NCBI GenBank assembly: GCA_023269085.1 | Contig: JAHFML010000001.1 | Location: 108,578 to 172,577 of the forward strand | Reading direction: 5' to 3' | DNA length: 64,000 nucleotides | DNA from: a bacterium | GTDB taxonomy: Bacteria > Patescibacteriota > Minisyncoccia > Phycocordibacterales > Phycocordibacteraceae | Shown here: positions 1 to 64,000 of the stretch, piece by piece | How positions within the stretch are numbered: the stretch's first letter is position 1 | Layout: each line of letters opens with the position of its first letter | Position numbers and translations under genes: made by a program | The notes under the pieces: model-generated | Database searches by the model: none | Seen by the model: only the letters and a program-made list of their open reading frames with translations | Told to the model about the DNA's origin: nothing

Positions 1-409
1 ACGAGCCATTATCGATCGTTGCGAGCGAGTTATAGTTTGTTGCCGTAGAGCTAGTACAGCCACGGACGACCGTTGGCGAATATATGCACGAGCCATCGTC
101 GATGGTCGCAAGAGGATTGTAGTTCGTCGCGGCCGAGTCCATGCATCCGACGATCGGCAGGACCACGACTGGCGAAATGACGACGGGCGTGACAATAACT
201 ATCGGCGCTGGTGCGGCAATGGGGACAACTGGCGCTATCGCCACCGGTGCCGGTGCCGGCACTGAGCAACAGGGCGGTGCGATAATATCCGCATGAGCGG
301 AGCGTGGCACGCCGAGACCAATCAGAAAGATACTAGAAGCGACTACGCCAAAAAGACCGATAGCAATCGGTTTCGTATGAGTATGTATATAGGTAATGAT
401 GTTGTTCAT
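1..409 (-). CDS. 5' part of a secreted repeat protein; the gene runs off the window start. Signal peptide, Pro/Ala/Val-rich linker, then Cys-bracketed repeats of the form GC-x3-ATNYN-x-LATID(D/N)GSC
   Basis: Manual minus-strand translation from the ATG at 407-409 gives MNNIITYIHTHTKPIAIGLFGVVASSIFLIGLGVPRSAHA, then PAPAPVAIAPVVPIAAPAP and GCMDSAATNYNPLATIDDGSC. No stop before the window edge, so it is missing from the ORF track. Confidence 0.45.
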   Translation of the reverse strand, partial: MNNIITYIHTHTKPIAIGLFGVVASSIFLIGLGVPRSAHADIIAPPCCSVPAPAPVAIAPVVPIAAPAPIVIVTPVVISPVVVLPIVGCMDSAATNYNPLATIDDGSCIYSPTVVRGCTSSTATNYNSLATIDNGS

Positions 410-454
410 TTTGGTACGAAGGGAGGTGGCCGAAATTCGACCACGCTCCAAAAA

Positions 455-1357
455 TCAATTTCCGGGGAGTTGGTAACTCCCTTTTTGTGTCGTCCCCCAC
501 ATGGGCCATGTTGCTGGCACATGGTGAACCGACTTCCCCTGCCAATCTTCCGGCGTAACCACATCGGCGTCAGACTCGGCGCCATCGCGTTCGTCGCAAA
601 GCGCGACATAGTTCGCTTTGACTTCCACTGGGAAGCGGAGCGACTGGTTCGCATACTTCGCGATGTACTTGCCGGTGTGGAGCGGTTCGTATCCGGCCGG
701 AATGACCGACTTCGGACCGACCCAATTGCAAGTATCGCAAGGCGACGGAAGCGCGGTACAGACATCGCCATCGCAGAGTTGCCAACAGGCCGAAGCCGGA
801 AGGAGTTTCTGCGTAAGAACGGCAAAGCGTACCGGATCGCCTGGTTTGACGGTAGACTTCACCGTCGCACAAGCGAATTCCTCGACCTTCCAGCTCCAGT
901 TGAAGCACACAAGTGGGAGATAGAGCACATAGGTTTTACCCTCGTACTCATACTTCCACGAGAGAGTCCTTACCGTCTCGGCGACCGAACCCTTGCGGTA
1001 TGGGCGACCGCTCGGCGACTCGGCGACCGGCAATTCGGCGACCGTCACATCGTTCATGACTTTCGCTTTTTTGCCACCCGACCACATCTGATTGAGATGG
1101 GCATTGGGCGGGAGCCACGCAAGAGTACCACCATTGCAGGTGTCGCCGACCACCTGCTTGAAGTGTTTGCGCACCTCAGACGGCAGAGCGAATGCATTGA
1201 TGGCGCCGAAAGCTTTTTTACAAGCCTCGGCTTGATTTGTCGCGAAAGGGGCGGCTCCCCAATTCTTCCAGACCTCGTCGGCATACGTTTTTTTGACCCA
1301 TGCCATCGCCACAAGGGCGACAATCATAGCGACCAAAAAATACCGGATGAGACGCAT
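455..1357 (-). CDS. hypothetical membrane-anchored or secreted Cys-rich protein
   Basis: Internal start MRLIRYFLVAMIVALVAMAW is a TM or signal anchor, followed by a varied, Cys-containing sequence. The overlapping plus-strand ORF 293..1480 is Arg-rich and looks spurious. Confidence 0.5.
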   Translation of the reverse strand: MRLIRYFLVAMIVALVAMAWVKKTYADEVWKNWGAAPFATNQAEACKKAFGAINAFALPSEVRKHFKQVVGDTCNGGTLAWLPPNAHLNQMWSGGKKAKVMNDVTVAELPVAESPSGRPYRKGSVAETVRTLSWKYEYEGKTYVLYLPLVCFNWSWKVEEFACATVKSTVKPGDPVRFAVLTQKLLPASACWQLCDGDVCTALPSPCDTCNWVGPKSVIPAGYEPLHTGKYIAKYANQSLRFPVEVKANYVALCDERDGAESDADVVTPEDWQGKSVHHVPATWPMWGTTQKGSYQLPGN

Positions 1358-1469
1358 TCCCTTGTCCTGACGCGGGATGAACATTGTCAACCTCCTTCTT
1401 GGTTGCGCCGCTGTTGCGGCAGGAATTCCTACAAAGAACACTCTCCCCTTGCGGAGATTCATCCTATCT

Positions 1470-2186
1470 CTAGCGCGTAGAGACGGGATGACTCTCAACA
1501 AAGTCTGCGGTCACGACGAAGCGGTCGCTCTTCGCCCCGAAGGAGTTGCAGGTCGCGAGCGTGAGCACGCGACCCGCGGCCTCGAGCGAGATGCCGTCGC
1601 CGTTCGCCGCATTCTTCTTCACGACGCTCTTCACACGATAGGTGTACACCGCATCAACCGCAGAGACATCTATCATATCGCCAACCGCGAGTTTCTGAAT
1701 ACCGTCGAAGGTCTTATACGCCTGATTCCCGACGATAGGCAGATAGCTCGAGTGGCCGAAGAGCACGACATTGCCCGCCTCGCCGAGCCGCGCCGAGGTC
1801 GGGTAACGCACTGCGCCCTTGAGCAAGTAGCCGTCGAGTGCTTCGATGTTCGTCGTCGTCGGGTTCGCAATAGCCGCCGCGAGATTGATCGCCGATATCT
1901 CTATCTGCACCGGCTCCTCGACGCGAGCGGCGGGCGTGCTCGTCGCTACAGCGAGATTCGCATTCGCTACGAGTGAGACGCTTGGCGCGTTCACCGGCAC
2001 CTCGGGCAAGAGCCCGAGCGTGTTGAGCGCGAATATGCTCCCGCCAAAGACGCACGCGAAAACACCAGAGAAGCGCCACTTCTCCTCCCGTATGCGCCGA
2101 CTCGCCTCGACAAGTCGCGCTACTGCTGGTACAAACCAATCCATATCGTCTTGTTCATAAATACACCATTGCAGGGCGGCTGTCAA
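1470..2186 (-). CDS. sortase family transpeptidase
   Basis: N-terminal TM segment (FSGVFACVFGGSIFAL). Conserved sortase His (VLFGHSSY) and the TLxTC catalytic Cys motif (VLTLATCNSFG). Confidence 0.7.
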   Translation of the reverse strand: MTAALQWCIYEQDDMDWFVPAVARLVEASRRIREEKWRFSGVFACVFGGSIFALNTLGLLPEVPVNAPSVSLVANANLAVATSTPAARVEEPVQIEISAINLAAAIANPTTTNIEALDGYLLKGAVRYPTSARLGEAGNVVLFGHSSYLPIVGNQAYKTFDGIQKLAVGDMIDVSAVDAVYTYRVKSVVKKNAANGDGISLEAAGRVLTLATCNSFGAKSDRFVVTADFVESHPVSTR

Positions 2187-2243
2187 GTGTCTCGGCTTCC
2201 CGATGCTTGACAGCGAAATAACGCTATGTTATATATAGCTCAT

Positions 2244-2972
2244 ATGGACAGTTTCAAAAATCAATTTGAAAGCAGACAGCCCGCGCTTGCCGGCCTGGCG
2301 ATTGCCGGGTTTATCGCGCTGGTCGCGTTCGGGATATGGCTCGCGGTCTACTCGACGCGCTTCGTCCCACCGATCGTGAGCCGCGTCAGCTCGGCCGCCG
2401 TCTATCTCGGCCAAGTCTTCACGCCTCACCGCGCCTCCCTCTCGGTCGTCCCGACCGCGACCTCGACCGTCATCTACTTCGGCGACGCGACGAGCTCTGC
2501 GACAACGACGACGCCACTAATAAAACCCGCACCGAAACCTGCCGCGACTATCGGTACCGAAGTAACTTCGAAGTATCCCGTAACGCCGACCGGCCTCCCT
2601 GACTTGCTCGTCACGATCAAGCGTATCGGCTACCTCGCGACCAGCTCGGCGAGCTCCTTCGTCGCGAGTTCAACCGTGCCTGCCGGCTACCGTCCTGCGG
2701 TCAAATTCTCGATTGAGAATATCGGCGGATCCGAGACGGGCGCATGGCGCTTCAACGCGTCGATCCCCACTGCGACCGCATTCATCTACAAGTCAGAGCC
2801 TCAGCAATCGCTTGCCTCGGGTGATAGCATCGACTACACACTCGGCTTCGATCAGGCGCTTCGGGGTGCCGGTAAGGCTGTCACTATCATCGCGAACTTC
2901 GATCACGCCTTCGCCGAGTCAACCCTTTCGAATAACACGGCGACCGCGACGGTCACCATACTCGGAAATTAA
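2244..2972 (+). CDS. membrane-anchored surface protein with a CARDB-like C-terminal domain
   Basis: N-terminal TM helix (LAGLAIAGFIALVAFGIWLAVY) and a Thr/Ser/Pro-rich linker. C-terminal VKFSIENIGGSETGAWRFNASIP resembles CARDB-type adhesion domains. Confidence 0.45.
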   Translation: MDSFKNQFESRQPALAGLAIAGFIALVAFGIWLAVYSTRFVPPIVSRVSSAAVYLGQVFTPHRASLSVVPTATSTVIYFGDATSSATTTTPLIKPAPKPAATIGTEVTSKYPVTPTGLPDLLVTIKRIGYLATSSASSFVASSTVPAGYRPAVKFSIENIGGSETGAWRFNASIPTATAFIYKSEPQQSLASGDSIDYTLGFDQALRGAGKAVTIIANFDHAFAESTLSNNTATATVTILGN

Positions 2973-5044
2973 ACGTCGAGATTCGCGAGCTTCGCGTTGC
3001 TCTGGATGAATGACTTGCGCGCGGCAACGTCGGTGCCCATGAGGATATCGAAGATGCGGTCGGCCGCCTCGGCGTCCTCGACATTGACGCGCTTCAAGAC
3101 GCGGCGCGCCGGGTCCATCGTCGTCTCCCAGAGCTCGCTCGGGTTCATCTCGCCCAAGCCCTTGTAGCGCTGGATGTTCACCTTGGTCGCCTTCTTCGCC
3201 ACAACGACCTCCTCTCCCTCGCCCGGCTCAAGACCTTCGGCTTCTCCTTCGGCCTCCATTGGATTCTCGATAATATCAGCAGGCGATGCACCGAGCTCCT
3301 TCAACACCTCCTCTTTTTCCTTGTCAGAATACGCATACGCGACCGACTTCCCTTTTGAAATCTTATACAACGGCGGCTGAGCGATATAGACGAAGCCGCC
3401 GTCGATAATCGGCTTGAAATGGCGGTAGAGAAGCGTGAGGAGGAGCGTGCGAATGTGCGCGCCGTCGACATCGGCATCGGTCGCGATAATTATCTTATGA
3501 TAGCGGAGTTTGCTCAAATCGAAGACATCGCCGATAGCCGTGCCCATAGCGACCACGAGCGCACGGATCTCGACCGAGGCGAGCATGCGGTCGATGCGTG
3601 CGCGTTCGACGTTCAATATTTTGCCGCGAAGCGGGAGGATAGCTTGCGTGCGACGATCGCGCCCCTGCTTGCTTGAGCCGCCGGCCGAATCGCCCTCGAC
3701 GATGAAGATCTCGCTCTCCTCGGCGCTCTTGGTCTGGCAGTCGGCGAGCTTGCCCGGGAGCGTCATGCCCTCGAGTGCGCCTTTGCGCAAGACAGAATCC
3801 TTCGCGGCCTTCGCGGCCTTGCGCGCCTTGAGGGCAATGAGCACCTTGTTCACAATAGCGCGCGCATCATCGGGGTTTTCTTCGAGAAAGGCGCCAAAGG
3901 CTTCGTTGAAGACGGTCGAAGTCGCCCCCTGCGCCTCCATGCTCCCGAGCTTCGCCTTGGTCTGGCCCTCGAATTGGATCTCGGGGAGCTTCACCGAGAC
4001 GACCGCGGTGATGCCTTCGAGCACGTCGTCGCCCGTGAAGTTCTCGTCCTTCTCTTTCAAAATATTCGCGGCACGGCCATAGGCGTTCAGCGAACGCGTG
4101 AGCGCCGTCTTAAAGCCAGTGATGTGCGTGCCGCCCTCGCTGTTGTAGGTGTTGTTGGCAAAGGCGGTCAAGCGCGGGGTGATGTCGTCGACATATTGGA
4201 GCGCGATCTCGACGATGACATTGTCCTGCTCCTTCTCGACATAAAAAATGTTTTTGTGCACCGGCTCTTGGTGCCGATTATAAAAAGCGACGAGCGACTT
4301 CAACCCGCCTTCGAAGTAGAAGGTCATCGAGGGACAATCCAATTTCTGTTCACGCAAGAAAATAGTATCTGTCTCAAAGGCCTTCGGCTCTTCGCGTGCG
4401 TCGACGACCGACACGCGCACATCTTTTATCAAATACGCCTGCTGGCGAAGGCGCGTCTCTATTTTTTCAATATCATAGGCGATTCCTTCTTTGAAAATGG
4501 TGATGTCCGGCTTGAAGATAACAATAGTGCCGTGCTCCTTTGAAGCGCCGATCTTCTTCACCTTCGCGAGCGGGATGCCAATCTTATACTCCTGCAGGTG
4601 CATGCCGCCGTCCTGATGCACGACGACCTTGGTGTGCTCTGAGAGCGCGTTCACGACCGACGCGCCGACGCCGTGCAGGCCGCCCGAGACCTTGTAGGCC
4701 TCGTTGTCGAACTTGCCGCCCGCGTGGAGCGTCGTCATGATAGTCTCGAGCGCCGAGACTTTTGTCTTCGGGTGGATGCCCACCGGGATGCCGTTGCCGT
4801 TGTCGGCGACGCGCACATAGCCGTCGGGCAAGAGCGCGACTTCGATATCGTCACAGCGATTGGCCATCGCCTCGTCGCGCGCATTGTCGAAGATCTCCCA
4901 GACGAGATGATGGAGGCCGTCGGGACCGGTCGTCCCGATGTACATGCCCGGGCGCTTGCGCACCGGCTCGAGCCCCTCGAGCACGGTAATAGACGAAGCG
5001 TCGTACGCCTTCGTTTTAGCCTCTTTCCCCGTGCTTTTTACCAT
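2969..5044 (-). CDS. gyrB: DNA gyrase subunit B
   Basis: 691 aa with a GHKL ATPase N-terminus (GLHHLVWEIFDNARDEA) and a TOPRIM region (EGDSAGGS). The C-terminus is full length. Confidence 0.95.
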   Translation of the reverse strand: MVKSTGKEAKTKAYDASSITVLEGLEPVRKRPGMYIGTTGPDGLHHLVWEIFDNARDEAMANRCDDIEVALLPDGYVRVADNGNGIPVGIHPKTKVSALETIMTTLHAGGKFDNEAYKVSGGLHGVGASVVNALSEHTKVVVHQDGGMHLQEYKIGIPLAKVKKIGASKEHGTIVIFKPDITIFKEGIAYDIEKIETRLRQQAYLIKDVRVSVVDAREEPKAFETDTIFLREQKLDCPSMTFYFEGGLKSLVAFYNRHQEPVHKNIFYVEKEQDNVIVEIALQYVDDITPRLTAFANNTYNSEGGTHITGFKTALTRSLNAYGRAANILKEKDENFTGDDVLEGITAVVSVKLPEIQFEGQTKAKLGSMEAQGATSTVFNEAFGAFLEENPDDARAIVNKVLIALKARKAAKAAKDSVLRKGALEGMTLPGKLADCQTKSAEESEIFIVEGDSAGGSSKQGRDRRTQAILPLRGKILNVERARIDRMLASVEIRALVVAMGTAIGDVFDLSKLRYHKIIIATDADVDGAHIRTLLLTLLYRHFKPIIDGGFVYIAQPPLYKISKGKSVAYAYSDKEKEEVLKELGASPADIIENPMEAEGEAEGLEPGEGEEVVVAKKATKVNIQRYKGLGEMNPSELWETTMDPARRVLKRVNVEDAEAADRIFDILMGTDVAARKSFIQSNAKLANLDV

Positions 5045-5092
5045 AAAAAATAGCCGATCTATCGGTAGGTCTAGTATAGCATAAACCGCCCG

Positions 5093-5160
5093 TTAAAGCT
5101 TGAGAAAATCCTCGACCGAGAGGCCAGCTTGTTTGAGTATTTTAGTGAGGATGCTCATGC
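5093..5160 (-). pseudogene. HicA toxin C-terminal remnant; a 21-codon ORF MSILTKILKQAGLSVEDFLKL coupled to the hicB stop
   Basis: Matches only the C-terminal tail typical of HicA (…ILKQAGL…EEF…L). The N-terminal RNA-binding and catalytic part is absent. Its ATG overlaps the upstream TGA (ATGA). Confidence 0.3.
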
Positions 5161-5418
5161 GAAGACGAGTGGCCGAGACTTCCGCACGACCACTTGTCCC
5201 GCGCTTTCTGCCGCGAGAATAACATCTCCTTCGATAGCGCATTCGATCGACTCGACGATCATGCGCCTTGCTTCTGCAAGATTCTTTCCCCATGAGACGG
5301 CACCCGAGACAGCGGGCGCTTCGACAACATAGCCACCCATGTCGGGCTCCGGCTCAAAGACCGCTTTGAACGAGCCGTATCTCGTGACTACCATCTCCGT
5401 CTTTTTGAGATCCTTCAT
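5155..5418 (-). CDS. HicB-like (UPF0150) antitoxin family protein
   Basis: MKDLKKTEMVVTRYGSFKAVFEPEPDMGGYVVEAPAVSGAVSWGKNLAEARRMIVESIECAI matches the HicB N-terminal RNase-H-like fold signature (GGYVVEFP…G.T.EEA). Confidence 0.55.
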   Translation of the reverse strand: MKDLKKTEMVVTRYGSFKAVFEPEPDMGGYVVEAPAVSGAVSWGKNLAEARRMIVESIECAIEGDVILAAESAGQVVVRKSRPLVFA

Positions 5419-5492
5419 AGCGATAACGATAACACGAAAACGAATCGGCCGCCTGTTTAAGGGCGGCCGTGATTGAAGATCGGAGGGACGAA

Positions 5493-5933
5493 TTATCCCC
5501 ACAAATCGTGCGCATCATAACCCTTGTTGCGCAGGGCGATGTAAATCGGCAGAAGAAACGTGTTGAGCAAGCGACTCAGTCGTTGGTACGTCTCAGTATC
5601 TGCACCACTGCGATCATGAAGATACGTATTGATAACTCGCCCAACCTCTTCAACCGTTAGGCCGGATTCGGCAATTGCGCAGTCCACATCATCGATAAAC
5701 CCCAGACCAGTCTGGCTTGAGAGTTTGCCGCCATAAATCGCTGATCTGACATTACTGCCGAACGTTCGATCGCCAAGCCGACGCGCGTACTGACGAAAGT
5801 TTCCTTCATGTATCTCAGGATCGCGCGGGTACGGTTTATCTCCTATCAAGAAACGCAGAAAGAAATTGTTCAGGAATCCGCCAGGAATTTCCGACGGATC
5901 GTACGGTACATATTGGCCCATGATGGCCTCCAT
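5493..5933 (-). CDS. hypothetical protein
   Basis: 146-aa ORF in the right orientation with varied composition. No motif recognised. Confidence 0.35.
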   Translation of the reverse strand: MEAIMGQYVPYDPSEIPGGFLNNFFLRFLIGDKPYPRDPEIHEGNFRQYARRLGDRTFGSNVRSAIYGGKLSSQTGLGFIDDVDCAIAESGLTVEEVGRVINTYLHDRSGADTETYQRLSRLLNTFLLPIYIALRNKGYDAHDLWG

Positions 5934-6040
5934 AAGGGTTGTTTATCCAAGCAGACTATACTGCACGAAAATATATTTGTCTACTTTCCGTTTACTCTTT
6001 CCCGCTTGCCACACCAACCTTATTCTCCCCCTCCCTTTCC

Positions 6041-6074
6041 GTACCATTTTGCTCCTATAGGTTAGAATTGGTAC
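6041..6074. promoter_or_regulatory. 34-bp inverted-repeat element GTACCAttttGCTCCTATAGGttagaaTTGGTAC, ending directly at the ATG of the PaaX-like gene
   Basis: Seen in sequence. It shares the GCTCCTATAGG core and GTACCA/TGGTAC ends with the palindrome at 6684-6721. Confidence 0.5.
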
Positions 6075-6659
6075 ATGAATGCAAAGATACCCGTCCAAGA
6101 TCGGAGGAAGATTGTTCTCCAGGCAAATATCTTGCGATTCCTCTATGTGGGCGGCGTCCTCACTACGGCGCTCGTTGCACCGAAATTTTTGCGTCTCATC
6201 GGTCCCTTTGATCGCAGTCAGCCGCGACGGAAGGAGCTCTATGCCCGTCTAGATCTCGCGCGTCGACGATTGAAGCAACGCGGCCTCGTGCGGGAAGAGA
6301 AAAAAGCGAATGGCACATTTCTGCGCCTGACGCCCGAGGGAGAGAAAAGCATCGAGAAGATACTCATGCGCGAATATCGCATCCCCGAGCAGGTACGGTG
6401 GGACGGCAAGTGGCGCATGCTCATTTTCGATATTCGAGAAAAACGCCGTGGCACCCGCGCGACTCTTCGCAAACTTCTCTCGGGAGCAGGATTCGTTCGC
6501 TTGCAAGACAGTGTGTGGATCCACCCCTATCCCTGTGACGAATTCGTCGCGCTAGTGCGCGCGCATCTCTCGAGTGGCATCGGGGAACTACGGTCTTGCG
6601 TCGTTGAAGCACTTGAATCTGACAAGTCGCTTCGGGAATATTTCCGTCTCGCTATATAA
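6075..6659 (+). CDS. PaaX-family-like transcriptional regulator
   Basis: WDGKWRMLIFDIREKRRGTRATLRKLLSGAGFVRLQDSVWIHPYP matches the PaaX C-terminal-domain signature (W.G.W..v.fdipe…r..l.g.G..lq.svwv.p). Confidence 0.55.
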   Translation: MNAKIPVQDRRKIVLQANILRFLYVGGVLTTALVAPKFLRLIGPFDRSQPRRKELYARLDLARRRLKQRGLVREEKKANGTFLRLTPEGEKSIEKILMREYRIPEQVRWDGKWRMLIFDIREKRRGTRATLRKLLSGAGFVRLQDSVWIHPYPCDEFVALVRAHLSSGIGELRSCVVEALESDKSLREYFRLAI

Positions 6660-6683
6660 ATATTCTTAACTACCGAAAGTACT

Positions 6684-6721
6684 ACGTACCAAATCGCTCC
6701 TATAGGAGCGATTTGGTACGT
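6684..6721. terminator. perfect 36-38-bp palindrome aCGTACCAAATCGCTCCTA|TAGGAGCGATTTGGTACGt, between convergent genes
   Basis: 18-bp arms with no loop mismatch. It sits 25 bp after the PaaX-like stop and about 37 bp after the pheT stop. It may act as a bidirectional terminator and/or an operator. Confidence 0.5.
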
Positions 6722-6757
6722 GGCAACAAGACACTTCCTATATTTCTTATACTTCTC

Positions 6758-7936
6758 TTACCGTACTTCAAAGCCAGTGGCGGCGAGTGCCAGGGAGATT
6801 TTTTCCATAATCGCATTCACCTCGTCGTCGGTGAGGGTGCGCTCGGGCGACTCGAAGACGAGGCGGTAAGCATACGAAACCTTCCCTTCTTTCTCAAAGC
6901 GGTCGAACTGGTCGAGCTTCACGAGCAACGCTCCTGCTTGTTCCCAAATGTGGGACATCGTAAGTCCTACATCGGTGTCGGCTATCTTGGGAATCCAAAA
7001 AGCGATGTCGCGTGTGATGAAGGGATAGATTGAGAAGGGCTGGTACGCGCCGAGCTCATAACGCTTCGGCGTGTAGTCTTTGCCATAGTCTTCGAGTTTC
7101 GCTACCGAGAGATTGTCATGCGCGGGTACGCCCCACTCAACAACCGGCTCGGTCATGCGAAGCTCGACGAATTCTCCCGACTGCGGGAAGACCGTGCCGA
7201 CTTCAAAGAGCTTCGGCTTCTGCCCCGGTGCGAGCACGCGCGGCGCATTCAACTTCGCGCGCGCGAGCGCGTCAGCGAGATTCTCTTCGAGACTCGTGCG
7301 GAGCGCAGGCTTCGTCTTGTCGAGCGGGTTCGCGAGCAGAATATCACCCTTCGGGGCGAATGACTGCGTCGAGACTTCGGCGAATCCCTGTTCGACGAGC
7401 TGATCCTTCATCCGCTCGATGCCACGATAGCGATTCTGATCGACTTCACTCGCCGCAGGCGCGAGTTCTCTACCGATGATGCGTTCATACCCCAAGATCT
7501 GCCCGACCTCCTCGGCCACATCTTCAGGCACGACAATGTCGGTGCGCGGCAGAGGCGCGGTCACTCGCATCGTCTCGCCCTCTTCTGCAACCTTGAACTG
7601 CAATCGTCTGAACACATCGAGTATCTCTTCGCGCGAGAAGTCAGCGCCAAGGATAGCGTTCAGCCCTGCGACCGTCACCGCTACGGGTGATTGATTCGTA
7701 TACTCCGGTGCTTCTCCGCCTTTCATCGGCATGTCGAGAATAGCGGCGAGCTCGCGCGCGACCCCTTCTGCCGTCGCACAATCAGCCGCACGATTCGGCA
7801 AAACTTTGATATCGAGCAGATCGCCTTCGATGCTCTCTATCTCGAACGCGTGGAAGGTGAAGGCGTCAGCGAGCGCCGCGACCGGAGGGAGCGGCGCAGT
7901 GAAATATTCTTGCAGTTGTGTGCGCGTTATTTTCAT
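6758..7936 (-). CDS. pheT: phenylalanine--tRNA ligase beta subunit, minimal form
   Basis: N-terminal LDIKVLPNRAADC…GVAREL (TPNRADC motif), a B5-like segment (ILGADFSREEILDVFRRLQF…RTDIVVPEDVAEEVGQILGYERI) and a catalytic-like core. Only 392 aa. Confidence 0.8.
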   Translation of the reverse strand: MKITRTQLQEYFTAPLPPVAALADAFTFHAFEIESIEGDLLDIKVLPNRAADCATAEGVARELAAILDMPMKGGEAPEYTNQSPVAVTVAGLNAILGADFSREEILDVFRRLQFKVAEEGETMRVTAPLPRTDIVVPEDVAEEVGQILGYERIIGRELAPAASEVDQNRYRGIERMKDQLVEQGFAEVSTQSFAPKGDILLANPLDKTKPALRTSLEENLADALARAKLNAPRVLAPGQKPKLFEVGTVFPQSGEFVELRMTEPVVEWGVPAHDNLSVAKLEDYGKDYTPKRYELGAYQPFSIYPFITRDIAFWIPKIADTDVGLTMSHIWEQAGALLVKLDQFDRFEKEGKVSYAYRLVFESPERTLTDDEVNAIMEKISLALAATGFEVR

Positions 7937-8673
7937 ACTTCTTTTTCGTCAAAGCCGTATACAAAACGTATATCGCCCGAATGAATGAGCCGCACATCAG
8001 GAATGCCATATTTGACCATGAGCAGGCGCTCGAGCCCGCCGCCAAAGGCAAAGCCCGCAATCTTCTCCGAGTCGAGTCCGGCATTCTGTATCACGTTTGG
8101 GTGGAACATGCCGGCACCGGCTACTTCAAGCCACTTCCCCTCCTTACCCGGTGCTTCAAACCACACATCCACCTCGACCGAGGGCTCCGTGAAGCCGAAG
8201 AAGCTGGGGCGGAATCGCACCTTTGCGTCGGGCCCGAGATACTCGCGATAAAAACGTTCGAGCGTCCCCTTCAAGTGCGCGAGCGTCACGGTGCCCTTCG
8301 GCCCGACGGCAAATCCGTCGATCTGATAGAACTGCGCCTCGTGCGTCGCATCGGTCGCTTCATTACGGAAAACTTTGCCCGGCATAACGCAACGCAACTC
8401 GCTCCCGCCCTCTTTTGCCAGTCTCTCAAGTTCGCGAAGCGACACGGAGGTTGCGTGCGTCCGAAGAAGCCGGTCTGGCATATCCTTGGCCCAGAACGTG
8501 TCCTGCATACTGCGCGCAGGATGATTCGGCGGGATGTTGAGACCCGTGAAGACATGCCACTCATCCTCGAGCTCGGGGCCATAGGCAACGCCGAAGCCCA
8601 TGCGGCCGAATATATCCACGATCTCGCGGGTTGCGATCGTGATAGGGTGCAAGCGACCATGTTGACTCGTCAT
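7933..8673 (-). CDS. pheS: phenylalanine--tRNA ligase alpha subunit (short, lacks the N-terminal helical arm)
   Basis: Class II aaRS motifs (FRNEATDATHEAQFYQIDG; GFAFGGGLERL). Overlaps pheT by 4 nt. Confidence 0.9.
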   Translation of the reverse strand: MTSQHGRLHPITIATREIVDIFGRMGFGVAYGPELEDEWHVFTGLNIPPNHPARSMQDTFWAKDMPDRLLRTHATSVSLRELERLAKEGGSELRCVMPGKVFRNEATDATHEAQFYQIDGFAVGPKGTVTLAHLKGTLERFYREYLGPDAKVRFRPSFFGFTEPSVEVDVWFEAPGKEGKWLEVAGAGMFHPNVIQNAGLDSEKIAGFAFGGGLERLLMVKYGIPDVRLIHSGDIRFVYGFDEKEV

Positions 8674-8711
8674 GATGAAAATATACCAGATTATGGTACA
8701 GTGACGCTACT

Positions 8712-9959
8712 ATGGGGTCTGATGCACTCACCTATCCGTTCATCTTTATCGCACTCTACTTCGAGTCGTTCATGCTCGTAACCTTCCTCTCTTCTCCTGC
8801 CCGCGCGCGCCGTGAGTGCGGGGCAACTGTCGTGCCCCTCGAATCGACTCCGCAGGTCGCCGTTATCGTCCCTTGCTGGAACGAAGAAGCGACCGTCGCT
8901 GGCACTGTCGAGTCCCTGCTTGCGCTCGACTATCCCGTCGACCGGCTCTCCCTCATCCTTATCAACGACGGTTCGACGGACGGCACTGGCGCCGTTATCG
9001 ACCGCTTCGCCCTTCACCCGCAGATCACCGCGCTCCACAAAGAGAACGGCGGCAAGTACACCGCGATGAATATCGGCGTTGACTACGCCAAGGACGCCGA
9101 GTTTATCGGCTTCCTCGACGCCGATTCCTTCGTTGCACCGGACTCGCTCCGCGAGATCGTCGCGAGTTTCGCCGAGCCGGGACTCTCGGCGGTCACGGCC
9201 TCGATGTCCATTCACGAGCCGCAGACGATCCTCCAGCGCATGCAATATGCCGAATACTCTCTTGCTATCACACTCCGCCACGTCTTCGCTTCGATCAACG
9301 GACTCTATGTCACACCCGGACCATTCTCCTTCTATCGCCGCTCGGTGCTGAGAGAGCTCGGCCCATTCAAGCACGCCCACCTCGCTGAGGATATGGAGAT
9401 GGCGATGCGCCTCCAACGCGCGGGCCACTCGATCGGCAACGCACTCCGCGCACGCGTCTACACCAAGGGCCCGACAACGCTCCCCAAGCTCGTCAAGCAG
9501 CGCACCCGCTGGACGACCGGTTTCTTGCGTAATGTCCTCTTCGACTATCGCGACTTGCTCTGGTCCAGGCAAAATCCCGTGCTCGGCTTCCTCATCCTGC
9601 CGCTCGGCCTCGTCGCGATAGTGGGCGGCATCCTTATCTTTTTCATCGCACTCACCGAGTTCGCACAGCGACTCCTCCACATGCTCTCGCTCGCTGGCGT
9701 CGCCCCGCTCTCCTACGCCTTCACCCTGCACCCCTTCAGCTGGTTCTATCTTCCCATTACGACCGTCGTCCTTATCGGCTTCGTGCTTACCTTGAGCACT
9801 TTTATCTGGATGTCGCTCGGCAAGAACCTCTCGAAGACACCTGGCCGGCTCCTGCCGAATCTGCTCGTCTATATTATGCTCTACGGCATCGTCGCGCCCG
9901 TGTGGCTTATCAATTCGATTTCGCACGTCGCGCGTGGCACCCGTACCGCGTGGCGCTGA
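8712..9959 (+). CDS. family 2 glycosyltransferase (membrane-integrated, processive-type)
   Basis: VAVIVPCWNEE…LILINDGSTDGT, a DAD motif, the QRTRWTTG (QxxRW) motif and multiple C-terminal TM helices. Confidence 0.8.
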   Translation: MGSDALTYPFIFIALYFESFMLVTFLSSPARARRECGATVVPLESTPQVAVIVPCWNEEATVAGTVESLLALDYPVDRLSLILINDGSTDGTGAVIDRFALHPQITALHKENGGKYTAMNIGVDYAKDAEFIGFLDADSFVAPDSLREIVASFAEPGLSAVTASMSIHEPQTILQRMQYAEYSLAITLRHVFASINGLYVTPGPFSFYRRSVLRELGPFKHAHLAEDMEMAMRLQRAGHSIGNALRARVYTKGPTTLPKLVKQRTRWTTGFLRNVLFDYRDLLWSRQNPVLGFLILPLGLVAIVGGILIFFIALTEFAQRLLHMLSLAGVAPLSYAFTLHPFSWFYLPITTVVLIGFVLTLSTFIWMSLGKNLSKTPGRLLPNLLVYIMLYGIVAPVWLINSISHVARGTRTAWR

Positions 9960-9979
9960 TTATTTCCTAAATCACTATC

Positions 9980-10654
9980 ATGTCGCTCTTCACTCGAAAT
10001 GCTATCATCGCTCTCGTCATCGCTCTCGGCATTACCGGCACGATTATCTATGCGGTTAGTTATTTGAATCGTGCGCGCATCGCCGAGCTCTCGACCATCG
10101 AGGACCAGCTCTCTATCGACACACTCTCCCTCGACACACAGTTCTCTCTGCTCGAAGCCGCGCCCTGCGAGAGCTCGGCGACATCGACCACGCTCACGAG
10201 TGAGCTCTCTGATCTCGGCAACCGCCTCTCCTATGCCGAGGACCAACTCGGAAGCGACAATCAACAAGTCATTCGGCTCAAGGAGCAATATTCTCTGCTT
10301 GAGATCCGCGACTACCTTATCAACAAACAACTTGCCGCCGCCTGCGGGACGAAGCCCGTCACCGTCCTCTACTTCTACAGCAATAAAAAAGGAACGTGTG
10401 CTGATTGCGACAAAGCCGGCTACGCACTCTCCTATCTACACACCACTTATCCCGCGCTCCGCGTCTACTCCTTCGACTATAATCTCGACCTCGGTGCCCT
10501 AAAGACGCTCATTGCACTTCTCAAGATCGACAACGACCTGCCCGCCTTCGTAATTAACGGTAAACATTCTTCTGGCTTCACCTCCCTCGCCGATCTCGAG
10601 AAGCAATTCCCCAAGGGCGCCCTCGCGACGACTACTACTCCTACTAAGAAGTAA
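9980..10654 (+). CDS. hypothetical membrane-anchored protein
   Basis: N-terminal TM (AIIALVIALGITGTIIYAV), a coiled-coil-like middle and a CADCDK Cys pair. Confidence 0.4.
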   Translation: MSLFTRNAIIALVIALGITGTIIYAVSYLNRARIAELSTIEDQLSIDTLSLDTQFSLLEAAPCESSATSTTLTSELSDLGNRLSYAEDQLGSDNQQVIRLKEQYSLLEIRDYLINKQLAAACGTKPVTVLYFYSNKKGTCADCDKAGYALSYLHTTYPALRVYSFDYNLDLGALKTLIALLKIDNDLPAFVINGKHSSGFTSLADLEKQFPKGALATTTTPTKK

Positions 10655-10680
10655 CGAAGTCTGACTTCGTTACTTCACTT

Positions 10681-10756
10681 TGGAGCCGGAGGTCGGGCTC
10701 GAACCGACGACCTGCTCATTACAAGTGAGCTGCTCTACCATCTGAGCTACTCCGGC
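10681..10756 (-). tRNA. tRNA-Thr (anticodon UGU), CCA encoded
   Basis: The minus-strand read GCCGGAGTAGCTCAGATGGTAGAGCAGCTCACTTGTAATGAGCAGGTCGTCGGTTCGAGCCCGACCTCCGGCTCCA folds as a cloverleaf with anticodon loop CTTGTAA. Confidence 0.9.
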
Positions 10757-10770
10757 TTTTTCTCCCGCTA

Positions 10771-11178
10771 TTATTCTACATCAGAAATCTCGGGATGCGT
10801 CGCACTAAGCGTCTCTTTGAAATCTGACAAGGTCTTCACAAACTCGCGCGCATTCTCGCGCGGCGCGGCGTTCTCGGCGCCCTTCACTCTGAAGTGCCGC
10901 ACCGCGCGCGTGAGCAGACGCTCGGCGGCGCGGACGGTCTGGAGCGAGAGATTCGCAACTGCGTGACCGATGCGAGTGAACGCGAGATTGACCTCCTCCT
11001 TGGCAAAGGCGGCAAGGTCGACATGCGCGATGATGAAGGCGGCGCGATCCGCCTGAGTATCGAGCCACGCGCGCGTCGCGGCGCAGACGCGCGAGCCGCG
11101 TCGCCTTTCATAGCGCGTAAGAACGACAAAGCCGATGATGACCGCGAGCGAGAGACCGAAAGCGATCAGATGCCCCAT
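10771..11178 (-). CDS. hypothetical small membrane protein
   Basis: N-terminal TM (LIAFGLSLAVIIGFVVL). It lies immediately downstream of tsf on the same strand. Confidence 0.35.
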   Translation of the reverse strand: MGHLIAFGLSLAVIIGFVVLTRYERRRGSRVCAATRAWLDTQADRAAFIIAHVDLAAFAKEEVNLAFTRIGHAVANLSLQTVRAAERLLTRAVRHFRVKGAENAAPRENAREFVKTLSDFKETLSATHPEISDVE

Positions 11179-11182
11179 GACT

Positions 11183-11764
11183 CTAGCGCGTCGAGAGCCG
11201 CGCGAAGCCGCCGATGATGACGCGCTCTCCGAACTTCTGCGTCGCTTCGTTCAAAAGATCACGGATAGTCTTGGTCTCATCCTTGATGAAGGTCTGCTCG
11301 GTGAGCACCTGATCGCGGAAGTAGCTCGCAAGCTTCCCCTCGAGAATCTTGGCCTGCATGTCCGCGGGCTTGTCGGCGACCTCCTTCTCGAATACGGCAG
11401 TCGCGGTGTCACGCGCCTCCTGTGGGATGTCTTCGATCGTCGCATAGGCTGGCTCCGTCGCGGCGACCTGCATCGCGACCTCGCGCGCGAGCGCTACGAA
11501 CTCGGGGTTCTTGGCGACGAAGTCCGTCTCGCAAGAGAGGATGACCATCGCGCCGACCGCACCCTCGTGCACATAGCTCCCGATAGCGCCCGCACCGAGC
11601 GTGCGATCAGACTTCTTGTCGGCACTCGCGGCAGAGTGCTTCTTCAAGATGACCTCTGCTTGAGCGACATCGCCCTGAGCCTCTTCGAGCGCCTTCTTGC
11701 ACTGCATGATAGAGACGCCGGTCTTGTCGCGCAATTCTTTTATGATGTTGGTCGTGATTTCCAT
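11183..11764 (-). CDS. tsf: elongation factor Ts (short form)
   Basis: The N-terminal UBA-like motif (ITTNIIKELRDKTGVSIMQCKKALEEAQGDVAQAEVILKK) and the dimerisation core both match EF-Ts. Confidence 0.9.
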   Translation of the reverse strand: MEITTNIIKELRDKTGVSIMQCKKALEEAQGDVAQAEVILKKHSAASADKKSDRTLGAGAIGSYVHEGAVGAMVILSCETDFVAKNPEFVALAREVAMQVAATEPAYATIEDIPQEARDTATAVFEKEVADKPADMQAKILEGKLASYFRDQVLTEQTFIKDETKTIRDLLNEATQKFGERVIIGGFARLSTR

Positions 11765-11847
11765 GAAAATATTCAGGTTCTAGGCTTTAGGCACTAGGAA
11801 TTAGGAATAATAAAAAGTATAGCATTTCTTCTGCTAGCGCCTCGTGC

Positions 11848-12546
11848 TTAGGCGACCTGCCCAGCCTTGAAGGCGGCGATCAGATCCGCAAGCAAGACCT
11901 TTACCGTCTCGCGCGATGCGTCGTTGGCGACAACCGGATAGGTCGCGTCCTTCACATTGCAATCAGAGCTCATAATGGCGATAATCGGGATGCCGGCCTC
12001 GCGCGCCTCCTTGACCGCATACTTCTCGTGCTTGGTGTCGACGACGAGGAGCGCGTCGGGGCGCTTAGTGAGCGTGATGACGCCATCGAGGCGCGTCTCG
12101 AGCTTCGTCTTCTCGCGGTCCATCATGACGAGCTCGAGCTTGGTGTGACTCTTCGCGTGCGCGCTCATCGCGGTCGGGTCAGAGAGCTCGGCGAGCCTAT
12201 CCACGCGCTTCTTAATCTCAACCCAATTAGAAATAGTGCCGCCGAGCCAGCGCGTCGCGACATAGGGCGCCGCGATCTCGAGCGCAGCTTTCTTCACGAG
12301 GGCGGCCGTCTCGACCTTCCCGCCAACGAAGAGGATCGTCTTGCCCTCCTTCGCGAGCGTCGTCATCACCGCCTTTGCCGCGTCGAGCTGTTCGGTCGTC
12401 TTCACGAGGTCGAAAATCTCCTGGCGGCCCTTGGTCCCCACGAGATAGGGCTTCATCGAGGGGTGGCGACGCGCCTTCACCTGCGCGAAATGCGCCCCCG
12501 TATCGAAGAGGCGCTTCACTCCTGCCGTATCACTTCCTGTCGTCAT
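11848..12546 (-). CDS. rpsB: 30S ribosomal protein S2
   Basis: 232 aa with the S2 signature region (…KPYLVGTKGRQEIFDLVKT…). Sits immediately upstream of tsf, the conserved rpsB-tsf order. Confidence 0.95.
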   Translation of the reverse strand: MTTGSDTAGVKRLFDTGAHFAQVKARRHPSMKPYLVGTKGRQEIFDLVKTTEQLDAAKAVMTTLAKEGKTILFVGGKVETAALVKKAALEIAAPYVATRWLGGTISNWVEIKKRVDRLAELSDPTAMSAHAKSHTKLELVMMDREKTKLETRLDGVITLTKRPDALLVVDTKHEKYAVKEAREAGIPIIAIMSSDCNVKDATYPVVANDASRETVKVLLADLIAAFKAGQVA

Positions 12547-12683
12547 TATGTGGCTACTCTACCCGATTCCCTCTCATAACGCAAGCAAACCTGTACAAAA
12601 GAGAGACCTTGTGGCATCCTTACGCTGGATGTACGAATCCCTCATACCGAGGGTCTTGAAATCGTCATGTTAGGAGAAAAACC

Positions 12684-13397
12684 ATGACAAATTCGTTAGT
12701 TTGGAAGAAGCGGGCAATCACACCGAAGATGCTCCACTGGACACTACTGATCTCGGCCTATCTCGGCGCCTTCATGCTCAACATGTGGATTGGTGTCGCT
12801 GAACTTAACGACATGGCAACTTTGGGTCTATTTTTGGTGGTTGCCCCACCGTGCCTCGTCTTCTTCGGCTTCGGCGGCGACAAGTTCAAGAAACCCTTGG
12901 CGTTGACTTTACTTGCGGCATTTCTGGCACCGTTCGTTCATGTCGCCGACTATGAACATCACGAGACGGTATGGATTGTCGGCGACAAAACGACCTTGTC
13001 GAACAGCGTGCTTATGCGCTCGCCGTTCGCGCCGTTCGCAAGGAGCGTCACGCTCGACAAGACGACCAGCATCGACGCCGTGGCCACTACCCGTGACAGC
13101 AAACGGGTCGTCGGCACGGTGCAGATGACCATGCGCATGACAACTGACGAGCGCGAGCTCATCAACGCCACACAAGGACTGGCAGATCCTGATAAAGACA
13201 TCAGCGGTGCACTCAAGAAGATTCTTGCCGAGTCTTTCGCTAATGCCGTTCGAGGCCGCTCGCTCGTTGAGCTTCAATCTGGGAATCTACAAGTCGAGTT
13301 TGACACCGGCAATGCGCTCAAGCTCCAGCATCTCGGCGTATTGCGTAACGGCGCCGTTGTCGTGTCAGACCTGCATGCGTTCTTTCGCGACAGGTAG
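12684..13397 (+). CDS. hypothetical membrane protein
   Basis: Two predicted TM helices, then a varied soluble domain. Followed by a clear intrinsic terminator. Confidence 0.4.
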   Translation: MTNSLVWKKRAITPKMLHWTLLISAYLGAFMLNMWIGVAELNDMATLGLFLVVAPPCLVFFGFGGDKFKKPLALTLLAAFLAPFVHVADYEHHETVWIVGDKTTLSNSVLMRSPFAPFARSVTLDKTTSIDAVATTRDSKRVVGTVQMTMRMTTDERELINATQGLADPDKDISGALKKILAESFANAVRGRSLVELQSGNLQVEFDTGNALKLQHLGVLRNGAVVVSDLHAFFRDR

Positions 13398-13412
13398 TAC
13401 CGTCGCTTGCAA

Positions 13413-13445
13413 CGGGCCGCCCTCAGTGGCGGCCCGTTTTATTTT
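13413..13445 (+). terminator. rho-independent terminator: CGGGCCGCC-ctcagt-GGCGGCCCG then TTTTATTTT
   Basis: A 9-bp GC stem with a 6-nt loop and a T-tract, directly after the 12684..13397 CDS. It abuts the prfA stop on the other strand. Confidence 0.6.
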
Positions 13446-14379
13446 ATTGCTGTTGCTGTGCCGCCGAGCCGAGCGCGGCGACGATTGCGTCGAGGTCGCC
13501 CGCCATAATTTTGGGCAAGTTGTGCCACGACTCTTTGAGCCGGTGGTCGGTGATGCGATCTTGGAGGAAATTGTAGGTGCGGATCTTCTCTGAGCGGTCG
13601 GCGGTGCCTATCTGCTCCTTGCGTTCGGCCGCATGCTTCCGCGCTTGTTCCTCTTCGTGCAATTGTTCGAGCTTCGCAGTGAGGATCTGCAAGGCCTTCT
13701 CGCGGTTCGCGAGCTGGCTCCGCTCGCTCGAGCTCCGCACGTCGATGCCAGTCGGGCGATGGATGAGCCGTACCGCCGTCTCGACCTTGTTCACGTTCTG
13801 CCCGCCTGCGCCGCCCGAGCGCGAGAACTCCATATCGAGATCGCTCGGGTTGATGACCATCTTCGACTTCGCGCGGATAGGCAGGACGGCGACCGACGCG
13901 GTCGAGGTGTGGATTCTTCCTGATTTTTCGGTCAAGGGCACTCGCTGGACGCGATGCACGCCGGTCTCATAGCGAAGCGCATCATACGCGCCGTCGCCCG
14001 CGACCTCGAGCGTGAGGTCGTCGATGACGCGCGTCTTCCAGCCCTTCCCCTCCGCATACTTCTGATACATTTCCTTCAACTCATGCGCGAAGATGGACGC
14101 TTCGTCGCCACCCGCGCCCGCGCGCAGCTCCATCACGACCGAGATCGGCGCGGCTGTTTCTTCTTGATCATTCTCTTTTGCCATGATCTGCGCTATCTCG
14201 GCAAGAATCGCGGCTTGACGCTCTTTGAGACGCACTTCATCATCAGCGGCCATCGCCGCAAGCTCGTCGTCGCTCCCTGCCACCGTGCGCGCTTCGCCCA
14301 TCTCGGTATCGAGACGCTCATATTCCTCCGCGAGATACGCGGTCGCAAAGTTCTTCTTGAATTCAGGCGAGTAGTCCAC
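13444..14379 (-). CDS. prfA: peptide chain release factor 1 (N-terminally shortened)
   Basis: GGQ motif ([18 protein letters not shown]), RF1-type tripeptide region ([15 protein letters not shown]-x-T) and [11 protein letters not shown]. Confidence 0.85.
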
Positions 14380-14631
14380 CTACTTCTTCGCCGAGGCGCG
14401 CTGCTTGAACTTCTCGACGCGGCCGGCCTTGTCGAGCGTGCGCTCTTCGCCCGTGTAAAAGGGATGCGACTGCGAGCTGATCTCGACCGTCAGCTTCGCA
14501 TACTCCTTACCGTCATCCCACTTTGCGGTCTCGCTCGTGCGGACCGTCGAGCCAATCAGGAAGCGTGCGCCCGAGGCGATATCTTCGAAAATAACCTGCT
14601 TATAACTCTCTGGGTGAATGCCTTGTTTCAT
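14380..14631 (-). CDS. rpmE: 50S ribosomal protein L31 (type B, no Zn-binding Cys)
   Basis: MKQGIHPESYKQVIFED…HPFYTG matches L31. No CxxC motifs. Confidence 0.9.
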   Translation of the reverse strand: MKQGIHPESYKQVIFEDIASGARFLIGSTVRTSETAKWDDGKEYAKLTVEISSQSHPFYTGEERTLDKAGRVEKFKQRASAKK

Positions 14632-14652
14632 TCCGTCTATCCTAGCACACCC

Positions 14653-16035
14653 TTATCCGCCATTCAACTGATTGATATTCATTTGGAACCGCGCCGCGAA
14701 TTCCATCACCCCATCGCCATAGAAGGTATAGGCCTTTTTCGACGCACCTCCCCACCCGGCGAAGTAGCGAAGTGCCGCGAGACGCTCGGCAGAGGGCGTC
14801 CGCGCATCGGCGCCATTGTCGGCCATGAGCATCGCGGTCGCCATGATAGCATCGCGAGCGCTCCAGGGGTTGCTCGGCGACGACCCGCCGACAAGCTTCC
14901 GCACGCGATCCTTGCTCGCGACATACTGCCACGGTCCAGCCCAGAAGGCGTTCGCATTCCCTGAGGGCGAGCAGGTGTTCGTGTTGACATTCAAAAAACC
15001 GCCGAAACAAACCCACGTCGAGGGGATGAATTGCCCCGGCCCCATTGCGCCGCCCCAGCCGTACCACGGCTTCTTCGAGACCGGCATCTTGTTGGGGTCG
15101 AAGCCGAGCGCGCCGGTGATATAAACGAAGACGGGTTGATCGCGTGCGGGCGACATATCGACCTTCCATGAGCCGGTACCGAGATTCTCGCCAAGATTCG
15201 TCTCCTGCTTCAAGACACCAAGAATAACCGCGGCACGCACGCCCGTCGCCTTCTCGGCAGACTGTGCATATGCGAGCGCGGTACCGAAGGGGATTGCTGC
15301 GGAGTCGCGCAGAGTGAAGAGTTCGGAGCGGATCTGCGCGGCGGTCTTCTGATTGCTCGCGATGAGCTTCTGAAAGTTCGCTTCGAGACCCTTCGTTTGT
15401 GCCAGGAACTTCTGCTTATCCCTCTCTTGCGCCCGCACCTGCTGTTCGGCGAGCTTGGCTACCGTACGAAGCTGTTCTTGTTCAGAGAGCCGCGCCTGGA
15501 GCGCCTCCTTCTCGCTCTCGGTCGACGAGCTCGTCTTCTGAATCTGATTGAAAGAATTTTGGAGCGAGCTCTTAATCGACGTGAATGCGTCGAGATCCCT
15601 GAAGAATGCCGAGACGCCCTGCGAGCCGAGCGCCACATTCACGACCGAATAATCGTCGAGGGTCTGGGTCTGACGCATGATCTGCGAGAGCGACTCCTTC
15701 TCGGCGGAGAGCTGACTCGCGAGACTCTCAAGCGTCCGATCATGTACACCAATATCGCCATTCAACTGCGTAATAGTGAGATTGATCGCTTGTATCTGAA
15801 GCTGAGTCTTCTTGATTTCTGCATTGAAAGCGTTGATCTGCGTCTGGAGCGTCTGATGCTGGCTCTGTGCCGTGTCGAGAAGCTGTTGCTGACTCGCGAT
15901 TTGGCTCTCGAGCGAGTCAAGCTGACTCTGGAGCTGCTGCTGACGACTCGCGACTGCTCCGGTCGCATCTTGTGCAAACGTACTCGCGGGAGCGAGTAGA
16001 AAAGCACCGATTACAAAAAATAAAAACCGACTCAT
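14653..16035 (-). CDS. secreted coiled-coil protein with a C-terminal lytic transglycosylase (SLT/MltB-like) domain
   Basis: Signal peptide MSRFLFFVIGAFLLAPASTFA, a Gln-rich coiled coil of about 200 aa, then AVILGVLKQETNLG…GAMGPGQFIPSTW, a lytic transglycosylase family 3 signature. Confidence 0.7.
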   Translation of the reverse strand: MSRFLFFVIGAFLLAPASTFAQDATGAVASRQQQLQSQLDSLESQIASQQQLLDTAQSQHQTLQTQINAFNAEIKKTQLQIQAINLTITQLNGDIGVHDRTLESLASQLSAEKESLSQIMRQTQTLDDYSVVNVALGSQGVSAFFRDLDAFTSIKSSLQNSFNQIQKTSSSTESEKEALQARLSEQEQLRTVAKLAEQQVRAQERDKQKFLAQTKGLEANFQKLIASNQKTAAQIRSELFTLRDSAAIPFGTALAYAQSAEKATGVRAAVILGVLKQETNLGENLGTGSWKVDMSPARDQPVFVYITGALGFDPNKMPVSKKPWYGWGGAMGPGQFIPSTWVCFGGFLNVNTNTCSPSGNANAFWAGPWQYVASKDRVRKLVGGSSPSNPWSARDAIMATAMLMADNGADARTPSAERLAALRYFAGWGGASKKAYTFYGDGVMEFAARFQMNINQLNGG

Positions 16036-16065
16036 CGTTCGGTCATTTTAGCACGCCCTTTTTGG

Positions 16066-16692
16066 TTAGGCTTCTGGTGCTGCCTCCTCTTTACCCTTCT
16101 TCTCGACTTGCACCGACGAGATGTCCGCCGGTGCCGCTTCTTCTTTCTCCTCGACGACCTCCTGCGCGAGCGCGATGACCTCCTCGGGCTCGCCCGCGAG
16201 CACGACGCCGGCCGGGAGCTTGAGCGCACCGGCATGGATCTGATCGCCGATTACTGCAAGACTCGTGAGATCAACCTCGATCGCGTGCGGGAGACTCATC
16301 GGGTCGGCCTCGACTTCGATCTCGTGAAGAACTTTGACGAGATTCGCGCCGTTCTCGACCGCGAGCGACTCGCCAACGAACTCGAGCGGGATAGCGACCT
16401 TCACCTTCTCGCCCTTGGTCACCGCGTAGAAGTCGATATGGCGCGGGCGGCTCATGATAGGGTCGAAGTCGACCTCGTGGATCAAGGTCGGGAGTGCGGC
16501 GCCAAGGCCGGTGAGCGAGACGATGGTCGCCTCGCCGGCATCCTTCAAGACCTTCTCGAAGGCGCGACTGTCGACCGTAATCGAGGTCGCCTCATGCTTG
16601 CCACCATAGACCACCGCCGGCAGAGCGCCGGTGCGGCGAATATTCGCCGGTGTTACCGCGAGATCGCGCTTCTCTGCCGCAAGAGTCAACAT
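16066..16692 (-). CDS. rplY: 50S ribosomal protein L25/general stress protein Ctc
   Basis: LTLAAEKRDLAVTPANIRRTGALPAVVYGGKHE matches the L25 N-terminal domain. The acidic, Glu/Ala-rich C-terminal tail is typical of Ctc-form L25. Confidence 0.85.
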   Translation of the reverse strand: MLTLAAEKRDLAVTPANIRRTGALPAVVYGGKHEATSITVDSRAFEKVLKDAGEATIVSLTGLGAALPTLIHEVDFDPIMSRPRHIDFYAVTKGEKVKVAIPLEFVGESLAVENGANLVKVLHEIEVEADPMSLPHAIEVDLTSLAVIGDQIHAGALKLPAGVVLAGEPEEVIALAQEVVEEKEEAAPADISSVQVEKKGKEEAAPEA

Positions 16693-16730
16693 ATATCGGA
16701 GTATGCCCTACTCTCCCTTTTTCTGCAACT

Positions 16731-17723
16731 TCACCGGACCGCCGCTGAAGCGGCGGAGAGACGGGAGAGGAAGGCCGCACGGGCGGCGGGGACATTCTCA
16801 GCCTTGCCCTGCCAAGCGGCGAGAGCGTCCTCTTGGAGCGCGCGGGCATAGGAGAAAGTGAGCGGCCACGGCGCGCCCGTCGCATGAGCCTCTTTCGTTA
16901 TGGCGGCGAGATTGTCAGCCGCTTGATCAGGCGTCTGCCCGCCGGAGAGGAAGACGATACCGGCGATCTGCGACGGTACGCTCTCACGCAATGCGGCGAC
17001 GGTGTTAGCGGCAACCTCTTCGGGTGTGTCCCGCTTCCCGCTCTCCTTCCCCGAGAGAACCATCGAGGTCTTGAGGATGAGACTCGCGCGATCGACTGCG
17101 TGCTCGTCGAGTATCGCGAAGAGGACGCTGAGCGTCTCGGTCAAGACAGCGCGCGACTTCTGGCGGCTATGCTTCCCCTCGTAGAGCACCTCTGGCTCGA
17201 GTATCGGCACAAGACCGGCGCTCTGCACCGCCTTCGCATAGTTCGCGAGGCGCTTTGCGTTCTCGTGGAGTGCGATACTGCTTGGCAATTGATCGCCGTC
17301 GATACGGACAACCGCGCGCCACTTGGTGAACGTGGCTCCTTGCGCTTTGTAGGCAACGAGTCGCTCGGGCAAATCAAGGAGGCCTTGCGTCAGGAGCTCG
17401 TCAGGGCTCTGGGGGAAAGGCTCAGTACCGAGGTCGACCTTGATCCCGGGCGCGATGCCGCGCGAAGCAAGCGACGCGGGGAAGAGCTCCTCGTCGTCAC
17501 CCTTCTCGCCGAGCGAATCTGAAAAGAGGATGACGCCCGAGAGATATTGTTCAATGCCCTCGGCGCCAAAGAAGAGATCGCGATACTGCCGCCGCATCTC
17601 AGCACTCGTCGCGATGCCACAGGCCGCGAGCCGCGCGGTCGCCGTGTGCACGCTCTCATCTGCGGCGAGGATACCCTTGCCGGGCGCGAAGAGCGAGCGA
17701 GCCTGCGTAACAAGATCAATCAT
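16731..17723 (-). CDS. fructose-bisphosphate aldolase, class I
   Basis: GKGILAADES… is the class I FBA Schiff-base-type motif. Start placed at MIDLVTQ. Confidence 0.85.
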   Translation of the reverse strand: MIDLVTQARSLFAPGKGILAADESVHTATARLAACGIATSAEMRRQYRDLFFGAEGIEQYLSGVILFSDSLGEKGDDEELFPASLASRGIAPGIKVDLGTEPFPQSPDELLTQGLLDLPERLVAYKAQGATFTKWRAVVRIDGDQLPSSIALHENAKRLANYAKAVQSAGLVPILEPEVLYEGKHSRQKSRAVLTETLSVLFAILDEHAVDRASLILKTSMVLSGKESGKRDTPEEVAANTVAALRESVPSQIAGIVFLSGGQTPDQAADNLAAITKEAHATGAPWPLTFSYARALQEDALAAWQGKAENVPAARAAFLSRLSAASAAVR

Positions 17724-17770
17724 CTTCTTATAGTAGCACGCACAGGGGCGCATGTTACACTAGCCGGTAT

Positions 17771-18760
17771 ATGAACCTAGACTTCATCGCTATCGGCGAC
17801 ACGACCGTCGACGAATTTATCAAGTTGCACGAAGCGCACGTCAACTGCTCGCTCAATCACGAGGAGTGCACTATCTCGATGAAGTGGGGCGACAAGATCC
17901 CCTACGAGTTCTCGGTGCTTGTGCCCGCGGTCGGCAACGCGGCGAACGCGGCCGTCGCGGCCGCGCGGCTCGGGCTCTCTTCGGGCTTTATCTCAAATGT
18001 CGGCAATGACGCGTATGGCGATAAGGTGCTCGAGACGCTCGCGCAAGAGCACGTCGACACGACCCACATCGCCGTGAACGCGGGCGTCCCGACCAACCAT
18101 CATTATGTCTTATGGTACGAATCCGAACGCACCATTCTCATTCGTCACGAGGCGTACCCCTATATTGTGCCGATTGGATTTGAAGCGCCGAAGTGGATCT
18201 ATCTCTCTTCGATCGGCGATCATTCTGAAGCCTTTCATGATGCACTCGTCGCGTGGCTCGTCGAGCACCCCGAGACGAAACTCGCCTTCCAGCCCGGGAC
18301 CTTCCAGATGTCCATGGGCAAAACCGCGCTCGCAGAGATGTACCGTCACACCGAGCTTGTCGCGTGTAATAAAGAAGAAGCCGAGCGCATTCTCGAGCTC
18401 GGCGAGACACCGATTGCTGAGCTTCTCACGGGTATGAAAGATCTTGGGCCGAAGCTTGTGCTCATCACCGATGGGCCGAGTGGCGCCTACTCCTATGACG
18501 GCACTACGATGTTGAAGGTGCCGATGTACCCTGACCCGCGCGACCCCTTCGAGCGGACCGGAGCCGGCGACGCCATGACCTCAACGGTCGTCGCGGCGCT
18601 CGCGCTCGGCCTCCCGCTTTACGAAGCACTGCTCTGGGGCCCTATCAATGCGATGGCGGTCGTGCAGGAGATTGGCGCACAGAAAGGCCTCCTCTCGCGC
18701 GACGCACTCAAGAAGTATCTCGATGAGGCGCCTGCTGAATACCGCGTTACTCCTCTCTAG
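17771..18760 (+). CDS. PfkB-family carbohydrate kinase
   Basis: Ribokinase-fold N-terminal Gly motif (IGDTTVD) and C-terminal TGAGDAMTS (GAGD anion-hole motif). Confidence 0.8.
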   Translation: MNLDFIAIGDTTVDEFIKLHEAHVNCSLNHEECTISMKWGDKIPYEFSVLVPAVGNAANAAVAAARLGLSSGFISNVGNDAYGDKVLETLAQEHVDTTHIAVNAGVPTNHHYVLWYESERTILIRHEAYPYIVPIGFEAPKWIYLSSIGDHSEAFHDALVAWLVEHPETKLAFQPGTFQMSMGKTALAEMYRHTELVACNKEEAERILELGETPIAELLTGMKDLGPKLVLITDGPSGAYSYDGTTMLKVPMYPDPRDPFERTGAGDAMTSTVVAALALGLPLYEALLWGPINAMAVVQEIGAQKGLLSRDALKKYLDEAPAEYRVTPL

Positions 18761-19745
18761 AGAGCACACCACGCACCGCCGCGACAACCGCCACCGCATC
18801 GAGCCCGTAGTGCGCGAGCAATTCTTCGGGCGTGCCTGATTGGCCGAACTGATTGCGCACGCCGACGAGACGCATCGGGACCGGACATTCTTCGACGAGC
18901 ACTTCAGCCACGGCGCTCCCGAAGCCGCCCGCGGCCTGATGTTCTTCGAGCGTCACCACCCGACCAGCCCGCTTCGCTACGGCGATGACCGCTTCTCGAT
19001 CAAGCGGCTTTATCGTCGGGCAATGGAGCACGAGTGTTCTCACACCCTCGTCAGAAAGCTGCTTAGCGGCGACCAGTGCGGTGTAGCCGAGCGCGCCCGT
19101 CGAGAGAATCGCGACCTGCGGCTCGCCGTCTCGTGGCTCAAAGAGCGTGAGCGCCTTCCCTATTTCAAACGGCGTCTCGGGTGTGGTGAAGACGGGTGTC
19201 GCCGAACGACCGAAGCGAATATAAACCGGCCCATCAATCGAAGCCGCGGCCACGACTGCCTTCCGCGCTTCTTCGGCGTCGCCGGGCGCGATGACCGTCA
19301 TGTTGGGCAACATGCGCATAAGACCGATGTCTTCGAGCATCTGATGCGTCGCGCCGTCGGGCCCGACTGAGACGCCCGCGTGCATGCCGCAGACTTTCAC
19401 ATTCATCTCGGCAAGCGCGATCGTCGTGCGGATCTGCTCATAGTTGCGCCCCGGGTTGAAGGCCGCATAACTCGCGATGAAGGGCACCTTGCCCACGAGC
19501 GCCATGCCCGCGGCGAGTGCTGCCATGTTTTGCTCGGCGATACCCACCTCAATAAAGCGATCGGGGAATTCTTTTTGGAACCAGTCGGCGCGCGTGCTCT
19601 CGGCGAGGTCAGCGCAGAGGACGACGACTTGCGCATCCGCGCGCCCTGCCTCGACCGTGCCCACGCCGAAGCCGTCGCGCGTCGGCGCCTGCGTGATGTC
19701 GCTTGCAAAGAGATTCTCGACCAGATGTGCAGATTCGTTAGGCAT
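18747..19745 (-). CDS. transketolase, C-terminal (pyrimidine-binding/C-domain) subunit
   Basis: …RDGFGVGTVEAGRADAQVVVLCADLAESTR…EVGIAEQNMAALAAGMA matches the transketolase Pyr and C domains. Confidence 0.9.
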   Translation of the reverse strand: MPNESAHLVENLFASDITQAPTRDGFGVGTVEAGRADAQVVVLCADLAESTRADWFQKEFPDRFIEVGIAEQNMAALAAGMALVGKVPFIASYAAFNPGRNYEQIRTTIALAEMNVKVCGMHAGVSVGPDGATHQMLEDIGLMRMLPNMTVIAPGDAEEARKAVVAAASIDGPVYIRFGRSATPVFTTPETPFEIGKALTLFEPRDGEPQVAILSTGALGYTALVAAKQLSDEGVRTLVLHCPTIKPLDREAVIAVAKRAGRVVTLEEHQAAGGFGSAVAEVLVEECPVPMRLVGVRNQFGQSGTPEELLAHYGLDAVAVVAAVRGVLSREE

Positions 19746-20589
19746 ATTCGTGCGGGACTTTACCGCCCATCGTGCGGATCTCTGATAAAAATCGCTTCGC
19801 CTCTTCGGCGGTCGGCGGCTTGCCGTGCCAGTGATAATCGAATTCTATTTCGGGCACGCCTTTGCCGGGAATAGTGTGGGCGATGATGACGACCGGCTTC
19901 TCATAAATCGCTTTTGCTTCATCGACGGCAGTGATGAAAGCGCGGATGTCGTTGCCGTTCACCTCGAGCACGTGCCAGTTGAAGGCTTCATACTTCGCGC
20001 GGAGCGACTCGAGCGGCATAATGTCTTCGGTCATGCCGTCGATCTGGATATTGTTGCGGTCGATAACGGCGGTGAGATTGCTGAACTTCTGCTTCCCCGC
20101 CCACAAGACCGCCTCCCAGACGATACCCTCGTCCTGCTCACCGTCGCCCATGAGGCAATAGATGCGATTCTTCTTACCGTCCATACGCAGGGCATACGCC
20201 ATGCCTGCCGCCTGCGGGAGCCCCTCGCCGAGCGGCCCCGAGGTCGTCTCGAGACCGGGCAAGCGCTCTCGCTCGGGGTGGCCTTGCAAGCGGCTCCCGA
20301 ATTTGCGGAGCGTCAGACACTCGGAGATCGGGAAGTAGCCCGCATGCGCCATCGCCGCGTAGCGCACAGGCACGATGTGGCCATTGGAGAGAATGAGCCG
20401 ATCGCGCTCCTCCCATTCTGGATTCTGCGGGTCATGTCGGAGGATATGAAAATAGAATGCCGTGAAGATGTCCGCCATGCCAAGCGGCCCGGCGGTGTGT
20501 CCGCTCCCCGCGGCGACGAGCATCTCGATGATCGTCTCGCGGACTTTCTCAGCTATCTCTTCGAGACGCGTAAGGTCGGTGTCATTCAT
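19738..20589 (-). CDS. transketolase, N-terminal (TPP-binding) subunit
   Basis: AGSGHTAGPLGMADIFTAFYF…, a GDG…E TPP-binding motif and CLMGDGEQDEG. Overlaps the C-subunit gene by 8 nt. Confidence 0.9.
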   Translation of the reverse strand: MNDTDLTRLEEIAEKVRETIIEMLVAAGSGHTAGPLGMADIFTAFYFHILRHDPQNPEWEERDRLILSNGHIVPVRYAAMAHAGYFPISECLTLRKFGSRLQGHPERERLPGLETTSGPLGEGLPQAAGMAYALRMDGKKNRIYCLMGDGEQDEGIVWEAVLWAGKQKFSNLTAVIDRNNIQIDGMTEDIMPLESLRAKYEAFNWHVLEVNGNDIRAFITAVDEAKAIYEKPVVIIAHTIPGKGVPEIEFDYHWHGKPPTAEEAKRFLSEIRTMGGKVPHEYA

Positions 20590-20598
20590 ACAGAGAGC

Positions 20599-21096
20599 TT
20601 ACCACCCCGATGCTCCGGGCGTATACACCGACCATTCGATATTTGTTCCGTTGGCAACACCCGAGCGTTGCGGATCAATAAGTGAAGAAACGCTATTTGA
20701 ATTCCCCACGCAGTTGTGAAAGAGAAGCTTGTAGTTCGTGCTGTCAGAAGTGTATATATAGCAACAGAAATTATTGGCGTCATCTTCTTTAGAATCTATC
20801 GGCATCGTGCCGAGATAGGTCGGCACCAAACCAGGAATGGTAGGACTAGGCCATCCCGGACAATGGCTCTGCCAACTATTCGAGCCGCCCGTCGATGGAT
20901 ACGCACCATTATTGCTCGACGCATACAAATCGAGAGCTTGTTGAATACTCCGCAGGTTTGAGGCGCGCTGGACGTCGAGAGATTTCCCTCGTGCCACATT
21001 GAGTGAAGCGAGTACGACCGACGAGAGCAAGCCGATGATGGCGATAACAACAAGAAGCTCGACGAGGGTGAAGCCAGAGTGGGGACGCAAGCGCAT
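20599..21096 (-). CDS. type IV pilin/pseudopilin (prepilin-type N-terminal cleavage/methylation domain)
   Basis: Leader MRLRPHSG|FTLVELLVVIAIIGLLSSVVL is the class III signal. The C-terminal region is Cys-containing. Local GC is visibly lower than the flanks. Confidence 0.75.
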   Translation of the reverse strand: MRLRPHSGFTLVELLVVIAIIGLLSSVVLASLNVARGKSLDVQRASNLRSIQQALDLYASSNNGAYPSTGGSNSWQSHCPGWPSPTIPGLVPTYLGTMPIDSKEDDANNFCCYIYTSDSTNYKLLFHNCVGNSNSVSSLIDPQRSGVANGTNIEWSVYTPGASGW

Positions 21097-21115
21097 ACGG
21101 AAAATATACCACGCG

Positions 21116-21283
21116 CTACTTACGCGCGGGCGGATTAGCATTGATAAACGCCCTCTGTTCCTGTGTGAGATGTGAAGATGGCGTAATGAGCACTGGGATG
21201 ACGAATGCGAGTACTACGGCAACTGCCGCGATACCGACAAGTACGATATTCACTCCCCGTTCGGTCGATGCGGCACCCGTCAT
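21116..21283 (-). CDS. hypothetical small membrane protein
   Basis: A single TM segment (IVLVGIAAVAVVLAFVIPVLI) downstream of the pilin. The short ORF has weak support. Confidence 0.25.
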   Translation of the reverse strand: MTGAASTERGVNIVLVGIAAVAVVLAFVIPVLITPSSHLTQEQRAFINANPPARK

Positions 21284-21392
21284 GAATACGATCCTGGTAA
21301 GGAGCGACTGCCGGGCTTCGCGCGGTCTGCGGACATACTCCGGTTCTTCAGAAAAAGAAATCTGCACCATATTTACTATTTAGTATACCCGA

Positions 21393-22130
21393 TCATTCGG
21401 CAATGCTTATGAAGCTGTCCTGCACATCTTCAAACTTCCTGAACTCCGCGCTCGGGTTCGCGGCGCCGGTTATCCTCGAGCCGACTATGAGATCGGAGAC
21501 TCCTGCCGAGAGGAGTTCCTTGGCCGTCTCTTGCGATACGCCACCATCGACCTGGATCGGGAGATGCGGATGTTTCGAATGGAATGCCTTAATCTTGTTC
21601 AACACGCGCGGATCGAAGGGCTGGCCTTGACGCCCGATGCGCGTGATGCCCATGAACTGGATATATGCTACGTCGTCTGCCAGAGATTCGACGAATGCGA
21701 GATCGGTTTCGATATTGAGCGCGAGACCGATCGTTATCAGATCGGACGCTATCCCAGCACTTCCGAAGTGAGCGTGCGCCCCCGCGAGAAGTCGTACCGG
21801 ATCGGCGGCGCTCTCGATATGGAAGGTGAGGCGCGATGCACCGAGCGCGACCCACGCCTCGGCCGCGCGCTCGGGGTTCAGGCACATGAGATCAATCTCG
21901 TACGCGACCTGATCGAGTGCAGGCAACAAGTCACCGCGCGCAATCCTGATCGCGAGCTCGTGTGGTGCGGTAAATGGCCACGAGGCTGGACTCGCGAAGT
22001 GGCCATCGACAACATCGATCTGTATGCGTCGCACGAGCGGCACGTGGGTGAGCACAGCAATCTCGCGTTCGAACTCCTCCCGCGACGCGGGCAGAATTGC
22101 AGGAACGATGAAATGTCTCATGTTGATCAA
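21393..22130 (-). CDS. rpe: ribulose-phosphate 3-epimerase
   Basis: IVPAILPA…IQIDVVDGHF…, a TIM-barrel pattern with C-terminal VDGGV…GSRI. Confidence 0.8.
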   Translation of the reverse strand: MINMRHFIVPAILPASREEFEREIAVLTHVPLVRRIQIDVVDGHFASPASWPFTAPHELAIRIARGDLLPALDQVAYEIDLMCLNPERAAEAWVALGASRLTFHIESAADPVRLLAGAHAHFGSAGIASDLITIGLALNIETDLAFVESLADDVAYIQFMGITRIGRQGQPFDPRVLNKIKAFHSKHPHLPIQVDGGVSQETAKELLSAGVSDLIVGSRITGAANPSAEFRKFEDVQDSFISIAE

Positions 22131-22625
22131 CTAGAACTTCCCGAGCCGTCGCACATGCCGCTCGGCGCGCGAGAACGGCGTATCGATGAACTTCTGGAGC
22201 GCCACGCGCGCCGTGTCGAGAGAGACGAAGCGCGCGCCGAGCGCGAGAACGTTTGCGTCATTGTGCTCACGCACCGAGGCTATCATGGTGAGTGATTCAC
22301 CCGACGCGTCGGTCTGCTCGTGTGCCGGCTCGCCATAGAAGACGGCTGCGCGGACGCCCAGTACCCGATTAGCGCACATCGCTTCGCCTTGGCCGGAGGC
22401 GCCGATGATAATACCGAAGGCATGCGCGGCGGCAGAGCCGCCGCGGGCATTCTCTTCAGCAACCCTCTTCGCGCACGGCGTCACGAAGTCCGGATAATCA
22501 TCATCCTGGTCGAGCCCTTGCGCGCCACTATCCTCGACCTCATAGCCGCGATGCCGCGCATAGTCGACGAGCGCTTCTTTGAGTTCGAAACCAGCGTGAT
22601 CAGAAGCGAAGTAGAGCTTCGGCAT
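22131..22625 (-). CDS. rpiB: ribose-5-phosphate isomerase B
   Basis: MPKLYFASDHAGFELKEAL… and GIIIGASGQGEAMCANR (RpiB/LacAB active-site region). Confidence 0.85.
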   Translation of the reverse strand: MPKLYFASDHAGFELKEALVDYARHRGYEVEDSGAQGLDQDDDYPDFVTPCAKRVAEENARGGSAAAHAFGIIIGASGQGEAMCANRVLGVRAAVFYGEPAHEQTDASGESLTMIASVREHNDANVLALGARFVSLDTARVALQKFIDTPFSRAERHVRRLGKF

Positions 22626-22628
22626 ATC

Positions 22629-23636
22629 CTATACTGCCGCGGCGGCGATCACATGACGCACGAGCGCCTCGGTGTACCCCATCTCGTTGTCATACCACGC
22701 GAGCACCTTCACGAGGGTGCCATCGACGACACGCGTCATGCCGAGGTCAGCGATTGAGGCGAAGGGTTGCCCGACGATGTCGCTGCTAACGAGCTCGTCG
22801 TCGGTCGCCGAGAAGATACCCGCCCAACGCGGTGCCGCGGCGGCGCCGCGCAGTATTTCATTTACCTCCTCTGCTGTCGTCGGCCGCTTCGCGATGAAGG
22901 TGATGTCGGCGATCGATCCGGCCGGCACCGGCACGCGCAGGCTGATGCCGTCGAACTTGCCCGCGAGCGCCGGGTACGCCTGCGTCACCGCGATAGCCGC
23001 ACCGGTGCTGGTCGGCACGATGTTCTGCGCGGCCGCCCTGCCCTCCTTCATGTCCTTCTTCGCCGGCCCATCGACCAGTGATTGGCTCGCGGTGTAGGCG
23101 TGCGTGGTCGAGAGGACCGCTTTTTCGATACCAATGGCTTCATCGAGGATAGCGATAACGGGCGACGCCGAGTTGGTCGTGCAGGAGGCGTTGCTCGTCA
23201 CTGCGTGCCCAGCGAGCCGTTCGTCGTTCAGCCCCATGAGCACCGTCGCGCCGATTGACTCATCGCCCTTCGCCGGTGCGCTTATCACGACCCTTCGAGC
23301 GCCCGCGGTGATATGCGCACCTGCCTTCTCATAGTCGGTGAAGAAGCCGGTCGACTCGACGACGACATCGACCTCGAGCTCCTTCCAGGGCAAGTTCGCC
23401 GGATCCTTCTCTGAAACGAAACGTGCCTCCTTCCCGTCGATGATCAAGTTCCCGTCTCTCGTCTCGACCGAGAAGGGCGCACGACCGTAGACCGTGTCAT
23501 ATTTGAGCAAGTACGCGAGATTCTCGAGCGAGCCCAAGTCATTCACCGCGACAATATCAATATCTCTCCCATAGGAGCGGCGCACGAAGGCGCGCCCGAT
23601 GCGCCCGAACCCATTAATAGCAACGCGGATGGCCAT
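22629..23636 (-). CDS. gap: glyceraldehyde-3-phosphate dehydrogenase, type I
   Basis: INGFGRIGR Rossmann motif and the ASCTTN catalytic Cys motif. Confidence 0.95.
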   Translation of the reverse strand: MAIRVAINGFGRIGRAFVRRSYGRDIDIVAVNDLGSLENLAYLLKYDTVYGRAPFSVETRDGNLIIDGKEARFVSEKDPANLPWKELEVDVVVESTGFFTDYEKAGAHITAGARRVVISAPAKGDESIGATVLMGLNDERLAGHAVTSNASCTTNSASPVIAILDEAIGIEKAVLSTTHAYTASQSLVDGPAKKDMKEGRAAAQNIVPTSTGAAIAVTQAYPALAGKFDGISLRVPVPAGSIADITFIAKRPTTAEEVNEILRGAAAAPRWAGIFSATDDELVSSDIVGQPFASIADLGMTRVVDGTLVKVLAWYDNEMGYTEALVRHVIAAAAV

Positions 23637-23652
23637 GTTTTATATATTAATT

Positions 23653-23898
23653 CTAATTTGATAAGACTGCCACGGAACGGTACAAGTCAAGCTGGCCTTT
23701 TTCAAGATGAAGAAGGCGGTCGTTCACCTCTATAAGATCGCCGTCTATATCGCTCAGTCTCGCGTGCACCTTCTTAAATTCCGCATGCACCTCACCGAAC
23801 TGTTCCTGCATATCCTGTCGCATCTCTCCGAACCCTTCTGCCATCAGGCGTGCGAGCATCTCGGTGTCAGTCTCTTTTTTAGCAGAAGCTTCTTTCAT
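23653..23898 (-). CDS. hypothetical small coiled-coil protein
   Basis: Short acidic/helical ORF directly downstream of the giant gene on the same strand. Confidence 0.3.
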   Translation of the reverse strand: MKEASAKKETDTEMLARLMAEGFGEMRQDMQEQFGEVHAEFKKVHARLSDIDGDLIEVNDRLLHLEKGQLDLYRSVAVLSN

Positions 23899-23966
23899 AC
23901 GGATATCATACTGCCCTCGCGGTCGGTGGGCAATCTTCTGGGCGTTCACAACGCACCCTCATAGCG

Positions 23967-26900
23967 TTATGTCGCCGGCGTGGCCGTCGCATCGACGGGA
24001 GTTGGCGCTACGGGAGAGGACGGCGGCGCGATGACCGTCACTACGCGCGATGCCGAGCCGACATTCCCCGCCGCGTCCGTCGCCGAGTAGGTCAGCGTGG
24101 TGAGGCCGATGGCCGCGGTATCGACCGCGCCAGTCTCGACGATCTTCGCGGTGAGATTGCCGTCAACATTATCGAGCGCCGTCGCGCCAGGGTCGGTGAA
24201 GGTATCACCTTGCGTCAGCTGTATCGCCGCCGCGCCGTTCAAGATGACGACCGGCGATGTCGTGTCGCCCTGCGGTGAGCCGGTCGAACCCGTCGAGGCC
24301 GGCGTCGATGATGCGGTGCCACTCGTCGCTGATACGCCGCTCGCTCCGCTCGCGGCGCCCCCTTGCGGCGTGCTCGACGCGACTGGCGCTATAACCACGG
24401 GCGCGGGCGCGCTCGCCGAGGTGCCGAGCGTGTTCGGCGTCGAGGTCGCCAATTGCCCCTCTGTCTGCACCAAGAAGTAATCGAAGGAGACATCAATCGT
24501 CTGCGGTGCCGAGAGCACGACGCGGAAGGATCCTGCCGTCTTATCAGCGACCCACCAGCTCCCGCTAATTTGTGAATTGAAGGTGACGAAGACTTTGGTC
24601 GACGGGAGAACGAGCGAGTTCTGCACCTGAGCGACGGTGTTGCCGGTGATGATGCTCACGCTCCCGGCGCTACTCGTACCGTCGGCGTCCTTCGAGGCGA
24701 CGATCTGACGGAAGACGAGCGTGTTGAACTGCGCGATGCCCTTCTCTATCAAGACGCCGAAGCCCTGCAAAGCACTCGCGAGCGAGGTCGTCCCGAGGGC
24801 GAGCGGCGACGCGCTCGCGACACTGACCGCTCCGCTCTCGAGCTTCGCGACGCGCGCCTCAAGCGAGGTGAGTCGCGTCCCTTGGGCATCAATTTTCCCT
24901 GCGAGCAACGAGACATTCGCCACCGCATAGGTCGCGAGCTTGTAGAGATCAACTTGCCGACCGTCGGCGGTCAAGACGGCGAGCGGTGTCGAGGTCGCGC
25001 CAGCAGGCACGTCGAGCTTCGCGTCGAGCTGTTGGATAGCCTTGGTCAACACCGACGTGAAGTTCGCATAGACGAAGCCGTTCGGATTCCCCTGCTCATC
25101 GCGCGTCACGAGCCTTGAATCCACGAGCGCCGCCTGCTCGGCGATGAAGCCAAGCTGAGTCGTCGCGCCATTGTCGCCATAGCCCTTGATGAAGGTGAAG
25201 GAGACCGGCTTCAAGGCGAGCACCTCATCGAGACCAGAGACCGAGGAGAGCGGCACGATGTTGGTCTTGAACTTCTCCGACGAGAGCGTACAGGTCGTCC
25301 CCGCCTCAATCTCATGCGTCACCGTGTTCCAGCAGAGGTAGTCGCCGGTGGTCGAGACCGTCGGCGAATCGATCGCCATGCTCCCTGCGACCGAGAGCTT
25401 ACGCCACGGGCTGGTGGTGCCGATGCCGATATTCCCCGTACTCACCGTCGCACCTGTCCCGCTCAACCCTGTCCCATATATCATGTTCCCGATATTGAGT
25501 TGGTTGCTTGCGGTCGCGCTCGGCACAGCGACGTCATTGCCGATGCTGATGTTGTTCGAGCCGGTCGTTACCTGATTCTGCGAGGCGGCGATAACGCTGT
25601 TGCCGAGGAAGGTGTTGCGGGCACCTGAGGTGATGCTGTAGCCCGATAGGTAGCCAACAAGGGTGTTGTAGTTGGAGTTGGTCTGGGCGGAGTAGCCCGC
25701 TTGGTAGCCGAGGTAGGTGCCGCCTTGGTTGGAGTAGGCGGCGGTGCCGCCGCCGGCGTTATAACCGACAGCGACCGAGGAGGAGGCGGAAGTATTGTAG
25801 CGAAGAGCAAATGAGCCGACAGCCGTGTTGAATGAGCCGGTGATGTTGGTGTTGAGCACCGAACGGCCGAGAGCTGTGTTGGAGTTGCCTGTTGTCAACA
25901 CCGGCAAAGTGAAAGCACCAAGTACTGTGTTGCTGTTGCCGGTTCTGTTAACATTCAAAGCATTCACGCCAACCGCTGTGTTTGTTGATGCTGTTCCGTT
26001 CGTCGGTGTCGTACCGAGCGCCCCCTGCCCGATTGCAATGTCGTAGAAGAGCGTCGAGGTTGCGCGCATCCAACCGGCGGCGCCGGTAGTGCCGAGGGCG
26101 AGTGAGAAGTTCGTCGTCGAAGCGTAGAGGACAGTATTCCCTGCTTGTTTGAAGCCTGAGTATTGGTCGGTGTTCACATAGCCGGCGACGTCGAGCTTGT
26201 AGGCAGGGGCGGTGAGGCCGATGCCGATATTCCCCGTACTCACCGTCGCACCTGTCCCGCTCAACCCTGTCCCATATATCATGTTCCCGATATTGAGTTG
26301 GTTGCTTGCGGTCGCGCTCGGAACAGCGACGTCATTGCCGATGCTGATGTTGTTCGAGCCGGTCGTTACCTGATTCTGCGAGGCGGCGATAGTGCTGTTG
26401 CCGAGGAAGGTGTTGCGGGCACCTGAGGTGATGCTAAAGCCCGATTGGTAGCCAACAAGGGTGTTGTAGTTGCTGCCGGTGGCAAGAACATAGCCGGATT
26501 GGAAGCCGACATAGGTGCCGCCCGTGTTGGAGTAGGCGGCGGTGCCTTGACCTGCCTGATGACCGATGGCGACTGAGGAGGTGGCGGAAGTATTGTAGCG
26601 AAGAGCAAAGTAACCGAATGCGGAGTTGTTGTTGCCAGTAATGTTCGAGTAGAGAGCGTTGTTACCATACGCAGAGTTACTGTTCCCTGTCGTGTTAAAG
26701 CGGAGTGTGTTGAATCCAAAAGCGCTATTCGTATTTCCAGTCGTATTGAGTGCGAGTGCTCCATATCCGAAAGCGTTATTTATCTTCCCGCTCGTGTTTG
26801 CACCCAAAGCACTGAACCCCACAGCGACATTGAACTGAGAGAGACCATTCGTCGGCACTGTCTGCAAAGCCCCCTGTCCAATCGCCACGTCGTAGAAGAG

Positions 26901-29900
26901 GGTTGAGGTCGCCCGCATCCAGTTAGCGGCAGAGGAGGCGCCAATGGCAAGAGATGAGTTCGTCGTCGATGCATACAAGACCGTGTTGCCTGCTTGCTTG
27001 AAGCCACTGTATTGGTCGGTGTTCACGTAGCCCGCGACGTCGAGCTTCTGGGTTGGCGAAGTTCCCACTCCCACATTCCCATTCGCCAAGATGTTGAGTG
27101 ACCCGATGGTGGAGGAAGCAGAGGCGATGATGCCGTTGGTGAAGCCGATGGTAGTGGAGGTGGAGACGCCCCACGCAGTCGGAGTGAAGGGCCAGGCGAA
27201 GGAGTCTTTGGTATTGAACGTATTCCAGTCCGTACTCGAGAGCCAGCCGTTCGTGCTGGTGTTCGCTTGGGTCATGGCGACGGTGTTGGCAGAGATGGTG
27301 AGCGGGAGGGTGGCAGAGACGATACGCGAGGTGTAGGCGGTGTTGAAGTGCGACCAATCTGCTTGGGCGAGGTAGCCGTCGGTGGTGCCGTTTGATTGGG
27401 CGATGGTGAGCGGTGAGCCGCTAGTGCCGTTGCCGGTCAAGGGTGCGGAGACGGCGACCGCAGTGAGAGCATTGGCGGCGACGCAGACACCGTTGATCGC
27501 ATAGCAACCCTTCTTCAAGTTGATGCCGTAGCCGAAGGTGGAAGTGGCGACATTTGAGATGTTGATGGTGTTAGCACCCGTGTTGCCGAGGGAGAGGAGT
27601 GAGCCCGGGGTGGTGGTGCCGATGCCGAGAAGACCAGTTGAAACGAGCGACATAAGTTCTGAATATCCGCCAGCGTTATAGTCATACCCCCAGAGCATTC
27701 TGGCGGTACCAGGGTTCCCTGATACCGGGAGCACTTCATTCTTGAAGTTTACCGTGCGCGAGGCCGCCGCGCCGGTATCCCACACCGTGCCGCTCAGGCG
27801 GAGACGAGGCGACATTTGTACCGTAGCTCCGGCTGTTGCCGCGGTGGTATTCGTCAGGATGATTCCATCTGTCGAGACTGCCGCAAGTGCTGTCCGTGTA
27901 TTGGTAAGTGTATTAGTCATCGCAAGACTAGAAATACTAGAAAGTGCCCCTCCGGATGTCAAAGTGAAGCGAGTAGTATATGCACCCCCGTTCACTCCAG
28001 AAGCAAAAATGAGATTGGATGTTGGATTTGCAGATCCTTGTACCGGAAGTGCATACATCTGCCAGTCGGTCCTTTGGCTCGCAACTGGGGTTGTCGCCCA
28101 TCCTTGTCCAGTGAATCGAAGAGAAGGGCTTATCTGTTGCGCTCCTGCTGAAGCCGCCGTCATGTTTTCAATAGCAAGACCAGAAGAGTTCGTTTGTATA
28201 ACTCCTAGAGCATTGGCGGCGACGGTAAGAAGCGAAGATGGCATCGGCGTTCCAACACCGACATAGCCATTCTTGTCGACCACAAAGCTCGTCTTGGTCG
28301 AAGAGCCGATGGCGAAAGAAAGCCGGCCGGCGGGTGCGTTCACCGAGAGCGTCGCCCAGGGGGTGGTGGTGCCGATGCCAAGGCGATCGTCTGCGGTCAA
28401 GACTGAGGAGAGCGCGCCTGAGGTGTTGTAGATGTCGATGATATGCGCCGTCTGGCTCGCCGAAGGGACGAGCGCGAGCGTCGTGGTCGCGACCGAGCCC
28501 GAGATCACCGCGAACTTCGCATAGAGCGTCGAGGTCGCGCCGACCGCGACGAGATAGGTCGAGGTAGCGAGCGAGACAGTGTGCTTGGTCGCATCGCTTG
28601 CCCAGCCACCGCCGACCGATGCGCCCGAGGTGTTGATCAGGCCGCAGGAGACATTCCCCGAGCCGTCGGTCTGGAGCGCCTGCGTGCCGGTACAAGAGGT
28701 GATGCTAGAGAGCGCGAGCGAGTTGGTGAATCGCGCCGTGCCTGCGACGTCGAGCTTATAGGCTGGCGCGGCCGTGCCGATACCGACATTGCCGGCGATA
28801 TACGAGATGTCCGCGCCTGAGGTCGCCCACGGCGATGAGACTTTGCTGTTGAAGATATTCCAATCGGTCGATGAGAGATATCCGTTCGCCGTGCTCGAGG
28901 CCTGCGCGAGCGAGAGCACATTGCCGGCGAAGGAGAGCGGGGCCGTCGCTAAGGTGATGCGTGAGGCATAGGCGGTGTCCCAGTTCGCACTATTGGCGTT
29001 CCAACCGGCGTAAGCAGAATTCCAATTGGTAGAATTGGCGGCGACGGTATCGTAGGAGCCATTCCAGTTCGTCGTTGAGGCGATGAGCGGAATTATGTAG
29101 CCGCTCGCGATCGAGAAGGCGCCCGTGCCTGAGTTGTAGGAGAGCGGGCCAGAGGTAGAGAGCGCCGCGCGCGCACGAGCGTCGGTGTAGTAGAGGTTCG
29201 CGCCTTCCGCGAGATTGGTCGTCGACTTGTTCGTGAGCCAATAATTGGTCGAGGTTGTCGAGAAGAAGAAGTCCTTGTTGAAGAGGCCGAGTGTAGTCGT
29301 CGAGAGGCGACTATTAAAATCGTTCCAATCGATACTGGAGAGGAAGCCGTTCGACGAGTTCCCTGCCTGCGCGATCGAGAAGGCGCCCGCGCCTGAGTTG
29401 TAGGCGAGCGGGCCAGAGGTAGAGAGCGCCGCGCGCGCACGAGCGTCGGTGTAGTAGAGGTTCGTGTTCCCCTCCTTAAGCCCATCGGTCGTCGTGGCAT
29501 ACCAATTCGCGAGAGAGAGCTTCGCGTTGAGCGCACTCTGGAGATCGGTCTGATTCGCGAGGACCCCGGTGATGTTCCCCCAGACGGCGCTCGTGATGCC
29601 GAGCGACGAGGTGGCGACCGCAACGAGTTTGCCGTTCGCGTTCGTGCCGAGAAGCGGCGCATTCGCGAGGCCAGAAAGCCACGTCGACCCCGAGACGGTG
29701 AGCGCCGTTGTTGATGCATAGGGGAAGACAGAAGCGAGCGACGAAGTGGCAACGAAGTGTCCGGAGGTTATCTGGCCGGCATTGCTAAATGAAGAGAGAT
29801 AGCTGGCGATGTCGGTCGAGCCGATGAAGAGATTGTCGAACTTGCCGGTTGTCGCCGAGACGAGACCGCCGCCGGTGAGGCTCCCCCCGCGGAAGTCGCC

Positions 29901-31637
29901 GTTCCGCACGATGAGATTTGAGAGGTCTTGAATCATGTTGACCTGCTGTATCGTCGTCATATTGGTCACCGTCTGCGCCGCGACTGGCTGCATCATGCCC
30001 GCAACCGTCGCGAGCACGTCGGTGCGGAGCGAGGCGAGCGACTGCGTCAAGAGATCCGGCGACACGCCCTTTACGATCGTCGTGTAGGTCGGATACGAAT
30101 TGACTACTCGCGCTGATACCGGCGCAGGTGCTAGAGCGAGAATAGTTGGCCGTGGGGTTATGATCGGCGCCGCGGTTTTCGATGTTGTCGTCGCAGAATA
30201 TATCGGGCGATCCGGCGCTATGACCAAGACCGTCGGTGAATGCACAAAAAACGTTGCAAGTGCTCCGCGTGTCGAATCAAAGAAATCGCGAATCGTCGTA
30301 TAGGTGCCGAGTGCGGCGCGCTCGCCAAGCGTGAGCGCCGGCACTGAGGTAATTACCGCCGCAAGACGCGATGCCGAGGGGAACGATTCGAGAACAAGCG
30401 CGGTCTTGCCGAGCAGGCCGAGAGCGGCGTCCTGCACGACAGAGGGGGAACGCGCTATGAGCACCGGTACCGCAACAGCCGCGCGACCGACTGCCGCAGA
30501 AGTCGCGTATGCCGCTCTGCCCGTTTGATCGACCGACGCGAGATACCCCCGCGTTATGGCATCGGTCGCTCTGACGAAATGCATCGCGCCAGAATATTCA
30601 ACATCGAAAACCGCCTCCGCGAGAGAGGGGGCTCCCCTGACGCCGCTCGACACCGTATCCGCGAGAGCATACATGACGCGGACATCGGTTCGTATCGCAG
30701 ATTGAGAAAGCGCGGCGATTGCGCGCGCGACGCCACGACCAGACGCAAATGCGAGATGCGGTACCTGCGCGAGCGCGTCTCGCGTGTCTGCGCCGATTGC
30801 GAGCGCCGTGCCGCCCATAGCATCAATCACCGATTGCCGCGTCGGCAGTGAGCTCGTCATTGCAGCGGCGATCTCTGACGGCGTGGTGACAAACGCGATT
30901 GTGCGAATGAGGCTCGCTCGTATTGCCGCAAACGAGATCGTCGATCGTGCCACAGGCGTCGCCGCGAATGTCTTATGGACCTCTGGTGACTCGGCGCTAT
31001 ATTCTCGAACGAGCGAGGTCTGCATCGACGCGAGCACATTTCCTGCCGAGAGCGCTCGGTACGCCGATGCCTCCGGAGAGGCTGCCATGACGCGAGACGA
31101 GATCTCGCGCATCGCACCGCGTGACGTATCGACGCGCGTCGCGATGCGCGAAGGCACGTCGCCGAAGGTCTCGGTGAAGCCGAGTGCTGTCTCTTGCGCC
31201 AGCGCCGCAACTTGATTGGTAAAACTGGACAACGCCTCTGCGCGCGCGCCGAGAGCGCCCAACGCGACGACGAGCAGAGCTGTGACAAGAGAGACCGTGC
31301 GCGTACCACGCACCGGCGTCCCGATGGCCAAGCGATATGGCGACACCACCATCTGCATCGTCAAGATTGACTCATCGCGCGGCTCTGTATTCTTCTGCAG
31401 CTTACGATATTCATTCGCACGAACATCAGCGAGCTCGCGTGCACGAAGAACCTTCCGATTTTTTTGTTTTTGTAAAAAGGATTCGAGCGCTACCCGATCT
31501 ACCATCCACTGATGCCCGATCTTTTTCCCTTCTATCTCTCCTGCTCGCACGAGTCGCGCGAGATAGTCTTGTGTGTATCCCGACAGCTCTCCAGCCTCTT
31601 TCGTTGTTATGAATTTTTCGTTAGGTGAGGAGTGCAT
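23967..31637 (-). CDS. giant (2,556-aa) membrane-anchored surface protein. N-terminal excisionase-type HTH, single TM, tandem repeats, tail-fibre-like Gly/Asn β-helix repeats, peptidase-S74-like intramolecular chaperone motif, C-terminal Ig-like domain
   Basis: One uninterrupted 7.7-kb ORF. N-term ITTKEAGELSGYTQDYLARLVRAGEIEGKKIGHQWMVDRVALESFL (HTH_17-like) and TM TVSLVTALLVVALGALGA. Repeats of NAFGYGALALNTTGNTNSAFG type. SSEKFKTNIVPLSS…LKPVSFTF (S74-like). C-terminal ~90 aa Ig-like (VVILNGAAAIQLTQGDTFTDPGATALD). Confidence 0.85.
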   Translation of the reverse strand: MHSSPNEKFITTKEAGELSGYTQDYLARLVRAGEIEGKKIGHQWMVDRVALESFLQKQKNRKVLRARELADVRANEYRKLQKNTEPRDESILTMQMVVSPYRLAIGTPVRGTRTVSLVTALLVVALGALGARAEALSSFTNQVAALAQETALGFTETFGDVPSRIATRVDTSRGAMREISSRVMAASPEASAYRALSAGNVLASMQTSLVREYSAESPEVHKTFAATPVARSTISFAAIRASLIRTIAFVTTPSEIAAAMTSSLPTRQSVIDAMGGTALAIGADTRDALAQVPHLAFASGRGVARAIAALSQSAIRTDVRVMYALADTVSSGVRGAPSLAEAVFDVEYSGAMHFVRATDAITRGYLASVDQTGRAAYATSAAVGRAAVAVPVLIARSPSVVQDAALGLLGKTALVLESFPSASRLAAVITSVPALTLGERAALGTYTTIRDFFDSTRGALATFFVHSPTVLVIAPDRPIYSATTTSKTAAPIITPRPTILALAPAPVSARVVNSYPTYTTIVKGVSPDLLTQSLASLRTDVLATVAGMMQPVAAQTVTNMTTIQQVNMIQDLSNLIVRNGDFRGGSLTGGGLVSATTGKFDNLFIGSTDIASYLSSFSNAGQITSGHFVATSSLASVFPYASTTALTVSGSTWLSGLANAPLLGTNANGKLVAVATSSLGITSAVWGNITGVLANQTDLQSALNAKLSLANWYATTTDGLKEGNTNLYYTDARARAALSTSGPLAYNSGAGAFSIAQAGNSSNGFLSSIDWNDFNSRLSTTTLGLFNKDFFFSTTSTNYWLTNKSTTNLAEGANLYYTDARARAALSTSGPLSYNSGTGAFSIASGYIIPLIASTTNWNGSYDTVAANSTNWNSAYAGWNANSANWDTAYASRITLATAPLSFAGNVLSLAQASSTANGYLSSTDWNIFNSKVSSPWATSGADISYIAGNVGIGTAAPAYKLDVAGTARFTNSLALSSITSCTGTQALQTDGSGNVSCGLINTSGASVGGGWASDATKHTVSLATSTYLVAVGATSTLYAKFAVISGSVATTTLALVPSASQTAHIIDIYNTSGALSSVLTADDRLGIGTTTPWATLSVNAPAGRLSFAIGSSTKTSFVVDKNGYVGVGTPMPSSLLTVAANALGVIQTNSSGLAIENMTAASAGAQQISPSLRFTGQGWATTPVASQRTDWQMYALPVQGSANPTSNLIFASGVNGGAYTTRFTLTSGGALSSISSLAMTNTLTNTRTALAAVSTDGIILTNTTAATAGATVQMSPRLRLSGTVWDTGAAASRTVNFKNEVLPVSGNPGTARMLWGYDYNAGGYSELMSLVSTGLLGIGTTTPGSLLSLGNTGANTINISNVATSTFGYGINLKKGCYAINGVCVAANALTAVAVSAPLTGNGTSGSPLTIAQSNGTTDGYLAQADWSHFNTAYTSRIVSATLPLTISANTVAMTQANTSTNGWLSSTDWNTFNTKDSFAWPFTPTAWGVSTSTTIGFTNGIIASASSTIGSLNILANGNVGVGTSPTQKLDVAGYVNTDQYSGFKQAGNTVLYASTTNSSLAIGASSAANWMRATSTLFYDVAIGQGALQTVPTNGLSQFNVAVGFSALGANTSGKINNAFGYGALALNTTGNTNSAFGFNTLRFNTTGNSNSAYGNNALYSNITGNNNSAFGYFALRYNTSATSSVAIGHQAGQGTAAYSNTGGTYVGFQSGYVLATGSNYNTLVGYQSGFSITSGARNTFLGNSTIAASQNQVTTGSNNISIGNDVAVPSATASNQLNIGNMIYGTGLSGTGATVSTGNIGIGLTAPAYKLDVAGYVNTDQYSGFKQAGNTVLYASTTNFSLALGTTGAAGWMRATSTLFYDIAIGQGALGTTPTNGTASTNTAVGVNALNVNRTGNSNTVLGAFTLPVLTTGNSNTALGRSVLNTNITGSFNTAVGSFALRYNTSASSSVAVGYNAGGGTAAYSNQGGTYLGYQAGYSAQTNSNYNTLVGYLSGYSITSGARNTFLGNSVIAASQNQVTTGSNNISIGNDVAVPSATASNQLNIGNMIYGTGLSGTGATVSTGNIGIGTTSPWRKLSVAGSMAIDSPTVSTTGDYLCWNTVTHEIEAGTTCTLSSEKFKTNIVPLSSVSGLDEVLALKPVSFTFIKGYGDNGATTQLGFIAEQAALVDSRLVTRDEQGNPNGFVYANFTSVLTKAIQQLDAKLDVPAGATSTPLAVLTADGRQVDLYKLATYAVANVSLLAGKIDAQGTRLTSLEARVAKLESGAVSVASASPLALGTTSLASALQGFGVLIEKGIAQFNTLVFRQIVASKDADGTSSAGSVSIITGNTVAQVQNSLVLPSTKVFVTFNSQISGSWWVADKTAGSFRVVLSAPQTIDVSFDYFLVQTEGQLATSTPNTLGTSASAPAPVVIAPVASSTPQGGAASGASGVSATSGTASSTPASTGSTGSPQGDTTSPVVILNGAAAIQLTQGDTFTDPGATALDNVDGNLTAKIVETGAVDTAAIGLTTLTYSATDAAGNVGSASRVVTVIAPPSSPVAPTPVDATATPAT
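25420..25672. repeat. intragenic tandem repeat copy A (~255 bp, near-identical to 26218-26470)
   Basis: Direct inspection: strings such as ctcaccgtcgcacctgtcccgctcaaccctgtcccatatatcatgttcccgatattgagttggttgcttgcggtcgcgctcgg occur in both copies. Period is about 798 bp (266 aa). Confidence 0.8.
26218..26470. repeat. intragenic tandem repeat copy B
   Basis: See copy A. Confidence 0.8.
29107..29470. repeat. two tandem ~264-bp (88-aa) repeats within the giant gene (NLYYTDARARAALSTSGPL[AS]YNSG[AT]GAFSIA)
   Basis: gcgatcgagaaggcgcccg…gagcgggccagaggtagagagcgccgcgcgcgcacgagcgtcggtgtagtagaggttcg occurs at about 29107 and about 29371. Confidence 0.7.
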
Positions 31638-32178
31638 GCGGATATCCGAATTAACTAAATGATATCTGATTATTCCGGCATCACCTAGCGCGAAGATGTG
31701 GATAATTCTTGAATAAAAAAGTATCCGCTTGAAGCCGGTAGTATGGCTGCTGTTTTTATAAAAAATTTCTTGAGATTTTCTTTATGGAGACTTGTCCTCA
31801 CGCATCCAACCTCTGCAATCTCGGCATATTCAGCTCATTATGTGTTCGTGACACACGAATATTCTCAAACATCAGTGCGTCTCGACGCAAAATCCCAGCA
31901 ATGTTGACCAACAAAATATCAGAAATGTTTTACTCGCTCAACTCTTTCTTGTTATCAGGAATAAACATATCTTATATGGTCATTCCTGCATGTTCTTGAA
32001 CTGATTTTCATTTACATACATTTATATATGCGTATCTGGCTTGCTACGCGATGCGTTGCCCGATATTTTTTACAGGTTATGACACCTGCTAACTCTCTTT
32101 ATTACAGGCTCTGCAACTGTATAGTCGAGTCAGAGTGGCTCATCTCGCGTATCCGAGACGAGATACATAGAAAATACG

Positions 32179-32976
32179 CTACTTATTGTAGATTGTGATT
32201 CCAAAAAAGTTGCTTACTCGACTGCTCGAGAACAAGTAGTTGTCCATATAGCCGCTGTTAGCAACCGCCAAAACTACAGAGACCATCGCCAGTAGTACGA
32301 AAAGTGTCTTGGTGGCGAGCATGATATGCGTTTGATATGGGCGCTCGTACTGCGGCATCGGCAAATCGGCCTTCTCTTGCTGCGGCAAGCGAGGCGCTGT
32401 TGGTACCGGATCCGCTGAAGGCAAGATCGCCGCGGCGCGCACGGGATTTAGAATGTGGATTGGTATGCTCACCAAAGCACCGGTTTCTGGTTCTGGTTCA
32501 GCAACCGTGTCTGCCGGTGTTGCGGCCTGACTGAACAGATTTTCCCACGAGTCTTGCAGACCGTTGCTCGGCTTCTCTGATACCTGTGGTGTCTTCGCCG
32601 TTTCCTTTATAGGCTCTGTTTCTTTTGTGGTCGTGACTGGTTCTGCAACCGACAGACTGGGCGTTCGCAGGCGATTAAGCGGTGGTAGCGCACTCACCTC
32701 GTCTTCTTCTACCGCTTCATATCGCGGAGCTGATTCATACGCGGCATTTTGAGTGTCCTGCTTAAAACCAATGTTCTCTGTACTGTTATTGACCTCCTCT
32801 CCGAACCTATGATCCTGAATAGCCGACTCGAGAACATACCACGCCCGACCAACGAGTCGTGCCGGGACCCTACCTTCGCGACAAAGCTGCCCTATATAAT
32901 CCTTCGCGTAGCCGGTAATCTTTGCGGCTTGTTTCGACGATATATATTTTTTTTCTTCTATGAGAATCTCATCCAT
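32179..32976 (-). CDS. membrane-anchored protein with an N-terminal excisionase-type HTH (paralogous N-terminus to the giant protein)
   Basis: ISSKQAAKITGYAKDYIGQLCREGRVPARLVGRAWYVLESAI (HTH), an acidic/Pro-rich linker and a C-proximal TM TLFVLLAMVSVVLAVA. Confidence 0.6.
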   Translation of the reverse strand: MDEILIEEKKYISSKQAAKITGYAKDYIGQLCREGRVPARLVGRAWYVLESAIQDHRFGEEVNNSTENIGFKQDTQNAAYESAPRYEAVEEDEVSALPPLNRLRTPSLSVAEPVTTTKETEPIKETAKTPQVSEKPSNGLQDSWENLFSQAATPADTVAEPEPETGALVSIPIHILNPVRAAAILPSADPVPTAPRLPQQEKADLPMPQYERPYQTHIMLATKTLFVLLAMVSVVLAVANSGYMDNYLFSSSRVSNFFGITIYNK

Positions 32977-33035
32977 TGCTGTCAGTATAAGGGTATCTCG
33001 GCTCGGTGAAAAGGGTTGTGCACAGAGCCTGTATT

Positions 33036-34451
33036 TTAGCCAAGAGTAGCGATGATGAGTTCGCGGAGTAGGGTCGGATTGCCGGCACCTCGCGTAGCTT
33101 GCATGCTCTTGCCGACGAGGTATTGCAAAGCCGCGTCCTTCCCCGATCGGTACTCGATAACCGCCTTGACCTCTTCTTTAAGCACGCTCTCGACCGCAGT
33201 GCGCAAGAGCGTCGCGTCATGCACCTGGATCAACCCGTGCTCCGTGGCGATATTCTCGGGATCTCCCCCCTTCTCGACGAGCAGAGCGAGCGTGTCCTTA
33301 GCCCCGCGCGATGAGAGTTCGCCTGTGTCAATGAGCTTGATGAGCTTCGCAAAAGCCTTCGGGTCAAGAGCCGCATATTCTTCGCACCCCTGTTTGGCAT
33401 ATATACCTGCAAGATCCGATACGATATAGTTCACGGCGATTGAGACAAGACGGCGATCCATACCAAGTTCTTCCGTAAGAGCATCAAAGAATGTCGCGCG
33501 CTCGAGCGTGTCCACTACATAGGCGATATCACTCTCTTTCAAAGCAAAAGCTTCTGTGTACCGCGTTCGACGCTCCCAGGGGAGCTCGGGAAGTGATGCG
33601 CGTATCACCGCATCACTGAAATCAGCAATCTCCGACCGATACATCTTCGGGAGATCTGGTTCAGGGAAGTAGCGATAGTCGGCGCTCCCCTCCTTAAAGC
33701 GTTGGTGAAAGGTTATCTGCTTCGATTCATCCCATCCGCGCGTCTCCTGCACGACCGCCCCGCCGCTCTCAATAAGCGCTGACTGCCTTTCGATCTCGTG
33801 TGCGATAGCGCGCTCGACCGAACGAAACGAGTTCAGGTTTTTGACTTCGACTTTCGTGCCGAGCTTCCCTTCTTCCTTCGAAACCGAGATGTTCGCTTCG
33901 ATGCGCATTTCTCCCTTCTCGAGATTTGCTTCTCCTGCACGAAGGGTACGGAGAAGGAGCTGCAATTCTCGTGCGAATCTCCCTGCCGTCGCCGCATCGT
34001 GAATCACGGGTTCAGTGACCAGCTCCATGAGCGGCACGCCGGAACGATTGAAGTCGACACAACTCCCTTCTTTCGCGTGTGTCGAGCGCGCCGTGTCTTC
34101 TTCGAGATGCACGCGGGTGACCGCAACACCCGCGAGCTCTCCACCCTCTACGAAGGGATGTTCGTATTGACTGATCTGATACCCTTTAGGGATATCAGGA
34201 TAGAAATAGCTCTTGCGATCGAATTCACTGAAATCCGCGAGCTCCCCGCCGAGGGCCGTACCAACCCGCAGGATATGCCGCACTGCTTCTCGATTGATCA
34301 CAGGCAATGTCCCCGGGTGTGCGAGACATACGGGGCAGACATGCGTATTCGGTTTTACTTCGTCAGCGTCATTCGCACAGCGACAGAACATCTTAGTCGC
34401 TGTTTTGAGCTCGGCGTGTATCTCAAGTCCTATGGTCGGGCGGTACTCCAT
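33036..34451 (-). CDS. gatB: Asp-tRNA(Asn)/Glu-tRNA(Gln) amidotransferase subunit B
   Basis: MEYRPTIGLEIHAEL…CRCAND…CPVCL (GatB N-terminal Zn motif) and the C-terminal YqeY-like tail. Confidence 0.9.
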   Translation of the reverse strand: MEYRPTIGLEIHAELKTATKMFCRCANDADEVKPNTHVCPVCLAHPGTLPVINREAVRHILRVGTALGGELADFSEFDRKSYFYPDIPKGYQISQYEHPFVEGGELAGVAVTRVHLEEDTARSTHAKEGSCVDFNRSGVPLMELVTEPVIHDAATAGRFARELQLLLRTLRAGEANLEKGEMRIEANISVSKEEGKLGTKVEVKNLNSFRSVERAIAHEIERQSALIESGGAVVQETRGWDESKQITFHQRFKEGSADYRYFPEPDLPKMYRSEIADFSDAVIRASLPELPWERRTRYTEAFALKESDIAYVVDTLERATFFDALTEELGMDRRLVSIAVNYIVSDLAGIYAKQGCEEYAALDPKAFAKLIKLIDTGELSSRGAKDTLALLVEKGGDPENIATEHGLIQVHDATLLRTAVESVLKEEVKAVIEYRSGKDAALQYLVGKSMQATRGAGNPTLLRELIIATLG

Positions 34452-34507
34452 ATCTGATATACCCTAGCTTATAGCAAACGAGGCGACCTGAATAGCCCCT
34501 CCCTTGT

Positions 34508-35476
34508 TCAGGCAAGCAATGTTGCAAGCCTATCTGAGAATTGTTTGAGTGATAAATCGTCGATTATAGAGACTGCAAGCACTTCCCCACCCGTCTCCTT
34601 CTTCAAGCTATCAATCGCTTCTTGTACCTCTGCAGGAGAGAGAAGATCGGTCTTTGAGAGTACAATTATTTCCTTTTTATCTATAAGCGCCTGTCCAAAC
34701 GACTCTATTTCTTTACGAACTTCTCTGTAGGCACTAATCTTGTCTTCTTGGCTAGCCGAGACGAGATGTAGCAGGATTCCTGTCCTTTCTACGTGCTTTA
34801 GGAACTTTATGCCGAGACCTCGCCCTTCCGAGGCGCCTTCAATAAGCCCCGGGATATCAGCAATAATGCGACCATAGAAGTCCCCGAGGTTCGGCTCGAG
34901 CGTGGTGAATGGATAGTCACCGACCTTTGACTTTGCTCGGGTCAACGCATTGAGGAGCGACGACTTGCCGGCGTTCGGAAGGCCGATAAGCCCAGCATCG
35001 GCGATGATTTTCAGACGGAACTCGATATCCCCACCCTTCCCCGGTTTACCGTTCGTCTGCTCAAACGGATTCTGATTCGTCGAACTCTTGAAGTGCGCAT
35101 TCCCGAACCCGCCGAAGCCTCCCCTGAAAAGTACGAGCTGCTCATCCTCGTGGGTTATTTCGAACTCGTCACCATCATCGCCAACACGAGCGACCGTACC
35201 AACAGGAACCTTGAGAAAGACATCCGCCCCGTTTGCGCCGTTCTTGTATTCGCCTTGTCCTGCCACGCCATTCTCGGCATGAAATTTCTTCTCATATCGA
35301 AACTGCGCGAGCGCTGAGAGATCGCGCACGCCGATCAAGATAACGTCGCCGCCGCGTCCGCCATCGCCGCCCGATGGGCCGCCGCGCGCCTTCTCCTTCG
35401 TATGCGCCCAACGAATGACGCCGTTACCGCCACCACCTGCCGTTGCCTGTATTCGTACTTCATCAATAAATGCCAT
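34508..35476 (-). CDS. obg: GTPase Obg
   Basis: Gly-rich Obg fold (GGGGNGVIRWAHTKEKARGGPSGGDGGRGGDVIL) plus G1-G4 motifs (GLPNAGKSS, DIPGLIEGA, SKTD). Confidence 0.9.
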   Translation of the reverse strand: MAFIDEVRIQATAGGGGNGVIRWAHTKEKARGGPSGGDGGRGGDVILIGVRDLSALAQFRYEKKFHAENGVAGQGEYKNGANGADVFLKVPVGTVARVGDDGDEFEITHEDEQLVLFRGGFGGFGNAHFKSSTNQNPFEQTNGKPGKGGDIEFRLKIIADAGLIGLPNAGKSSLLNALTRAKSKVGDYPFTTLEPNLGDFYGRIIADIPGLIEGASEGRGLGIKFLKHVERTGILLHLVSASQEDKISAYREVRKEIESFGQALIDKKEIIVLSKTDLLSPAEVQEAIDSLKKETGGEVLAVSIIDDLSLKQFSDRLATLLA

Positions 35477-35485
35477 GGCAGAATA

Positions 35486-38017
35486 TTATGCGCGCCCAAT
35501 AATGCGCCACCCCTCACGAAGGAGCGGCTCGGCCTTCTTAAACTTAAGCGTCTTTGTCTCATCGCCTTGTGCGATATGCACCATCTCATTACGACCATAC
35601 TCAGCCGACCTGACGATAGGCGCCCCGCTCTGATCCTCTTTCCCAGCTGTCTCGAATAGGGCGCGCGTCTTCTCCTCCTCTTTGGTCGTTTGCTCTGATA
35701 CGGGCATGCCGGGTGTTGCCTGCAAGCGCGGCAACGCTTCGACAAGCGTCGCGACGATACTTGCTTCGAGCGCGCGGAATCGCGCGAGCCCCTCGCGTCG
35801 ATATTCGATAAGCGGATCGCGCTGGCCATAAGCGCGGAGCGACACGCTCCGGCGCAGATAGTCCATCGTCTCGAGGTGCTCGAGCCAGAACATATCGATG
35901 ACCTGCAACAGCAGATGCCGGAGGAGCGGGACGAACGCCGCGCCCGATTCGACCTTCTTCTCTTCAAGCGAAGAGAGTGCCTGATCGTTGTCTGAAAGAA
36001 GCGTTTGCACTATCTCTTCAACCCCTCTGTCGCTCCCGAGGAGCGCGGCCCTGCGGCGCGCGTAGATAGCGAGACGCTGGGTATTCATCACGTCGTCATA
36101 GGCGAGCACCTGCTTGCGTGCGTCGAAGTTGAAGCCTTCTATTCTCCCCTGTGCGGTCTCGAGCGAACGCGTAATCAGGGCGCTCTCGATCGGCTCGTCC
36201 TCGGGGATACCGAAGCGGCCCATGACATTCTTGAGCGTCTCTGCGGCAAAGACGCGCATGAGCTTGTCCTCAAGCGACACATAGAATCGCGTCTCGCCCG
36301 GGTCGCCCTGGCGCCCTGAACGTCCGCGGAGCTGATTATCAATGCGGCGCGCATCATGCCGCTCGGTCCCGATGACCGCGAGCCCGCCCGCGGCGATGAC
36401 CGCGGCACGTTCTTCGGCAGAAGCGTGCACACCGCCGAGCTTGATATCGACGCCGCGGCCGGCGAGATTCGTCGCGACCGTGACGCGCCCTGAGGCACCG
36501 GCACCGGCTATGATCTCCCCTTCACGCTCGTGATTCTTCGCATTCAAGAGCTCGTGCGGCACGCCCGCCTCGGTAAGGTAGCGGCTCACGATCTCATTGT
36601 CCTCGATCGAGACCGTGCCGATGAGGACCGGCTGACCCTTCGCTTGATGCGCCTGCACCGCGCGTGCGACGGCACGATATTTCCCTGTCGCTGTCTGGAA
36701 GATGAGATCGTCATAATCCTTCCGCGCAATTGTATTATTAGTCGGGATCACCACGACCTCGAGCTCGTACACGGTATAGAATTCTTCTTCTGATGAGAGC
36801 GCGGTACCGGTCATGCCGGCAAGGCGCGGGTACATGCGAAAAAGATTTTGGAAGGTGACGGTCGCATAGGTGCGCGTCTCCTCTCTGACCATCACGCCTT
36901 CCTTCGCTTCGATTGCTTGATGCAACCCCTCAGACCAACGGCGACCTGGCTGTAGACGACCGGTAAACTCATCAACAATGAGAATCTCGCCGTCACGAAT
37001 GATGTATTCTTTGTCGACATGGAAGAGTGCTTGCGCGCGCACCGCGGTCTCAAGATGGTACGCATACTTCATGCCACCCTCGGCATAGAGGTTGTCGAGA
37101 CCGAGCGCTACCTCGGCCTTGCGGATACCCTCTTCGGTAAGCTGAATCGCTTTTTGTTTTTCATCAATCGTATAATCAGCGCCCTCTTGGAGCGAACGGG
37201 CGAGCGCAGCGAATCGCTGATAGAGATCCTGCGAATCGCCCGCCGGCCCCGAGATGATGAGCGGCGTGCGCGCTTCGTCGATCAAGATCGAGTCGACCTC
37301 ATCGATAATCGCATAATACGGCTCGCGCTCTACGATCTGTCCGGGCGCATAGGCGGTGTTGTCGCGGAGATAATCGAAGCCGAGCTCGTTGTTGGTCACG
37401 TAGGTGACATCCGCGGCATACGCTTCGTGCTTCGTCACCGGCCGCAAATAATCATAGAAAACTTTGAAGGATCCTTCGACATCACGCACGGCATCTTCGG
37501 CAGACTCGACATGCGACGCGTCATAGCGATACGCACCCGCGCTCGTCACTACGCCGACCGTGAGACCGAGGAAGTCGTACACCTGCCCCATCCACGCGCC
37601 ATCGCGCCGCGCGAGATAGTCGTTCACCGTCACGACATGCACGCCCTTGCCGGCGAGCGCATGGAAGGTTGCGGGGAGCGTCGCGACCAACGTCTTGCCC
37701 TCGCCCGTACGCATCTCGGCGATCTTGCTATCGAGCAAGGCATAGCCACCCAAGAGCTGCACATCGAAGTGCGGTTGGCGCAGGGTGCGCCGCGCCGCCT
37801 CGCGCACGAGGGCAAAGACCGTTGCCGCATCATCTCGACTCGTCTCCCCTGCCGACACGGCCCGCGCTCGCACGAGCGCAAGCTCCTCGCGCAAAGCGGC
37901 ATCTCCGAGAGCGGCATACGCTTCCGTCCGCGCGTTCGTCGTCGCGACAAAGGGCGCCGCAGCCTTCAAGAAGGCCGAGGATTGATTCTTCGAGAATAAT
38001 CCGGAGAGATTGAACAT
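35486..38017 (-). CDS. secA: preprotein translocase subunit SecA
   Basis: 843 aa; DEAD-like motor (MRTGEGKTLVATLP, DEVDSILIDEARTPLIIS) and the C-terminal region. Confidence 0.95.
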   Translation of the reverse strand: MFNLSGLFSKNQSSAFLKAAAPFVATTNARTEAYAALGDAALREELALVRARAVSAGETSRDDAATVFALVREAARRTLRQPHFDVQLLGGYALLDSKIAEMRTGEGKTLVATLPATFHALAGKGVHVVTVNDYLARRDGAWMGQVYDFLGLTVGVVTSAGAYRYDASHVESAEDAVRDVEGSFKVFYDYLRPVTKHEAYAADVTYVTNNELGFDYLRDNTAYAPGQIVEREPYYAIIDEVDSILIDEARTPLIISGPAGDSQDLYQRFAALARSLQEGADYTIDEKQKAIQLTEEGIRKAEVALGLDNLYAEGGMKYAYHLETAVRAQALFHVDKEYIIRDGEILIVDEFTGRLQPGRRWSEGLHQAIEAKEGVMVREETRTYATVTFQNLFRMYPRLAGMTGTALSSEEEFYTVYELEVVVIPTNNTIARKDYDDLIFQTATGKYRAVARAVQAHQAKGQPVLIGTVSIEDNEIVSRYLTEAGVPHELLNAKNHEREGEIIAGAGASGRVTVATNLAGRGVDIKLGGVHASAEERAAVIAAGGLAVIGTERHDARRIDNQLRGRSGRQGDPGETRFYVSLEDKLMRVFAAETLKNVMGRFGIPEDEPIESALITRSLETAQGRIEGFNFDARKQVLAYDDVMNTQRLAIYARRRAALLGSDRGVEEIVQTLLSDNDQALSSLEEKKVESGAAFVPLLRHLLLQVIDMFWLEHLETMDYLRRSVSLRAYGQRDPLIEYRREGLARFRALEASIVATLVEALPRLQATPGMPVSEQTTKEEEKTRALFETAGKEDQSGAPIVRSAEYGRNEMVHIAQGDETKTLKFKKAEPLLREGWRIIGRA

Positions 38018-38100
38018 GAAGCCTCACTATAGCATAGAGTCGCTCTTTGGTCTAAAAAGAAAAATCCCGCACATTCATGCGGGATCTCTCTGTCTGCAAA

Positions 38101-38205
38101 ACTATGCGCGCTTCTTAGCGGCGGTGCGCTTCTTAGCAGCCTTCTTGACTGCCTTCTTCGCGACCTTCTTGACGGTCTTCTTCACTGCTCGTTTCTTTGT
38201 TGCCA
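38101..38205 (-). CDS. unannotated 34-aa lysine-rich basic peptide (MATKKRAVKKTVKKVAKKAVKKAAKKRTAAKKRA)
   Basis: Manual translation; ATG at 38203-38205 (minus), TAG at 38101-38103. AKK/VKK periodicity resembles histone H1/Hc1-like tails. Below the ORF-track size cutoff. Confidence 0.4.
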
Positions 38206-38299
38206 TGGTGGTTGTGAATTAGAAATGATTACTGATAGGTCGACCCGTCTGCGCGTAAATAGTTTTATGCACAAACGTTCCTACACAACATTATCGCGC

Positions 38300-38390
38300 G
38301 TAAAAAATATTTGTGTGCACGAAAAAATATTTTGTGTGGATAACTCACGCGAAAATATTTTTATAAAAAATATTTTCGCGTGAGTTATTT
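38300..38390. promoter_or_regulatory. AT-rich region with two direct AAAAAATATTT(T)GTGTG repeats and a 22-bp-arm inverted repeat (38340-38361 / 38367-38388) around AAAATATTTT
   Basis: Seen in sequence: ataactcacgcgaaaatatttt-tataa-aaaatattttcgcgtgagttat. Position suits a terminator for the 38555..40726 gene and/or an operator for the small basic ORF and secA. Confidence 0.5.
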
Positions 38391-38554
38391 TCATTCGACC
38401 TCACCAAGGTATTCGACTTCGCGTTCAAGAGAGACGCCAAAAATATTTTCCACCGCCATCTGCATGTCGCGCGCGAGACGCGCGATGTCGCTCGCGTGCG
38501 CGCCGCCGATGTCAAACGTCGTGAGTGGCGCGAGCGGGACGTTCTCTCTGAGAA

Positions 38555-40726
38555 TCATTTCACCTTCCCTTGTATCTGCGCGATCGCGGCCGCACCGGCA
38601 CTCGCCGCGTCAGGGAACTTCGCAACCGCGATATGAATCGTCGTAATCGCACCGGCTGAGTCACCCGCAGCATACTGCGCCGCTGCGAGCCCGAACCACA
38701 TTTGCGCGGTCGCACCCTCCGCATGAGCGCGCATATTCCAGATAGCGACAAGACGCGACCATGCCTTCGCATGGTAATAGGCTGACGCGAGCACATCGCT
38801 GTCGACGGTCGTCGTACCATAGGCGCGTTGCAGGATTATATCCGCGCCGGAGAGATCGCCCACACCGATGTCACCCGCCGCGGCATAGGTCGCGAGATCC
38901 CTGAACTTTGGTGCGAGCGCGTATGCCGAGGCGAAGTCGGCTTGCGCCGCTTTGAAGTCACCCTGCCCCCATTCGATACCTCCTGCCTCGATGAAGATGA
39001 CCTCCTTCTGGGGCGAGAGTTTCTGAGCCGTCTTCACCTCTTTAAGCGCGCTCGCACTGTCACCTATCGCGCGATAGGCATACGAGAGCTCGAGATACTC
39101 GCGAGCATCAGAGGGATATGCCGCAACCTGCTTCTGCATCTCGCCAACGGCGAGTGCGGTCGCCTGCCCCTTCTCGATATCCGTCGCATCCTTACTCTGT
39201 GCGACCGACGCGGCGAAGCTGACGATCTGTTCGCGGACTTCCTGCACCGCGAACGCTGGGTGGTCGGCAAGATCTTTGAAGACCGCGAGATTCCCCGAGA
39301 CGCCCGCGGCCGCGGGCGTAAGTGCGGTAATCAATTTCGTCGCAACCTCCATACCGGGTACGTTGACCGTCCAGACGAGCGCGAGGGCGACCACGGCCGC
39401 TATCGGGAGTGCATACGTTATCGCATCTTCGGCGCCGATGACCGGTCGCTCTTCGCACCGCACTATCGGCCGTGCGACCTGCGAATCGATGAGTGCGAGT
39501 ATCGCGAAGAAATAGATATAAGAATAGATATTATCGAAGACGAAGAGATTGTGCACCGCATAGCCGACGAGCGCTGCGGTGAGCGCGATGCGCTCTGGGC
39601 GCGAGAGCTCTGAGCTCCGCCACAAGAGCGTGATAGCCGAGACAAAGAGCCCGATATAGAGCAGGAACGCCGGTACGCCTCCTGCGGTCATCCAATCCAT
39701 GAACGCGTTATGCGCGCGATCGAACCACTGCTCTTGCTGGTATAGCGATGGCTCATAATAGGTATTGAAGACATAATTGAACCCTTCTTGCCCCCAGCCG
39801 ACGATCGGGCGCTCCGCGACACCCTCAAGCGCCATGTGCCAGATAGTGAAGCGCGTTGAGCCGTCGGCGAGCGAGATCGACGCGACCCGCTGTAAGACAT
39901 GATTCTGCTGCACGAATGCCGATGAGCGGATAAGGAGGAACCCGCCGACGATAACCACGAGGCCGACCATCGCGAACATCGCATACTGGCGAACCTTCTT
40001 CCCGGCGGTAAGCGCCGTGAGCACCGCGGCGACGCCGAGACCGAGCACGAGACCGATGATCGTACCGCGCGTCTCGGTGAAGAAGATGAGCATACCCTCA
40101 AGCGTCGCAAGCGCGATGAGCGACCACGTGAGCCACGCGCGCCGCTCGGTGAGCGCGAGCCAGAGCGCGATGAACATGCTGAAGAGAAAATAGATCGCGA
40201 GATACGCCGAGTTGCCCAAGGTCGCGTCGATGCGCGTCGAGCCCTGATGGATAGCGAGCGCCCCGCCGAGCTGGAGAAGCGCGTAGCCCGCCACGACGAG
40301 CGAGACCGCGAGCGAGGTGAGAAACCACGCGCGCCACTTCTTCTCGACGCGCAAGACCGCGCCGGAGGCGACGAAGAAGCCGAGCAGGTGGACGAGCAGG
40401 ACCCAGCCCTCCATGCGTTCGAAGTTGCTCCAGAAGGCCTTGGCGACATTCACGGCGAAGAGATCGGCGATGAACATCCACGCAACGAACGCGACGACCA
40501 TGATGCCGATCCACGACACGCGCGGCCGATACTCCTTATCGAGGAGTGCAAGCACCCCCCACGCGCACACCGCTATCTCGACCAGGATCCTGAAGAAGAA
40601 CGCCTTGCCGGTGATAAAAGGGAAGAAATATGTGTCGGCCACGAGAAGCGGCGTGAGCGGAATGAGAAAGAGCGCCCCGAGCGCCACCCACCGCGCCACC
40701 TGTCGTGCTGTTTGATTGTTTTGCAT
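38555..40726 (-). CDS. O-antigen ligase (Wzy_C) family polytopic membrane protein with a C-terminal TPR-like domain
   Basis: More than 10 TM helices, then a soluble region of about 250 aa (AYRAIGDSASALKEVKTAQKL… TPR-like). The Wzy_C-type loop …FTETRGTIIGLVLG… is present. Confidence 0.7.
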   Translation of the reverse strand: MQNNQTARQVARWVALGALFLIPLTPLLVADTYFFPFITGKAFFFRILVEIAVCAWGVLALLDKEYRPRVSWIGIMVVAFVAWMFIADLFAVNVAKAFWSNFERMEGWVLLVHLLGFFVASGAVLRVEKKWRAWFLTSLAVSLVVAGYALLQLGGALAIHQGSTRIDATLGNSAYLAIYFLFSMFIALWLALTERRAWLTWSLIALATLEGMLIFFTETRGTIIGLVLGLGVAAVLTALTAGKKVRQYAMFAMVGLVVIVGGFLLIRSSAFVQQNHVLQRVASISLADGSTRFTIWHMALEGVAERPIVGWGQEGFNYVFNTYYEPSLYQQEQWFDRAHNAFMDWMTAGGVPAFLLYIGLFVSAITLLWRSSELSRPERIALTAALVGYAVHNLFVFDNIYSYIYFFAILALIDSQVARPIVRCEERPVIGAEDAITYALPIAAVVALALVWTVNVPGMEVATKLITALTPAAAGVSGNLAVFKDLADHPAFAVQEVREQIVSFAASVAQSKDATDIEKGQATALAVGEMQKQVAAYPSDAREYLELSYAYRAIGDSASALKEVKTAQKLSPQKEVIFIEAGGIEWGQGDFKAAQADFASAYALAPKFRDLATYAAAGDIGVGDLSGADIILQRAYGTTTVDSDVLASAYYHAKAWSRLVAIWNMRAHAEGATAQMWFGLAAAQYAAGDSAGAITTIHIAVAKFPDAASAGAAAIAQIQGKVK

Positions 40727-40769
40727 AGTACCGGAAACTATACCATAACGTAGTGTAGTATTACCCCAT

Positions 40770-42050
40770 ATGCCGACCCTACGGAACCGTCTCTACCACC
40801 TTCTCCGCGCGAGCGAGAAATACACCAAAACCGACATGGTGTATCTCGCCAAGGGCGGGTTCTGGATGAATCTCAACTATGTCGTAGTCAACACCATGGC
40901 TTTTGTTCTCTCTATCGCCTTTGCACATCTCCTATCAAAAGACGCCTACGGCATATATCAGTTTATTCTCGCTGTAGGAGCAATATTGAGCTCCTTGACT
41001 CTGACGGGGATGAACAGCGCCGTTATGCGAGCCGTGGCGCGAGGCAAAGAAGGCCCCCTGCAAGCATCGATTCCGATTCAGTTACGCTACAACAGCGGCG
41101 TCCTTGCCGTTGCGCTCGGCATTGCCATATATTACTGGTTCCATCAAAATGCGACGCTCGCCCTCGGCGTGTTGATCTTTGGTGCACTGATGCCTCTCTA
41201 TGCCACATTCAATACCTACACGGCGCTCATCGGAGGCAGAAAGGATTACTTCGGTGGGTTCATCTTCGGAACGATATTGAGCTTTGTTTATAGCGCTTGC
41301 ATGCTTGCCTCTCTTTTCTTCATACACAATCCTGCTCTCCTTATCTTTGTAAACATCGGCACCAACGCGCTCGTCACGGGCATTCTTTATCGAGTCGCTC
41401 TTGCGCACTACAAACCGAATGATGAGCAGGACCCTGACACCATCTCATACGGCAAACATCTCAGTTTCGCAAATATCATAACCTCTATCGCGAACAACGT
41501 AGACTCCATTCTCGTTTTTCACTTCATGGGCCCGTCGCTTCTCGCTCTGTACACATTCGCCGGTGCCATACCTGAACGCATGAACGGTATTTTGAAAAGC
41601 ATTCCGGTGCTTGCTTTTCCAAAATTGTCCACCAAACCTGTTGCTGAACTCCGCGGCGCGTTGGTGCGGAAATCATTGCAGTTCGCAGGCATCACTCTGC
41701 TTGTCACGATCATTTATACGGCCTGCACGGCTCCCCTATTCAGACTCTTGTTTCCGCAGTATCAAGATGCCGTTCTCTATTCGCAGGGCTACGCACTCGC
41801 TCTTGTCTTCGCATCGCTATTAAAGCTTCCGCTACAAGCTCTGACGGTAGCGCGGGCGCAAAAAGAGATTTACCTTTATAATCTCACCAGCGCTACAGTC
41901 TCTATAGTCCTGATGAGCGCGATGCTTATAGCATACGGAATCTGGGGGCTGATAGCGTCGCGAGCATTGAGTGGTATCGTCAATTATCTGCTTATTTTGT
42001 TCTTGTTCCCTTCAGGTGAAGCTAGCTCTGCTGCCGTGCTGTATGAATGA
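40770..42050 (+). CDS. Wzx-like oligosaccharide flippase (MOP superfamily polysaccharide biosynthesis protein)
   Basis: 426 aa with about 12 predicted TM helices and typical Wzx length and hydropathy. Confidence 0.7.
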   Translation: MPTLRNRLYHLLRASEKYTKTDMVYLAKGGFWMNLNYVVVNTMAFVLSIAFAHLLSKDAYGIYQFILAVGAILSSLTLTGMNSAVMRAVARGKEGPLQASIPIQLRYNSGVLAVALGIAIYYWFHQNATLALGVLIFGALMPLYATFNTYTALIGGRKDYFGGFIFGTILSFVYSACMLASLFFIHNPALLIFVNIGTNALVTGILYRVALAHYKPNDEQDPDTISYGKHLSFANIITSIANNVDSILVFHFMGPSLLALYTFAGAIPERMNGILKSIPVLAFPKLSTKPVAELRGALVRKSLQFAGITLLVTIIYTACTAPLFRLLFPQYQDAVLYSQGYALALVFASLLKLPLQALTVARAQKEIYLYNLTSATVSIVLMSAMLIAYGIWGLIASRALSGIVNYLLILFLFPSGEASSAAVLYE

Positions 42051-42876
42051 GATACCCCGAAGATTGAAGCAGTCTACATGGTGGCCAACCATCTTGAGAA
42101 TTCGGTCATTTCACTCTGACAAAAAACGCCGCGCGGCATACTTCGCGAATCTGGATACTGCGATACGACGCAAAAAAATCGTCGTGCATCTTCCCTATGG
42201 AGGTCTCGGCGATGTGCTGATATATTCGTCTCTGCCGCGACTACTCAAAGAACAGCTCAATGTCGACTTCTATCTCTCCGAAAGTTCTACAAAGGTCGTT
42301 CGCCACCCCGATATAATGAAATTGTGCTTCGAGATGAATCCGTTCTTCAAGGGGTTTGCGCCTGACAGCGAGGGTATCACGCTCGCCGGTTGGGATCGTC
42401 ACCGCTTCTTCTTTGTGCCAGAAAGAAATAGAATAGCGACTTACGAGCACCAATTCGGTCTGCGTGGTAATGGATTGCCAGAAATATTCTATACGCCCAA
42501 AAGCATTCCCTCCTTCGCGAATACTCTCCTTATAGACAAGAATATGATCGCCGGCAAAGCGCTCGGCTGGAAAGTATCTGAAGAATTCTTTTCTCACTTG
42601 ATCGAACAGGCAAAAAAACAAAGAAAGGCTGTCACGTATGTCGATCCAACGGGTCAGGATTTATTCACCTACGCCGATATGCTACATTCTTCTTGGCGAT
42701 TCGTGTGCCTATATTCTGGAAGCCACGCGCTCGCCGTAGCTCTGCATAAACCTGCGTATGTCGTCGTGCCTGAAAACTTCGACGGTGGCGGCATCGCAAA
42801 ATTCATCTATCCGCAATCTTCAGTAACCTATTTGAGAAAACGCAATATGAAAAGATATTTGTACCCGTATGAATGA
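42043..42876 (+). CDS. glycosyltransferase family 9-like (heptosyltransferase fold)
   Basis: KKIVVHLPYGGLGDVLIYSSLPRLLKEQ resembles the GT9 N-terminal motif (…GGLGD.l…P…lk…P). Start placed at MNEIPRRL. Confidence 0.55.
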   Translation: MNEIPRRLKQSTWWPTILRIRSFHSDKKRRAAYFANLDTAIRRKKIVVHLPYGGLGDVLIYSSLPRLLKEQLNVDFYLSESSTKVVRHPDIMKLCFEMNPFFKGFAPDSEGITLAGWDRHRFFFVPERNRIATYEHQFGLRGNGLPEIFYTPKSIPSFANTLLIDKNMIAGKALGWKVSEEFFSHLIEQAKKQRKAVTYVDPTGQDLFTYADMLHSSWRFVCLYSGSHALAVALHKPAYVVVPENFDGGGIAKFIYPQSSVTYLRKRNMKRYLYPYE

Positions 42877-43543
42877 GACTTCGAAATCGAAAAAGATATG
42901 GCGTGAGTCGGTAGAGCATTCGGTGCTGAAAGGGAAAGGCATCGACATCGGCGCTGGCAATGATCCGGTCGTACCGGATGTGAAGATATTTGATACGCTT
43001 GATGGCGACGCGAACGACATAACGAATTATGTGCACGAGCAGTTCGATTTCGTCTATGCATCTCATTGCCTCGAACACATGCATAATCCGGGGGAAACGC
43101 TCATCGACTGGTGGGCGCTCGTCAAGAAAGGCGGGCACCTGTTTTTTATCGTTCCTGATGAAGATCTGTACGAGCAAGGCGTCTTTCCGAGCAGGTTCAA
43201 TCCGGATCATAAGGCAACCTTCACTCTGTCGAAGACAAAGAGCTGGTCGCCTCGCTCCTTCAATGTCCTTGATCTCGCTCTATCGCTCCCTTCAGGAGAG
43301 ATCGTCAGTCTGGCGCTTCAAGACTATGCCTACGACCGATCACTTATGACCTTCGGGCCGCGGCGCGCACAAAATGTGTTCCTGCGATTCTTGATACGAG
43401 CATACGCCAAGATAATAAAACTGACTGGACGCGGGGGGATTTCTTTCATTGACGCTCATATTAGAAACTACGCGGCGATAGATCAAACAAGAAACAAGGA
43501 CACGCTCGCGCAAATACAATGCATTGTGCGAAAGACGGCATGA
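42869..43543 (+). CDS. class I SAM-dependent methyltransferase
   Basis: GIDIGAGND (motif I) and the FDFVYASHCLEHM pattern. Confidence 0.7.
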   Translation: MNETSKSKKIWRESVEHSVLKGKGIDIGAGNDPVVPDVKIFDTLDGDANDITNYVHEQFDFVYASHCLEHMHNPGETLIDWWALVKKGGHLFFIVPDEDLYEQGVFPSRFNPDHKATFTLSKTKSWSPRSFNVLDLALSLPSGEIVSLALQDYAYDRSLMTFGPRRAQNVFLRFLIRAYAKIIKLTGRGGISFIDAHIRNYAAIDQTRNKDTLAQIQCIVRKTA

Positions 43544-44529
43544 AAAAAGAAATTATCATCCTTACTCACAACGGCGGCGATATCGCGAACCAGCTTTGGA
43601 ACCATATCAGCATCGCCGCATACGCTCGCGAGCGCGGCTACGCGTGCGAAAATCACTCGTTCTTTGAGCATGCTGATGAATTCCCTCTCCTATATCCGAA
43701 CGACCGATTGGTGCGATTGGTATTCTTCCGCACGTTCTCCTTGATGCGCCGCTTATCGCTCGGACCGATAACCCAGCACCGCATACTCGTGCGCGTATGG
43801 CGCAGGGCATATGCTCTCTATGCGTTGTACATGAAAGGTCGTTTCTCAATTCTCGATGCTGGCAACGATTTCAATGCGCGCGGCGTATATCTCTTGCCGC
43901 CATCCGCTCCAGCAACCAGAGCGCTCGTTAGATTTGAAAGAGATTCGACGACGACGCTCCTATGCACCGGCTGGCTCTTCCGCAATCCAGAGGGGATCAG
44001 GCGCCACCACACATTTCTTATTGAGCTTCTCAAGCCACAAGAGGACACCTCCCTACGAGTCGCCTCTCGGCTCCAGCCGCTTCGAGCGCGATTCTCTCAT
44101 CTTGTCGGCGTTCATATACGCCAAGCCGACTATACCTATTTCAAAAACGGACGGTTCTACTTGTCGCCTGAACGTATGCGCACTATTATGGGAGAATATC
44201 TCTCCCGACAAAAGCGCGCGTCGGAAGACACTTGCTTCATCCTGTGCTCTGACGGTCCTTTGTCCGAAGATGATTTTACCGGTCTGCATACCGTTTTGTC
44301 GCTCGGCGACGCGGTTGGAGATTTATATGTGCTCGCTGGTTGCGATGTAATCATAGGATCGGACAGCACCTTCGGCGATCTTGCCGCGTATCTTGGTGAC
44401 ATTCCCCACATCATTGCAAAAAACTGCGCCATGGATTGGGCGTATTACGCCGATGTACACGCATGGTTCCCTAATCGCTACAGCTATGCGACGAGTCTCA
44501 ATGCCGATCGCGAGAACATTATTTCCTGA
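43540..44529 (+). CDS. glycosyltransferase family 11-like (alpha-1,2-fucosyltransferase fold)
   Basis: Resembles the GT11 N-terminal GGLGNQ(L/M)FQYA motif (here LTHNGGDIANQLWNHISIAAYA). The C-terminal half is conserved. Confidence 0.55.
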   Translation: MKKEIIILTHNGGDIANQLWNHISIAAYARERGYACENHSFFEHADEFPLLYPNDRLVRLVFFRTFSLMRRLSLGPITQHRILVRVWRRAYALYALYMKGRFSILDAGNDFNARGVYLLPPSAPATRALVRFERDSTTTLLCTGWLFRNPEGIRRHHTFLIELLKPQEDTSLRVASRLQPLRARFSHLVGVHIRQADYTYFKNGRFYLSPERMRTIMGEYLSRQKRASEDTCFILCSDGPLSEDDFTGLHTVLSLGDAVGDLYVLAGCDVIIGSDSTFGDLAAYLGDIPHIIAKNCAMDWAYYADVHAWFPNRYSYATSLNADRENIIS

Positions 44530-44544
44530 AAAAGCGAATTCCCG

Positions 44545-45231
44545 TTACGGTTTCGTCAGCAAAAGATGGAACGAGTCAAAAACTACTGCGCGCAGGCACC
44601 GATACACCAAACGCACGGCGAGACGAAACGCGACGGGCGTCATTTCATTGACGCGTTGCATGCGAATATCGATCACTTCAAAGCCGGCGGCTCGCGACAG
44701 AGCGCCGATGCTCTCGTAGGTATAATAATGCATATCTGCCAATCGCTGCCGCCCCGCATTCGCGTCTGTATAGTCTTTGTGTTTGCCAAAAATTCTGATA
44801 AAAGTATCCGCCATGCGCCGCGGTAACCAATTGACGCCATATAAATGAAAATGTTGGTCTTTCATGCCGTATCGGTTTGGCGCGCTGATATAGGCGCATC
44901 CTTCGCAAGACAAAATTCGAGACATCTCTCTGAGGACTTGTTCCGGGTCTTGCACATGCTCAATAACTTCCGACATATTCACAAAACTGAACGCGCCATC
45001 TGCAAAAGGGAGATGTTCGGCAACGCCGCGTCGTATGTCTATGGAAATACCGGCTTCACACGCGCGCTTCTGCGCCAGCTCGATGTATGCCTGGTTTATC
45101 TCTACGCCGATTGCCCTCGCTCCTTGTGCGGCGGCTTCAACCAAAAAACTTCCTTGTCCACAACCAAGGTCAAGTATCACCCTGCTTCGTAGGTCCGGGA
45201 CTTGCGCTACTAATCGTTCAAAATGTGACAC
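44545..45231 (-). CDS. class I SAM-dependent methyltransferase
   Basis: VILDLGCGQGSF (motif I), FSFVNMSEVIEHVQDP (Methyltransf_11-like). Confidence 0.75.
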   Translation of the reverse strand: MSHFERLVAQVPDLRSRVILDLGCGQGSFLVEAAAQGARAIGVEINQAYIELAQKRACEAGISIDIRRGVAEHLPFADGAFSFVNMSEVIEHVQDPEQVLREMSRILSCEGCAYISAPNRYGMKDQHFHLYGVNWLPRRMADTFIRIFGKHKDYTDANAGRQRLADMHYYTYESIGALSRAAGFEVIDIRMQRVNEMTPVAFRLAVRLVYRCLRAVVFDSFHLLLTKP

Positions 45232-45238
45232 GGTAAGG

Positions 45239-46327
45239 TTATTGTAAAATCTTGAGCGCGCGCGCTTCCCAAGTATACTTCTCGACTAGTGCGCGCGCGC
45301 GCCGCGCTTTTTCTTGAGCTCCTTCGGCATCATGAACGACCGTGCTGATGCGATGTGCGAGCGCTTGCGGATTATCAGGCGGAACAAAGTAGCAGGCGTC
45401 TTCACCGATGACTTCGCGGATACTCGGGAGATCGGCAGCGACAATTGGTTTCTCCGCCGCCATGTAGGTAAAAAGCTTCAGAGGTGATGTACTGGCGACA
45501 GAGATATCGTCTTTTCCGGTGTTCGGCAATACTAAAACATCTGCGGCCTGCTGATAACAGCCTATATCCCGATAAGGAACGAAGCCAACAAATATGACAG
45601 TCGGATACTGTTTCCGCAATATTTCCACTTGTCTCGGTTCTCCTCCGACAATAACAACCTTCATCGTGGGTGGCAGAAACGCCGCGGCATCAAGCAGCGT
45701 CTGTACACCCTTCCACCCATCGAGCCTCCCCAGATACATTACAACCAGCTCCCCCGCTCGTGCGAAAGATGCGCTCAACGCTTGAGCCTCTTTGACGTCA
45801 CATTGCAACTTCTTGATATCTACGCCATTACGCGCAAGCAAAAGATGACTTCCTGTCACAGACGCCGCGTACTTATGCAACGCACTCTCTGTCGTCACAA
45901 CAACGCGCCATGCCGCACGGAGCAATCTTCGTATAACGAAATTGATGCGGCCATCGTGCGATTCCCAAATAATATTCCGCTTGAAAAAGCTGATGGGATA
46001 CAACACGAACTCGTCGCGTGAAAATATACTGTCCGCATCATGAGAAAGCGCATATGCCAACGCAGAGAACGCGAATACCGCGGTCGCAAGAAGAAATCCT
46101 CTACGGCCGAATCTAACCGTGTCGATATTTGGCAGGCGGGTAATCGTAAAAATGCGCTCGACGTCATAATACGCAAACGAATCGTCCCTGATCGGTGTTG
46201 CCCGATTCGGCACGACGAGCTCGACCGTGTGCCCCGCCCGAGCAAACGCCTCGCAGGTCTTCATGATCTGGAGCCCGTGCGCCTTCTCGGTCGGCAAGCG
46301 GATATTCGCGAAGTAGAGGATAATCAT
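45239..46327 (-). CDS. glycosyltransferase family 4
   Basis: GT-B fold; the N-terminal EKAHGLQ and the C-terminal E-x7-E region are typical of GT4. Confidence 0.85.
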   Translation of the reverse strand: MIILYFANIRLPTEKAHGLQIMKTCEAFARAGHTVELVVPNRATPIRDDSFAYYDVERIFTITRLPNIDTVRFGRRGFLLATAVFAFSALAYALSHDADSIFSRDEFVLYPISFFKRNIIWESHDGRINFVIRRLLRAAWRVVVTTESALHKYAASVTGSHLLLARNGVDIKKLQCDVKEAQALSASFARAGELVVMYLGRLDGWKGVQTLLDAAAFLPPTMKVVIVGGEPRQVEILRKQYPTVIFVGFVPYRDIGCYQQAADVLVLPNTGKDDISVASTSPLKLFTYMAAEKPIVAADLPSIREVIGEDACYFVPPDNPQALAHRISTVVHDAEGAQEKARRARALVEKYTWEARALKILQ

Positions 46328-47001
46328 GCTGATTCAATACCCTTGGACGCGACAAAGAGATAGCCGAGCGGGTTGCGCGCCGCGCTTTGCGGACGCAAGA
46401 AGACGAACAACGCGTCGAAGATCCCACATGGCAGATACGCCATCGGCCGCATCCAACGCGGCAGGGAAAGCACGATGGTGTTGAAATTTGCGAGAATCGG
46501 CCCGCCACCGAGCGGAACGATGCGATGTTGGATAAAGCCGGTTTCCATAAAGAGCCGCGCGAGCGCCTCTCCAGTATAGCGGAAATAATCGTGCGGGTCA
46601 GGGTGGTAGCCGACCCAGAACGGTACGAAACCGATGAGCCGACCCGTGTTTGGCTTCGCTATTCGCGCCATTTCGCCGAGCAGGAATCGATAGTTATAGA
46701 TATGTTCGAGCACATTGCAGGCGATAATCGTATCGATGATACCGTCGGCGTAGGGCAATGCCTCATTCTCAAAATCGATACCTGAGAGGGAGCCGTCGAG
46801 CGCCTCGATACTCACTGTTGCGTCTTTCTTGAAGAAGTTGAAATAGTCCGGATGCCGTCCGCCGCCGACATCGACCACCCTGCCGTGCAGAGTCTCCTCG
46901 GCGAGCGCAGAATTCATATAGATGCGCGCGACGCTTTGACCGGCGAATAACTGCTTTGCGACAAAAAACGGGTTCGGTACCGGAGGTGTCACTATTGTCA
47001 T
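46324..47001 (-). CDS. SAM-dependent methyltransferase domain protein
   Basis: VVDVGGGRHPDYF and ACNVLEHIYN. The internal start MTIVTPP overlaps the upstream gene stop (ATGA). Confidence 0.65.
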   Translation of the reverse strand: MTIVTPPVPNPFFVAKQLFAGQSVARIYMNSALAEETLHGRVVDVGGGRHPDYFNFFKKDATVSIEALDGSLSGIDFENEALPYADGIIDTIIACNVLEHIYNYRFLLGEMARIAKPNTGRLIGFVPFWVGYHPDPHDYFRYTGEALARLFMETGFIQHRIVPLGGGPILANFNTIVLSLPRWMRPMAYLPCGIFDALFVFLRPQSAARNPLGYLFVASKGIESA

Positions 47002-47630
47002 GATATTTTCTTCGTGAGCGCGAAAAAGTGGTGATACTGATTCTCGAACGGCACGAACTCTTTTTCTATGATGAAATGCTTCTCGAGCGCGCGACGCACG
47101 CGACTCTGTGAGAAGCCGCGCTTCCCTATCTCCCAATAATGCTGGCCATTGAATACATGTTTGCGCGGCCACGGCATCTTAATTGCCAAGCGGATGCGCG
47201 ACACGAGCGGCACCTTGATCTCGATGCGGACCGACGGACCGAAGTGCGGCAGACTGATAAGCGCCGTTTTTTTTGAGATGCGCGCGAGCTCGCCGAGTGC
47301 CGTGTCAAATGCCTCAAAGGGCAGATGCTCGAGTACCTCAAACGCACAGACGACATCTTGCGAAGCATCCGGCACGGGGATCTCCGTTATCGGCGCGACG
47401 ATGTCTGGATGCACGTCAGCGGCAAAATCGACGCTCGTATAGGCAATACCAGCGTGGCGTAGCTGGTCGCCCACGATACCGTCGCCGATACCGACTTCGA
47501 GCACCGAACACGGCGCCTGCGCGAAGATTAGAGCGAGCTGATGATGGTAGCTCGCCCATCGGTCGATGGACACATACCGATCGAACGCGTACTCCCCGGC
47601 ATCAACTTGTTTCTGCATAGTGGCAAGCAT
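46998..47630 (-). CDS. SAM-dependent methyltransferase
   Basis: VLEVGIGDGIVG and CAFEVLEHLPFE. Confidence 0.7.
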   Translation of the reverse strand: MLATMQKQVDAGEYAFDRYVSIDRWASYHHQLALIFAQAPCSVLEVGIGDGIVGDQLRHAGIAYTSVDFAADVHPDIVAPITEIPVPDASQDVVCAFEVLEHLPFEAFDTALGELARISKKTALISLPHFGPSVRIEIKVPLVSRIRLAIKMPWPRKHVFNGQHYWEIGKRGFSQSRVRRALEKHFIIEKEFVPFENQYHHFFALTKKIS

Positions 47631-47636
47631 AGCAGA

Positions 47637-48704
47637 CTATTCGCCCATGAGCAGCTGGCATATCGTCGCTATCGTATGCGGCAAAGCAAACTGTGCTCGT
47701 ATGCGCCCGGTAATCGGCGTGATGTCTGCGTGTGCGGCGAACACGAGCGCGTCGGCTATCGTTTCTGGCGAATCTGTTTCTATGAAAAGTCCTGGCACGT
47801 TTGCGAGGAGATCGCGGAAGGCGACATTAGTGGTGACGGCCGGCAGACCAGCGGCAAGCGCTTCGAGCACCGCCTTGTCGAGACTGCCAGTTAGGCTCAA
47901 ATTGAGAAATACGTCATGCCTCTCAAGGAGTGCCGGTATGTCGGTGTGCGACACCGCCCCGAGGAACTGCACATGGCTCGCGGTCGGTTTGGCAAAGATC
48001 ATCGCGTGCACTTGTCGTTCGTATGCCGCATCAGCAACAGTCGCCGGAACACCCGCGATCGTGAATGCTACGCTGACGCCGCGAGCGACGAGCACGTCGA
48101 TTGCCGCAAGCATCTCCAGAATACGCTTCGTCGATGAGAGGCGGCCGATGGTGAGTACGTGAAGCGTCGTGCCGGTCTGCTTCTTCGGGAGTGGTACGAA
48201 TTGTGTCATGTCGATGCCGTGCCCGACCACCCGCATCTTCGTGCTCGGTAAGCGGAAACTCTCTGCCGACGCAGTCACGATGACATTCGTCAGGATTGCC
48301 GCTATGCGGAGCTTCAGATCAACGCTTCGGTGCGTGTACCAGAGTGCAACGCGTTTCCCGAGTGCCCGCCACAGTATCCCCGCGAGCACGATATACTCCG
48401 GGTTCATGTGCACGAAAACTGCGTCGTACTCTCTTCGCAATTGCCATGCGAGGCGCAAGAAACGGAAGGCGTAGACAACGCGCCGTGCGAAGCGCGGCGG
48501 ATCTTCTTTCCCGAGCGAATGCACCCGTACATTTTTGGGAAGGTCGGACCTTCCCAACTTGAGGCAGATGACTTCGACCTGTTCAACATTCTGCGCGAAT
48601 TCTTCGATCCACCGCACGAAGAACCCGAGCACCGGATCGCCCTCATCGACGGTCTGCGTGACTATCAACAGTCTGCTTGACTTATTTTTTGAATCGAGTA
48701 TCAT
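47637..48704 (-). CDS. glycosyltransferase family 4
   Basis: GT-B; …IGRLSSTKR…, an EX7E-like region. Confidence 0.8.
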   Translation of the reverse strand: MILDSKNKSSRLLIVTQTVDEGDPVLGFFVRWIEEFAQNVEQVEVICLKLGRSDLPKNVRVHSLGKEDPPRFARRVVYAFRFLRLAWQLRREYDAVFVHMNPEYIVLAGILWRALGKRVALWYTHRSVDLKLRIAAILTNVIVTASAESFRLPSTKMRVVGHGIDMTQFVPLPKKQTGTTLHVLTIGRLSSTKRILEMLAAIDVLVARGVSVAFTIAGVPATVADAAYERQVHAMIFAKPTASHVQFLGAVSHTDIPALLERHDVFLNLSLTGSLDKAVLEALAAGLPAVTTNVAFRDLLANVPGLFIETDSPETIADALVFAAHADITPITGRIRAQFALPHTIATICQLLMGE

Positions 48705-48739
48705 AGTATCACACGACGAAAGGGGATCCGAACGGCTTA

Positions 48740-49264
48740 CTACCTAAGGGTCCCTTTTCTTATTTTCTTCCGCACATCCTTTTGCGATAAGTTAGCGCAA
48801 AAATTCGTTTGGACATATTGCTTATACAATGAGGATGCATACTCATTGGGGAACAATACTTTTTCTAACCGCTTCTCATCGAGAAGGAATTTGACCATAC
48901 GATAGTAGTCGCCATCGCCCGATACGAGCACGACTTTCTCAAAGTCATCCTGTTTATACAAACGATACATGCCTTCAAAAATGATTTCGGTATCTACGTT
49001 CCCTTTCTTAAGACTCTTCATGGCTGGGACATGCTTGCGGAAGCGCACGACAAATCCTGCTTCTTGCACTTCATCATAGACATCCCTGTGTTCATCGGAC
49101 ATATACCCAAAATAGTAATACGCCTTGGTTACGCCATATTTCTTCTCAAGATATACGCGGAACCGTGCTAAATCGACCTGCCACGGTTCGTCAGGGTGCT
49201 TGGTAGTTCCTAAATAGAGATTTTGCCCATCAACGAACGCAATATTGCGTTCTGTTTTATTCAT
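48740..49264 (-). CDS. NYN-domain (LabA/PIN-like) protein
   Basis: IAFVDGQNLY…VVLVSGDGDY are NYN signature Asp clusters. Visibly lower GC, with an AT-rich 5' flank. Confidence 0.65.
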   Translation of the reverse strand: MNKTERNIAFVDGQNLYLGTTKHPDEPWQVDLARFRVYLEKKYGVTKAYYYFGYMSDEHRDVYDEVQEAGFVVRFRKHVPAMKSLKKGNVDTEIIFEGMYRLYKQDDFEKVVLVSGDGDYYRMVKFLLDEKRLEKVLFPNEYASSLYKQYVQTNFCANLSQKDVRKKIRKGTLR

Positions 49265-50217
49265 ATCGCTATTATAGCACTTGTCACAACCTCGAGTGAT
49301 TCGCGCCAGCGCTTTGCCCACGATTCGGCATCGAGAATGGGCATCTTCAACTCGCCGCGCATGCCTGTCTGTAAAACATGCGCTGTCGCGGCGGTGAGCT
49401 CCGTGCGCGACGCGATGACCGCGCCCGCCTCGCGGGCGATGCCGTAGTCGGGCGAGACGACCGGCACGCCTGCGGCGAGCGCTTCGACGATGCTCGCGCC
49501 ATAACTCTCATGCCTTGAAGTGCTCACGACAACATCCGCCTGCGCGAGGTAGGGCGCGGGAGCCTGCCAGCCGGGGAACTCGACAAAAGGCGCGAGCTGC
49601 TTCGCTCGTTCGCGCAGTTTCCCCTCGAGACTCCCCGCGCCGAGCATGATGAGCCCGGCATCGATACCTCGCGCGCGCACCTGCACGAGCACCTCAAGCG
49701 CCATGAGTGGATCCTTCTCCTCTTCAAAACGGCCGATCCAAAGGATAGTTTTTGTAAAGCGCGAATGCGGCGTGTGCGACATATTCGCACATGGCGCAAG
49801 ATCGACAAAGATAGGCAAGACGACAATCGGTGCACGAAGACGCCATGAGACGAGCGTGTCCCGCAACTTTTCAGAAACGACTCGTATCGAATCGGCGCGG
49901 GCGAGGAGAAAACGCGCGAGCACGCGGCGCGTGAACGGCTGTGCCGTGAGGTCGGTATGCACTTGCAGATTCAGTCGCGCGCCGCAGCGGCGCGCGATAA
50001 CCCACGCGGCGAGCCCGCGCCAGAAGGGGTCTTGTGCGGTCACGACATCCGGCTGTGTCACACGCGTCGCTCGCACAATTTCGCGAAAAGAGTGTCTCTG
50101 CGGCCATACGAACACATCGAGCCGATCGACCTGTGATCGTTGAAAGAGCAATCGCGCATGCGCGGCGCTTCCTTCTTCGAGAATCGACGGGTCGCCGCTC
50201 AGCATCAGCACCTTCAT
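49261..50217 (-). CDS. glycosyltransferase family 4
   Basis: GT-B C-terminal domain (…GWQAPAPYLAQADVVVSTSRHESYGASIVEALAAGVPVVS…). Confidence 0.8.
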   Translation of the reverse strand: MKVLMLSGDPSILEEGSAAHARLLFQRSQVDRLDVFVWPQRHSFREIVRATRVTQPDVVTAQDPFWRGLAAWVIARRCGARLNLQVHTDLTAQPFTRRVLARFLLARADSIRVVSEKLRDTLVSWRLRAPIVVLPIFVDLAPCANMSHTPHSRFTKTILWIGRFEEEKDPLMALEVLVQVRARGIDAGLIMLGAGSLEGKLRERAKQLAPFVEFPGWQAPAPYLAQADVVVSTSRHESYGASIVEALAAGVPVVSPDYGIAREAGAVIASRTELTAATAHVLQTGMRGELKMPILDAESWAKRWRESLEVVTSAIIAI

Positions 50218-51317
50218 ACATGCGCGTGCACGATCTCGACCGTCCGCGCGAGCATCGCGTCGATCGAGAAGTGCGACGAAGATTCGACCGCGCGGAGCAC
50301 CAGCCGCGCGCGCAGAGCCTCATCGCTGAATATGCGCGTCAATGCGGCCGCGAGCGCCGAGGTGTCGCCGACCGGCACCAAGAGACCGTTATCGTCGTTG
50401 GTAATGACCTTGAGATTACCGCCCGCGCGCGTCGTGATGATCGGCACGCCGAGCGAGAGCGCCTCAATAAGCAGATGCGAGAGCCCTTCATACGAGGAAT
50501 TGAGAACGAAGACATCCGCCATTTGTATCGTCGCGAGGGTGTCCGCGTGCGAGAGAAGCCCGGTGAAGACCGTTCGTCCCGGCAACTGCTCTGCCGCATG
50601 TCGCTCCAGCACTTCACGATCGGGTCCTTCTCCCACCACCGCGAGAGACGTCTTCTTCCCCGCCATGAGCGCTATAGCGTCGATAACGCCCTCGATATGC
50701 TTCCACGGCACGAGCCGGCCAGCGGTCACGACGAGCGGCCGCGGCAATTTCTCTACGGCCGCAGGGACAGCACCCACCGCCTCAATAACGACCGCATTAT
50801 GGACCACCTCGATTTTCTCTTCCCCAATGCCCCACGTCGCAACAATCGTCTTCAGATACTCGCTCGGCACGATGATGATCTGTGCATGGCGCGCGACGCG
50901 CGACTGCACGCTCTGCAAGAATCGCACTCGCATCGGTACCTGTTTCATCGTGACGAATTCATCGAGCGACGCCGTCACGCCGAAGCGTTGGCGCCCTTGC
51001 TCCCAGGCATAATCGCCGACGATCTTCACGATGAGCGGCTTGTCGAGACTCCACGCCGCGAGACACGCCGGCAGACCCGTCGAGACCGGATCGAGCGTGA
51101 GCACCGCATCGGCCTTCTTGAGTGCACGGCGCACGCGGAAGAAGTACGCGAGATGCCGCACGAGCTTCGGCAAGTGCCGCACGTCATCGAACTTCACGAG
51201 GTTCACCGCGACCCCCTTCGCAGGGAGCCCTTCCATAAGCAGCTTGGCGTAGGTCGCCGGCCCCCCGATCTCGGGCGGATACAGTGGCGTCGCGATGACG
51301 AGCTTCATACTCTCCAT
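50214..51317 (-). CDS. glycosyltransferase family 4
   Basis: MKLVIATPLYPPEIGGPATYAK… plus EGLSHLLIEALSLGVPIITT. Start chosen at MESMK. Confidence 0.8.
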   Translation of the reverse strand: MESMKLVIATPLYPPEIGGPATYAKLLMEGLPAKGVAVNLVKFDDVRHLPKLVRHLAYFFRVRRALKKADAVLTLDPVSTGLPACLAAWSLDKPLIVKIVGDYAWEQGRQRFGVTASLDEFVTMKQVPMRVRFLQSVQSRVARHAQIIIVPSEYLKTIVATWGIGEEKIEVVHNAVVIEAVGAVPAAVEKLPRPLVVTAGRLVPWKHIEGVIDAIALMAGKKTSLAVVGEGPDREVLERHAAEQLPGRTVFTGLLSHADTLATIQMADVFVLNSSYEGLSHLLIEALSLGVPIITTRAGGNLKVITNDDNGLLVPVGDTSALAAALTRIFSDEALRARLVLRAVESSSHFSIDAMLARTVEIVHAHV

Positions 51318-51380
51318 GGTATCTTTTCTGCAACCTTTCCGCCACCGGTCGAGTTGCATTAGGTATGCTAAACTGCCCCT

Positions 51381-51923
51381 ATGCGCATCGTGCTCGCTAC
51401 GCCCTTCTACCCTCCTGACACTGAAGACCCCGCGCCCTATGTCAAAGAGCTCGCGCAACGTCTCTCGTCGCTCCACACGATCACGGTAGTGACCTATGGC
51501 TCTTTGCCGGAAAAGATAAGCGGCGTGACTATTCTCGCCGTCGACAAGCGTCAACCCATTTTCTTCAGATTATTCTCCTATGCACTCACCTTGTGGCGCG
51601 TGGCGCGCACAGCTGATGTCGTGTATGCCGAGAATGGCCCTTCGGTCGAAATGCCGGTGGGCATTGCCGCGAGAGTGACCCGCACACCATTCATGGTGCA
51701 TATCGGTGATGCTTCGGCTCATAGCCGCGCGACAAAAGAAATTATCCCTCGTCTTCTCGAGCGATTCGCGACGAGCGCCGCTTGCGCCGTTATTTCTGAT
51801 ATGCCACTTCCGAAGCCTGAAGTCCTACCGTTTTCGCCCGAGCCGCGAGCCGCGCAGGAGGCGCACCGCGCGTCGTGGGAAGAACATCTTCGTCTGCTCA
51901 ACGCTACTTTTGCTCATGCCTAA
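51381..51923 (+). CDS. stand-alone GT4 N-terminal-half-like protein (paralog of the N-terminus of the 50214..51317 GT4), divergently transcribed
   Basis: MRIVLATPFYPPDTEDPAPYVKELAQRL versus MKLVIATPLYPPEIGGPATYAKLLMEGL. Only about 180 aa, so no C-terminal GT-B domain. Confidence 0.45.
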   Translation: MRIVLATPFYPPDTEDPAPYVKELAQRLSSLHTITVVTYGSLPEKISGVTILAVDKRQPIFFRLFSYALTLWRVARTADVVYAENGPSVEMPVGIAARVTRTPFMVHIGDASAHSRATKEIIPRLLERFATSAACAVISDMPLPKPEVLPFSPEPRAAQEAHRASWEEHLRLLNATFAHA

Positions 51924-53019
51924 CGATGCCTACGCACTATGGGAAGAGTATAAAAAACGCGAGCTCGCGAAGCTGGCTCCCCTGCTCGCCGAGCTCGGCT
52001 ATACGCTCGACGCCGATCAGCCGCACGTGAGCGGTGAGCGCTATCTGATGCAGGCAGTGACGACGATGAGCGGCCGCAAGCTCATTCTCCTCGGCCGTCG
52101 TACCCGCGACAACACGCGAGTCGTGATAAAAGCTACGCGCGCTGCGAACGGCGCGCGCGAGCTCACCCATGAGCGGGCGTGTCGCGAAGTCTTGCATCGC
52201 ATCGACTTCGCGCATGGCGTCTTCTTCTCACCGCAAGAGATTCTCTTTACCCAACGAAGCGGCTACACGATTTCGATACAGGCATTCATCGAGCAGGAGA
52301 AGCCGTTCCTCGTACGAACCACCGAAGAGCAGTTCGCGTTCGCGCTCAAAGCGTTCAAGGCGCAAGAGAGCGCCCGTGCGACCACCTCTGGCCACGAACG
52401 CCTCGTCGAGAAGACCTTCGGTATCATGCGCGCGAACGATTATCTACGAGCGTTTGCCCAGTTTGTCGAGAACATATCCCGCGAAGCGCCGAGCCTCGTG
52501 CCCCGGACCCTGCTCGATGAGGCGAACACGCTACTGGTCAAACAACAAGAAACCATCGAGCAATACTGCGGCTTCCTCACGCACACCGACTTCGTCCCGC
52601 ACAACTTCCGCATCGTCGATGGCAACATCTATCTGCTCGATAACTCCTCGCTTCGCTTCGGTAATAAATATGAAGGGTGGGCGCGCTTCTTAAACTTCAT
52701 GACGCTCTACAACCCCGAGCTCGAACGCGCGCTTGTCGAATATGTGCGCGTCAATCGTACGAGGGAAGAATCGCTTGCGCTCAAGCTCATGCGCGTCTAT
52801 CGCCTCGGCGAGATCATCTGGTATTACGTAGGCACGCTCTCAAGCTGTTCGGGCGACCTCCGTCTTTTGAACGAAGAACGCGTGCGCCTGTGGACGCGTG
52901 TGCTCGAAGCGCAACTGCACGACTCGCTCTTGCCGGCTTCATTCTTGGACGACTACCGCGCGAAGCGCGACACGCTTCGGAGCGACGAAGAGAAGCGTCG
53001 GCAACAGGGGCTGCACTAA
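51916..53019 (+). CDS. phosphotransferase (APH/choline-kinase-like protein kinase fold) family protein
   Basis: HTDFVPHNFRIVDGNIYLLDNS is the catalytic loop plus DxD/N-type motif of the APH family. Start at MPNDAYAL. Confidence 0.6.
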   Translation: MPNDAYALWEEYKKRELAKLAPLLAELGYTLDADQPHVSGERYLMQAVTTMSGRKLILLGRRTRDNTRVVIKATRAANGARELTHERACREVLHRIDFAHGVFFSPQEILFTQRSGYTISIQAFIEQEKPFLVRTTEEQFAFALKAFKAQESARATTSGHERLVEKTFGIMRANDYLRAFAQFVENISREAPSLVPRTLLDEANTLLVKQQETIEQYCGFLTHTDFVPHNFRIVDGNIYLLDNSSLRFGNKYEGWARFLNFMTLYNPELERALVEYVRVNRTREESLALKLMRVYRLGEIIWYYVGTLSSCSGDLRLLNEERVRLWTRVLEAQLHDSLLPASFLDDYRAKRDTLRSDEEKRRQQGLH

Positions 53020-53561
53020 TCGAGCGCCTCTACCTGCGCCACCATCTGGGCATACGCGTCAACGATCGGGTGTTGCCACGACTCGTGTAGCATCGCGAGC
53101 ATCGACTCTTCAAACCATACTTTCTTCTCGCGGCCCGCGTTGAAATAGTTCCAGACGGCATTTCCCTCGCGCGCATGCGCCGCGATGAGACTCTCGGCAT
53201 TCGCTATTTTGTCGGCCGTCGCTATCGCCTTCGCGTCTTCGGGCGCGACACGCACCGCTTCGATATAGGCCCGTTTCTTCTCCTCCCACGGGAGGGTGTC
53301 GTCGTGTGTCACGGGCGCGACGAGATCGGCAACCGCGTCGCCAAGCTCTCGCCGGACATCGTCGAGCGAAACAGGTGTATCTTCCACGACATCATGCACG
53401 AGCCCCGCCGCAATGACCTCGTCTGAGAACCCATACCGTGCGAGCAAGAGAGCGACGCGGACAGGATGGACAATATAGGGCGTCGGCGCCTCCTTGCGCA
53501 TCTGCCCCTCGTGCGCGCGAAGCGCGAGTGCGATTGCCTTTTCGACAAGCGGTCCGTTCAT
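53016..53561 (-). CDS. HD-domain hydrolase, RelA/SpoT-type (small alarmone hydrolase-like)
   Basis: AHEGQMRKEAPTPYIVHPVRVALLL…VHDVVEDT matches the SpoT hydrolase HD signature. Confidence 0.65.
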   Translation of the reverse strand: MNGPLVEKAIALALRAHEGQMRKEAPTPYIVHPVRVALLLARYGFSDEVIAAGLVHDVVEDTPVSLDDVRRELGDAVADLVAPVTHDDTLPWEEKKRAYIEAVRVAPEDAKAIATADKIANAESLIAAHAREGNAVWNYFNAGREKKVWFEESMLAMLHESWQHPIVDAYAQMVAQVEALD

Positions 53562-55717
53562 ACGCAGACTTTATCAAACACCTTCTTCTGCATCTGCACG
53601 GCGATCTTGTCCCAGTCGTAGTCGCGTTCGACCATCGCGCGGGCGCGCTCTGATATTTCGTGCGCCTTCTCGGGGTTCGCAATGACTTCTTGTATCTTCT
53701 CGGCGAGCGCCTTCGGATCATCTGGCGACACGAGCCACGCGGTCTCACCGTTTACCGCGTAGTCGGCGATGCCGCCCACGCCCGAGGTGACAAGCGGGAG
53801 CCTCGAAGCGAGTGCCGAGATGAAAGCGTTCCCGAGCCCTTCAGAGCGAGACGGCGCGACGAAGATATCACTCGCCTTCCGGTAGAGCGTGACCACCGAG
53901 CGATCGACGCGGCCGGTGAAGATGACCCGATCTCGCACGCCGAGCTTCTTTGCCAGATCTTTCAATTTCGCTTCATCTTCGCCATCGCCGACCGCAACGA
54001 ATTTTATAGTGTCGGGCAGATGCGTGAGCGCTTCGATAACGGTATCAAACCCTTTCTGATGCACGAGCCGCGAGGTGTTCACGAGATATATCTCACTCTC
54101 CTTTTTCCCGAGCTCTTTCTTCATCTCATCAATCTCGACTTGCGAGAATGCTTGCTTCAAGTCGTTCGGGTTCGCACCATTCTTGACGAGGACGATCTCG
54201 CCCGCGTAGCCCATCTCGTGTGCCCACTGGCTCAAATAATTCGAGATGCTCTGCACCATCGTCGCGCTCGTGAACGCTCGCTTGAAGAGCGGCCAGACTG
54301 GGCGCATCACCTTCTCGACATGCTCTTTGGGGTCTCCCTCTTGGAGCGTGAGCACATATGGCGTCCTTGGCGAGAAGATCTTGAAGAGGGCCGCGGGGAT
54401 GCCGGCCGAATGCGCCATCATCGCCCAGATACCGTCATAGTGATACCGCGCATTGAGCGAGAGACCCTTCAAGGCACCGAAGATTTGGAAGAGATACTTA
54501 TTCGATTTCAAAATAAACTTCTTGCCGTAGTCCTCAAAGCGCGGGTCGGGGAGCCCGAAGCCGATGCGATGCACGAGGATGTTCCCATAGCGCTCGGTGC
54601 GCGGGAGATTCGAATTCCAGAGACAGGTGACCATGTGGAACTCGATATCCTCGGGCGCGATGCGGTCCGTAATCTCTTTGATCGCCGGCTCGGCACCGCC
54701 GTGGAAGTTGGGATAGTAGACGAGCGAGAAGATAAGGACGCGCTTCTTCGGCCGAAGGGTCGCGAAATCGGTAGCATTGGTCTTCATAGGCGTTTCGTTA
54801 TGTTTAATATCCGCGACATACTCGGGAAGCGTGTGCTTCTGCTCCCAGCCAAGCGCTCTTATCTTAGTGCTGTCAACTGCTTCGACCGAGCGGGTCGACT
54901 TCGTCGGTGACGAATACTCGAGATGACCGCCGAACATCCGCGCAACATCAAGAAGGCTGTATGCCTCAGCGGCACAAATGCCATACTCGTCCCCTTCTCC
55001 TCTTTCTCCTGCAAGCACGATGCCATCTACGGTATCCATGACATGTGTGAACGGCCGCTTCTGATTCCCAGCCCCCGCGAGACGATGCGGCAATCCGTGA
55101 AGCCAGTTCTGGTGGAGAATTTCTATAACCGTTCCATATTGATCACCGCGCTCGCGCGGGCCATACACATTATAGAAATAAGTAATGGCGTAGGGCAATT
55201 CGAACCATCGCGCATACTGCACAACCAGATCGCTCATCGACGATTTCGCCCAAGTGTAGGGCGCGAGATCCTTCCCTGCAACACCGTCTTCGATACGATA
55301 GGCAAACTTCGTCGACGAACCGGCATAGATGAGCTTGCATCGTTTCTCTCGCCAATATTCTAAAACTCCCAAGGTGCCGTCTATATTCAAATCGAATGTT
55401 ACCGCTGGCTCTGCAAGCGAGTGCCGAACCCGCGAATATTCGCCCAAGTGATAAATGAGGTCGGGGGTCTCGGGGATGTGGCGCTCAATATCTTTGGTGT
55501 GGCCTTCGCGGTAGTCGACATCCCTATGCGTCTTACAGACGCCGGGCGAGCATTCTGCTGTGCAGAATGCTCTAGCCGGGACATGATTCTCGCGACTACC
55601 GGTGAAGTAGTTGTCGAGCGAGATGACGCGGTGACCGTCCTTGACCAGCCGCTCGCAGAGATGCCCTCCGATGAAGCCGGCGCCACCGGTCACGAGAATG
55701 AGTTTTGAATCAGCCAT
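53558..55717 (-). CDS. fusion protein: NAD-dependent sugar-nucleotide epimerase/dehydratase (SDR) N-domain plus GT4 glycosyltransferase C-domain
   Basis: LVTGGAGFIGGHLCERL (Rossmann), YxxxK-type region, then KRVLIFSLVYYPNFHGGAEPAIKE…SRSEGLGNAFISALASRLPLVTS (GT4). Confidence 0.8.
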   Translation of the reverse strand: MADSKLILVTGGAGFIGGHLCERLVKDGHRVISLDNYFTGSRENHVPARAFCTAECSPGVCKTHRDVDYREGHTKDIERHIPETPDLIYHLGEYSRVRHSLAEPAVTFDLNIDGTLGVLEYWREKRCKLIYAGSSTKFAYRIEDGVAGKDLAPYTWAKSSMSDLVVQYARWFELPYAITYFYNVYGPRERGDQYGTVIEILHQNWLHGLPHRLAGAGNQKRPFTHVMDTVDGIVLAGERGEGDEYGICAAEAYSLLDVARMFGGHLEYSSPTKSTRSVEAVDSTKIRALGWEQKHTLPEYVADIKHNETPMKTNATDFATLRPKKRVLIFSLVYYPNFHGGAEPAIKEITDRIAPEDIEFHMVTCLWNSNLPRTERYGNILVHRIGFGLPDPRFEDYGKKFILKSNKYLFQIFGALKGLSLNARYHYDGIWAMMAHSAGIPAALFKIFSPRTPYVLTLQEGDPKEHVEKVMRPVWPLFKRAFTSATMVQSISNYLSQWAHEMGYAGEIVLVKNGANPNDLKQAFSQVEIDEMKKELGKKESEIYLVNTSRLVHQKGFDTVIEALTHLPDTIKFVAVGDGEDEAKLKDLAKKLGVRDRVIFTGRVDRSVVTLYRKASDIFVAPSRSEGLGNAFISALASRLPLVTSGVGGIADYAVNGETAWLVSPDDPKALAEKIQEVIANPEKAHEISERARAMVERDYDWDKIAVQMQKKVFDKVCV

Positions 55718-55732
55718 GTAGGAGAAGCATAC

Positions 55733-56854
55733 CTAAAGCAATATGAATGCGCCACCCGCGAGCGCGATGATGCCGAAGAGGCTGTAGGTCCACGGCGAAT
55801 GCAAGAGGCCGGCGGAAGGCTTCGCGGGCGTATAGGCGGGCGAAGAAGAGGCCGATGCCGCCCCCGCGGCGGCGAGGGTACTCGCCGCCGCGGGGGCGTT
55901 TACTGCTTCATCATGTGCTTGAGCGGGTACTGAAATGTTGATAAGCGGGTCGACCTCCTGCACTTGAAGAGAACTCGGTGCGACGGCCGAAGGTTGCACG
56001 TTCGGCATATAGCGCGCCGCCACGACGCCGTCCGGGTAGGCAAGGCTCGCGTCAAACGCAATCGGCAGATTGCTAATCGTGAACGGGAAGAGGACGCTCG
56101 CGTGCGGCAAGAGGCTCATGCCGAGCGGGATACTGAAGATGCCGGTGCCCGACATGAGGCGCCAGCCAGAGAGATCGAGCCGCTCGTCAGAATCGTTCGC
56201 GAGCGTGATGCCCTCGGTCGAGATGCTTGCAATGCGTACGACAGCCGGCTCCACCGTCACAGTCATCTCGCCACGCGCCGTCGTCGGGCCGTCGGTCGCT
56301 GTCGCGATGACGAGATAGGCGCCAGCATAGCGATACGTCTTCTGCGCGCGCGTTCCCTCCCCTGCCGAGCCGTCGCCGAAGCTCCATACGATGCGTGCCG
56401 CCAGATCGGACGCTCCACTCCGTGCCTTCACACTTGCCGTGAAAGTAAATGGCACGTCGATGAATGCCGTCCTACTCGCACCAAGATCAACAGTGAGGAC
56501 GGGCGGCGGCGGGACATACGAGGGTGATCCGCCTGAGGATGTTGAAGTTGCTTCGACTATTGTTGTTGTCACGATCTGGTTCGAATCACTCACTGTGATG
56601 TAGGGTGCGATTTTTGCATAAGTAACTGGCCCGATACCACTCACGTTTTGAATATCAGAAATCTTTGCGAAGGGACCGTGTTGCGTACGGTACGCAACGA
56701 TGTTCCCTGCATACGTCGGACCAATGTTGGGAAGTGTATCGAGAAGAGTCGCGTCAGCCGTATTAATATTCACGAGCGCCGCGTGCGCGAGAACAGGGAT
56801 GATGAAAATGAGAACGGCGAGGATTATGCCGCTCTGCTTCATAAAATAGTTCAT
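55733..56854 (-). CDS. ComEA-like helix-hairpin-helix DNA-binding protein with PKD and lamin-tail (LTD) domains and a C-terminal TM anchor
   Basis: VNINTADATLLDTLPNIGPTYAGNIVAYRTQHGPFAKISDIQNVSGIGPVTYAKI (ComEA HhH), WSFGDGSAGEG…TYRYAGAYLVIATATD (PKD), LSGWRL (LTD), C-terminal LFGIIALAGGAFILL. Confidence 0.7.
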   Translation of the reverse strand: MNYFMKQSGIILAVLIFIIPVLAHAALVNINTADATLLDTLPNIGPTYAGNIVAYRTQHGPFAKISDIQNVSGIGPVTYAKIAPYITVSDSNQIVTTTIVEATSTSSGGSPSYVPPPPVLTVDLGASRTAFIDVPFTFTASVKARSGASDLAARIVWSFGDGSAGEGTRAQKTYRYAGAYLVIATATDGPTTARGEMTVTVEPAVVRIASISTEGITLANDSDERLDLSGWRLMSGTGIFSIPLGMSLLPHASVLFPFTISNLPIAFDASLAYPDGVVAARYMPNVQPSAVAPSSLQVQEVDPLINISVPAQAHDEAVNAPAAASTLAAAGAASASSSPAYTPAKPSAGLLHSPWTYSLFGIIALAGGAFILL

Positions 56855-56861
56855 GGAGAAA

Positions 56862-58637
56862 TTATGCGTCCCCGCGCAGGACCTTGCGCAGATCGGCTTC
56901 GGGTATCTCAAAAGGTTTCTTCTCGACGGGCGGGGAGCTCTCCCGCGGCGGCAGAGCCGCCGCGGGCTTTAGTTCTCGCGATGGTTCGTTCTTCTCGAGC
57001 ACGCTCGCGAGCGCACCTTTGAGCGACTGCTGATTCTTCGTCTTCGTCTCTTCGCGCTCGACACTCGTCTTCGCTACCATCGTGCGCAAGACTGACTTTA
57101 GATCGTCCGGGCTCTTGGTGGGCGGTGTTGGCTGCACGGGCATGCGTACTGGTTCTGGTGGTCTACTCATCGGTGCTATCGGCGTGCGCACCGGCTCGCG
57201 AGCAGGCTCCGGGCGCGGCCGCGGCGGCCGCGCCTCGCGCACCGGCGCGGTCGGCGCGGGCGTCCCCCCTCGCGCCTCGCGTGCCTCCTTCGCATACTGC
57301 GCGCCGGTCTTCTTCATCCGCGCATCAGCAGGCGCGGGCGCCACGGCACTCGCCATGAGCTCGTCGGTGATAGCCTTCTCGACACCGGCGCGCGGCACCG
57401 CGAAGGTCGCACGCGACAGCTCGATAACATCCGCGCGATGCGACACGGGCGGCCGCTCGATGGGCGGTATCGTCACCGCCGAGAAGGGCGCGCTCCCGAC
57501 GCTGTCGATCATGAGCGTGAGATAGATCTGCGCGAAGCCGAGCGAGACGATATCCTCCTTCACAAACTTCGGCATGAAGATAGGCTCGAGCACCTCCGCG
57601 TCGAAAGGGCCAACCCGGAAGGTTACGGTCGTGCCGACGTTCCCGAAGACCGCGTCGCGCACCTCCTCCTCCATCTGCTCGATGTACTGGTGCGTGATGA
57701 CGAGATTCAATTTATACTTGCGCGACTCCGAGAGTATCTCGGCGAAGGTCTCGTTCGCGAAGTTCTGGAATTCGTCGACATAGAAATAGAAGTGCGGAAG
57801 CTTCGCCAGCTCAGCATGCGAGCGGTCGGCGCGGCTCATCGCCGCGAGGAAGATGCGCGTCGTGAGCATCGAGCCGATGAGCCGCATGTTCGTCTCACCG
57901 ACGAGCCCCTTCGAGAGATTGATGAGGAGGATCTTCTGGCCGTCCATCATCTCGCGAATATCAAACGACGACTTCGGTTGCCCGATGATATTGCGGATAA
58001 GCGGGTTGCCGGTAAATTGGCCGATCTTATTCTGAATAGCCGGTGTCGCCTCTTGCGTATACCGATCGCCGTAGTTAGCAAACTCTTTGAGCCAGAAATC
58101 TTTGACCACCGGATCCTTCACATTGTCGACGACCTTGGTTCGATACTCCTTGTCGGTATACATGCGGTTGACCCCCAGCAGAGTCGCGTCCGGATATTCG
58201 AGCAAGGCGAGGAGCGTATTGGTGAGGATATACTCCATACGCGCGCTCCACGCGTCCTGCCAGATCTTCTTGAAGGTCGCCATGAGGCCGCTGACGACGA
58301 GATGTCGCTTGTCGTAACCGACATCCTCCATCACATTGAAGGCGATCGGGTGCTCCATGTCGAAGGGCGCGAAGTAGACGACATCCTTCATCCGCTCCTC
58401 GGGGATGAAGTCGAGAAGCTTCTCGATAGTGCCGCCGTGCGGGTCGAGGAAGGCGAGCCCCTCGCCATTCCGTATGTCCTGAATAGCCATGTTCTCGAGC
58501 AGGGTCGATTTGCCCATACCGGTCTTGCCGATGACATACATGTGGCGATCGCGATCCTTCGATTTGATGCCGAAGGGGACATTCTTCCCTCGGGCATCAG
58601 TCGCGGCGAAGTAGGTAACGCGCTCGGGGTTCTCCAT
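56862..58637 (-). CDS. soluble DUF87/HerA-VirD4-like P-loop ATPase with a Pro-rich C-terminal tail
   Basis: HMYVIGKTGMGKSTLLENM (Walker A), …FLDPHGG…, YFYVDEFQNFA (Walker B). No TM helices. C-terminal ~180 aa is Pro/Arg/Glu-rich low complexity. Confidence 0.6.
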   Translation of the reverse strand: MENPERVTYFAATDARGKNVPFGIKSKDRDRHMYVIGKTGMGKSTLLENMAIQDIRNGEGLAFLDPHGGTIEKLLDFIPEERMKDVVYFAPFDMEHPIAFNVMEDVGYDKRHLVVSGLMATFKKIWQDAWSARMEYILTNTLLALLEYPDATLLGVNRMYTDKEYRTKVVDNVKDPVVKDFWLKEFANYGDRYTQEATPAIQNKIGQFTGNPLIRNIIGQPKSSFDIREMMDGQKILLINLSKGLVGETNMRLIGSMLTTRIFLAAMSRADRSHAELAKLPHFYFYVDEFQNFANETFAEILSESRKYKLNLVITHQYIEQMEEEVRDAVFGNVGTTVTFRVGPFDAEVLEPIFMPKFVKEDIVSLGFAQIYLTLMIDSVGSAPFSAVTIPPIERPPVSHRADVIELSRATFAVPRAGVEKAITDELMASAVAPAPADARMKKTGAQYAKEAREARGGTPAPTAPVREARPPRPRPEPAREPVRTPIAPMSRPPEPVRMPVQPTPPTKSPDDLKSVLRTMVAKTSVEREETKTKNQQSLKGALASVLEKNEPSRELKPAAALPPRESSPPVEKKPFEIPEADLRKVLRGDA

Positions 58638-58698
58638 GATGCCACTAGTATAGCAAATTCCCGCGGCGCTTCGCGCCGCGGGATTGCATTACTCCCCG

Positions 58699-58920
58699 CT
58701 ATCCTATCGCCTGATGCGGCTCCTCGCTCAACACTGCGCTCGGCGCCTCCTTCGTCGCATCTGCGACTTTTACTTCGCGCGCGCGGAGTGAGACCCCGAC
58801 ACTAACGACGATCGCGCCGAAGACGACTGCGAGCAGTGAGCGCATCGCGACCGGCAAGCCCGAATAGGGCGTGATGATAGTGAGGATTCCGACGAGGATA
58901 AGTATGCCAGTGCGGGACAT
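58699..58920 (-). CDS. hypothetical small membrane protein
   Basis: Two hydrophobic helices (ILILVGILTIITPY; LLAVVFGAIVVSVGV). Confidence 0.3.
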   Translation of the reverse strand: MSRTGILILVGILTIITPYSGLPVAMRSLLAVVFGAIVVSVGVSLRAREVKVADATKEAPSAVLSEEPHQAIG

Positions 58921-58932
58921 GCGACTAGTATA

Positions 58933-59616
58933 TCAGGGCGCGACGATGACGACAAACTCACCGCGGATGGCGTCGGGGTGGGCGATGAAATGCGCTTGGA
59001 CCTCGGCGACCGTACCGCGGACGAGCTCTTCGTGCACCTTGGTGAGCTCACGGGCAATCGCGATACGCCGCGAGGGCGCGAGCACTTCGGCAAGCGAAGC
59101 AAGCGCCTTTTCGATCCGGTGCGGAGATTCATAGAAGACGACCGTGCGTGTCTCGGCGGCAATTTCTTTGAAGAGCGTCTGGCGACCCTTCTTGTTCGGC
59201 AAAAAGCCGAGGTAGACGAAGGAGGCAATCGGCAGGCCCGCGATCGAGAGCGCCGCGACGAAGGCCGCGGGGCCGGGGATAGCTTCGACCACGACCTCCG
59301 GCAGAGTGTCGCGCACGAGCGCGACGAGCTCGGCGCCCGGGTCGCTTATGCCCGGCGTGCCGGCGTCGGTCACGAGCGCGACCCGCTTCCCTTCAGTGAG
59401 GAGCGCGAGCACGCGCGAGCCCCCTTGCCGTGCGTCTTCGGGGTTATAGATAACGAGCGGTTTTGAGATCTCATAGCGCGCGAGGAGCCGGCTGGTCACC
59501 CGCGTGTCCTCGCAGGCGATAGCGTCGGCGGCTTTCAGCGTCTCGAGGGCGCGCAAGGTAATATCGCCCAGATTGCCTATCGGCGTCGCGACGAGGGAGA
59601 GGGTTCCGTGAGTCAT
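58933..59616 (-). CDS. rsmI: 16S rRNA (cytidine1402-2'-O)-methyltransferase
   Basis: GTLSLVATPIGNLGDITLRALETLKAADAIACEDTR is the tetrapyrrole-methylase-fold RsmI signature. Confidence 0.9.
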   Translation of the reverse strand: MTHGTLSLVATPIGNLGDITLRALETLKAADAIACEDTRVTSRLLARYEISKPLVIYNPEDARQGGSRVLALLTEGKRVALVTDAGTPGISDPGAELVALVRDTLPEVVVEAIPGPAAFVAALSIAGLPIASFVYLGFLPNKKGRQTLFKEIAAETRTVVFYESPHRIEKALASLAEVLAPSRRIAIARELTKVHEELVRGTVAEVQAHFIAHPDAIRGEFVVIVAP

Positions 59617-60104
59617 ATATCAAATTCCGGATGCCAATAATACGCCTGTATGTCACGCCGCACCTCCCCGTTTGGGAAGATGCCGTACGTCGGATGATGT
59701 CGCGCCGGTACGCGCTCGCTTGAGCTGTTACTGATAGCCGTCTCTTGGTCGATATAGAAGCCGACATGCCGATGCTTCCCTTGCGTGCCGTCGTCTTTCT
59801 TCTTAAACCCCCAGAGAATGATTGCTCCTTCGCGGGGCTCGGAGATCTCGTGCCATCCTGATGCTCCAAGATCGTCAATCGTCGCATTCACCGTCGTGTG
59901 AATTTCATGTATCAAACCGAAAGGATGCAGAACATTCGTCACGAACATCGCACACGAGAGATCGCCGTCATCGAGCACGTCGATGACTTCGTCATTGATA
60001 TGGAAAAATAAATTGCGAAAGAGATTCGTACCGACACTGTTCTCGATCATCGCTCGATATGATCGGAAGAGGGCGAGTTCTGGTTTTATTGTGTTGGTGT
60101 CCAT
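59613..60104 (-). CDS. hypothetical protein (possible permuted papain-like hydrolase)
   Basis: Start at MDTNTIKPE. The upstream part of the long ORF is out-of-frame overlap with murC. C/H-containing motifs are present, with no firm family call. Confidence 0.35.
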   Translation of the reverse strand: MDTNTIKPELALFRSYRAMIENSVGTNLFRNLFFHINDEVIDVLDDGDLSCAMFVTNVLHPFGLIHEIHTTVNATIDDLGASGWHEISEPREGAIILWGFKKKDDGTQGKHRHVGFYIDQETAISNSSSERVPARHHPTYGIFPNGEVRRDIQAYYWHPEFDI

Positions 60105-60111
60105 ACGTTGA

Positions 60112-61380
60112 TTATGCCACCAGCGCATCGGCGACCTTGTAGATGTCGCCCGCGCCCATGGTGATGATAGTGTCGCCCGTGGTGGCCGTGGCGAGCGCAG
60201 CCTCGATAGCAGTGAATGAAGGGAGCGCCGTCGCATCGACGCCCTGTGCGCGGATGCGCTCAGCGAGGATCTCGCTTGAGACGGTGCCGTCGTCCGTCTC
60301 GCGTGCGGCATAGATGGGAGCGATAAAAACTTTGTCGGCGTCGCCAAAGGCCGTCGCGAAGCCGTCAAGCAGGTCGCGCGTGCGCGAGTAGAGATGCGGA
60401 TGAAAAGCAACAAACAGTGTACCCTCGGTCATCGCGCGTGCCGCGTGGAGCGTCTCACGCACCGCGGTCGGGTGATGCGCATAGTCGTCATAGACTTCGG
60501 CGCCACCCTTCGACTTTCCCTTGTGGTCGAAGCGGCGCCACGTGCCTTCGAAGGTCGCGAGCGACGCGGCAATTGTTTCGTCGGTAATAGTCGGGAGGAC
60601 GACGCGCGCGGCCGCAGCGGCCGCGCGCGCATTCTCTTCGTTGAAGGCTCCCGGCAGGCGGAGCTCGTAGCGCGGCTCAAGTTTATAATCAACGACTCTC
60701 GCCTGTGCGCCCTCAAGCAGTGGCGCGATGTTCGGGTTGTGGGTGTCCGTGACGATGACTCCGGTTGCGGGCACCTTCTCAATCGCCTTCTTAAACGTCG
60801 CCTGCACCGCCGCGAGCGAGGCGAACCAATCAGTATGATCCCATTCGAGATTGTTGATGACAAGAATCTCGGGCGAGAGCTCGAGCAGATGGTCGCGATA
60901 TTCGCATGCCTCGACAACGAGAATGTTCGACCTACCCGCCACATAATTGCTCCCAAAGTCTTTGACGATGCTCCCGATAATAGCGGTCGGCTCGGCACCC
61001 GCATCTTGTAAAATCTTCGCGAGCATGCCGGTCGTCGTTGTTTTGCCGTGCGTCCCTGCCACCGCAACCGTCTTCTTTCCTCTTGAGACTTCGCCGAGCA
61101 TCTCAAAATATGACTGCTCTCTGATGCCGAGCTCGCGAGCTCGCGCGCGCTCTGTGTTCCCCTCTGGCACCGCGTCGCTGTGCACGACCACATCAGCGTC
61201 CACGGGTACGTTCTCTGCGGCATGCCCGATGACGACCTCGATTCCTTTCTTTTTCAAAAGCTCAACGACCGGCCCGCCGTCTCGGTCCGACCCCGTCACA
61301 GTGACGCCATCATGCGCCATCATCTGCGCCAAAGCGCTCATCCCAATCCCCCCGATGCCGATGAAATGTATTTTTCTCAT
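60112..61380 (-). CDS. murC: UDP-N-acetylmuramate--L-alanine ligase
   Basis: IHFIGIGGIGMSALA…, GTHGKTTTT. Confidence 0.9.
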   Translation of the reverse strand: MRKIHFIGIGGIGMSALAQMMAHDGVTVTGSDRDGGPVVELLKKKGIEVVIGHAAENVPVDADVVVHSDAVPEGNTERARARELGIREQSYFEMLGEVSRGKKTVAVAGTHGKTTTTGMLAKILQDAGAEPTAIIGSIVKDFGSNYVAGRSNILVVEACEYRDHLLELSPEILVINNLEWDHTDWFASLAAVQATFKKAIEKVPATGVIVTDTHNPNIAPLLEGAQARVVDYKLEPRYELRLPGAFNEENARAAAAAARVVLPTITDETIAASLATFEGTWRRFDHKGKSKGGAEVYDDYAHHPTAVRETLHAARAMTEGTLFVAFHPHLYSRTRDLLDGFATAFGDADKVFIAPIYAARETDDGTVSSEILAERIRAQGVDATALPSFTAIEAALATATTGDTIITMGAGDIYKVADALVA

Positions 61381-62726
61381 ACCACCGTGACAATCTTGTT
61401 AAACTGCTCGCCCCGATCATACTCATTTTTGAACATGCCGAAGGAGGCGAAGGCGGGCGAGAGCAAAATGATGTCGCCCTCTTCGGCGTGCGCAAAGGCG
61501 TCGGCGACGGCAGCTGCAAGCGTGTCGAATATCTCGTTAGTATCGAAGTCTGACTTCGATACTAACTGATCGGTGCCCGTACCGGCGAGGAGGATGACAC
61601 GCTTCGTCTCGGGCAAGCGCGCGATGAGCGCGCTCATGTCGAGACCCTTATCGGCCCCACCCAAAATCAAAATCAGATTGTAGGACTTACGATGTCCTAC
61701 ATTCCCGAGAGCGGAAAGCGCAGCGAGCGTTGCCTCGGGCGTTGTCGAGGTCGTGTCGTTGTAGACTTTCACCCCATTTACCTCGCGCACGAGCTCGAGC
61801 CGCCCCGGCACACCCCTGAACGATTCGATTGCCGCGCGGCTCACGCTGTCGGCAATACCGAGGGCGCGCGCGGCCGCGAGCGCAAGGGCGGCATTGTAGC
61901 GATTGTGCAAGCCCGGCATCTGTAACGTCCAGGTGTCGGGAAGCTTCAATTCGTCAGCGACAATAGTATTCGCTTCTATTCGCTCGCTGTATTTCTCTAT
62001 TATCGTCGGCGCGCACTGCTTCCCAAGCACGAGCGTGTCGCTCTTTGTTTGATTCAAAAAGATATTCGCTTTGTCGGCCAAATATGCGCCCATGTCATTT
62101 TTATAATAATTCATATGATCGGCGTAGAAGGTCGTGAAAACTGCAATGTGCGGGGAAAGTCTTGCTTCGCCGAAGCCTTGAAGCTTCCACGAGTCGAGCT
62201 CGAGCACGACAATAGTCTCGCTCGTGACGCTTGCGAGATGCGAGAGAAGCGAGGTGCCCTGCACATTGCCACCCTCGATGACATCCTTACTCGCCGCACG
62301 CAAGATCGCCACGAGCATCTCAGTCACGGTCGTCTTGCCGCGCGTGCCGGTCACGCCGACAATGGTCGCGCCCACTTCGCGCGCGAAGCCAGCGAAAAGC
62401 GCCGCCCACATCGTTATGGGCGTGCCTTCTTTTCGTGCTTCGAGTATGAACGGTGAATCAATCGGCGACCCCGGCGCCTTGATTATCAAATCGCGCCCGC
62501 GGAAGTCCGCGAGCTCGTGCCGCCCGAGCATGAAGCGCACATTCGAGAACTTTTGCAATATCTCAACCGACGCTTTCGCATCCTCTTCACTCTTCAGATC
62601 TGTTGCGATAATATCAGCGCCACTCTCTGCGAGAAATTTGATATCTCCGACACCCCCCAAGAGCCCAAGCCCCATGACGGTTATCTTCTTCCCTTTGAAT
62701 TCGGCGCCTACATCCATGCTTCGCAT
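61377..62726 (-). CDS. murD: UDP-N-acetylmuramoylalanine--D-glutamate ligase
   Basis: KKITVMGLGLLGG…, GTRGKTTVT. Confidence 0.9.
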   Translation of the reverse strand: MRSMDVGAEFKGKKITVMGLGLLGGVGDIKFLAESGADIIATDLKSEEDAKASVEILQKFSNVRFMLGRHELADFRGRDLIIKAPGSPIDSPFILEARKEGTPITMWAALFAGFAREVGATIVGVTGTRGKTTVTEMLVAILRAASKDVIEGGNVQGTSLLSHLASVTSETIVVLELDSWKLQGFGEARLSPHIAVFTTFYADHMNYYKNDMGAYLADKANIFLNQTKSDTLVLGKQCAPTIIEKYSERIEANTIVADELKLPDTWTLQMPGLHNRYNAALALAAARALGIADSVSRAAIESFRGVPGRLELVREVNGVKVYNDTTSTTPEATLAALSALGNVGHRKSYNLILILGGADKGLDMSALIARLPETKRVILLAGTGTDQLVSKSDFDTNEIFDTLAAAVADAFAHAEEGDIILLSPAFASFGMFKNEYDRGEQFNKIVTVV

Positions 62727-62750
62727 GGTAGCGCATCTATGGGCGCGAGG

Positions 62751-63257
62751 CTAATTCGCGCAGCTGACTGCCGCCACCTTGTCTTCGTGCGTGAGCGGGA
62801 GCGTAGTGGTCGGCACGACGACAATCTCATAGGGAGAGATAATTGCCTTTTTTGCACACGACGTATCTGGCTCTGCGACTGCGACTGCGACTGTGCGCGT
62901 ATCCGCATCGGTAATGTGGACGACCGCAATACGCGCGCTCGGACCCTTCCCAGCGAAGACCGCGAGCACGGTCTTATTGGAGAAATCGATAACAGGCGGT
63001 GTGCCCGTCGCATCAACCATCGTCCAGAGTTTCGTCAATTCATCGGGCGAGGTGATGACATAATTAACCCTATCTGCGACTTTCGACTTTTCCCCTTGTG
63101 CGAGCGTCTCGAAGGGTACCGCTACCGCGGCGAGCTGGCTAGTCGTTGGAGCTTGTGCGCCAGGCGTCTGATTCTGACTTTGACCGAGCATGACGATCAC
63201 GCCGATAGCAATCGCGATTAAGATGACACCTAAAATAATCAATATATCTCGTTTCAT
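62751..63257 (-). CDS. hypothetical membrane-anchored protein (PrcB C-terminal-like?)
   Basis: N-terminal TM ILIILGVILIAIAIGVIVML. The C-terminal β-rich region has two Cys. Confidence 0.35.
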   Translation of the reverse strand: MKRDILIILGVILIAIAIGVIVMLGQSQNQTPGAQAPTTSQLAAVAVPFETLAQGEKSKVADRVNYVITSPDELTKLWTMVDATGTPPVIDFSNKTVLAVFAGKGPSARIAVVHITDADTRTVAVAVAEPDTSCAKKAIISPYEIVVVPTTTLPLTHEDKVAAVSCAN

Positions 63258-63322
63258 ATAGACAGTATACTCCCGTTCACTATACCGCTTCGCGCAAGGT
63301 GGGTATAACTAAAGACTTTCTG

Positions 63323-63395
63323 TGCACGCTCTAGGAGTCGAACCTAGGACCGCTCGAGTATCAGTCGAGTGCTCTACCAACTGAGCTAAGCGTGC
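63323..63395 (-). tRNA. tRNA-Ile (anticodon GAU), CCA not encoded
   Basis: Minus-strand read GCACGCTTAGCTCAGTTGGTAGAGCACTCGACTGATACTCGAGCGGTCCTAGGTTCGACTCCTAGAGCGTGCA, with anticodon loop CTGATAC. Confidence 0.9.
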
Positions 63396-63617
63396 AAGCG
63401 AACTCTCGCAGTGTAGCAAATTTTGTGAAAAAGAAAAAGATGTCGTGTGCGCTCTTTTGTTCCGCCTATTCTGTACCGGTCGAGAGCTCATATGTGGCTC
63501 TCGACCACCATCGGGTTACGTTATCCGACTTCCGAGTGCTGTTTAGAGACAAGCACCATCTCTCCATTTTCCGAAGAAAATGATCGACATGATTTTCCTT
63601 TCGAGAAAATCGGTTCC

Positions 63618-64000
63618 AATTGGATATGTTCCACGAGCAGCTTCCGCTACCCGTGCCTTGTTACGACTTAGTCCTTGTCACTGAATTTACCGTAGTCCTG
63701 CGCAAGGCAGACCTTCGGGTACCCCCAGCTCCCTTGACTTGACGGGCGGTGAGTACAAGACTCGAGAACGTATTCACCCCAGTTTGGCTGACCTGGGATT
63801 ACTAGCGATTCCGGCTTCATGAGGTCGATTGCAGACCTCAATCCGTACTGGGGGTGGTTTTGAGGGATTGGCTCCACCTTACGGTATTGCAACCCGTTGT
63901 ACCACCCATTGTATTATGTGTGCAGCCCAAGGTATCAAGGGACATGCTGATCTGGCGTCATCCTCACCTTCCTCTCCCGTGAGGGAGCAGTCTCGCCTGG
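63618..64000 (-). rRNA. 16S rRNA, 3' portion (about 380 nt); the gene continues beyond the window end
   Basis: The reverse complement contains universal 16S blocks: …TTGTACTCACCGCCCGTCA… (1390s region) and AAGTCGTAACAAGG, then an h45-like hairpin CACGGGUAGC-GGAA-GCUGCUCGUG. The 3' boundary is approximate. Confidence 0.9.

What the first reader, a model, noticed from the sequence alone, without database searches (positions are those of the whole stretch)
38555..55717. An 18-kb glycan-assembly island in a likely LPS-less cell: Wzy_C ligase-TPR, Wzx, nine glycosyltransferases, four SAM methyltransferases, a kinase and an epimerase-GT fusion
These are contiguous: an O-antigen-ligase-family polytopic protein with a TPR tail, and a Wzx-like flippase. 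Glycosyltransferases of the GT9-like, GT11-like, GT2 and GT4 types follow, with five or six GT4 copies including an SDR-epimerase::GT4 fusion. There are also four separate class I SAM methyltransferases and an APH-fold kinase.

Nothing here looks like lipid A or core LPS genes, and the genome context (sortase, no outer-membrane genes in view) suggests a monoderm. Wzy_C-family proteins also include the PglL/PilO O-oligosaccharyltransferases, so the likely output is a protein O-glycan on pilin, S-layer or giant surface proteins. It could instead be a cell-wall polymer.

The four methyltransferases and the kinase imply heavily methylated or phosphorylated sugars. That chemistry is not characterised for this kind of organism.
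Basis: partly seen in the sequence, partly recalled or inferred. Interest (0 to 1): 0.65.

Follow-up and report, generated by a model that had tools for sequence, protein, structure and literature searches.

The report
CPR surface-glycan locus with conserved ligase
A tiny-genome groundwater bacterium (Candidate Phyla Radiation, Kaiserbacteria-like) keeps a conserved 'O-antigen-ligase-like' membrane enzyme at a fixed spot in its genome, next to a swappable set of sugar-building genes, so it probably coats its surface (most likely its proteins) with strain-specific glycans; this is a familiar kind of system in an unstudied lineage.

Summary
The gene cluster is real and sits at the stated coordinates, but it is composite and somewhat over-counted. 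The organism is a Kaiserbacteria-like CPR bacterium (SecA 75-78% identical to such MAGs). The locus has three layers. (1) A core-genome Wzy_C+TPR protein (38555-40726) is 61-81% identical and syntenic with murB-secA-obg-gatB in its Kaiserbacteria-like relatives (31-49% in more distant Paceibacteria). It has an invariant R220/R292/H339 triad and a predicted topology of 13 TM helices plus an extracellular TPR domain. (2) A low-GC, wholesale-replaceable cassette (40770-46327, perhaps to 47630) holds Wzx, a GT11-like GT, GT4a, methyltransferases and an unassigned ORF. (3) A semi-conserved module (47637-55717) holds three GT4s, a small GT4-N-like ORF, an APH-fold kinase and an epimerase::GT4 fusion, interrupted by window-specific NYN and HD_4 genes. 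I count five GT4s plus one GT11-like and one unverified ORF, not nine GTs, and there is no GT2. Four methyltransferases, the kinase and the fusion are confirmed. In relatives the cassette instead holds MsbA/PglK-like ABC exporters, nonulosonic-acid, heptose or GtrA/PMT_2 genes. The best reading is a lipid-linked glycan flipped by Wzx and transferred en bloc by the conserved enzyme, most likely to proteins, as WsfB/PglL do. The acceptor is unproven. This is a new member of a known kind.

The parts
38555..40726 (-). Wzy_C-family polytopic glycan transferase with a C-terminal TPR domain (723 aa). This is the conserved anchor of the locus.
   Evidence: Pfam Wzy_C E=2e-17 plus TPR hits. It is syntenic with SecA in 26 loci: 61-71% identical in Kaiserbacteria-like relatives, 31-49% in more distant Paceibacteria, and 81% in L083. 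There are at least 3705 homologs; the 120 listed are ~720 aa. The ortholog profile hits WaaL 7TPG at E=1.7e-5. AF2 model: pLDDT 82, 13 TM helices plus an all-helical C-terminal domain.
39653..40093 (-). Wzy_C catalytic region (aa 212-358), containing the invariant TETRG (R220), R280, R292, GQEGFNY and DRAH (H339) motifs.
   Evidence: Pfam domain coordinates. Invariant columns in 56 orthologs. Spacing matches the WaaL and PglL triads.
38573..39301 (-). TPR-like superhelical domain (aa 476-718), predicted to be extracytoplasmic.
   Evidence: TPR Pfam hits. Foldseek and profile hits to CTPR and the OGT TPR domain. 13 TM helices with K+R counts of 16 on the inside against 5 on the outside in short loops.
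38391..38558 (-). murB remnant (55-aa ORF). An in-frame internal deletion of roughly 840 bp relative to the intact murB that follows Wzy_C-TPR in relatives.
   Evidence: tblastn of relatives' MurB. ENA gene call with a weak MurB_C hit. Intact murB in L083 and L084. blastn breakpoints.
40770..42050 (+). Wzx-type (MOP/Polysacc_synt) lipid-linked oligosaccharide flippase, transcribed divergently from Wzy_C-TPR. First gene of the variable cassette.
   Evidence: Pfam Polysacc_synt 1.5e-12. Nine or more hydrophobic segments. Only 30-42% identical in relatives. GC3 0.585.
42043..42876 (+). Unassigned 277-aa cassette ORF.
   Evidence: No hit in Pfam (E<=10), NCBIfam, PADLOC or PDB sequences. No counterpart in any fetched locus. 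GC 0.47.
42869..43543 (+). Class I SAM methyltransferase MT1 (cassette).
   Evidence: Pfam Methyltransf_23 and Methyltransf_11. GC3 0.58.
43519..44529 (+). GT11-like glycosyltransferase (alpha-1,2-fucosyltransferase family), with an HIRQADY motif (cassette).
   Evidence: Pfam GT11 E=0.039. Homologs at 34-47% identity, the named ones all Patescibacteria, many with PF01531 or named alpha-1,2-fucosyltransferase.
44545..45231 (-). Class I SAM methyltransferase MT2 (cassette).
   Evidence: Pfam Methyltransf_11 E=3.6e-23. GC3 0.53.
45239..46327 (-). GT4 glycosyltransferase GT4a (last low-GC cassette gene).
   Evidence: Pfam Glyco_trans_1_4 and Glycos_transf_1. GC3 0.565.
46324..47001 (-). Class I SAM methyltransferase MT3 (225 aa).
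   Evidence: Pfam Methyltransf_23. No counterpart at the syntenic position in L081/L082; one weak cassette hit in L032 (31% over 129 aa).
46998..47630 (-). Class I SAM methyltransferase MT4.
   Evidence: Pfam Methyltransf_11 and Methyltransf_23. No counterpart in relatives.
47637..48704 (-). GT4 glycosyltransferase GT4b. First gene of the semi-conserved module.
   Evidence: Pfam. Same-order counterparts at 35-40% identity in L081 and L082.
48740..49264 (-). NYN-domain protein (174 aa). A low-GC insertion specific to the window's lineage, probably not part of glycan synthesis.
   Evidence: Pfam NYN 3e-14. GC 0.427. Absent at this position in L081 and L082. Weak PADLOC HEC-09 hit.
49261..50217 (-). 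GT4 glycosyltransferase GT4c.
   Evidence: Pfam. 29-42% identical counterparts in L081 and L082.
50214..51359 (-). GT4 glycosyltransferase GT4d (381 aa by the source's gene call).
   Evidence: Pfam Glycos_transf_1 8e-33. ENA gene call. 32-40% identical counterparts.
51381..51923 (+). Conserved 180-aa ORF whose end overlaps the kinase start by 8 bp. Its orthologue in L082 hits GT4 N-terminal-domain models.
   Evidence: 50-51% identical counterparts in L081 and L082. Pfam marks on the L082 orthologue. No Pfam or NCBIfam hit for the window copy.
51916..53019 (+). APH/ChoK-fold small-molecule kinase (367 aa), a clade-conserved 'hypothetical protein'.
   Evidence: More than 1300 homologs; the 120 listed are 57-67% identical with no Pfam domain. 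Invariant K72, H223, D225, N230, D242. AF2 pLDDT 90.5. All 50 listed Foldseek hits are APH-type small-molecule phosphotransferases or kinases.
53016..53561 (-). HD_4 (RelA/SpoT hydrolase-like) small protein. A window-specific insertion between the kinase and the GT4, probably unrelated to glycan synthesis.
   Evidence: Pfam HD_4 1.5e-18. NCBIfam spoT_relA N-terminal region. Absent at this position in L081 and L082.
53558..55717 (-). In-frame fusion of an SDR NAD-dependent sugar epimerase/dehydratase (aa 1-305) with a GT4 (aa 325-717).
   Evidence: Pfam Epimerase 2e-38 plus Glycos_transf_1 6.5e-42. These are separate adjacent genes in L081 and L082 (61-62% and 46-51% identity). The junction reads through in frame. 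Collinear fusions are rare among representatives.

Best explanation
This is the surface-glycan locus of a Kaiserbacteria-like CPR bacterium, and it works as a lipid-carrier pathway.

Proposed steps:
1. Cytoplasmic GT-B enzymes (five GT4 and one GT11-like) build an oligosaccharide on a polyprenyl-phosphate carrier. They use sugars supplied or modified by the SDR epimerase. Decoration comes from up to four SAM methyltransferases and possibly a phosphate added by the APH-fold kinase.
2. Wzx flips the lipid-linked glycan to the outer face of the membrane.
3. The conserved Wzy_C+TPR enzyme transfers the glycan en bloc to an acceptor outside the membrane. It uses the R220/R292/H339 site in its large external loop.

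I think the acceptor is most likely Ser/Thr (or Tyr) on secreted surface proteins such as pilins, an S-layer protein or giant adhesins. On this view the extracellular TPR domain acts as the protein-binding module, which makes the enzyme a general O-oligosaccharyltransferase of the WsfB/PglL type.

The transferase is core genome and tolerant of different glycans. The adjacent cassette is exchanged between lineages, which gives strain-specific surface glycans.

Shown here: domain content, conservation pattern, cassette replacement, predicted topology, kinase fold.
Inferred: the carrier lipid, the order of steps, the acceptor, and the chemistry of the product.
The general pathway I rate at about 0.8. 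The protein acceptor specifically I rate at about 0.45, and that is the figure given as confidence.
For: - **Family and active site.** Pfam Wzy_C is above threshold. The ortholog profile hits only WaaL 7TPG among PDB membrane proteins, at E=1.7e-5. R220/R292/H339 are invariant in 56 orthologs, with the spacing of the functionally essential WaaL and PglL residues (PMC3643930).
- **Topology.** The AF2 model has 13 TM helices followed by a TPR domain. Positive-inside counts are 16 against 5, which puts the TPR domain outside. PglS is described as 13 TM plus a C-terminal periplasmic domain (PMC12800693). WsfB and PglL have a C-terminal TPR (PMC2943079). The pilin OTase TfpW has a periplasmic TPR.
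- **Glycan-tolerant transferase rather than a repeat-specific enzyme.** The protein is 61-81% identical across its Kaiserbacteria-like relatives while the neighbouring genes are replaced. In the 81% relative, Wzx is only 42% identical and nothing else matches.
- **Neighbours in 20 relatives are always glycan genes, but different ones**: MsbA/HepA/PglK-like ABC exporter (11-12 proteins), Wzx (8), NeuB/CMP-synthetase/PseB-like/DegT genes, GtrA with PMT_2, methyltransferases and heptose-pathway genes.
- **The cassette looks horizontally exchanged.** Its GC3 is 0.52-0.59 against a background of 0.68.
- **Flippase.** It lies adjacent to the transferase and is divergently transcribed.
- **Host.** It is a CPR bacterium, and a related genome lacks LPS genes.
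Against: - No initiating phosphoglycosyl transferase (Bac_transf or WecA type) is in the 64-kb window.
- No acceptor gene is linked: no pilin-type or LPXTG motif was found in the window, and no S-layer protein was identified.
- The PglL-specific Pfam model (PglL_A, PF15864) did not hit.
- The only solved relative by sequence is a WaaL, which transfers to a glycolipid rather than a protein.
- In relatives the gene overlaps murB by 4 bp, which could point to a cell-wall acceptor instead.
- The semi-conserved GT4/kinase module is not shown to feed the same pathway. In L081 and L082 no Wzy_C gene lies within 10 kb of it.
Confidence: 0.45

Rival explanations
1. The pathway is the same, but the Wzy_C+TPR enzyme ligates the flipped glycan to a non-protein acceptor. 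That could be a membrane glycolipid anchor or peptidoglycan/lipid II, which would make a wall- or membrane-anchored secondary polymer. This would be WaaL-like chemistry without lipid A, playing a role analogous to secondary cell-wall polysaccharides or lipoglycans in monoderms.
For: - The only solved homolog is the WaaL ligase 7TPG.
- The gene is translationally coupled to murB in relatives, with a 4-bp overlap in L083 and a 7-bp gap in L084. Gene order next to murB-secA is conserved in 26 loci.
- No acceptor protein gene is linked, and the PglL_A motif is absent.
- The GT4s of the conserved module give sub-threshold NCBIfam matches to glycolipid synthases such as alpha-monoglucosyl-DAG synthase and GlcN-PG synthase, which could make an anchor.
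Against: - The host clade is reported to lack lipid A.
- WaaL is described from its structure as having 12 TM helices with a cytoplasmic C-terminus (my recollection, not checked here). The CPR protein instead has the 13-TM plus external-domain architecture reported for O-OTases.
- A C-terminal TPR is a feature noted for the O-OTases WsfB, PglL and TfpW.
- Gene adjacency in a genome of about 1 Mb is weak functional evidence, and the window itself has lost murB while keeping the ligase.
Confidence: 0.3
2. The Wzy_C+TPR protein is a Wzy-type polymerase. It would polymerise flipped repeat units into a capsule- or EPS-like polymer, with the TPR domain acting as a built-in chain-length or scaffold module.
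For: - PF04932 also covers many Wzy polymerases (my own knowledge).
- A Wzx gene is adjacent.
- The window's cassette contains no other polytopic candidate polymerase.
- 7TPG was deposited as a 'polymerase/ligase'.
Against: - Wzy polymerases are repeat-unit specific and are among the most variable genes of such loci (my own knowledge). This protein stays 61-81% identical across its Kaiserbacteria-like relatives while the cassette is replaced.
- In about half of the relatives the adjacent exporter is an MsbA/PglK-type ABC protein, not Wzx. That pairing is not expected for Wzy polymerases but is expected for ligases and OTases.
- No Wzz/PCP co-polymerase is in the window.
Confidence: 0.12
3. The 17-kb stretch is not one system. 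The semi-conserved module (47637-55717: GT4s, the 180-aa ORF, the kinase, epimerase::GT4) would make a separate product such as a membrane glycolipid or phospho-sugar. It would simply lie next to the Wzx/Wzy_C-TPR cassette in this genome.
For: - The module is conserved in order in L081 and L082 with no Wzy_C gene within the 10 kb fetched.
- The kinase and the 180-aa ORF are clade-wide core genes.
- Composition differs between the cassette and the module.
- In L025 TrwB lies about 1.8 kb from the Wzy_C homolog, with no such module between them.
Against: - In L081 and L082 the module is itself directly flanked by further variable GT, MT, GtrA and PMT_2 genes, as expected if it supplies a conserved inner part of the same glycan.
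- The backbone order TP_methylase-TrwB ... Wzy_C-SecA is collinear in the window and in L025.
- No second flippase or transferase is present in the window to export a separate product.
Confidence: 0.2
4. Part of the island (NYN, HD_4, and the GT4s that hit the 'GT4-conflict' model) is an anti-phage defence system rather than surface-glycan biosynthesis.
For: - Pfam GT4-conflict hits above cut-off for GT4c (44 bits), with weaker hits for GT4b and the fusion.
- The NYN gene is a low-GC insertion with a weak PADLOC HEC-09 hit at E=6e-5.
Against: - PADLOC gives no hit for any GT4, the kinase, the HD protein or the 180-aa ORF.
- The same GT4s score much better on the generic GT4 models.
- NYN and HD_4 are absent from the otherwise syntenic module in relatives, so they are not functional partners of the GT4s.
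Confidence: 0.03

Closest known systems
WsfB / WsaB S-layer protein O-oligosaccharyltransferases and their slg loci (Paenibacillus alvei, Geobacillus stearothermophilus)
   Same: Both are in monoderm hosts. Both have a Wzy_C-domain polytopic enzyme, with a C-terminal TPR in WsfB (or a separate TPR protein, WsaA). Both loci hold GTs, a methyltransferase activity (a 2-O-methyl cap made by WsaE) and an exporter for a lipid-linked glycan (PMC2943079). Relatives of the CPR locus also use ABC exporters.
   Different: No S-layer target gene has been identified here. No direct sequence comparison with WsfB was possible. The CPR gene is core genome, fixed beside murB-secA, with the glycan genes swapped around it. 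No Gal-1-P transferase (WsaP-like) is in the window.
PglL / PilO(TfpO) / PglS O-oligosaccharyltransferases of Proteobacteria
   Same: Both have a Wzy_C domain and an Arg/Arg/His triad at equivalent spacing. Both have 13 TM helices plus a C-terminal extracytoplasmic domain. A relaxed glycan specificity would fit a conserved enzyme next to variable glycan genes.
   Different: The PglL_A (PF15864) signature was not detected. No pilin gene is adjacent. The C-terminal domain is a ~245-residue TPR superhelix. The host is monoderm-like, with no periplasm bounded by an outer membrane.
WaaL O-antigen ligase (Cupriavidus metallidurans, PDB 7TPG/7TPJ)
   Same: It is the only solved structure detected by sequence profile: E=1.7e-5, query residues 209-374 against chain residues 180-348. 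Same Pfam family and the same catalytic-loop residues.
   Different: The lipid A-core acceptor is almost certainly absent in CPR. The CPR protein has an extra TM helix and an external TPR domain. Its best NCBIfam hit is the IctB family, far below cut-off.
O-antigen / capsule / pgl loci with conserved flanks and replaceable serotype cassettes
   Same: Conserved flanking genes, a sharp homology breakpoint about 95 bp into wzx, lower GC in the cassette, and alternative sugar pathways (nonulosonic acid, heptose, fucosyl-type) in different lineages.
   Different: The host is an ultra-small episymbiont-type lineage, and the fixed element is the transferase itself. Part of the GT set (GT4b-d, epimerase, GT4) is semi-conserved rather than serotype-specific.
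APH-fold small-molecule kinases (aminoglycoside/macrolide phosphotransferases, MTR kinase, fructosamine-3-kinase; functionally WaaP/LicA-type glycan-decorating kinases)
   Same: Predicted fold and catalytic residues. It lies inside a glycan locus, as the sugar and choline kinases of LPS and teichoic-acid pathways do (my own knowledge).
   Different: No sequence-level match to any Pfam, NCBIfam or PDB family. The substrate is unknown. No LicC/LicD-type partners were seen.

Membership tests
Wzy_C superfamily (PF04932; O-antigen ligase / O-OTase / some Wzy) | Significant match to the Wzy_C profile | tested here: met
   63.7 bits against a gathering score of 31.7, aa 212-358. All 120 listed homologs carry PF04932.
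Wzy_C superfamily (PF04932; O-antigen ligase / O-OTase / some Wzy) | Polytopic protein with a large extracytoplasmic loop that carries the conserved Arg...Arg...His residues | tested here: met
   The loop at 267-350 lies between helices 9 and 10. R220/R292/H339 are invariant in 56 orthologs. Spacing is 72/47, against 73/50 in WaaL and 74/51 in PglL.
WaaL (LPS O-antigen ligase) | Lipid A-core acceptor and LPS pathway present in the organism | tested here: inconclusive
   No lpx, kds or waa genes in the 64-kb window. The host is CPR, and a related Parcubacterium lacks lpxC and kdsA (PMC5220378). The rest of the source genome was not examined.
WaaL (LPS O-antigen ligase) | Sequence or structure similarity to a solved WaaL | tested here: met
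   Profile hit to 7tpg_B at E=1.7e-5. A fold-level comparison of the TM domain was not possible.
WaaL (LPS O-antigen ligase) | 12-TM architecture with both termini cytoplasmic and no extra domain (as I recall from the WaaL structure paper; not checked here) | tested here: not met
   13 predicted TM helices plus a 245-residue C-terminal TPR domain on the outside.
PglL/PilO/PglS-type O-oligosaccharyltransferases | Wzy_C core followed by an extra TM helix and a C-terminal extracytoplasmic domain | tested here: met
   AF2 model and positive-inside rule. PglS is described as 13 TM plus a periplasmic C-terminal domain.
PglL/PilO/PglS-type O-oligosaccharyltransferases | PglL-specific motif PglL_A (PF15864) | tested here: not met
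   No PF15864 hit at E<=0.01 in the Pfam scan. The model was built from proteobacterial sequences.
PglL/PilO/PglS-type O-oligosaccharyltransferases | Transfers lipid-linked glycan to Ser/Thr of proteins | not testable with these tools
   This needs glycoproteomics or heterologous reconstitution.
PglL/PilO/PglS-type O-oligosaccharyltransferases | Frequent adjacency to a pilin or other target gene | tested here: not met
   No class III signal-peptide motif or LPXTG motif in any window ORF. The conserved neighbours are murB and secA.
WsfB/WsaB S-layer O-OTase systems | Wzy_C plus a C-terminal (or adjacent) TPR, located in a glycan gene cluster of a monoderm | tested here: met
   Domain architecture. 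Neighbouring GT, MT and flippase genes. Architecture as described in PMC2943079.
WsfB/WsaB S-layer O-OTase systems | Sequence orthology to WsfB/WsaB, and an identified S-layer glycoprotein target | not tested
No S-layer protein was recognised in the window.
Wzy O-antigen/capsule polymerase | Repeat-unit specificity: the gene co-varies with the glycan cassette | tested here: not met
   81% identity to L083 while Wzx is 42% identical and all other cassette genes are unrelated. 61-71% identity across Kaiserbacteria-like relatives that carry different cassettes.
Wzy O-antigen/capsule polymerase | Obligate pairing with Wzx and a Wzz/PCP co-polymerase | tested here: not met
   Among 116 neighbour proteins from 20 relatives, 11-12 are MsbA/HepA/PglK-like ABC exporters, usually in place of Wzx. 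No Wzz hit in the window.
Wzx/Wzy-type lipid-carrier pathway (general) | Initiating polyprenyl-phosphate glycosyl-1-phosphate transferase (WbaP/PglC or WecA type) | tested here: not met
   No Bac_transf or Glycos_transf_4 hit among the window proteins scanned. It may be encoded elsewhere in the genome.
Wzx/Wzy-type lipid-carrier pathway (general) | MOP-family Wzx flippase | tested here: met
   Polysacc_synt 48 bits against a cut-off of 28.2.
APH / choline-kinase fold kinases | Bilobal kinase fold with the catalytic Lys, the HxDxxxxN loop and a metal-binding Asp | tested here: met
   All 50 listed Foldseek hits are APH-type small-molecule phosphotransferases or kinases (APH, macrolide and other phosphotransferases, MTR kinase, fructosamine-3-kinase, AmiN), E about 3e-7, TM-score up to 0.69 on the target. 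K72, H223, D225, N230 and D242 are invariant in 50 homologs.
APH / choline-kinase fold kinases | Match to the Pfam APH family (PF01636) or another curated kinase family | tested here: not met
   No Pfam hit at E<=10, only a chance-level (E=0.046) unrelated NCBIfam hit, and no PDB-sequence hit even with a 50-sequence profile.
GT11 (alpha-1,2-fucosyltransferase family) | Match to PF01531 and the HxRxxD motif | tested here: inconclusive
   The ORF's own hit is 13.6 bits, below the 23.9 cut-off. The HIRQADY motif is present. Many homologs at 34-47% identity carry PF01531 or are named alpha-1,2-fucosyltransferase.

The most novel reading that the evidence does not exclude
The ~720-aa Wzy_C+TPR protein is the general protein O-oligosaccharyltransferase of Kaiserbacteria/Paceibacteria, a large slice of the CPR. 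Fixed beside murB-secA, it would glycosylate Sec-exported surface proteins (pili, giant adhesins, an S-layer) with whatever lipid-linked glycan the neighbouring swappable cassette provides. Wholesale cassette exchange would then be the main way these episymbionts vary host recognition and phage susceptibility. A still more unusual variant, at a probability of about 0.15, is that it ligates glycans to lipid II or peptidoglycan, which would be a wall-glycopolymer attachment route that does not use LCP enzymes.
Probability: 0.35. Interest if true: 0.7.

Novelty: new member of a known kind. Interest (0 to 1): 0.45.

Why it matters
The CPR cell envelope is explicitly described as unresolved (PMC5220378), and glycosylation in Patescibacteria is flagged as unexplored (PMC11623550). 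This locus gives a concrete, testable handle on it. There is a single, highly conserved transferase with at least 3,700 homologs and a recognisable active site, sitting next to a hypervariable glycan cassette.

If the enzyme is an O-OTase, it would explain how organisms with genomes of about 1 Mb generate surface diversity for attaching to hosts and evading phages. It would also provide a marker gene for finding the glycan loci in thousands of CPR MAGs. A glycan-promiscuous monoderm O-OTase could be of interest for glycoengineering.

If instead it is an ordinary ligase or polymerase, the finding is routine comparative genomics. Either way, it corrects the view of the region as one uniform 'island'.

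Tried and rejected
- **Kinase identification by sequence.** Pfam at E<=10, NCBIfam, and phmmer or profile searches against PDB all failed. Only structure prediction settled it.
- **The 277-aa ORF.** Nothing in Pfam, NCBIfam, PADLOC, PDB sequences or any fetched locus. The 'GT9-like' label stays untested.
- **Search for acceptor genes.** Regex scans for pilin class III signal peptides and LPXTG found nothing.
- **Defence-system reading.** PADLOC was negative apart from one weak NYN hit, so I rejected it.
- **Wzy candidates in relatives' cassettes.** The extra polytopic ORFs were mostly PMT_2 GT-C enzymes, so this test was only weakly informative.
- **Linking the two conserved anchors in one relative.** Flank limits and the single genome-contig scan prevented this. 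Only the window and the distant L025 show both ends.
- **Literature.** No paper combined 'Candidate Phyla Radiation' with 'O-antigen ligase'.

Full report
**Source organism.** The window's SecA (35486-38017) is 75-78% identical to SecA of MAGs labelled Candidatus Kaiserbacteria, Paceibacterota or Parcubacteria. The rest of the window is typical CPR housekeeping: GyrB, PheST, S2, RF, aldolase, GAPDH, GatB, Obg and Mur ligases, plus a sortase, a PgaC-like GT2 and a 2556-aa surface protein. The exact Wzy_C-TPR, kinase-like and GT11-like proteins occur on a public 307-kb contig.

**Observation check.**
- Wzy_C+TPR (38555-40726)
- Wzx (40770-42050)
- four SAM methyltransferases
- four stand-alone GT4s
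- an epimerase::GT4 fusion (53558-55717)

Three ORFs gave no family hit, and I followed each up.
- **Kinase-like ORF (true start 51916).** It has more than 1300 homologs; the 120 listed are 57-67% identical and the named ones are 'hypothetical'. K72, H223, D225, N230 and D242 are invariant. Its confident AF2 model (pLDDT 90.5) matches only APH-type small-molecule phosphotransferases and kinases among the 50 listed hits.
- **336-aa ORF.** It is GT11-like through its homologs.
- **277-aa ORF.** It remains unassigned.

I count five GT4, one GT11-like and one unverified ORF, not nine GTs. No GT2 lies inside the island.

**Anatomy from comparative genomics.** I ran tblastn of the window proteins against 80 SecA-anchored loci. 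Wzy_C-TPR is syntenic with SecA-Obg-GatB in 26 of them. Identity is 61-71% in Kaiserbacteria-like genomes and 31-49% in more distant Paceibacteria. Almost nothing else from the island recurs there.

A Pfam census of 116 ORFs lying beyond Wzy_C-TPR in 20 relatives shows glycan genes again, but different ones:

| Family | Proteins matching |
|---|---|
| ABC_membrane + ABC_tran | 11-12 |
| Wzx (Polysacc_synt) | 8 |
| Methyltransferases | 11 |
| GT2 | 8 |
| NeuB | 7 |
| PseB-like dehydratase (Polysacc_synt_2) | 6 |
| CMP-sugar synthetase (CTP_transf_3) | 5 |
| DegT aminotransferase | 3 |
| GtrA | 3 |

The ABC proteins best match HepA, MsbA and PglK, all below the curated cut-offs. Extra polytopic ORFs are mostly PMT_2 GT-C enzymes.

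The closest relative (L083, Wzy_C-TPR 81% identical) has a Wzx only 42% identical and otherwise unrelated cassette genes. Nucleotide homology ends about 95 bp into wzx. L084 (74% by tblastn; 73%) carries GtrA, PMT_2, UDP-sugar dehydrogenase and heptose-pathway-like genes.

Composition agrees with this picture. Wzx through GT4a (40770-46327) has GC3 of 0.52-0.59, against 0.68 +/- 0.09 for flanking genes.

On the other side, the context of kinase orthologs (L081, L082) shows a same-order, semi-conserved module:

| Gene | Identity to window |
|---|---|
| GT4b | 35-40% |
| GT4c | 29-42% |
| GT4d | 32-40% |
| 180-aa ORF | 50-51% |
| kinase | 62-65% |
| GT4 (of the fusion) | 46-51% |
| epimerase (of the fusion) | 61-62% |

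The module is followed by TrwB-like, TP_methylase and Mur ligase genes, as in the window. L082 (not L081) also has a PKD/LTD protein before TrwB, 37% identical to the window's ComEA/PKD protein. NYN (GC 0.43) and HD_4 are absent there, so they are insertions in the window's lineage. Epimerase and GT4 are separate genes in relatives. In the window the stop codon is lost and the frame reads through a 19-residue linker. Collinear fusions are rare among 1.8 billion representatives. The distant locus L025 has TrwB only about 1.8 kb from its Wzy_C homolog, which shows that the backbone is collinear.

**The conserved enzyme.**
- *Active site.* Fifty-six orthologs share invariant T217/T219/R220/G221, R280, R292, GQEGFNY and D336/R337/A338/H339. 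R220/R292/H339 reproduce the spacing of the functionally required E. coli WaaL R215/R288/H338 and PglL R224/R298/H349 (PMC3643930).
- *Solved relatives.* The ortholog profile detects only one membrane protein in the PDB, WaaL 7TPG, at E=1.7e-5.
- *Topology.* The AF2 model (pLDDT 82, pTM 0.76) has 13 TM helices and then a TPR superhelix at residues 476-718. Short-loop K+R counts of 16 against 5 support an N-in, C-out topology. That places the TPR domain outside, beside the catalytic loop.
- *Comparable enzymes.* This architecture is described for O-OTases. PglS has 13 TM helices plus a periplasmic C-terminal domain (PMC12800693). WsfB and PglL have a C-terminal TPR (PMC2943079). TfpW has a periplasmic TPR.
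- *What is missing.* The PglL_A Pfam signature is absent. No pilin or LPXTG gene is nearby.

**Interpretation.**
- *Polymerase unlikely.* A conserved enzyme beside a replaceable cassette, paired alternately with Wzx or with an ABC exporter, argues against a repeat-specific Wzy polymerase. It favours a glycan-tolerant ligase or OTase.
- *Protein acceptor favoured.* The external TPR domain and the 13-TM topology favour a protein acceptor, as do the monoderm precedent (WsfB/WsaB, with methyl-capped glycans) and the LPS-less host (PMC5220378).
- *What argues otherwise.* The WaaL-only structural hit, the 4-bp coupling to murB in relatives and the lack of a linked target keep a lipid or peptidoglycan acceptor as a serious rival.
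- *Gaps.* No initiating transferase is in the window. Whether the semi-conserved GT4/kinase module feeds the same glycan is inferred, not shown.
- *Defence reading.* PADLOC does not support it.

**Novelty.** The proteins with names are already auto-annotated 'O-antigen ligase family protein', and CPR genomes are known to be rich in GTs. I found no paper linking CPR to this enzyme. The layered anatomy, the cassette replacement and the OTase-like topology are new details, but the system belongs to a known kind.

Noticed in passing
window 38391-38558 (between Wzy_C-TPR and SecA): murB is reduced to a 55-aa in-frame remnant, with roughly 840 bp deleted internally. Every close relative examined has an intact murB of about 340 aa directly after Wzy_C-TPR (4-bp overlap in L083). 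Either this genome has another murB or it cannot make UDP-MurNAc.
   Followed up: yes
window 48740-49264: A NYN-domain (RNase-fold) gene with GC 0.43 is inserted between two GT4 genes and is absent from the syntenic module in L081 and L082. It has a weak PADLOC HEC-09 hit. A 36%-identical homolog sits just after SecA in L028.
   Followed up: partly
window 53016-53561: A stand-alone HD_4 protein (181 aa) resembling the RelA/SpoT hydrolase domain, possibly a small alarmone hydrolase, is inserted between the kinase and the epimerase::GT4 gene. It is not present at this position in relatives.
   Followed up: partly
window 51381-51923 and 51916-53019: A conserved 180-aa ORF overlaps the kinase start by 8 bp in the window and in L081 and L082. 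The L082 copy hits GT4 N-terminal-domain models, which suggests a half-GT4 partner or regulator of the kinase.
   Followed up: partly
window 23967-31637 and 32179-32976: A 2556-aa protein with Peptidase_S74 (endosialidase chaperone) and a C-terminal Ig-like domain carries an N-terminal HTH_17 hit. The neighbouring 265-aa protein has the same N-terminal HTH_17 hit, which is an odd feature for presumed surface proteins.
   Followed up: no
window 55733-58637: A ComEA-like HHH_3+PKD(+LTD) membrane protein and a TrwB/VirD4-like ATPase (PADLOC mad8, E=5e-11) form a flank that is conserved in L025 and L082 and partly in L081 and L028. It may be DNA-uptake or secretion machinery.
   Followed up: partly
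window 8712-9959: A membrane GT2 resembling the PgaC/IcaA poly-beta-1,6-GlcNAc synthase (NCBIfam E=6e-47, below cut-off). It would be a second, synthase-type polysaccharide route in the same genome.
   Followed up: no
L004, L005, L007 and other SecA-anchored loci (coordinates 1-6400); L084 1-9900: Relatives' cassettes encode a nonulosonic-acid pathway (NeuB, CMP-synthetase, PseB-like dehydratase, DegT), a NodU-like carbamoyltransferase (L004:2901-4610) and, in L084, heptose-pathway-like genes (GHMP kinase, SIS, HAD phosphatase) plus UDP-glucose dehydrogenase.
   Followed up: partly
L006, L013, L015 (record titles): MAGs titled 'uncultured Candidatus Saccharibacteria' share 73-74% SecA identity with this Kaiserbacteria-like window. 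L013 and L015 also carry the Wzy_C-TPR/SecA synteny; L006 holds too little upstream DNA to tell. These taxon labels are probably wrong.
   Followed up: no
L084 13253-13507: A small GIY-YIG/T5orf172 gene lies between murB and secA in one relative. It looks like a mobile-element-type insertion in the otherwise conserved backbone.
   Followed up: no

What the first reader, a model, noticed from the sequence alone, without database searches (positions are those of the whole stretch)
55733..58637. ComEA-like HhH/PKD/lamin-tail surface protein in an operon with a soluble DUF87/VirD4-like ATPase: a candidate DNA uptake or transfer module
Gene 56862..58637 encodes a 591-aa cytoplasmic P-loop ATPase. 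Its Walker A HMYVIGKTGMGKST, the FLDPHGG motif and Walker B YFYVDEFQ are signatures of the HerA/DUF87 and TraG/VirD4 coupling-protein clades that pump DNA. It has no TM helix and ends in a ~180-aa Pro/Arg-rich tail.

Seven bp downstream, gene 55733..56854 encodes an exported, membrane-anchored protein with a canonical ComEA double helix-hairpin-helix DNA-binding module (LPNIGPTYAGNIVAYR…VSGIGPVTYAKI). This module is followed by PKD and lamin-tail domains.

If the organism is the nucleotide-auxotrophic type it appears to be, DNA uptake would matter to it. A ComEA-like receptor paired with a soluble translocase-type ATPase, rather than a recognisable ComEC/ComFA, would be an undescribed arrangement. 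A type IV pilin is present at 20599..21096.
Basis: partly seen in the sequence, partly recalled or inferred. Interest (0 to 1): 0.7.

Follow-up and report, generated by a model that had tools for sequence, protein, structure and literature searches.

The report
Orphan coupling ATPase beside DNA-binding surface protein
Two real genes in a Patescibacteria genome, a membrane-anchor-less conjugation-type ATPase and a surface protein with a ComEA-type DNA-binding tip, sit side by side, but related genomes keep the ATPase and swap or drop the tip, so they are probably neighbours rather than a DNA-uptake machine.

Summary
Both genes exist as described. The 591-aa protein is a VirD4/TrwB-type coupling ATPase (T4CP): Pfam hits pass cut-off, and a confident model (pLDDT 92.7) best matches TrwB. 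It has no TM helix and a Pro/Ala/Arg-rich tail. The 373-aa protein has a cleavable signal peptide, a ComEA-type double helix-hairpin-helix (HhH) head, a PKD domain, a weak lamin-tail domain (LTD) and a C-terminal anchor.

The "module" reading does not hold up.
- In 80 species-level loci the ATPase is as conserved as MurC or better (median 71% vs 68%).
- The downstream gene's head is HhH in 31, LTD in 13, Ig-like in 9 and remnant in 2. The gene is absent in 22.
- These states are interspersed on the ATPase tree (≥27 changes).
- Relatives at 44–45% identity keep MurC–RsmI–ATPase–glycosyltransferase synteny without it.
- The surface protein has almost no cytoplasmic residues for the ATPase to contact.
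- A 7-bp gap is normal here (median 10.5 bp).

Orphan T4CP homologues are already reported in 2,918 of 3,035 Patescibacteria genomes, and T4CPs lacking a transmembrane domain are a known subclass.

New details are the DUF8128-less Paceibacteria short form, a conserved leaderless-type promoter, and head-swapping of the surface protein. Interest is modest.

The parts
56862..58637 (-). TMD-less VirD4/TrwB-type coupling-protein (T4CP) family ATPase, 591 aa. The core (nucleotide-binding domain, NBD, plus all-alpha domain) is aa 1-~433 (57339..58637).
   Evidence: Pfam TrwB_AAD_bind, T4SS-DNA_transf and TraG-D_C pass cut-off. Profile search against the PDB is best for TrwB (3e-7) and DotL (2.6e-6). 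AF2 model has pLDDT 92.7. Foldseek top hit is TrwB at E 5e-14, TM 0.61-0.65. No TM segment.
58503..58544 (-). Walker A region HMYVIGKTGMGKST (aa 32-45).
   Evidence: Sequence. G37, G40, G42 and K43 are invariant across 36 relatives at 44-72% identity.
57765..57788 (-). Walker B region YFYVDEFQ (aa 284-291).
   Evidence: Sequence. D288 is invariant, and E289 and F290 are nearly invariant.
56865..57407 (-). Pro/Ala/Arg-rich C-terminal tail (aa 411-591). It carries conserved short motifs (KSPxDLKxxLRTM, SLKGALAxVL, EKKPFExPExxLRKVL) that are candidate partner-docking sites.
   Evidence: Composition. Motif conservation in 31 relatives. The tail is missing or different in more distant relatives.
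58647..58655 (-). Extended -10-like element TGCTATACT, ending 9 nt before the ATPase ATG. It implies a leaderless or near-leaderless transcript that starts at the ATPase gene.
   Evidence: A TATACT-like hexamer ends 6-10 nt before the start codon in 74 of 79 loci; 76 of 79 have one within 40 nt, against a 4% background for any 40-mer.
58659..58683 (-). GC-rich 11-bp stem-loop followed by a T-run. It is a likely terminator of the upstream small ORF and abuts the ATPase promoter.
   Evidence: Terminator scan. Fold of -41.5 kcal/mol; a stem of at least 8 bp lies upstream of the ATPase in 59 of 76 relatives.
55733..56854 (-). Secreted, C-terminally anchored surface protein with the order signal peptide - (HhH)2 - PKD - LTD-like - Ala/Ser-rich linker - TM.
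   Evidence: Pfam, NCBIfam, PDB ComEA match, hydropathy.
56780..56854 (-). Signal peptide (aa 1-25, ...VLAHA|A).
   Evidence: Hydropathy peak at aa 3-33 and an AXA site. Homologous signal peptides occur in all three head variants.
56591..56779 (-). ComEA-type double helix-hairpin-helix head (aa 26-88). It is the variable 'head' position of the protein.
   Evidence: HHH_3 at 76.3 bits. ComEA 8dss at E 1.4e-12. Sister species carry an LTD or a FlgD_ig-like domain at this position.
56255..56485 (-). PKD domain (aa 124-200), part of the constant stalk.
   Evidence: PKD_4 at 34.7 bits and PKD at 29.3 bits. It is present in all head variants.
56090..56233 (-). Weak lamin-tail-domain match (aa 208-255), part of the constant stalk.
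   Evidence: LTD at 18.7 bits, below the 34.3 cut-off. PF00932 is precomputed for some homologues.
55736..55792 (-). C-terminal hydrophobic anchor (aa 355-373, ...SPWTYSLFGIIALAGGAFILL). No residues follow it.
   Evidence: Hydropathy. The motif is conserved in the HhH, LTD and Ig variants.
58699..58920 (-). Small 73-aa ORF with two hydrophobic helices, upstream of the ATPase. It is a possible but unproven membrane partner, by analogy with TraI/TraJ of pIP501.
   Evidence: Hydropathy. Present in 60 of 80 loci. It stays with the ATPase in some rearranged loci (L011, L035, L056, L061) and with RsmI in others (L036, L038, L047, L057, L062). A terminator-like hairpin separates it from the ATPase.

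Best explanation
These are two adjacent, probably co-transcribed, but functionally separable genes.

(1) The ATPase. It is the Paceibacteria short form of the near-universal 'orphan' VirD4/TrwB-type coupling ATPase (T4CP) of Patescibacteria.
- Shown: it has the T4CP fold, a nucleotide-binding domain (NBD) with an all-alpha domain inserted between Walker A and Walker B.
- Shown: its catalytic motifs are intact.
- Shown: it lacks both the transmembrane domain (TMD) and the DUF8128 domain that relatives in other Patescibacteria classes carry.
- Shown: it is vertically inherited in a housekeeping block (MurD-MurC-RsmI-small ORF-ATPase-glycosyltransferases), has its own conserved promoter, and is at least as conserved as MurC.
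- Inferred: it forms a hexameric NTP-driven motor and substrate receptor.
- Inferred: it docks on a membrane partner through the conserved motifs in its Pro-rich tail, or through a small membrane protein. The most plausible partner is the chromosomal monoderm-type T4SS that most Patescibacteria encode elsewhere. There it would hand over or pump a substrate.
- Unknown: whether the substrate is DNA or protein, and in which direction it moves.

(2) The downstream gene. It is a lineage-restricted, fast-evolving surface protein on a constant PKD-LTD stalk with a C-terminal anchor.
- Shown: its distal head is exchangeable, and in this genome the head is a ComEA-type (HhH)2 module.
- Inferred: the head binds extracellular double-stranded DNA at the cell surface. 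It could serve as a receptor for competence or as an eDNA or host-surface adhesin.

The adjacency reflects insertion of this surface-protein gene between the ATPase and a cell-envelope glycosylation cluster in one sub-lineage of a very compact genome. It is not a dedicated two-gene machine.
For: Identity of the ATPase
- Pfam.
- PDB profile hits to TrwB and DotL.
- Confident AF2 model with TrwB as best structural match, ahead of HerA and VirB4.

Housekeeping character
- Median identity over 80 species loci is 71% for the ATPase, against MurC 68%, RsmI 62% and MurD 59%.
- There are more than 8000 close homologues and 5582 clusters at 50% identity with E<=1e-30.
- Synteny with MurC-RsmI and glycosyltransferases persists at 44-45% identity.
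- No integrase, relaxase or VirB4 lies in the window.
- A conserved -10 element lies 6-10 nt before the start codon in 74 of 79 loci.

Long forms elsewhere
- Relatives with a TM helix and DUF8128 occur in other classes.
- No separate DUF8128 gene is found in the window or the 80 loci.

Separability of the two genes
- Head states in the window plus 80 loci are HhH 31, LTD 13, Ig-like 9, remnant 2, none 22 and unknown 4, with at least 27 parsimony changes on the ATPase tree.
- The ComEA-like family is small (390 hits) and only 43-60% identical where the ATPase is 70-87%.
- The surface protein has no cytoplasmic segment.
- The 7-bp gap is ordinary, since the window median is 10.5 bp.

Literature
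- T4CP homologues occur in 2,918 of 3,035 Patescibacteria genomes, only 148 of them near virB4, and the gene is non-essential in S. epibionticum (PMC12102498).
- TMD-less T4CPs that work with small membrane proteins are a recognised subclass (PMC7434980).
Against: - The two genes are tightly packed, with no terminator or separate promoter between them. They are therefore very likely co-expressed here, as they are in about 40% of sister species.
- Both the HhH and the LTD heads could be DNA-binding, so head swapping need not abolish an eDNA role.
- The proposed partner of the ATPase (a T4SS) was not seen in the 64-kb window and could not be searched genome-wide.
- T4CP homologues are more widespread than VirB4 (2,918 vs 2,417 of 3,035 genomes) and dispensable where the T4SS is essential. 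This weakens the 'serves the T4SS' step.
- The NJ tree used for the parsimony count is poorly resolved among close relatives, so 27 changes is a rough figure.
Confidence: 0.62

Rival explanations
1. First reader's model. The surface ComEA-like protein captures extracellular DNA, and the soluble T4CP-type ATPase is the cytoplasmic motor that pulls it in (or pushes it out). Together they form a non-canonical DNA uptake or transfer module that substitutes for ComFA/ComEC-type components.
For: - Both domain assignments are correct.
- The genes are 7 bp apart in one transcription unit that starts at the ATPase promoter.
- T4CPs are DNA-dependent translocase-like ATPases, and a divergent relative lies next to a Replic_Relax protein in a mobile element.
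- The alternative LTD head is also found in nucleases and ComEC-type proteins (general knowledge, not tested here).
- ComEC is dispensable for growth in a cultured Saccharibacterium, so another nucleotide or DNA route is being sought (PMC11665869).
Against: - The HhH head is present in only 31 of 77 assessable loci. It is replaced or absent in close relatives while the ATPase stays 62-80% identical.
- It is absent next to the 44-45% identical chromosomal relatives, the long forms and the IMG/VR relatives.
- No membrane channel gene lies in the locus, and the surface protein has almost no cytoplasmic residues (6 at most before signal-peptide cleavage).
- The intergenic spacing is uninformative.
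Confidence: 0.12
2. The ATPase is a remnant or active part of an integrated conjugative or mobilisable element, and the surface protein is that element's adhesin.
For: - The wider family includes copies in mobile contexts: integrase + HTH_17 + ATPase + Replic_Relax (L084), and an integrase-rich region with a second 998-aa T4CP (L088).
- PHROG 5156 matches at E 1e-52.
- 26 relatives lie on IMG/VR contigs.
Against: - The window locus has no integrase, relaxase, VirB4 or repeats, and it sits among MurD, MurC, RsmI and glycosyltransferase genes close to an rRNA operon.
- Synteny is conserved across 80 species and down to 44% identity.
- Conservation exceeds that of MurC.
- GC content is unremarkable.
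Confidence: 0.04
3. The ATPase is a T4SS-independent housekeeping DNA translocase of the FtsK/HerA superfamily. It would act, for example, in chromosome segregation or resolution at division, or in DNA end processing. This would explain its linkage to mur/dcw genes.
For: - It lies next to MurD/MurC in Paceibacteria, and near MurG-FtsW-MraY-PBP in a long-form locus (L081).
- It is highly conserved.
- T4CP homologues occur in more genomes than VirB4.
- HerA is the second-best structural match.
Against: - The fold and profiles favour T4CP over HerA (TM 0.61-0.65 against 0.52) and FtsK.
- There is no NurA or Mre11/Rad50 neighbour.
- FtsK is mentioned for Saccharibacterium TM7x in papers retrieved, which I did not read in detail.
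- Linkage to mur genes could be inherited synteny.
Confidence: 0.15

Closest known systems
TrwB (R388) / VirD4-type type IV coupling proteins (also Cagbeta, DotL/IcmO)
   Same: - Walker A and B nucleotide-binding domain with an all-alpha domain inserted between them.
- Best sequence-profile and structural match: TrwB at E 3e-7 by profile, and Foldseek E 5e-14 with TM 0.61-0.65 over about 440 columns.
- Pfam TrwB_AAD_bind, T4SS-DNA_transf and TraG-D_C pass cut-off.
   Different: - No N-terminal transmembrane domain.
- Only about 14-15% identity to TrwB.
- No relaxase or VirB4 nearby.
- Chromosomal, vertically inherited and as conserved as MurC.
- Pro/Arg-rich tail with its own conserved motifs.
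TMD-less T4CPs of monoderm conjugation systems (TraJ of pIP501, recruited by the small membrane protein TraI)
   Same: - A soluble coupling ATPase without a TMD, which is a recognised T4CP subclass (PMC7434980).
- A small two-helix membrane ORF lies directly upstream here.
- The Patescibacteria T4SS is of the monoderm MPF-FATA type (PMC12102498).
   Different: - The locus is not on a plasmid or in a tra operon.
- The small ORF is separated from the ATPase by a terminator-like hairpin, and in many relatives it stays with RsmI rather than with the ATPase.
- No interaction has been tested.
Orphan VirD4-type T4CP homologues of Patescibacteria (Quinonero-Coronel et al. 2025, PMC12102498)
   Same: This gene is one of them. 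They report 5,713 homologues in 2,918 of 3,035 genomes, only 148 near virB4, with function open and described as possibly 'exapted'.
   Different: The paper does not, in the passages I read, describe three things found here.
- The split between long forms (TM + DUF8128) and the Paceibacteria short form.
- The MurC-RsmI-ATPase-glycosyltransferase synteny.
- The conserved leaderless-type promoter.
These are seen.
ComEA (Bacillus/Geobacillus ComE operon protein 1; Thermus ComEA-related protein)
   Same: A C-terminal-type (HhH)2 dsDNA-binding domain. HHH_3 scores 76 bits, and 8dss matches at E 1.4e-12 over aa 28-88.
   Different: - The domain order is reversed and extended: signal peptide, then HhH at the mature N-terminus, then a PKD + LTD stalk and a C-terminal anchor.
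- It scores below the NCBIfam ComEA cut-offs.
- It is not in a comE operon, and no ComEC is in the window.
- The head is exchangeable for an LTD or an Ig-like domain in sister species.
Helicobacter pylori ComB (T4SS-based DNA uptake)
   Same: It is the precedent that T4SS-family machinery can import DNA. It is cited as the model for a possible nucleotide-acquisition role of the Patescibacteria T4SS (PMC11665869).
   Different: No VirB-type channel components are in this locus. Nothing here shows direction or substrate.

Membership tests
Type IV coupling protein (VirD4/TrwB family) | P-loop NBD of the FtsK/HerA/VirD4 superfamily with intact Walker A and B motifs. | tested here: met
   GKTGMGKST at aa 37-45 and YVDEFQ at aa 286-291. 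G37, G40, G42, K43 and D288 are invariant in 36 diverse relatives. Pfam T4SS-DNA_transf scores 30.1 against a cut-off of 20.1.
Type IV coupling protein (VirD4/TrwB family) | All-alpha domain inserted between Walker A and Walker B. | tested here: met
   TrwB_AAD_bind scores 39.7 bits against 20.5 and covers aa 26-342. The AF2 model (pLDDT 92.7) has eight helices at aa 108-232 between the motifs. Full-length Foldseek alignment to TrwB gives TM 0.61-0.65.
Type IV coupling protein (VirD4/TrwB family) | N-terminal transmembrane domain. | tested here: not met
   The maximum 19-residue hydropathy is 1.49, so there is no TM segment. Relatives in other classes do have a TM helix plus DUF8128. TMD-less T4CPs are a recognised subclass (PMC7434980).
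Type IV coupling protein (VirD4/TrwB family) | Genetic association with a relaxase and/or a VirB4-based T4SS. | tested here: not met
   None was found among the window's large ORFs or the flanking genes. The rest of the genome could not be searched. In published Patescibacteria data only 148 of 5,713 homologues are near virB4.
Type IV coupling protein (VirD4/TrwB family) | Hexameric, DNA-stimulated NTPase that couples a substrate to a secretion channel. | not testable with these tools
   This needs biochemistry or genetics.
NCBIfam equivalogs (conju_CD1115, TraD, CedD) | Score above the curated cut-off. | tested here: not met
   The best is conju_CD1115 at 53.5 bits against 250. TraD and CedD match only the P-loop region.
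HerA/DUF87 helicase | HerA-type architecture and a NurA partner. | tested here: not met
   The DUF87 hit is marginal (23.7 vs 23.2) and confined to aa 17-68. HerA scores E 0.72 in the PDB profile search and TM 0.52 against 0.61-0.65 for TrwB. No NurA-like neighbour is present.
ComEA | (HhH)2 DNA-binding domain (PF12836). | tested here: met
   HHH_3 scores 76.3 bits against 27. ComEA 8dss matches at E 1.4e-12.
ComEA | Full-length or domain equivalog score (TIGR01259, TIGR00426). | tested here: not met
   63.5 against 152.35, and 49.3 against 53.1.
ComEA | ComEA architecture (N-terminal anchor or signal, then a C-terminal HhH) and comE/comEC context. | tested here: not met
   The HhH follows the signal peptide directly and is followed by a PKD/LTD stalk and a C-terminal TM. 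No ComEC is in the window.
ComEA | Binds dsDNA and is needed for transformation. | not testable with these tools
   This needs EMSA and genetics.
Proposed 'ComEA-like + T4CP' module | Conserved co-occurrence of the two genes beyond inherited synteny. | tested here: not met
   The HhH head is present in 31 of 77 assessable loci, counting the window itself, with at least 27 state changes. It is absent in the 44-45% identical syntenic relatives and in all 35 further loci.

The most novel reading that the evidence does not exclude
The near-universal, highly conserved orphan T4CP of Patescibacteria would be a core cytoplasmic motor for importing host or environmental DNA or nucleoprotein. That is the sought-after ComEC-independent route to nucleotides. 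In the Kaiserbacteria-like lineage, its operon would have recruited a cell-surface DNA receptor with exchangeable DNA-binding heads (HhH or LTD) that feeds the same pathway.
Probability: 0.1. Interest if true: 0.75.

Novelty: new member of a known kind. Interest (0 to 1): 0.3.

Why it matters
How Patescibacteria obtain nucleotides is an open question. ComEC is dispensable for growth in the one genetically tractable species, and the T4SS has been suggested as the alternative route (PMC11665869, PMC12857230). A T4CP-type ATPase physically and functionally tied to an extracellular DNA receptor would have been a concrete lead.

The comparative evidence here says the tie is incidental. This saves effort and redirects attention to the ATPase itself. 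It is present in about 96% of Patescibacteria genomes, is more conserved than MurC in this lineage, has lost its membrane anchor and DUF8128 domain in Paceibacteria, and has a conserved promoter and tail motifs. Those features make it a good target for interaction screens.

The head-swapping surface protein is a tidy example of modular surface diversification in ultrasmall bacteria.

Tried and rejected
1. AF2 on a shallow alignment of close homologues gave pLDDT 49. I discarded that model and used the one built from a more diverse alignment.
2. Is the missing DUF8128/TM module encoded as a separate gene? tblastn with 20 N-terminal extensions found nothing in the window or the 80 loci.
3. Is the small 2-TM ORF a split-off T4CP membrane domain? 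A hairpin terminator separates it from the ATPase. In many rearranged loci it stays with RsmI, in others with the ATPase. I keep this only as a low-probability idea.
4. Defence-system reading. PADLOC gives only weak generic hits: mad8 at 5e-11 and HerA at 5e-6. The housekeeping synteny argues against it.
5. FtsK-replacement idea. Only suggestive mur/dcw linkage supports it, and FtsK is mentioned for TM7x in retrieved papers. I kept it as a rival explanation.
6. Literature search for DUF8128 returned no papers.
7. Supplementary material of PMC12102498. The PDF holds figure legends only. I did not mine the spreadsheet.
8. Searching the whole genome for comEC, pilB/T or virB4 was not possible.

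Full report
**Observation**

Both ORFs are real and lie at the stated coordinates.
- The ATPase is 56862..58637(-), 591 aa.
- The surface protein is 55733..56854(-), 373 aa from its ATG. A longer TTG-initiated ORF is unlikely, because homologues start with short signal peptides.
- The two genes are 7 bp apart.

The window comes from a Patescibacteria genome of the Kaiserbacteria/Paceibacteria type. GC content is about 57%, a 16S rRNA gene 3' end lies at 63619..64000, and the homologues' names agree.

**What the ATPase is**

It belongs to the VirD4/TrwB coupling-protein (T4CP) family.
- Pfam places it above cut-off in TrwB_AAD_bind (aa 26-342), T4SS-DNA_transf and TraG-D_C. DUF87 is only marginal.
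- No NCBIfam equivalog is reached. The best is the CD1115 VirD4-like family, at 53.5 bits against a cut-off of 250.
- A profile of 36 relatives at 44-72% identity finds TrwB (E 3e-7) and DotL/IcmO (2.6e-6) as the only convincing solved relatives. HerA scores E 0.72.
- A first AF2 run on a shallow alignment failed, with pLDDT 49. A second run on the diverse alignment gave pLDDT 92.7 and pTM 0.91.
- That model shows a P-loop core with an all-helical insertion (aa 108-232) between Walker A and Walker B.
- Foldseek ranks TrwB first (E 5e-14, TM 0.61-0.65 over about 440 columns). Next come HerA (TM 0.52), Cagbeta, DotL and VirB4.
- The protein has no TM segment. Its last 181 residues are Pro/Ala/Arg-rich and carry three short motifs conserved among close relatives.

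The T4CP assignment stands, apart from the missing transmembrane domain (TMD). T4CPs without a TMD are a recognised subclass, for example TraJ of pIP501 working with the small membrane protein TraI (PMC7434980).

**How the ATPase family is distributed**

The family is very large.
- More than 8000 close homologues exist at 70-87% identity, named 'type IV secretion system DNA-binding domain-containing protein'.
- There are 21,260 clusters at 50% identity with E<=1e-3, and 5,582 with E<=1e-30.

Many relatives at 45-53% identity are 'long forms'. These carry an N-terminal TM helix (or two) and a domain of about 350 aa, PF26449/DUF8128. They are found in Saccharimonadia, Microgenomatia, Berkelbacteria, WWE3 and others. 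The window protein and its Paceibacteria relatives lack this module, and no separate DUF8128 gene is nearby.

Divergent members sit in mobile contexts.
- A tandem double-ATPase form lies between an integrase/HTH_17 pair and a Replic_Relax gene (L084).
- Another lies in an integrase-rich region beside a 998-aa T4CP (L088).
- PHROG 5156 matches at E 1e-52.
- 26 relatives lie on IMG/VR contigs.

The family therefore includes mobile-element-borne DNA-transfer ATPases. The copy in this window is not one of them.

**Context of the window's copy**

In 80 species-representative genomes the order MurD-MurC-(orf)-RsmI-small ORF-ATPase-...-epimerase/glycosyltransferase recurs.

Median identity to the window protein is:

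| Protein | Median identity |
|---|---|
| ATPase | 71% |
| MurC | 68% |
| RsmI | 62% |
| MurD | 59% |

The same order persists at 44-45% ATPase identity (L086 and L087).

Upstream of the ATPase start codon, 76 of 79 loci have a TATACT-like -10 hexamer within 40 nt, and in 74 it ends 6-10 nt before the ATG. The background is 4% for any 40-mer. The hexamer is usually preceded by a GC-rich hairpin and a T-run. In the window this is TGCTATACT at 58647..58655, after the hairpin at 58659..58683. This indicates a terminator for the small upstream ORF, followed by a promoter that gives a leaderless or near-leaderless ATPase transcript.

The window's other large ORFs are housekeeping genes: GyrB, PheT, GatB, Obg, SecA, pentose-phosphate and glycolysis enzymes, and many glycosyltransferases. 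No ComEC, PilB/T, ComFA or VirB4 is among them.

**What the downstream gene is**

Its parts, in order, are:
- a signal peptide ending AHA|A;
- a ComEA-type (HhH)2 domain (HHH_3 76 bits; ComEA 8dss at E 1.4e-12);
- a PKD domain;
- a weak lamin-tail-domain (LTD) match;
- an Ala/Ser/Pro-rich linker;
- a terminal hydrophobic helix with nothing after it.

It scores below the NCBIfam ComEA cut-offs, and its domain order is unlike canonical ComEA. The family is small (390 hits) and only 43-60% identical where the ATPase is 70-87%. Public annotation already calls these proteins 'helix-hairpin-helix domain-containing protein' or 'ComEA'.

**Test of the module hypothesis**

I classified the gene immediately downstream of the ATPase in the window plus the 80 loci, using iterative HMM searches and Pfam.

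| State downstream of the ATPase | Loci |
|---|---|
| HhH head | 31 |
| N-terminal LTD head (Pfam E 1e-13 to 1e-21) | 13 |
| FlgD_ig-like head | 9 |
| Stalk remnant only | 2 |
| No such gene | 22 |
| Too little sequence to tell | 4 |

The signal peptide, the PKD-LTD stalk and the C-terminal anchor motif (SPW..(F/L)G..ALAG.AFI(L/F)L) are homologous across all three head types. This is therefore one gene with an exchangeable head.

On an NJ tree of the ATPase cores the states are interspersed, and Fitch parsimony needs at least 27 changes. That figure is rough, because close relatives are poorly resolved. The more divergent half of the tree mostly lacks the gene.

None of 35 further loci (long forms, distant short forms, IMG/VR contigs) has a detectable homologue of this protein within the 6-8 kb of flank held (Pfam gene tables).

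Two further points weaken the physical-coupling idea.
- The surface protein has at most 6 cytoplasmic residues before signal-peptide cleavage, and none at its C-terminus. The proposed contact between the ATPase tail and a 'cytoplasmic N-terminus' therefore has no substrate.
- The 7-bp gap is not special. The median same-strand gap in the window is 10.5 bp, and 59% of gaps are <=20 bp.

**Literature**

Quinonero-Coronel et al. 2025 (PMC12102498) studied 3,035 Patescibacteria genomes.
- VirB4 is present in 2,417 of them.
- VirD4-type T4CP homologues number 5,713, in 2,918 genomes, and only 148 lie near virB4.
- The t4cp gene is non-essential in S. epibionticum although the T4SS is essential.
- The authors note that it may have been exapted for another function.

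Meheust et al. 2019 (PMC6744442) found ComEC in 86% of CPR genomes but KEGG ComEA in only 31%. Reviews state that ComEC is dispensable for growth and propose the T4SS as a possible alternative nucleotide route (PMC11665869 and PMC12857230). So both the orphan T4CP and the HhH protein are already known kinds.

**Most likely mechanism**

Shown:
- a T4CP-fold ATPase with intact catalytic motifs;
- soluble, chromosomal, vertically inherited and highly constrained;
- transcribed from its own promoter, with the surface-protein gene downstream in the same unit.

Inferred:
- it forms a hexameric motor and substrate receptor;
- it is recruited to the membrane by its tail motifs or by a small membrane protein;
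- it serves a channel encoded elsewhere, most plausibly the monoderm-type T4SS. I put that sub-step at roughly 40%, because T4CP homologues are more widespread than VirB4 and are dispensable where the T4SS is essential.

The surface protein most likely displays a dsDNA-binding head on a stalk, for capture of extracellular DNA or for adhesion. In sister species other heads replace it.

**Verdict**

The domain-level interpretation is right. The 'undescribed DNA-uptake module' is not supported. Both genes are new members of known kinds. Three modestly new details emerged: the DUF8128-less short form, the conserved leaderless-type promoter, and head swapping of the surface protein.

Noticed in passing
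window 58638..58683 (-), and the same position in L001-L080: A GC-rich hairpin plus T-run runs straight into a TGnTATACT-like -10 element. The element ends 6-10 nt before the ATPase start codon in 74 of 79 loci. This looks like a terminator-promoter junction that yields a leaderless mRNA.
   Followed up: partly
window 53558..55717 (-): A 719-aa fusion of an NAD-dependent epimerase/dehydratase with a GT4 glycosyltransferase. In most related loci these are two separate adjacent genes (for example L021 8103-8987 and 8984-10156). They are fused in a few loci (L036, L046, L050, L052).
   Followed up: no
window 23967..31637 (-) and 32179..32976 (-): A giant 2556-aa ORF has an N-terminal HTH_17 hit, a Peptidase_S74 (endosialidase chaperone) domain and a C-terminal bacterial surface Ig-like domain. 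It lies next to a 265-aa protein that also starts with HTH_17. This is an odd combination for a surface-type giant protein.
   Followed up: no
window 34067..34158 (-): ARAGORN calls a 92-nt tRNA-Arg(gcg) inside the GatB coding region (33036..34451). Rfam does not confirm it, so it is probably a false positive.
   Followed up: partly
window 20599..21141 (-): A lone type IV pilin-like gene (N_methyl motif) is embedded among transketolase, ribulose-phosphate epimerase, RpiB and GAPDH genes. No pilus assembly genes lie nearby.
   Followed up: partly
L086 1-1313 (-); L088 7497-10493 (+): Genomes carrying the chromosomal short-form ATPase also carry a second T4CP-like gene in a mobile-element-like setting (Bro-N, HTH and methyltransferase genes, or integrases). 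This fits the published average of about two T4CP homologues per Patescibacteria genome.
   Followed up: partly
L084 8001-12444: A 1227-aa protein has a faint DUF8128 match and two tandem T4CP ATPase domains. It is followed by a Replic_Relax gene and preceded by an integrase and an HTH_17 gene. The contig also encodes an Omp85-like protein, so this is a mobile element in a probable diderm.
   Followed up: no
L086 6785-7984; L087 4629-5870: In the more divergent syntenic relatives a DUF4015 gene (about 400 aa) sits between the small ORF and the ATPase. It is absent from the window.
   Followed up: no
window 56942..56966: A perfect 11-bp GC palindrome (CCCGCGGCGGC aga GCCGCCGCGGG) lies inside the 3' end of the ATPase coding region, in the Pro/Ala-rich tail. 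It is probably a by-product of codon composition.
   Followed up: no

What the first reader, a model, noticed from the sequence alone, without database searches (positions are those of the whole stretch)
63618..63660. 16S rRNA 3' tail appears to lack the CCUCC anti-Shine-Dalgarno, and genes here lack SD motifs
After the conserved AAGUCGUAACAAGG and an intact helix-45-like hairpin (CACGGGUAGC-GGAA-GCUGCUCGUG) the RNA continues GGAACAUAUCCAAUUGG…. The canonical end would be GGAUCACCUCCUU. No CCUCC occurs anywhere in the 225-nt spacer before tRNA-Ile.

Upstream regions of confidently called genes (gyrB, gap, tsf, pheT, rpe) show no GGAGG-type motif at -5 to -12. A genome-wide loss of SD/anti-SD pairing is unusual for bacteria and affects start-site calling throughout. 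One gene (rpmE) has GGAUA at -5, complementary to UAUCC, which may be a coincidence.
Basis: seen in the sequence. Interest (0 to 1): 0.6.

Follow-up and report, generated by a model that had tools for sequence, protein, structure and literature searches.

The report
Ribosomal RNA without Shine-Dalgarno docking site
This uncultured ultra-small (CPR/Parcubacteria, Kaiserbacteria-like) bacterium really has lost the 16S rRNA sequence that normally docks mRNAs, apparently because most of its genes are transcribed as leaderless mRNAs that begin at the start codon. The loss is already published for neighbouring lineages.

Summary
The window ends in the 3' part of a 16S rRNA gene on the minus strand (64000..63619). 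A covariance-model alignment puts GAACAUAUCCAAU where GAUCACCUCCUUA normally sits, so CCUCC has become UAUCC. Helix 45 is intact, and there is no CCUCC before tRNA-Ile.

It is not an artefact. Of 50 independent assemblies of Kaiserbacteria/Paceibacterota relatives, 38 carry exactly GAACAUAUCC, 12 carry other non-CCUCC variants, and none has CCUCC.

Upstream of 894 predicted genes (55 in the window) nothing is complementary to the real tail or to the canonical one. Instead, a sigma-70 -10 box (TAnnnT) peaks at -12..-7, with TG at -15/-14, TTG at -35..-33 and a pyrimidine at -1. About 40% of genes have it (19/55 in the window, p = 1e-8). This places the transcription start on the A of ATG, which means leaderless mRNAs. 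Another 109 gene pairs overlap by 4 nt (ATGA).

Loss of the anti-SD in a Parcubacteria subgroup is published (Tsurumaki 2022; a 2024 PLoS One survey). I did not find the leaderless explanation or the strong conservation of the replacement tail in the searched literature. The interest is moderate.

The parts
63619..64000 (-). 3' part of the 16S rRNA gene (model positions 1139-1533), cut by the window edge
   Evidence: Rfam RF00177, 309 bits, E = 1.6e-94
63632..63655 (-). Helix 45 (CACGGGUAGC-GGAA-GCUGCUCGUG), intact
   Evidence: cmscan alignment. All 10 pairs are paired in 50 of 50 relatives, and 3 pairs show compensatory changes
63619..63631 (-). 13-nt 3' tail GAACAUAUCCAAU (equivalent to E. 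coli 1530-1542, GAUCACCUCCUUA)
   Evidence: cmscan alignment. GAACATATCC is exact in 38 of 50 related assemblies, and none has CCTCC
63622..63626 (-). UAUCC at the anti-Shine-Dalgarno position (1535-1539), replacing CCUCC
   Evidence: U1537 and C1538 are invariant in all 50 sequences
63591..63611 (-). Trailer hairpin GAUUUUCU-CGAAAG-GAAAAUC, starting 21 nt after helix 45. It is probably a pre-rRNA processing element
   Evidence: Covariation in 50 sequences: five of its six outer-stem pairs show changes on both sides, up to 18 per pair. None of 500 shuffles reached the observed covariation score
63583..63588 (-). GUCGAU motif, nearly invariant, after the trailer hairpin
   Evidence: Alignment A1 columns 95-100, 90-100% identical
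63454..63472 (-). Trailer segment AGAAUAGGCGGAACAAAAG, complementary to the conserved leader cuuuuguuccgccuauucu found just 5' of the 16S in relatives. This is the inferred leader-trailer helix
   Evidence: Sequence read. Leaders of 24 relatives are listed
63322..63395 (-). tRNA-Ile(GAT), followed directly by protein genes (no tRNA-Ala or 23S)
   Evidence: ARAGORN and Rfam; gene order
63264..63269 (-). TATACT -10 box, 6 nt before the ATG at 63257 (168-aa ORF). Example of a leaderless promoter
58927..58932 (-). TATACT -10 box, 6 nt before the ATG at 58920
14639..14644 (-). TAGGAT -10 box preceded by TGc, upstream of rpmE (ATG at 14631).
38026..38031 (-). tgcTATAGT extended -10 box, 8 nt before the secA ATG at 38017
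12556..12561 (-). TAGAGT -10 box, 9 nt before the rpsB ATG at 12546
6063..6068 (+). TAGAAT -10 box, 6 nt before the ATG at 6075
12672..12676 (+). AGGAG at -12..-8 of the ORF starting at 12684: a rare retained SD-like motif, unexplained

Best explanation
The window comes from a Kaiserbacteria-like member of the Parcubacteria/Paceibacterota (CPR). In this whole clade the 16S rRNA has lost the CCUCC anti-Shine-Dalgarno core; in most members it reads UAUCC.

Start-site selection in these genomes does not use SD:anti-SD pairing. Most transcription units appear to be leaderless. A sigma-70-type promoter (TTG at -35, a 17-nt spacer, an often TG-extended TAnnnT -10 box) sits so that transcription starts on, or 1-3 nt before, the A of the ATG. 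The ribosome (70S, or 30S with IF2 and fMet-tRNA) would then bind the 5'-terminal AUG directly.

Genes inside operons are mostly reached in two ways: by 4-nt stop/start overlaps (ATGA, termination-reinitiation), or from their own promoters embedded in the 3' end of the upstream gene. With no SD to pair with, selection on C1535 and C1536 was relaxed and the core changed.

The rest of the tail (G1530, A1531, U1537, C1538) stays conserved, presumably for ribosome structure or 3'-end maturation.

Shown here: the tail sequence, its lineage-wide distribution, the absence of complementary upstream motifs, and the promoter geometry.
Inferred: the actual transcription start sites, the mature 16S 3' end, the initiation pathway, and the order of events.
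For: Tail and clade:
- The tail is aligned by a covariance model, and no CCTCC lies downstream.
- The taxon comes from MurD homologue names and genome titles.
- 50 independent assemblies have non-CCUCC tails, 38 of them exactly GAACATATCC.

Promoter signal:
- TANNNT start positions upstream of 894 genes peak at -12 (167), -13 (75), -14 (52) and -15 (47), against about 12 per position in the background.
- 358 of 894 genes have a box starting at -16..-11, against 64-83 in equal-sized control windows.
- In the window alone it is 19 of 55 against a 7.7% control rate, p = 1.4e-8.
- In the 167 exact cases, G is 70% at -14, T is 43% at -15, TTG sits at -35..-33, position -1 is a pyrimidine in 87%, and the top hexamers are TATACT and TAGAGT.
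- The box is present in 58-63% of genes with a same-strand gap of at least 10 nt, but in only 12% of overlapping genes. 109 gene pairs have 4-nt overlaps.

Absence of SD pairing:
- GGATA and GGATAT are not enriched.
- Duplex energies of -20..-1 with the actual or the canonical tail are no better than shuffled sequence.
- The E. coli positive control gave SD 5-mers in 12 of 38 genes and boxes in 2 of 38; the window gave 2 of 55 and 19 of 55.

Start-site support: Pfam domains begin within a few residues of the chosen starts.
Against: - There are no transcript data. Transcription starts and the mature 16S 3' end are inferred.
- My gene and start calls are home-made, and the start rule favours ATG.
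- About 26% of genes have neither a box nor an overlap. Some clearly have SD-less 5' UTRs: gyrB has TATACT at -34, giving a UTR of about 22 nt.
- AGGAG is still enriched at -13..-9 in a minority: 29 observed against 2.3 expected among 207 no-box genes, and about 6% of all genes carry an SD-like 5-mer. This includes one orthologous family of about 280 aa in genomes that have the UAUCC tail. A total absence of SD function does not predict this.
- Only one rRNA copy is visible, so a second canonical 16S elsewhere cannot be formally excluded.
- The near-invariance of the replacement tail shows it is not simply decaying.
- 94 genes next to canonical-tail relatives showed no clear SD either, so the order of events (leaderless first, then loss) is untested.
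Confidence: 0.8

Rival explanations
1. Compensated (orthogonal) pair: the tail UAUCC/AUAUCC is a new anti-SD, and genes carry a matching GGAUA(U) ribosome-binding site.
For: rpmE has GGAUA at -11..-7. The tail is strongly conserved across the clade. In the window alone, 20% of upstream regions reach a duplex energy of -6 kcal/mol or lower with the tail, against 9-13% in controls; this is not significant.
Against: GGATA and GGATAT show no positional enrichment in 894 upstream regions. Mean duplex energy with the real tail is weaker upstream of starts (-3.37) than in shuffled (-3.80) or distal (-4.04) sequence. The rpmE GGAUA lies inside TGcTAGGAT, and TAGGAT recurs 8 times among the 167 exact -12 boxes. 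Leaderless mRNAs would not contain the region at all.
Confidence: 0.03
2. Artefact: a mis-assembled, chimeric or pseudogenised 16S 3' end, or a mature 3' end that lies elsewhere and carries CCUCC.
For: The window and a second assembly of the same organism (L126) both end inside the 16S. MAG rRNA regions are often mis-assembled.
Against: The same tail, spacer architecture and 16S-tRNAIle-murD synteny occur in about 48 independent assemblies from different studies. Helix 45 and the decoding-site sequences are intact. No CCUCC occurs anywhere up to the tRNA. A covarying trailer hairpin and a leader-trailer complement indicate a normally processed gene. Related published genomes have other non-canonical tails.
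Confidence: 0.02
3. Bacteroidetes- or Mollicutes-like SD-independent initiation on leadered mRNAs is the main mode: unstructured, A/U-rich 5' UTRs, bS1 and Kozak-like context. Under this reading the TAnnnT signal is an mRNA element rather than a promoter.
For: Some genes clearly have SD-less 5' UTRs (gyrB). About a quarter of genes have neither a box nor an overlap. Known anti-SD-less bacteria such as Flavobacteriia work this way (PMC6107228, PMC10783764).
Against: The TAnnnT signal comes with TG at -15/-14, TTG at -35..-33 at 17-nt spacing, and a Y(-1)/A(+1) start context. These are RNA polymerase features, not ribosome features. Its position is fixed so that the 7th nucleotide after the box is the A of ATG.
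Confidence: 0.12

Closest known systems
Anti-SD-less subgroup of Parcubacteria (Tsurumaki et al. 2022, RNA 28:1041, PMC9297842; Campbellbacteria and Wolfebacteria listed as 'SD-scarce, no CCUCC' in PLoS One 2024, PMC10783764)
   Same: Same superphylum and neighbouring lineages. The 16S 3' end lacks CCUCC(U) and SD use is very low (1.9% for Campbellbacteria in the 2024 survey).
   Different: The published tails differ: GAATATTTCAAAATG, GATTAATTAAATATT and GATCACTACATTT. The Kaiserbacteria-type GAACAUAUCC tail was not found in the supplementary text that is held. Those papers give no mechanism: they do not mention leaderless promoters and call the link to uL1 loss unclear.
Flavobacteriia (Chryseobacterium, Riemerella, Elizabethkingia), some Mollicutes, and insect endosymbionts (Carsonella, Hodgkinia) lacking the anti-SD (Lim 2012, PMC3457768; Amin 2018, PMC6107228)
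   Same: The CCUCC core is lost across a lineage, with no compensating SD upstream of genes.
   Different: From general knowledge, those organisms mostly use leadered, A-rich, unstructured 5' UTRs. Here a promoter abuts the start codon.
Leaderless-rich bacteria (Actinobacteria such as Mycobacterium tuberculosis, Deinococcus-Thermus; the 'TA-like signal about 10 bp upstream of starts' of Zheng et al. 2011, cited from memory)
   Same: A -10 box sits at a fixed short distance from the ATG, so transcription starts on the start codon.
   Different: Those lineages keep a canonical anti-SD and use SD on their leadered genes. Here the anti-SD is gone.
Nanoarchaeia and other archaea, and mitochondria, which have leaderless mRNAs and no functional anti-SD
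   Same: The same logic applies: once mRNAs are leaderless, the anti-SD is dispensable and changes (argued for Nanoarchaeia in PMC10783764).
   Different: Different domain or organelle, and different promoter and initiation-factor machinery.

Membership tests
Bacterial lineages whose 16S rRNA lacks the anti-SD | Helix 45 is recognisable and the 3' tail can be placed by a structure-based alignment | tested here: met
   Infernal/Rfam alignment through model position 1533. Helix 45 is 100% paired in 50 sequences
Bacterial lineages whose 16S rRNA lacks the anti-SD | No CCUCC in the 13-nt tail or further downstream in the precursor | tested here: met
   The tail is GAACAUAUCCAAU. No CCTCC occurs between 61594 and 64000 on either strand
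Bacterial lineages whose 16S rRNA lacks the anti-SD | The variant is shared by related genomes, so it is not a sequencing error | tested here: met
   50 of 50 related tails are non-canonical and 38 of 50 are identical
Bacterial lineages whose 16S rRNA lacks the anti-SD | No SD motif (canonical or complementary to the tail) is enriched upstream of genes | tested here: met
   Caveat: a residual AGGAG signal in about 6% of genes
Bacterial lineages whose 16S rRNA lacks the anti-SD | All 16S copies of the genome lack it | not testable with these tools
   Only one partial copy is in the window, and no complete genome of this organism is available here
Leaderless-mRNA-dominated gene expression | A -10 promoter hexamer at a fixed distance, so that the transcription start falls on or next to the start codon | tested here: met
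   The TANNNT peak at -12 is 14-fold over background. Window: 19 of 55, p = 1.4e-8.
Leaderless-mRNA-dominated gene expression | Accompanying RNA polymerase signals (extended -10 TG, -35 TTG at about 17 nt, a Y-1/R+1 start) | tested here: met
   Position frequencies of the 167 aligned promoters
Leaderless-mRNA-dominated gene expression | Strong preference for AUG as the start codon | tested here: inconclusive
   166 of 167 are ATG, but my start rule prefers ATG
Leaderless-mRNA-dominated gene expression | Experimentally mapped 5' ends at the start codon | not testable with these tools
   No transcriptome data are available
Compensated/orthogonal SD:anti-SD pair | An upstream motif complementary to the altered tail, enriched at -5..-15 | tested here: not met
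Bacteroidetes-type SD-independent initiation with an occluded anti-SD | The CCUCC core is retained in the 16S but unused | tested here: not met
   The core is UAUCC

The most novel reading that the evidence does not exclude
The replacement tail is not a decayed anti-SD but a functional element under purifying selection. GAACAUAUCC is identical in 38 of 50 genomes whose MurD proteins are only 53-72% identical to the window's, while the neighbouring spacer covaries freely.

Under this reading, either the mature 16S of this clade keeps a structured 3' extension (the UCC-loop-GGA mini-hairpin plus the CGAAAG hairpin), or the tail has taken on a new role in 70S/leaderless initiation or in 3'-end maturation. 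This would make the clade a natural, essentially SD-free bacterial translation system.
Probability: 0.12. Interest if true: 0.7.

Novelty: new member of a known kind. Interest (0 to 1): 0.4.

Why it matters
Practical consequences:
- Gene finders that reward SD motifs will mis-call starts in these genomes. For example, the deposited MurD homologue starts 9 nt downstream of the promoter-proximal ATG.
- A -10 box 6-9 nt upstream of an ATG is the useful start signal in this clade.

Biological consequences:
- A whole, widespread clade of ultra-small bacteria appears to run translation initiation almost without SD pairing.
- They combine leaderless mRNAs, stop/start overlaps and promoters inside genes. 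This parallels archaea and mitochondria.
- The leaderless architecture offers a simple reason for the anti-SD loss that was previously reported without a mechanism.
- These ribosomes could also serve as a natural SD-independent bacterial translation system.

Tried and rejected
- my first genome contigs pattern was mis-specified (the final GG was one base out of register) and returned 0 hits. This is not a biological result.
- looking up the source contig gave no DNA (the sample file was too large) or a second assembly that also ends inside the 16S. I could not obtain the full 16S or more of this genome.
- I tested for a 'downstream box'. The first 21 nt of putative leaderless mRNAs pair with the tail no better than codon-shuffled controls (p = 0.87).
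- I tested the idea that CAU in the tail pairs with the 5' AUG. Relatives whose tails lack CAU (GAAUGAUUCA, GAACAAUUCA, GAAUAAUUCC) show the same promoter signal (34 of 69 genes), so the idea is not supported.
- I used 45 metagenome contigs with the same unusual helix 45 but a canonical CCUCC tail as a natural control. Only 94 genes from heterogeneous, more AT-rich lineages could be called. They showed neither a clear SD peak nor a clear -12 box peak, so the control is inconclusive.
- the UCC-loop-GGA mini-hairpin right after the tail is 91% paired but shows no covariation, so it remains unproven.
- literature searches linking 'leaderless' to CPR, Patescibacteria or Parcubacteria found nothing relevant.

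Full report
**1. What is at the coordinates**

The finding lies on the minus strand. Rfam's bacterial SSU model matches window 64000..63619 (309 bits, model positions 1139-1533, truncated only by the window edge).

After the universal AAGUCGUAACAAGG comes a 10-bp helix 45 with a GGAA loop (63655..63632). The model then aligns GAACAUAUCCAAU (63631..63619) to GAUcACCUCCUUu. In E. coli numbering the anti-SD core C1535-C1539 (CCUCC) reads UAUCC.

A search for CCTCC finds nothing on either strand beyond position 61593. So there is none in the tail or in the 223-nt spacer up to tRNA-Ile(GAT) at 63395..63322.

**2. Whose genome, and is the tail real?**

The neighbouring murD product has its best homologues in MAGs labelled Patescibacteria, Candidatus Paceibacterota or Candidatus Kaiserbacteria. 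An identical protein occurs in a second metagenome assembly.

A scan of GTDB species representatives with MurD returned 80 loci from Kaiserbacteria, Paceibacterota and Adlerbacteria MAGs, 53-72% identical.

The order 16S - tRNA-Ile - small ORF - murD is conserved, so about 48 of these loci contain the 16S 3' end. In an alignment of 50 distinct sequences:
- 38 have exactly GAACATATCC.
- 4 have GATCATATCC.
- The remainder have GAACATTTCC, GAACACATCC, GAATAATTCC, GAATGATTCA, GAACAATTCA or GATTCATTCA.
- None has CCTCC.

The loss is therefore a trait of the lineage, not an assembly error or a pseudogene.

**3. No Shine-Dalgarno, old or new**

I called genes with a codon-usage model in the window (55 usable genes) and in the 80 loci (839 genes).

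The results were:
- Motifs complementary to the real tail (GGATA, GGATAT) show no positional enrichment.
- Predicted duplex energies between -20..-1 and the real tail or the canonical tail are no better than for shuffled or distal sequence.
- In E. coli, the same pipeline found SD-like 5-mers in 12 of 38 genes. In the window it found 2 of 55.

**4. What is there instead**

The start positions of TAnnnT hexamers upstream of the 894 starts show a sharp peak. The counts are 167 at -12, 75 at -13, 52 at -14 and 47 at -15, against about 12 per position elsewhere.
- 358 of 894 genes have such a box starting at -16..-11, against 64-83 in control windows of equal size.
- In the window alone it is 19 of 55 against a 7.7% control rate (p = 1.4e-8). 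In E. coli it is 2 of 38.

Aligning the 167 exact cases shows the rest of a sigma-70 promoter:
- G at -14 (70%) and T at -15 (43%), which is an extended -10.
- TTG at -35..-33, which gives a 17-nt spacer.
- A pyrimidine at -1 (87%).
- TATACT and TAGAGT as the commonest hexamers.

Six nucleotides separate the box from the ATG. The canonical start point, the 7th nucleotide after the box, is therefore the A of the ATG. These are promoters of leaderless mRNAs, or mRNAs with 1-3-nt leaders.

Window examples:
- TATACT-gtctat-ATG (start at 63257)
- TATACT-agtcgc-ATG (58920)
- TAGAAT-tggtac-ATG (6075)
- tgcTATAGT-gaggcttc-ATG (secA, 38017)
- tgcTAGGAT-agacgga-ATG (rpmE, 14631)

It is part of a -10 box, not a ribosome-binding site.

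**5. Genes without their own promoter**

The frequency of the box depends on the upstream context:

| Upstream context | Genes with the box |
|---|---|
| Same strand, gap of at least 10 nt | 58-63% |
| Divergent upstream neighbour | 42% |
| Overlapping the upstream gene | 12% |

- 109 same-strand pairs overlap by exactly 4 nt (ATGA). This is the classic arrangement for termination-reinitiation (after correcting the printed gaps by +3).
- Many promoters lie inside the 3' end of the preceding gene.
- Divergent genes can be as little as 17 nt apart, with face-to-face promoters (17753/17771).
- A minority of genes have SD-less 5' UTRs. gyrB has TATACT at -34.

**6. A loose end**

Among 207 genes with no box and a long or divergent upstream region, AGGAG is enriched at -13..-9 (29 observed against 2.3 expected).

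About 6% of all genes carry an SD-like 5-mer, including in genomes where the UAUCC tail is seen. Ten or so of these cases come from one orthologous family of about 280 aa (a weak Cu-oxidase_4/PgeF-like hit), and others come from a MaoC-like gene. The window has one case, at 12672-12676.

I cannot explain what a GGAG motif does in a cell whose 16S offers only UCC to pair with. This tempers the claim that SD function is completely absent.

**7. The tail is conserved, and the trailer is structured**

G1530, A1531, U1537 and C1538 are invariant, and the whole decamer is identical in 38 of 50 genomes. In contrast, the next hairpin (63611..63591, CGAAAG loop) evolves by compensatory changes. Up to 18 double changes occur per pair, and none of 500 shuffles reached the observed covariation.

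A nearly invariant GUCGAU follows (63588..63583). Further on, the trailer contains AGAAUAGGCGGAACAAAAG (63472..63454). This is complementary to the conserved leader just 5' of the 16S in relatives, so it is presumably the leader-trailer processing helix.

The replacement tail is therefore under constraint, plausibly for ribosome structure or for 3' maturation.

Two specific ideas about a new mRNA-pairing role failed:
- There is no downstream-box complementarity.
- Relatives whose tails lack CAU are just as rich in promoter-abutted starts.

**8. Comparison with what is known**

- Loss of the anti-SD is rare but documented. Lim 2012 listed 15 organisms and Amin 2018 listed 128, concentrated in Flavobacteriia, Mycoplasma and insect endosymbionts, and none had a compensating SD (PMC3457768; PMC6107228).
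- For CPR specifically, Tsurumaki et al. 2022 found the CCTCCT motif in only 48% of Parcubacteria. It was missing in a subgroup that overlaps the lineages lacking uL1, and they offered no functional explanation (PMC9297842).
- A 2024 survey lists Campbellbacteria, Wolfebacteria, SR1 and Peribacter as 'SD-scarce, no CCUCC'. Their tails differ from the one here (PMC10783764).

The headline observation is therefore already known for neighbouring lineages. This genome adds a Kaiserbacteria-type member with its own tail.

In the searchable literature I found no description of the promoter-at-the-ATG (leaderless) architecture for these bacteria, and none of the strong conservation of the replacement tail. 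The architecture itself is the one known from Actinobacteria, Deinococcus, many archaea and mitochondria.

**9. Verdict**

- Mechanism: SD-independent, predominantly leaderless initiation plus translational coupling. My confidence is about 0.8 and it awaits transcript mapping.
- Novelty: a new member of a known kind.
- Interest: moderate, 0.4.

Noticed in passing
window 62751-64000 (and L002-L080): The rRNA genes are unlinked. 16S and tRNA-Ile(GAT) are followed directly by a 168-aa ORF, murD and murC, with no tRNA-Ala or 23S in the 63 kb downstream. The 16S-tRNAIle-ORF-murD order is conserved in about 48 related MAGs.
   Followed up: partly
window 63454-63611 (minus strand): The 16S trailer is highly structured. 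It has a covarying hairpin with a CGAAAG loop, a nearly invariant GUCGAU, further UUCG/GCAA-type hairpins, and a 19-nt segment complementary to the conserved 16S leader of relatives (the inferred leader-trailer helix).
   Followed up: partly
window 34067-34158 (-): ARAGORN calls a 92-nt tRNA-Arg(GCG) inside the gatB coding sequence (33036-34451; Pfam GatB_N and GatB_Yqey). Rfam does not report it at the gathering threshold, so it is probably a false positive.
   Followed up: no
window 17753/17771, 40726/40770, 8673/8712: Divergent gene pairs have start codons only 17, 43 and 38 nt apart. Each gene has its own -10 box, so face-to-face promoters overlap and partly lie within the neighbour's first codons.
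   Followed up: partly
window 12672-12676; L004:5703-6527, L009:4547-5383, L027:6682-7515 and others: A canonical-looking AGGAG/AAGGAGG motif persists at about -12 upstream of a few genes in genomes whose 16S lacks CCUCC. Examples are an orthologous family of about 280 aa (weak Cu-oxidase_4/PgeF-like hit), a MaoC-like gene, and the window ORF at 12684. Its function is unexplained.
   Followed up: partly
L081-L125 (metagenome contigs): 45 contigs share the unusual helix 45 (GGCAYGG...TCRTGG) but keep GGAUCACCUCCUUUCU. Many have GGAG 4-7 nt after the CCUCC, which could form a CUCC-loop-GGAG hairpin that masks the anti-SD in the precursor. This parallels the UCC-loop-GGA arrangement in the window's clade.
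   Followed up: partly
L003, L023, L041, L071, L080: The 16S genes of some relatives are 2290-3153 nt long instead of about 1455-1463 nt. They carry large insertions, as is known for CPR rRNA genes.
   Followed up: no
window 23967-31637 (-): A 2556-aa ORF, by far the largest gene in the window, was not annotated here.
   Followed up: no
window 62717 vs 62726 (murD start): The deposited homologue (P0001, 446 aa) starts at the second ATG (62717). The first ATG (62726) lies closer to a -10-like ATAGAT. This may be an example of start mis-calling in an SD-less genome.
   Followed up: no
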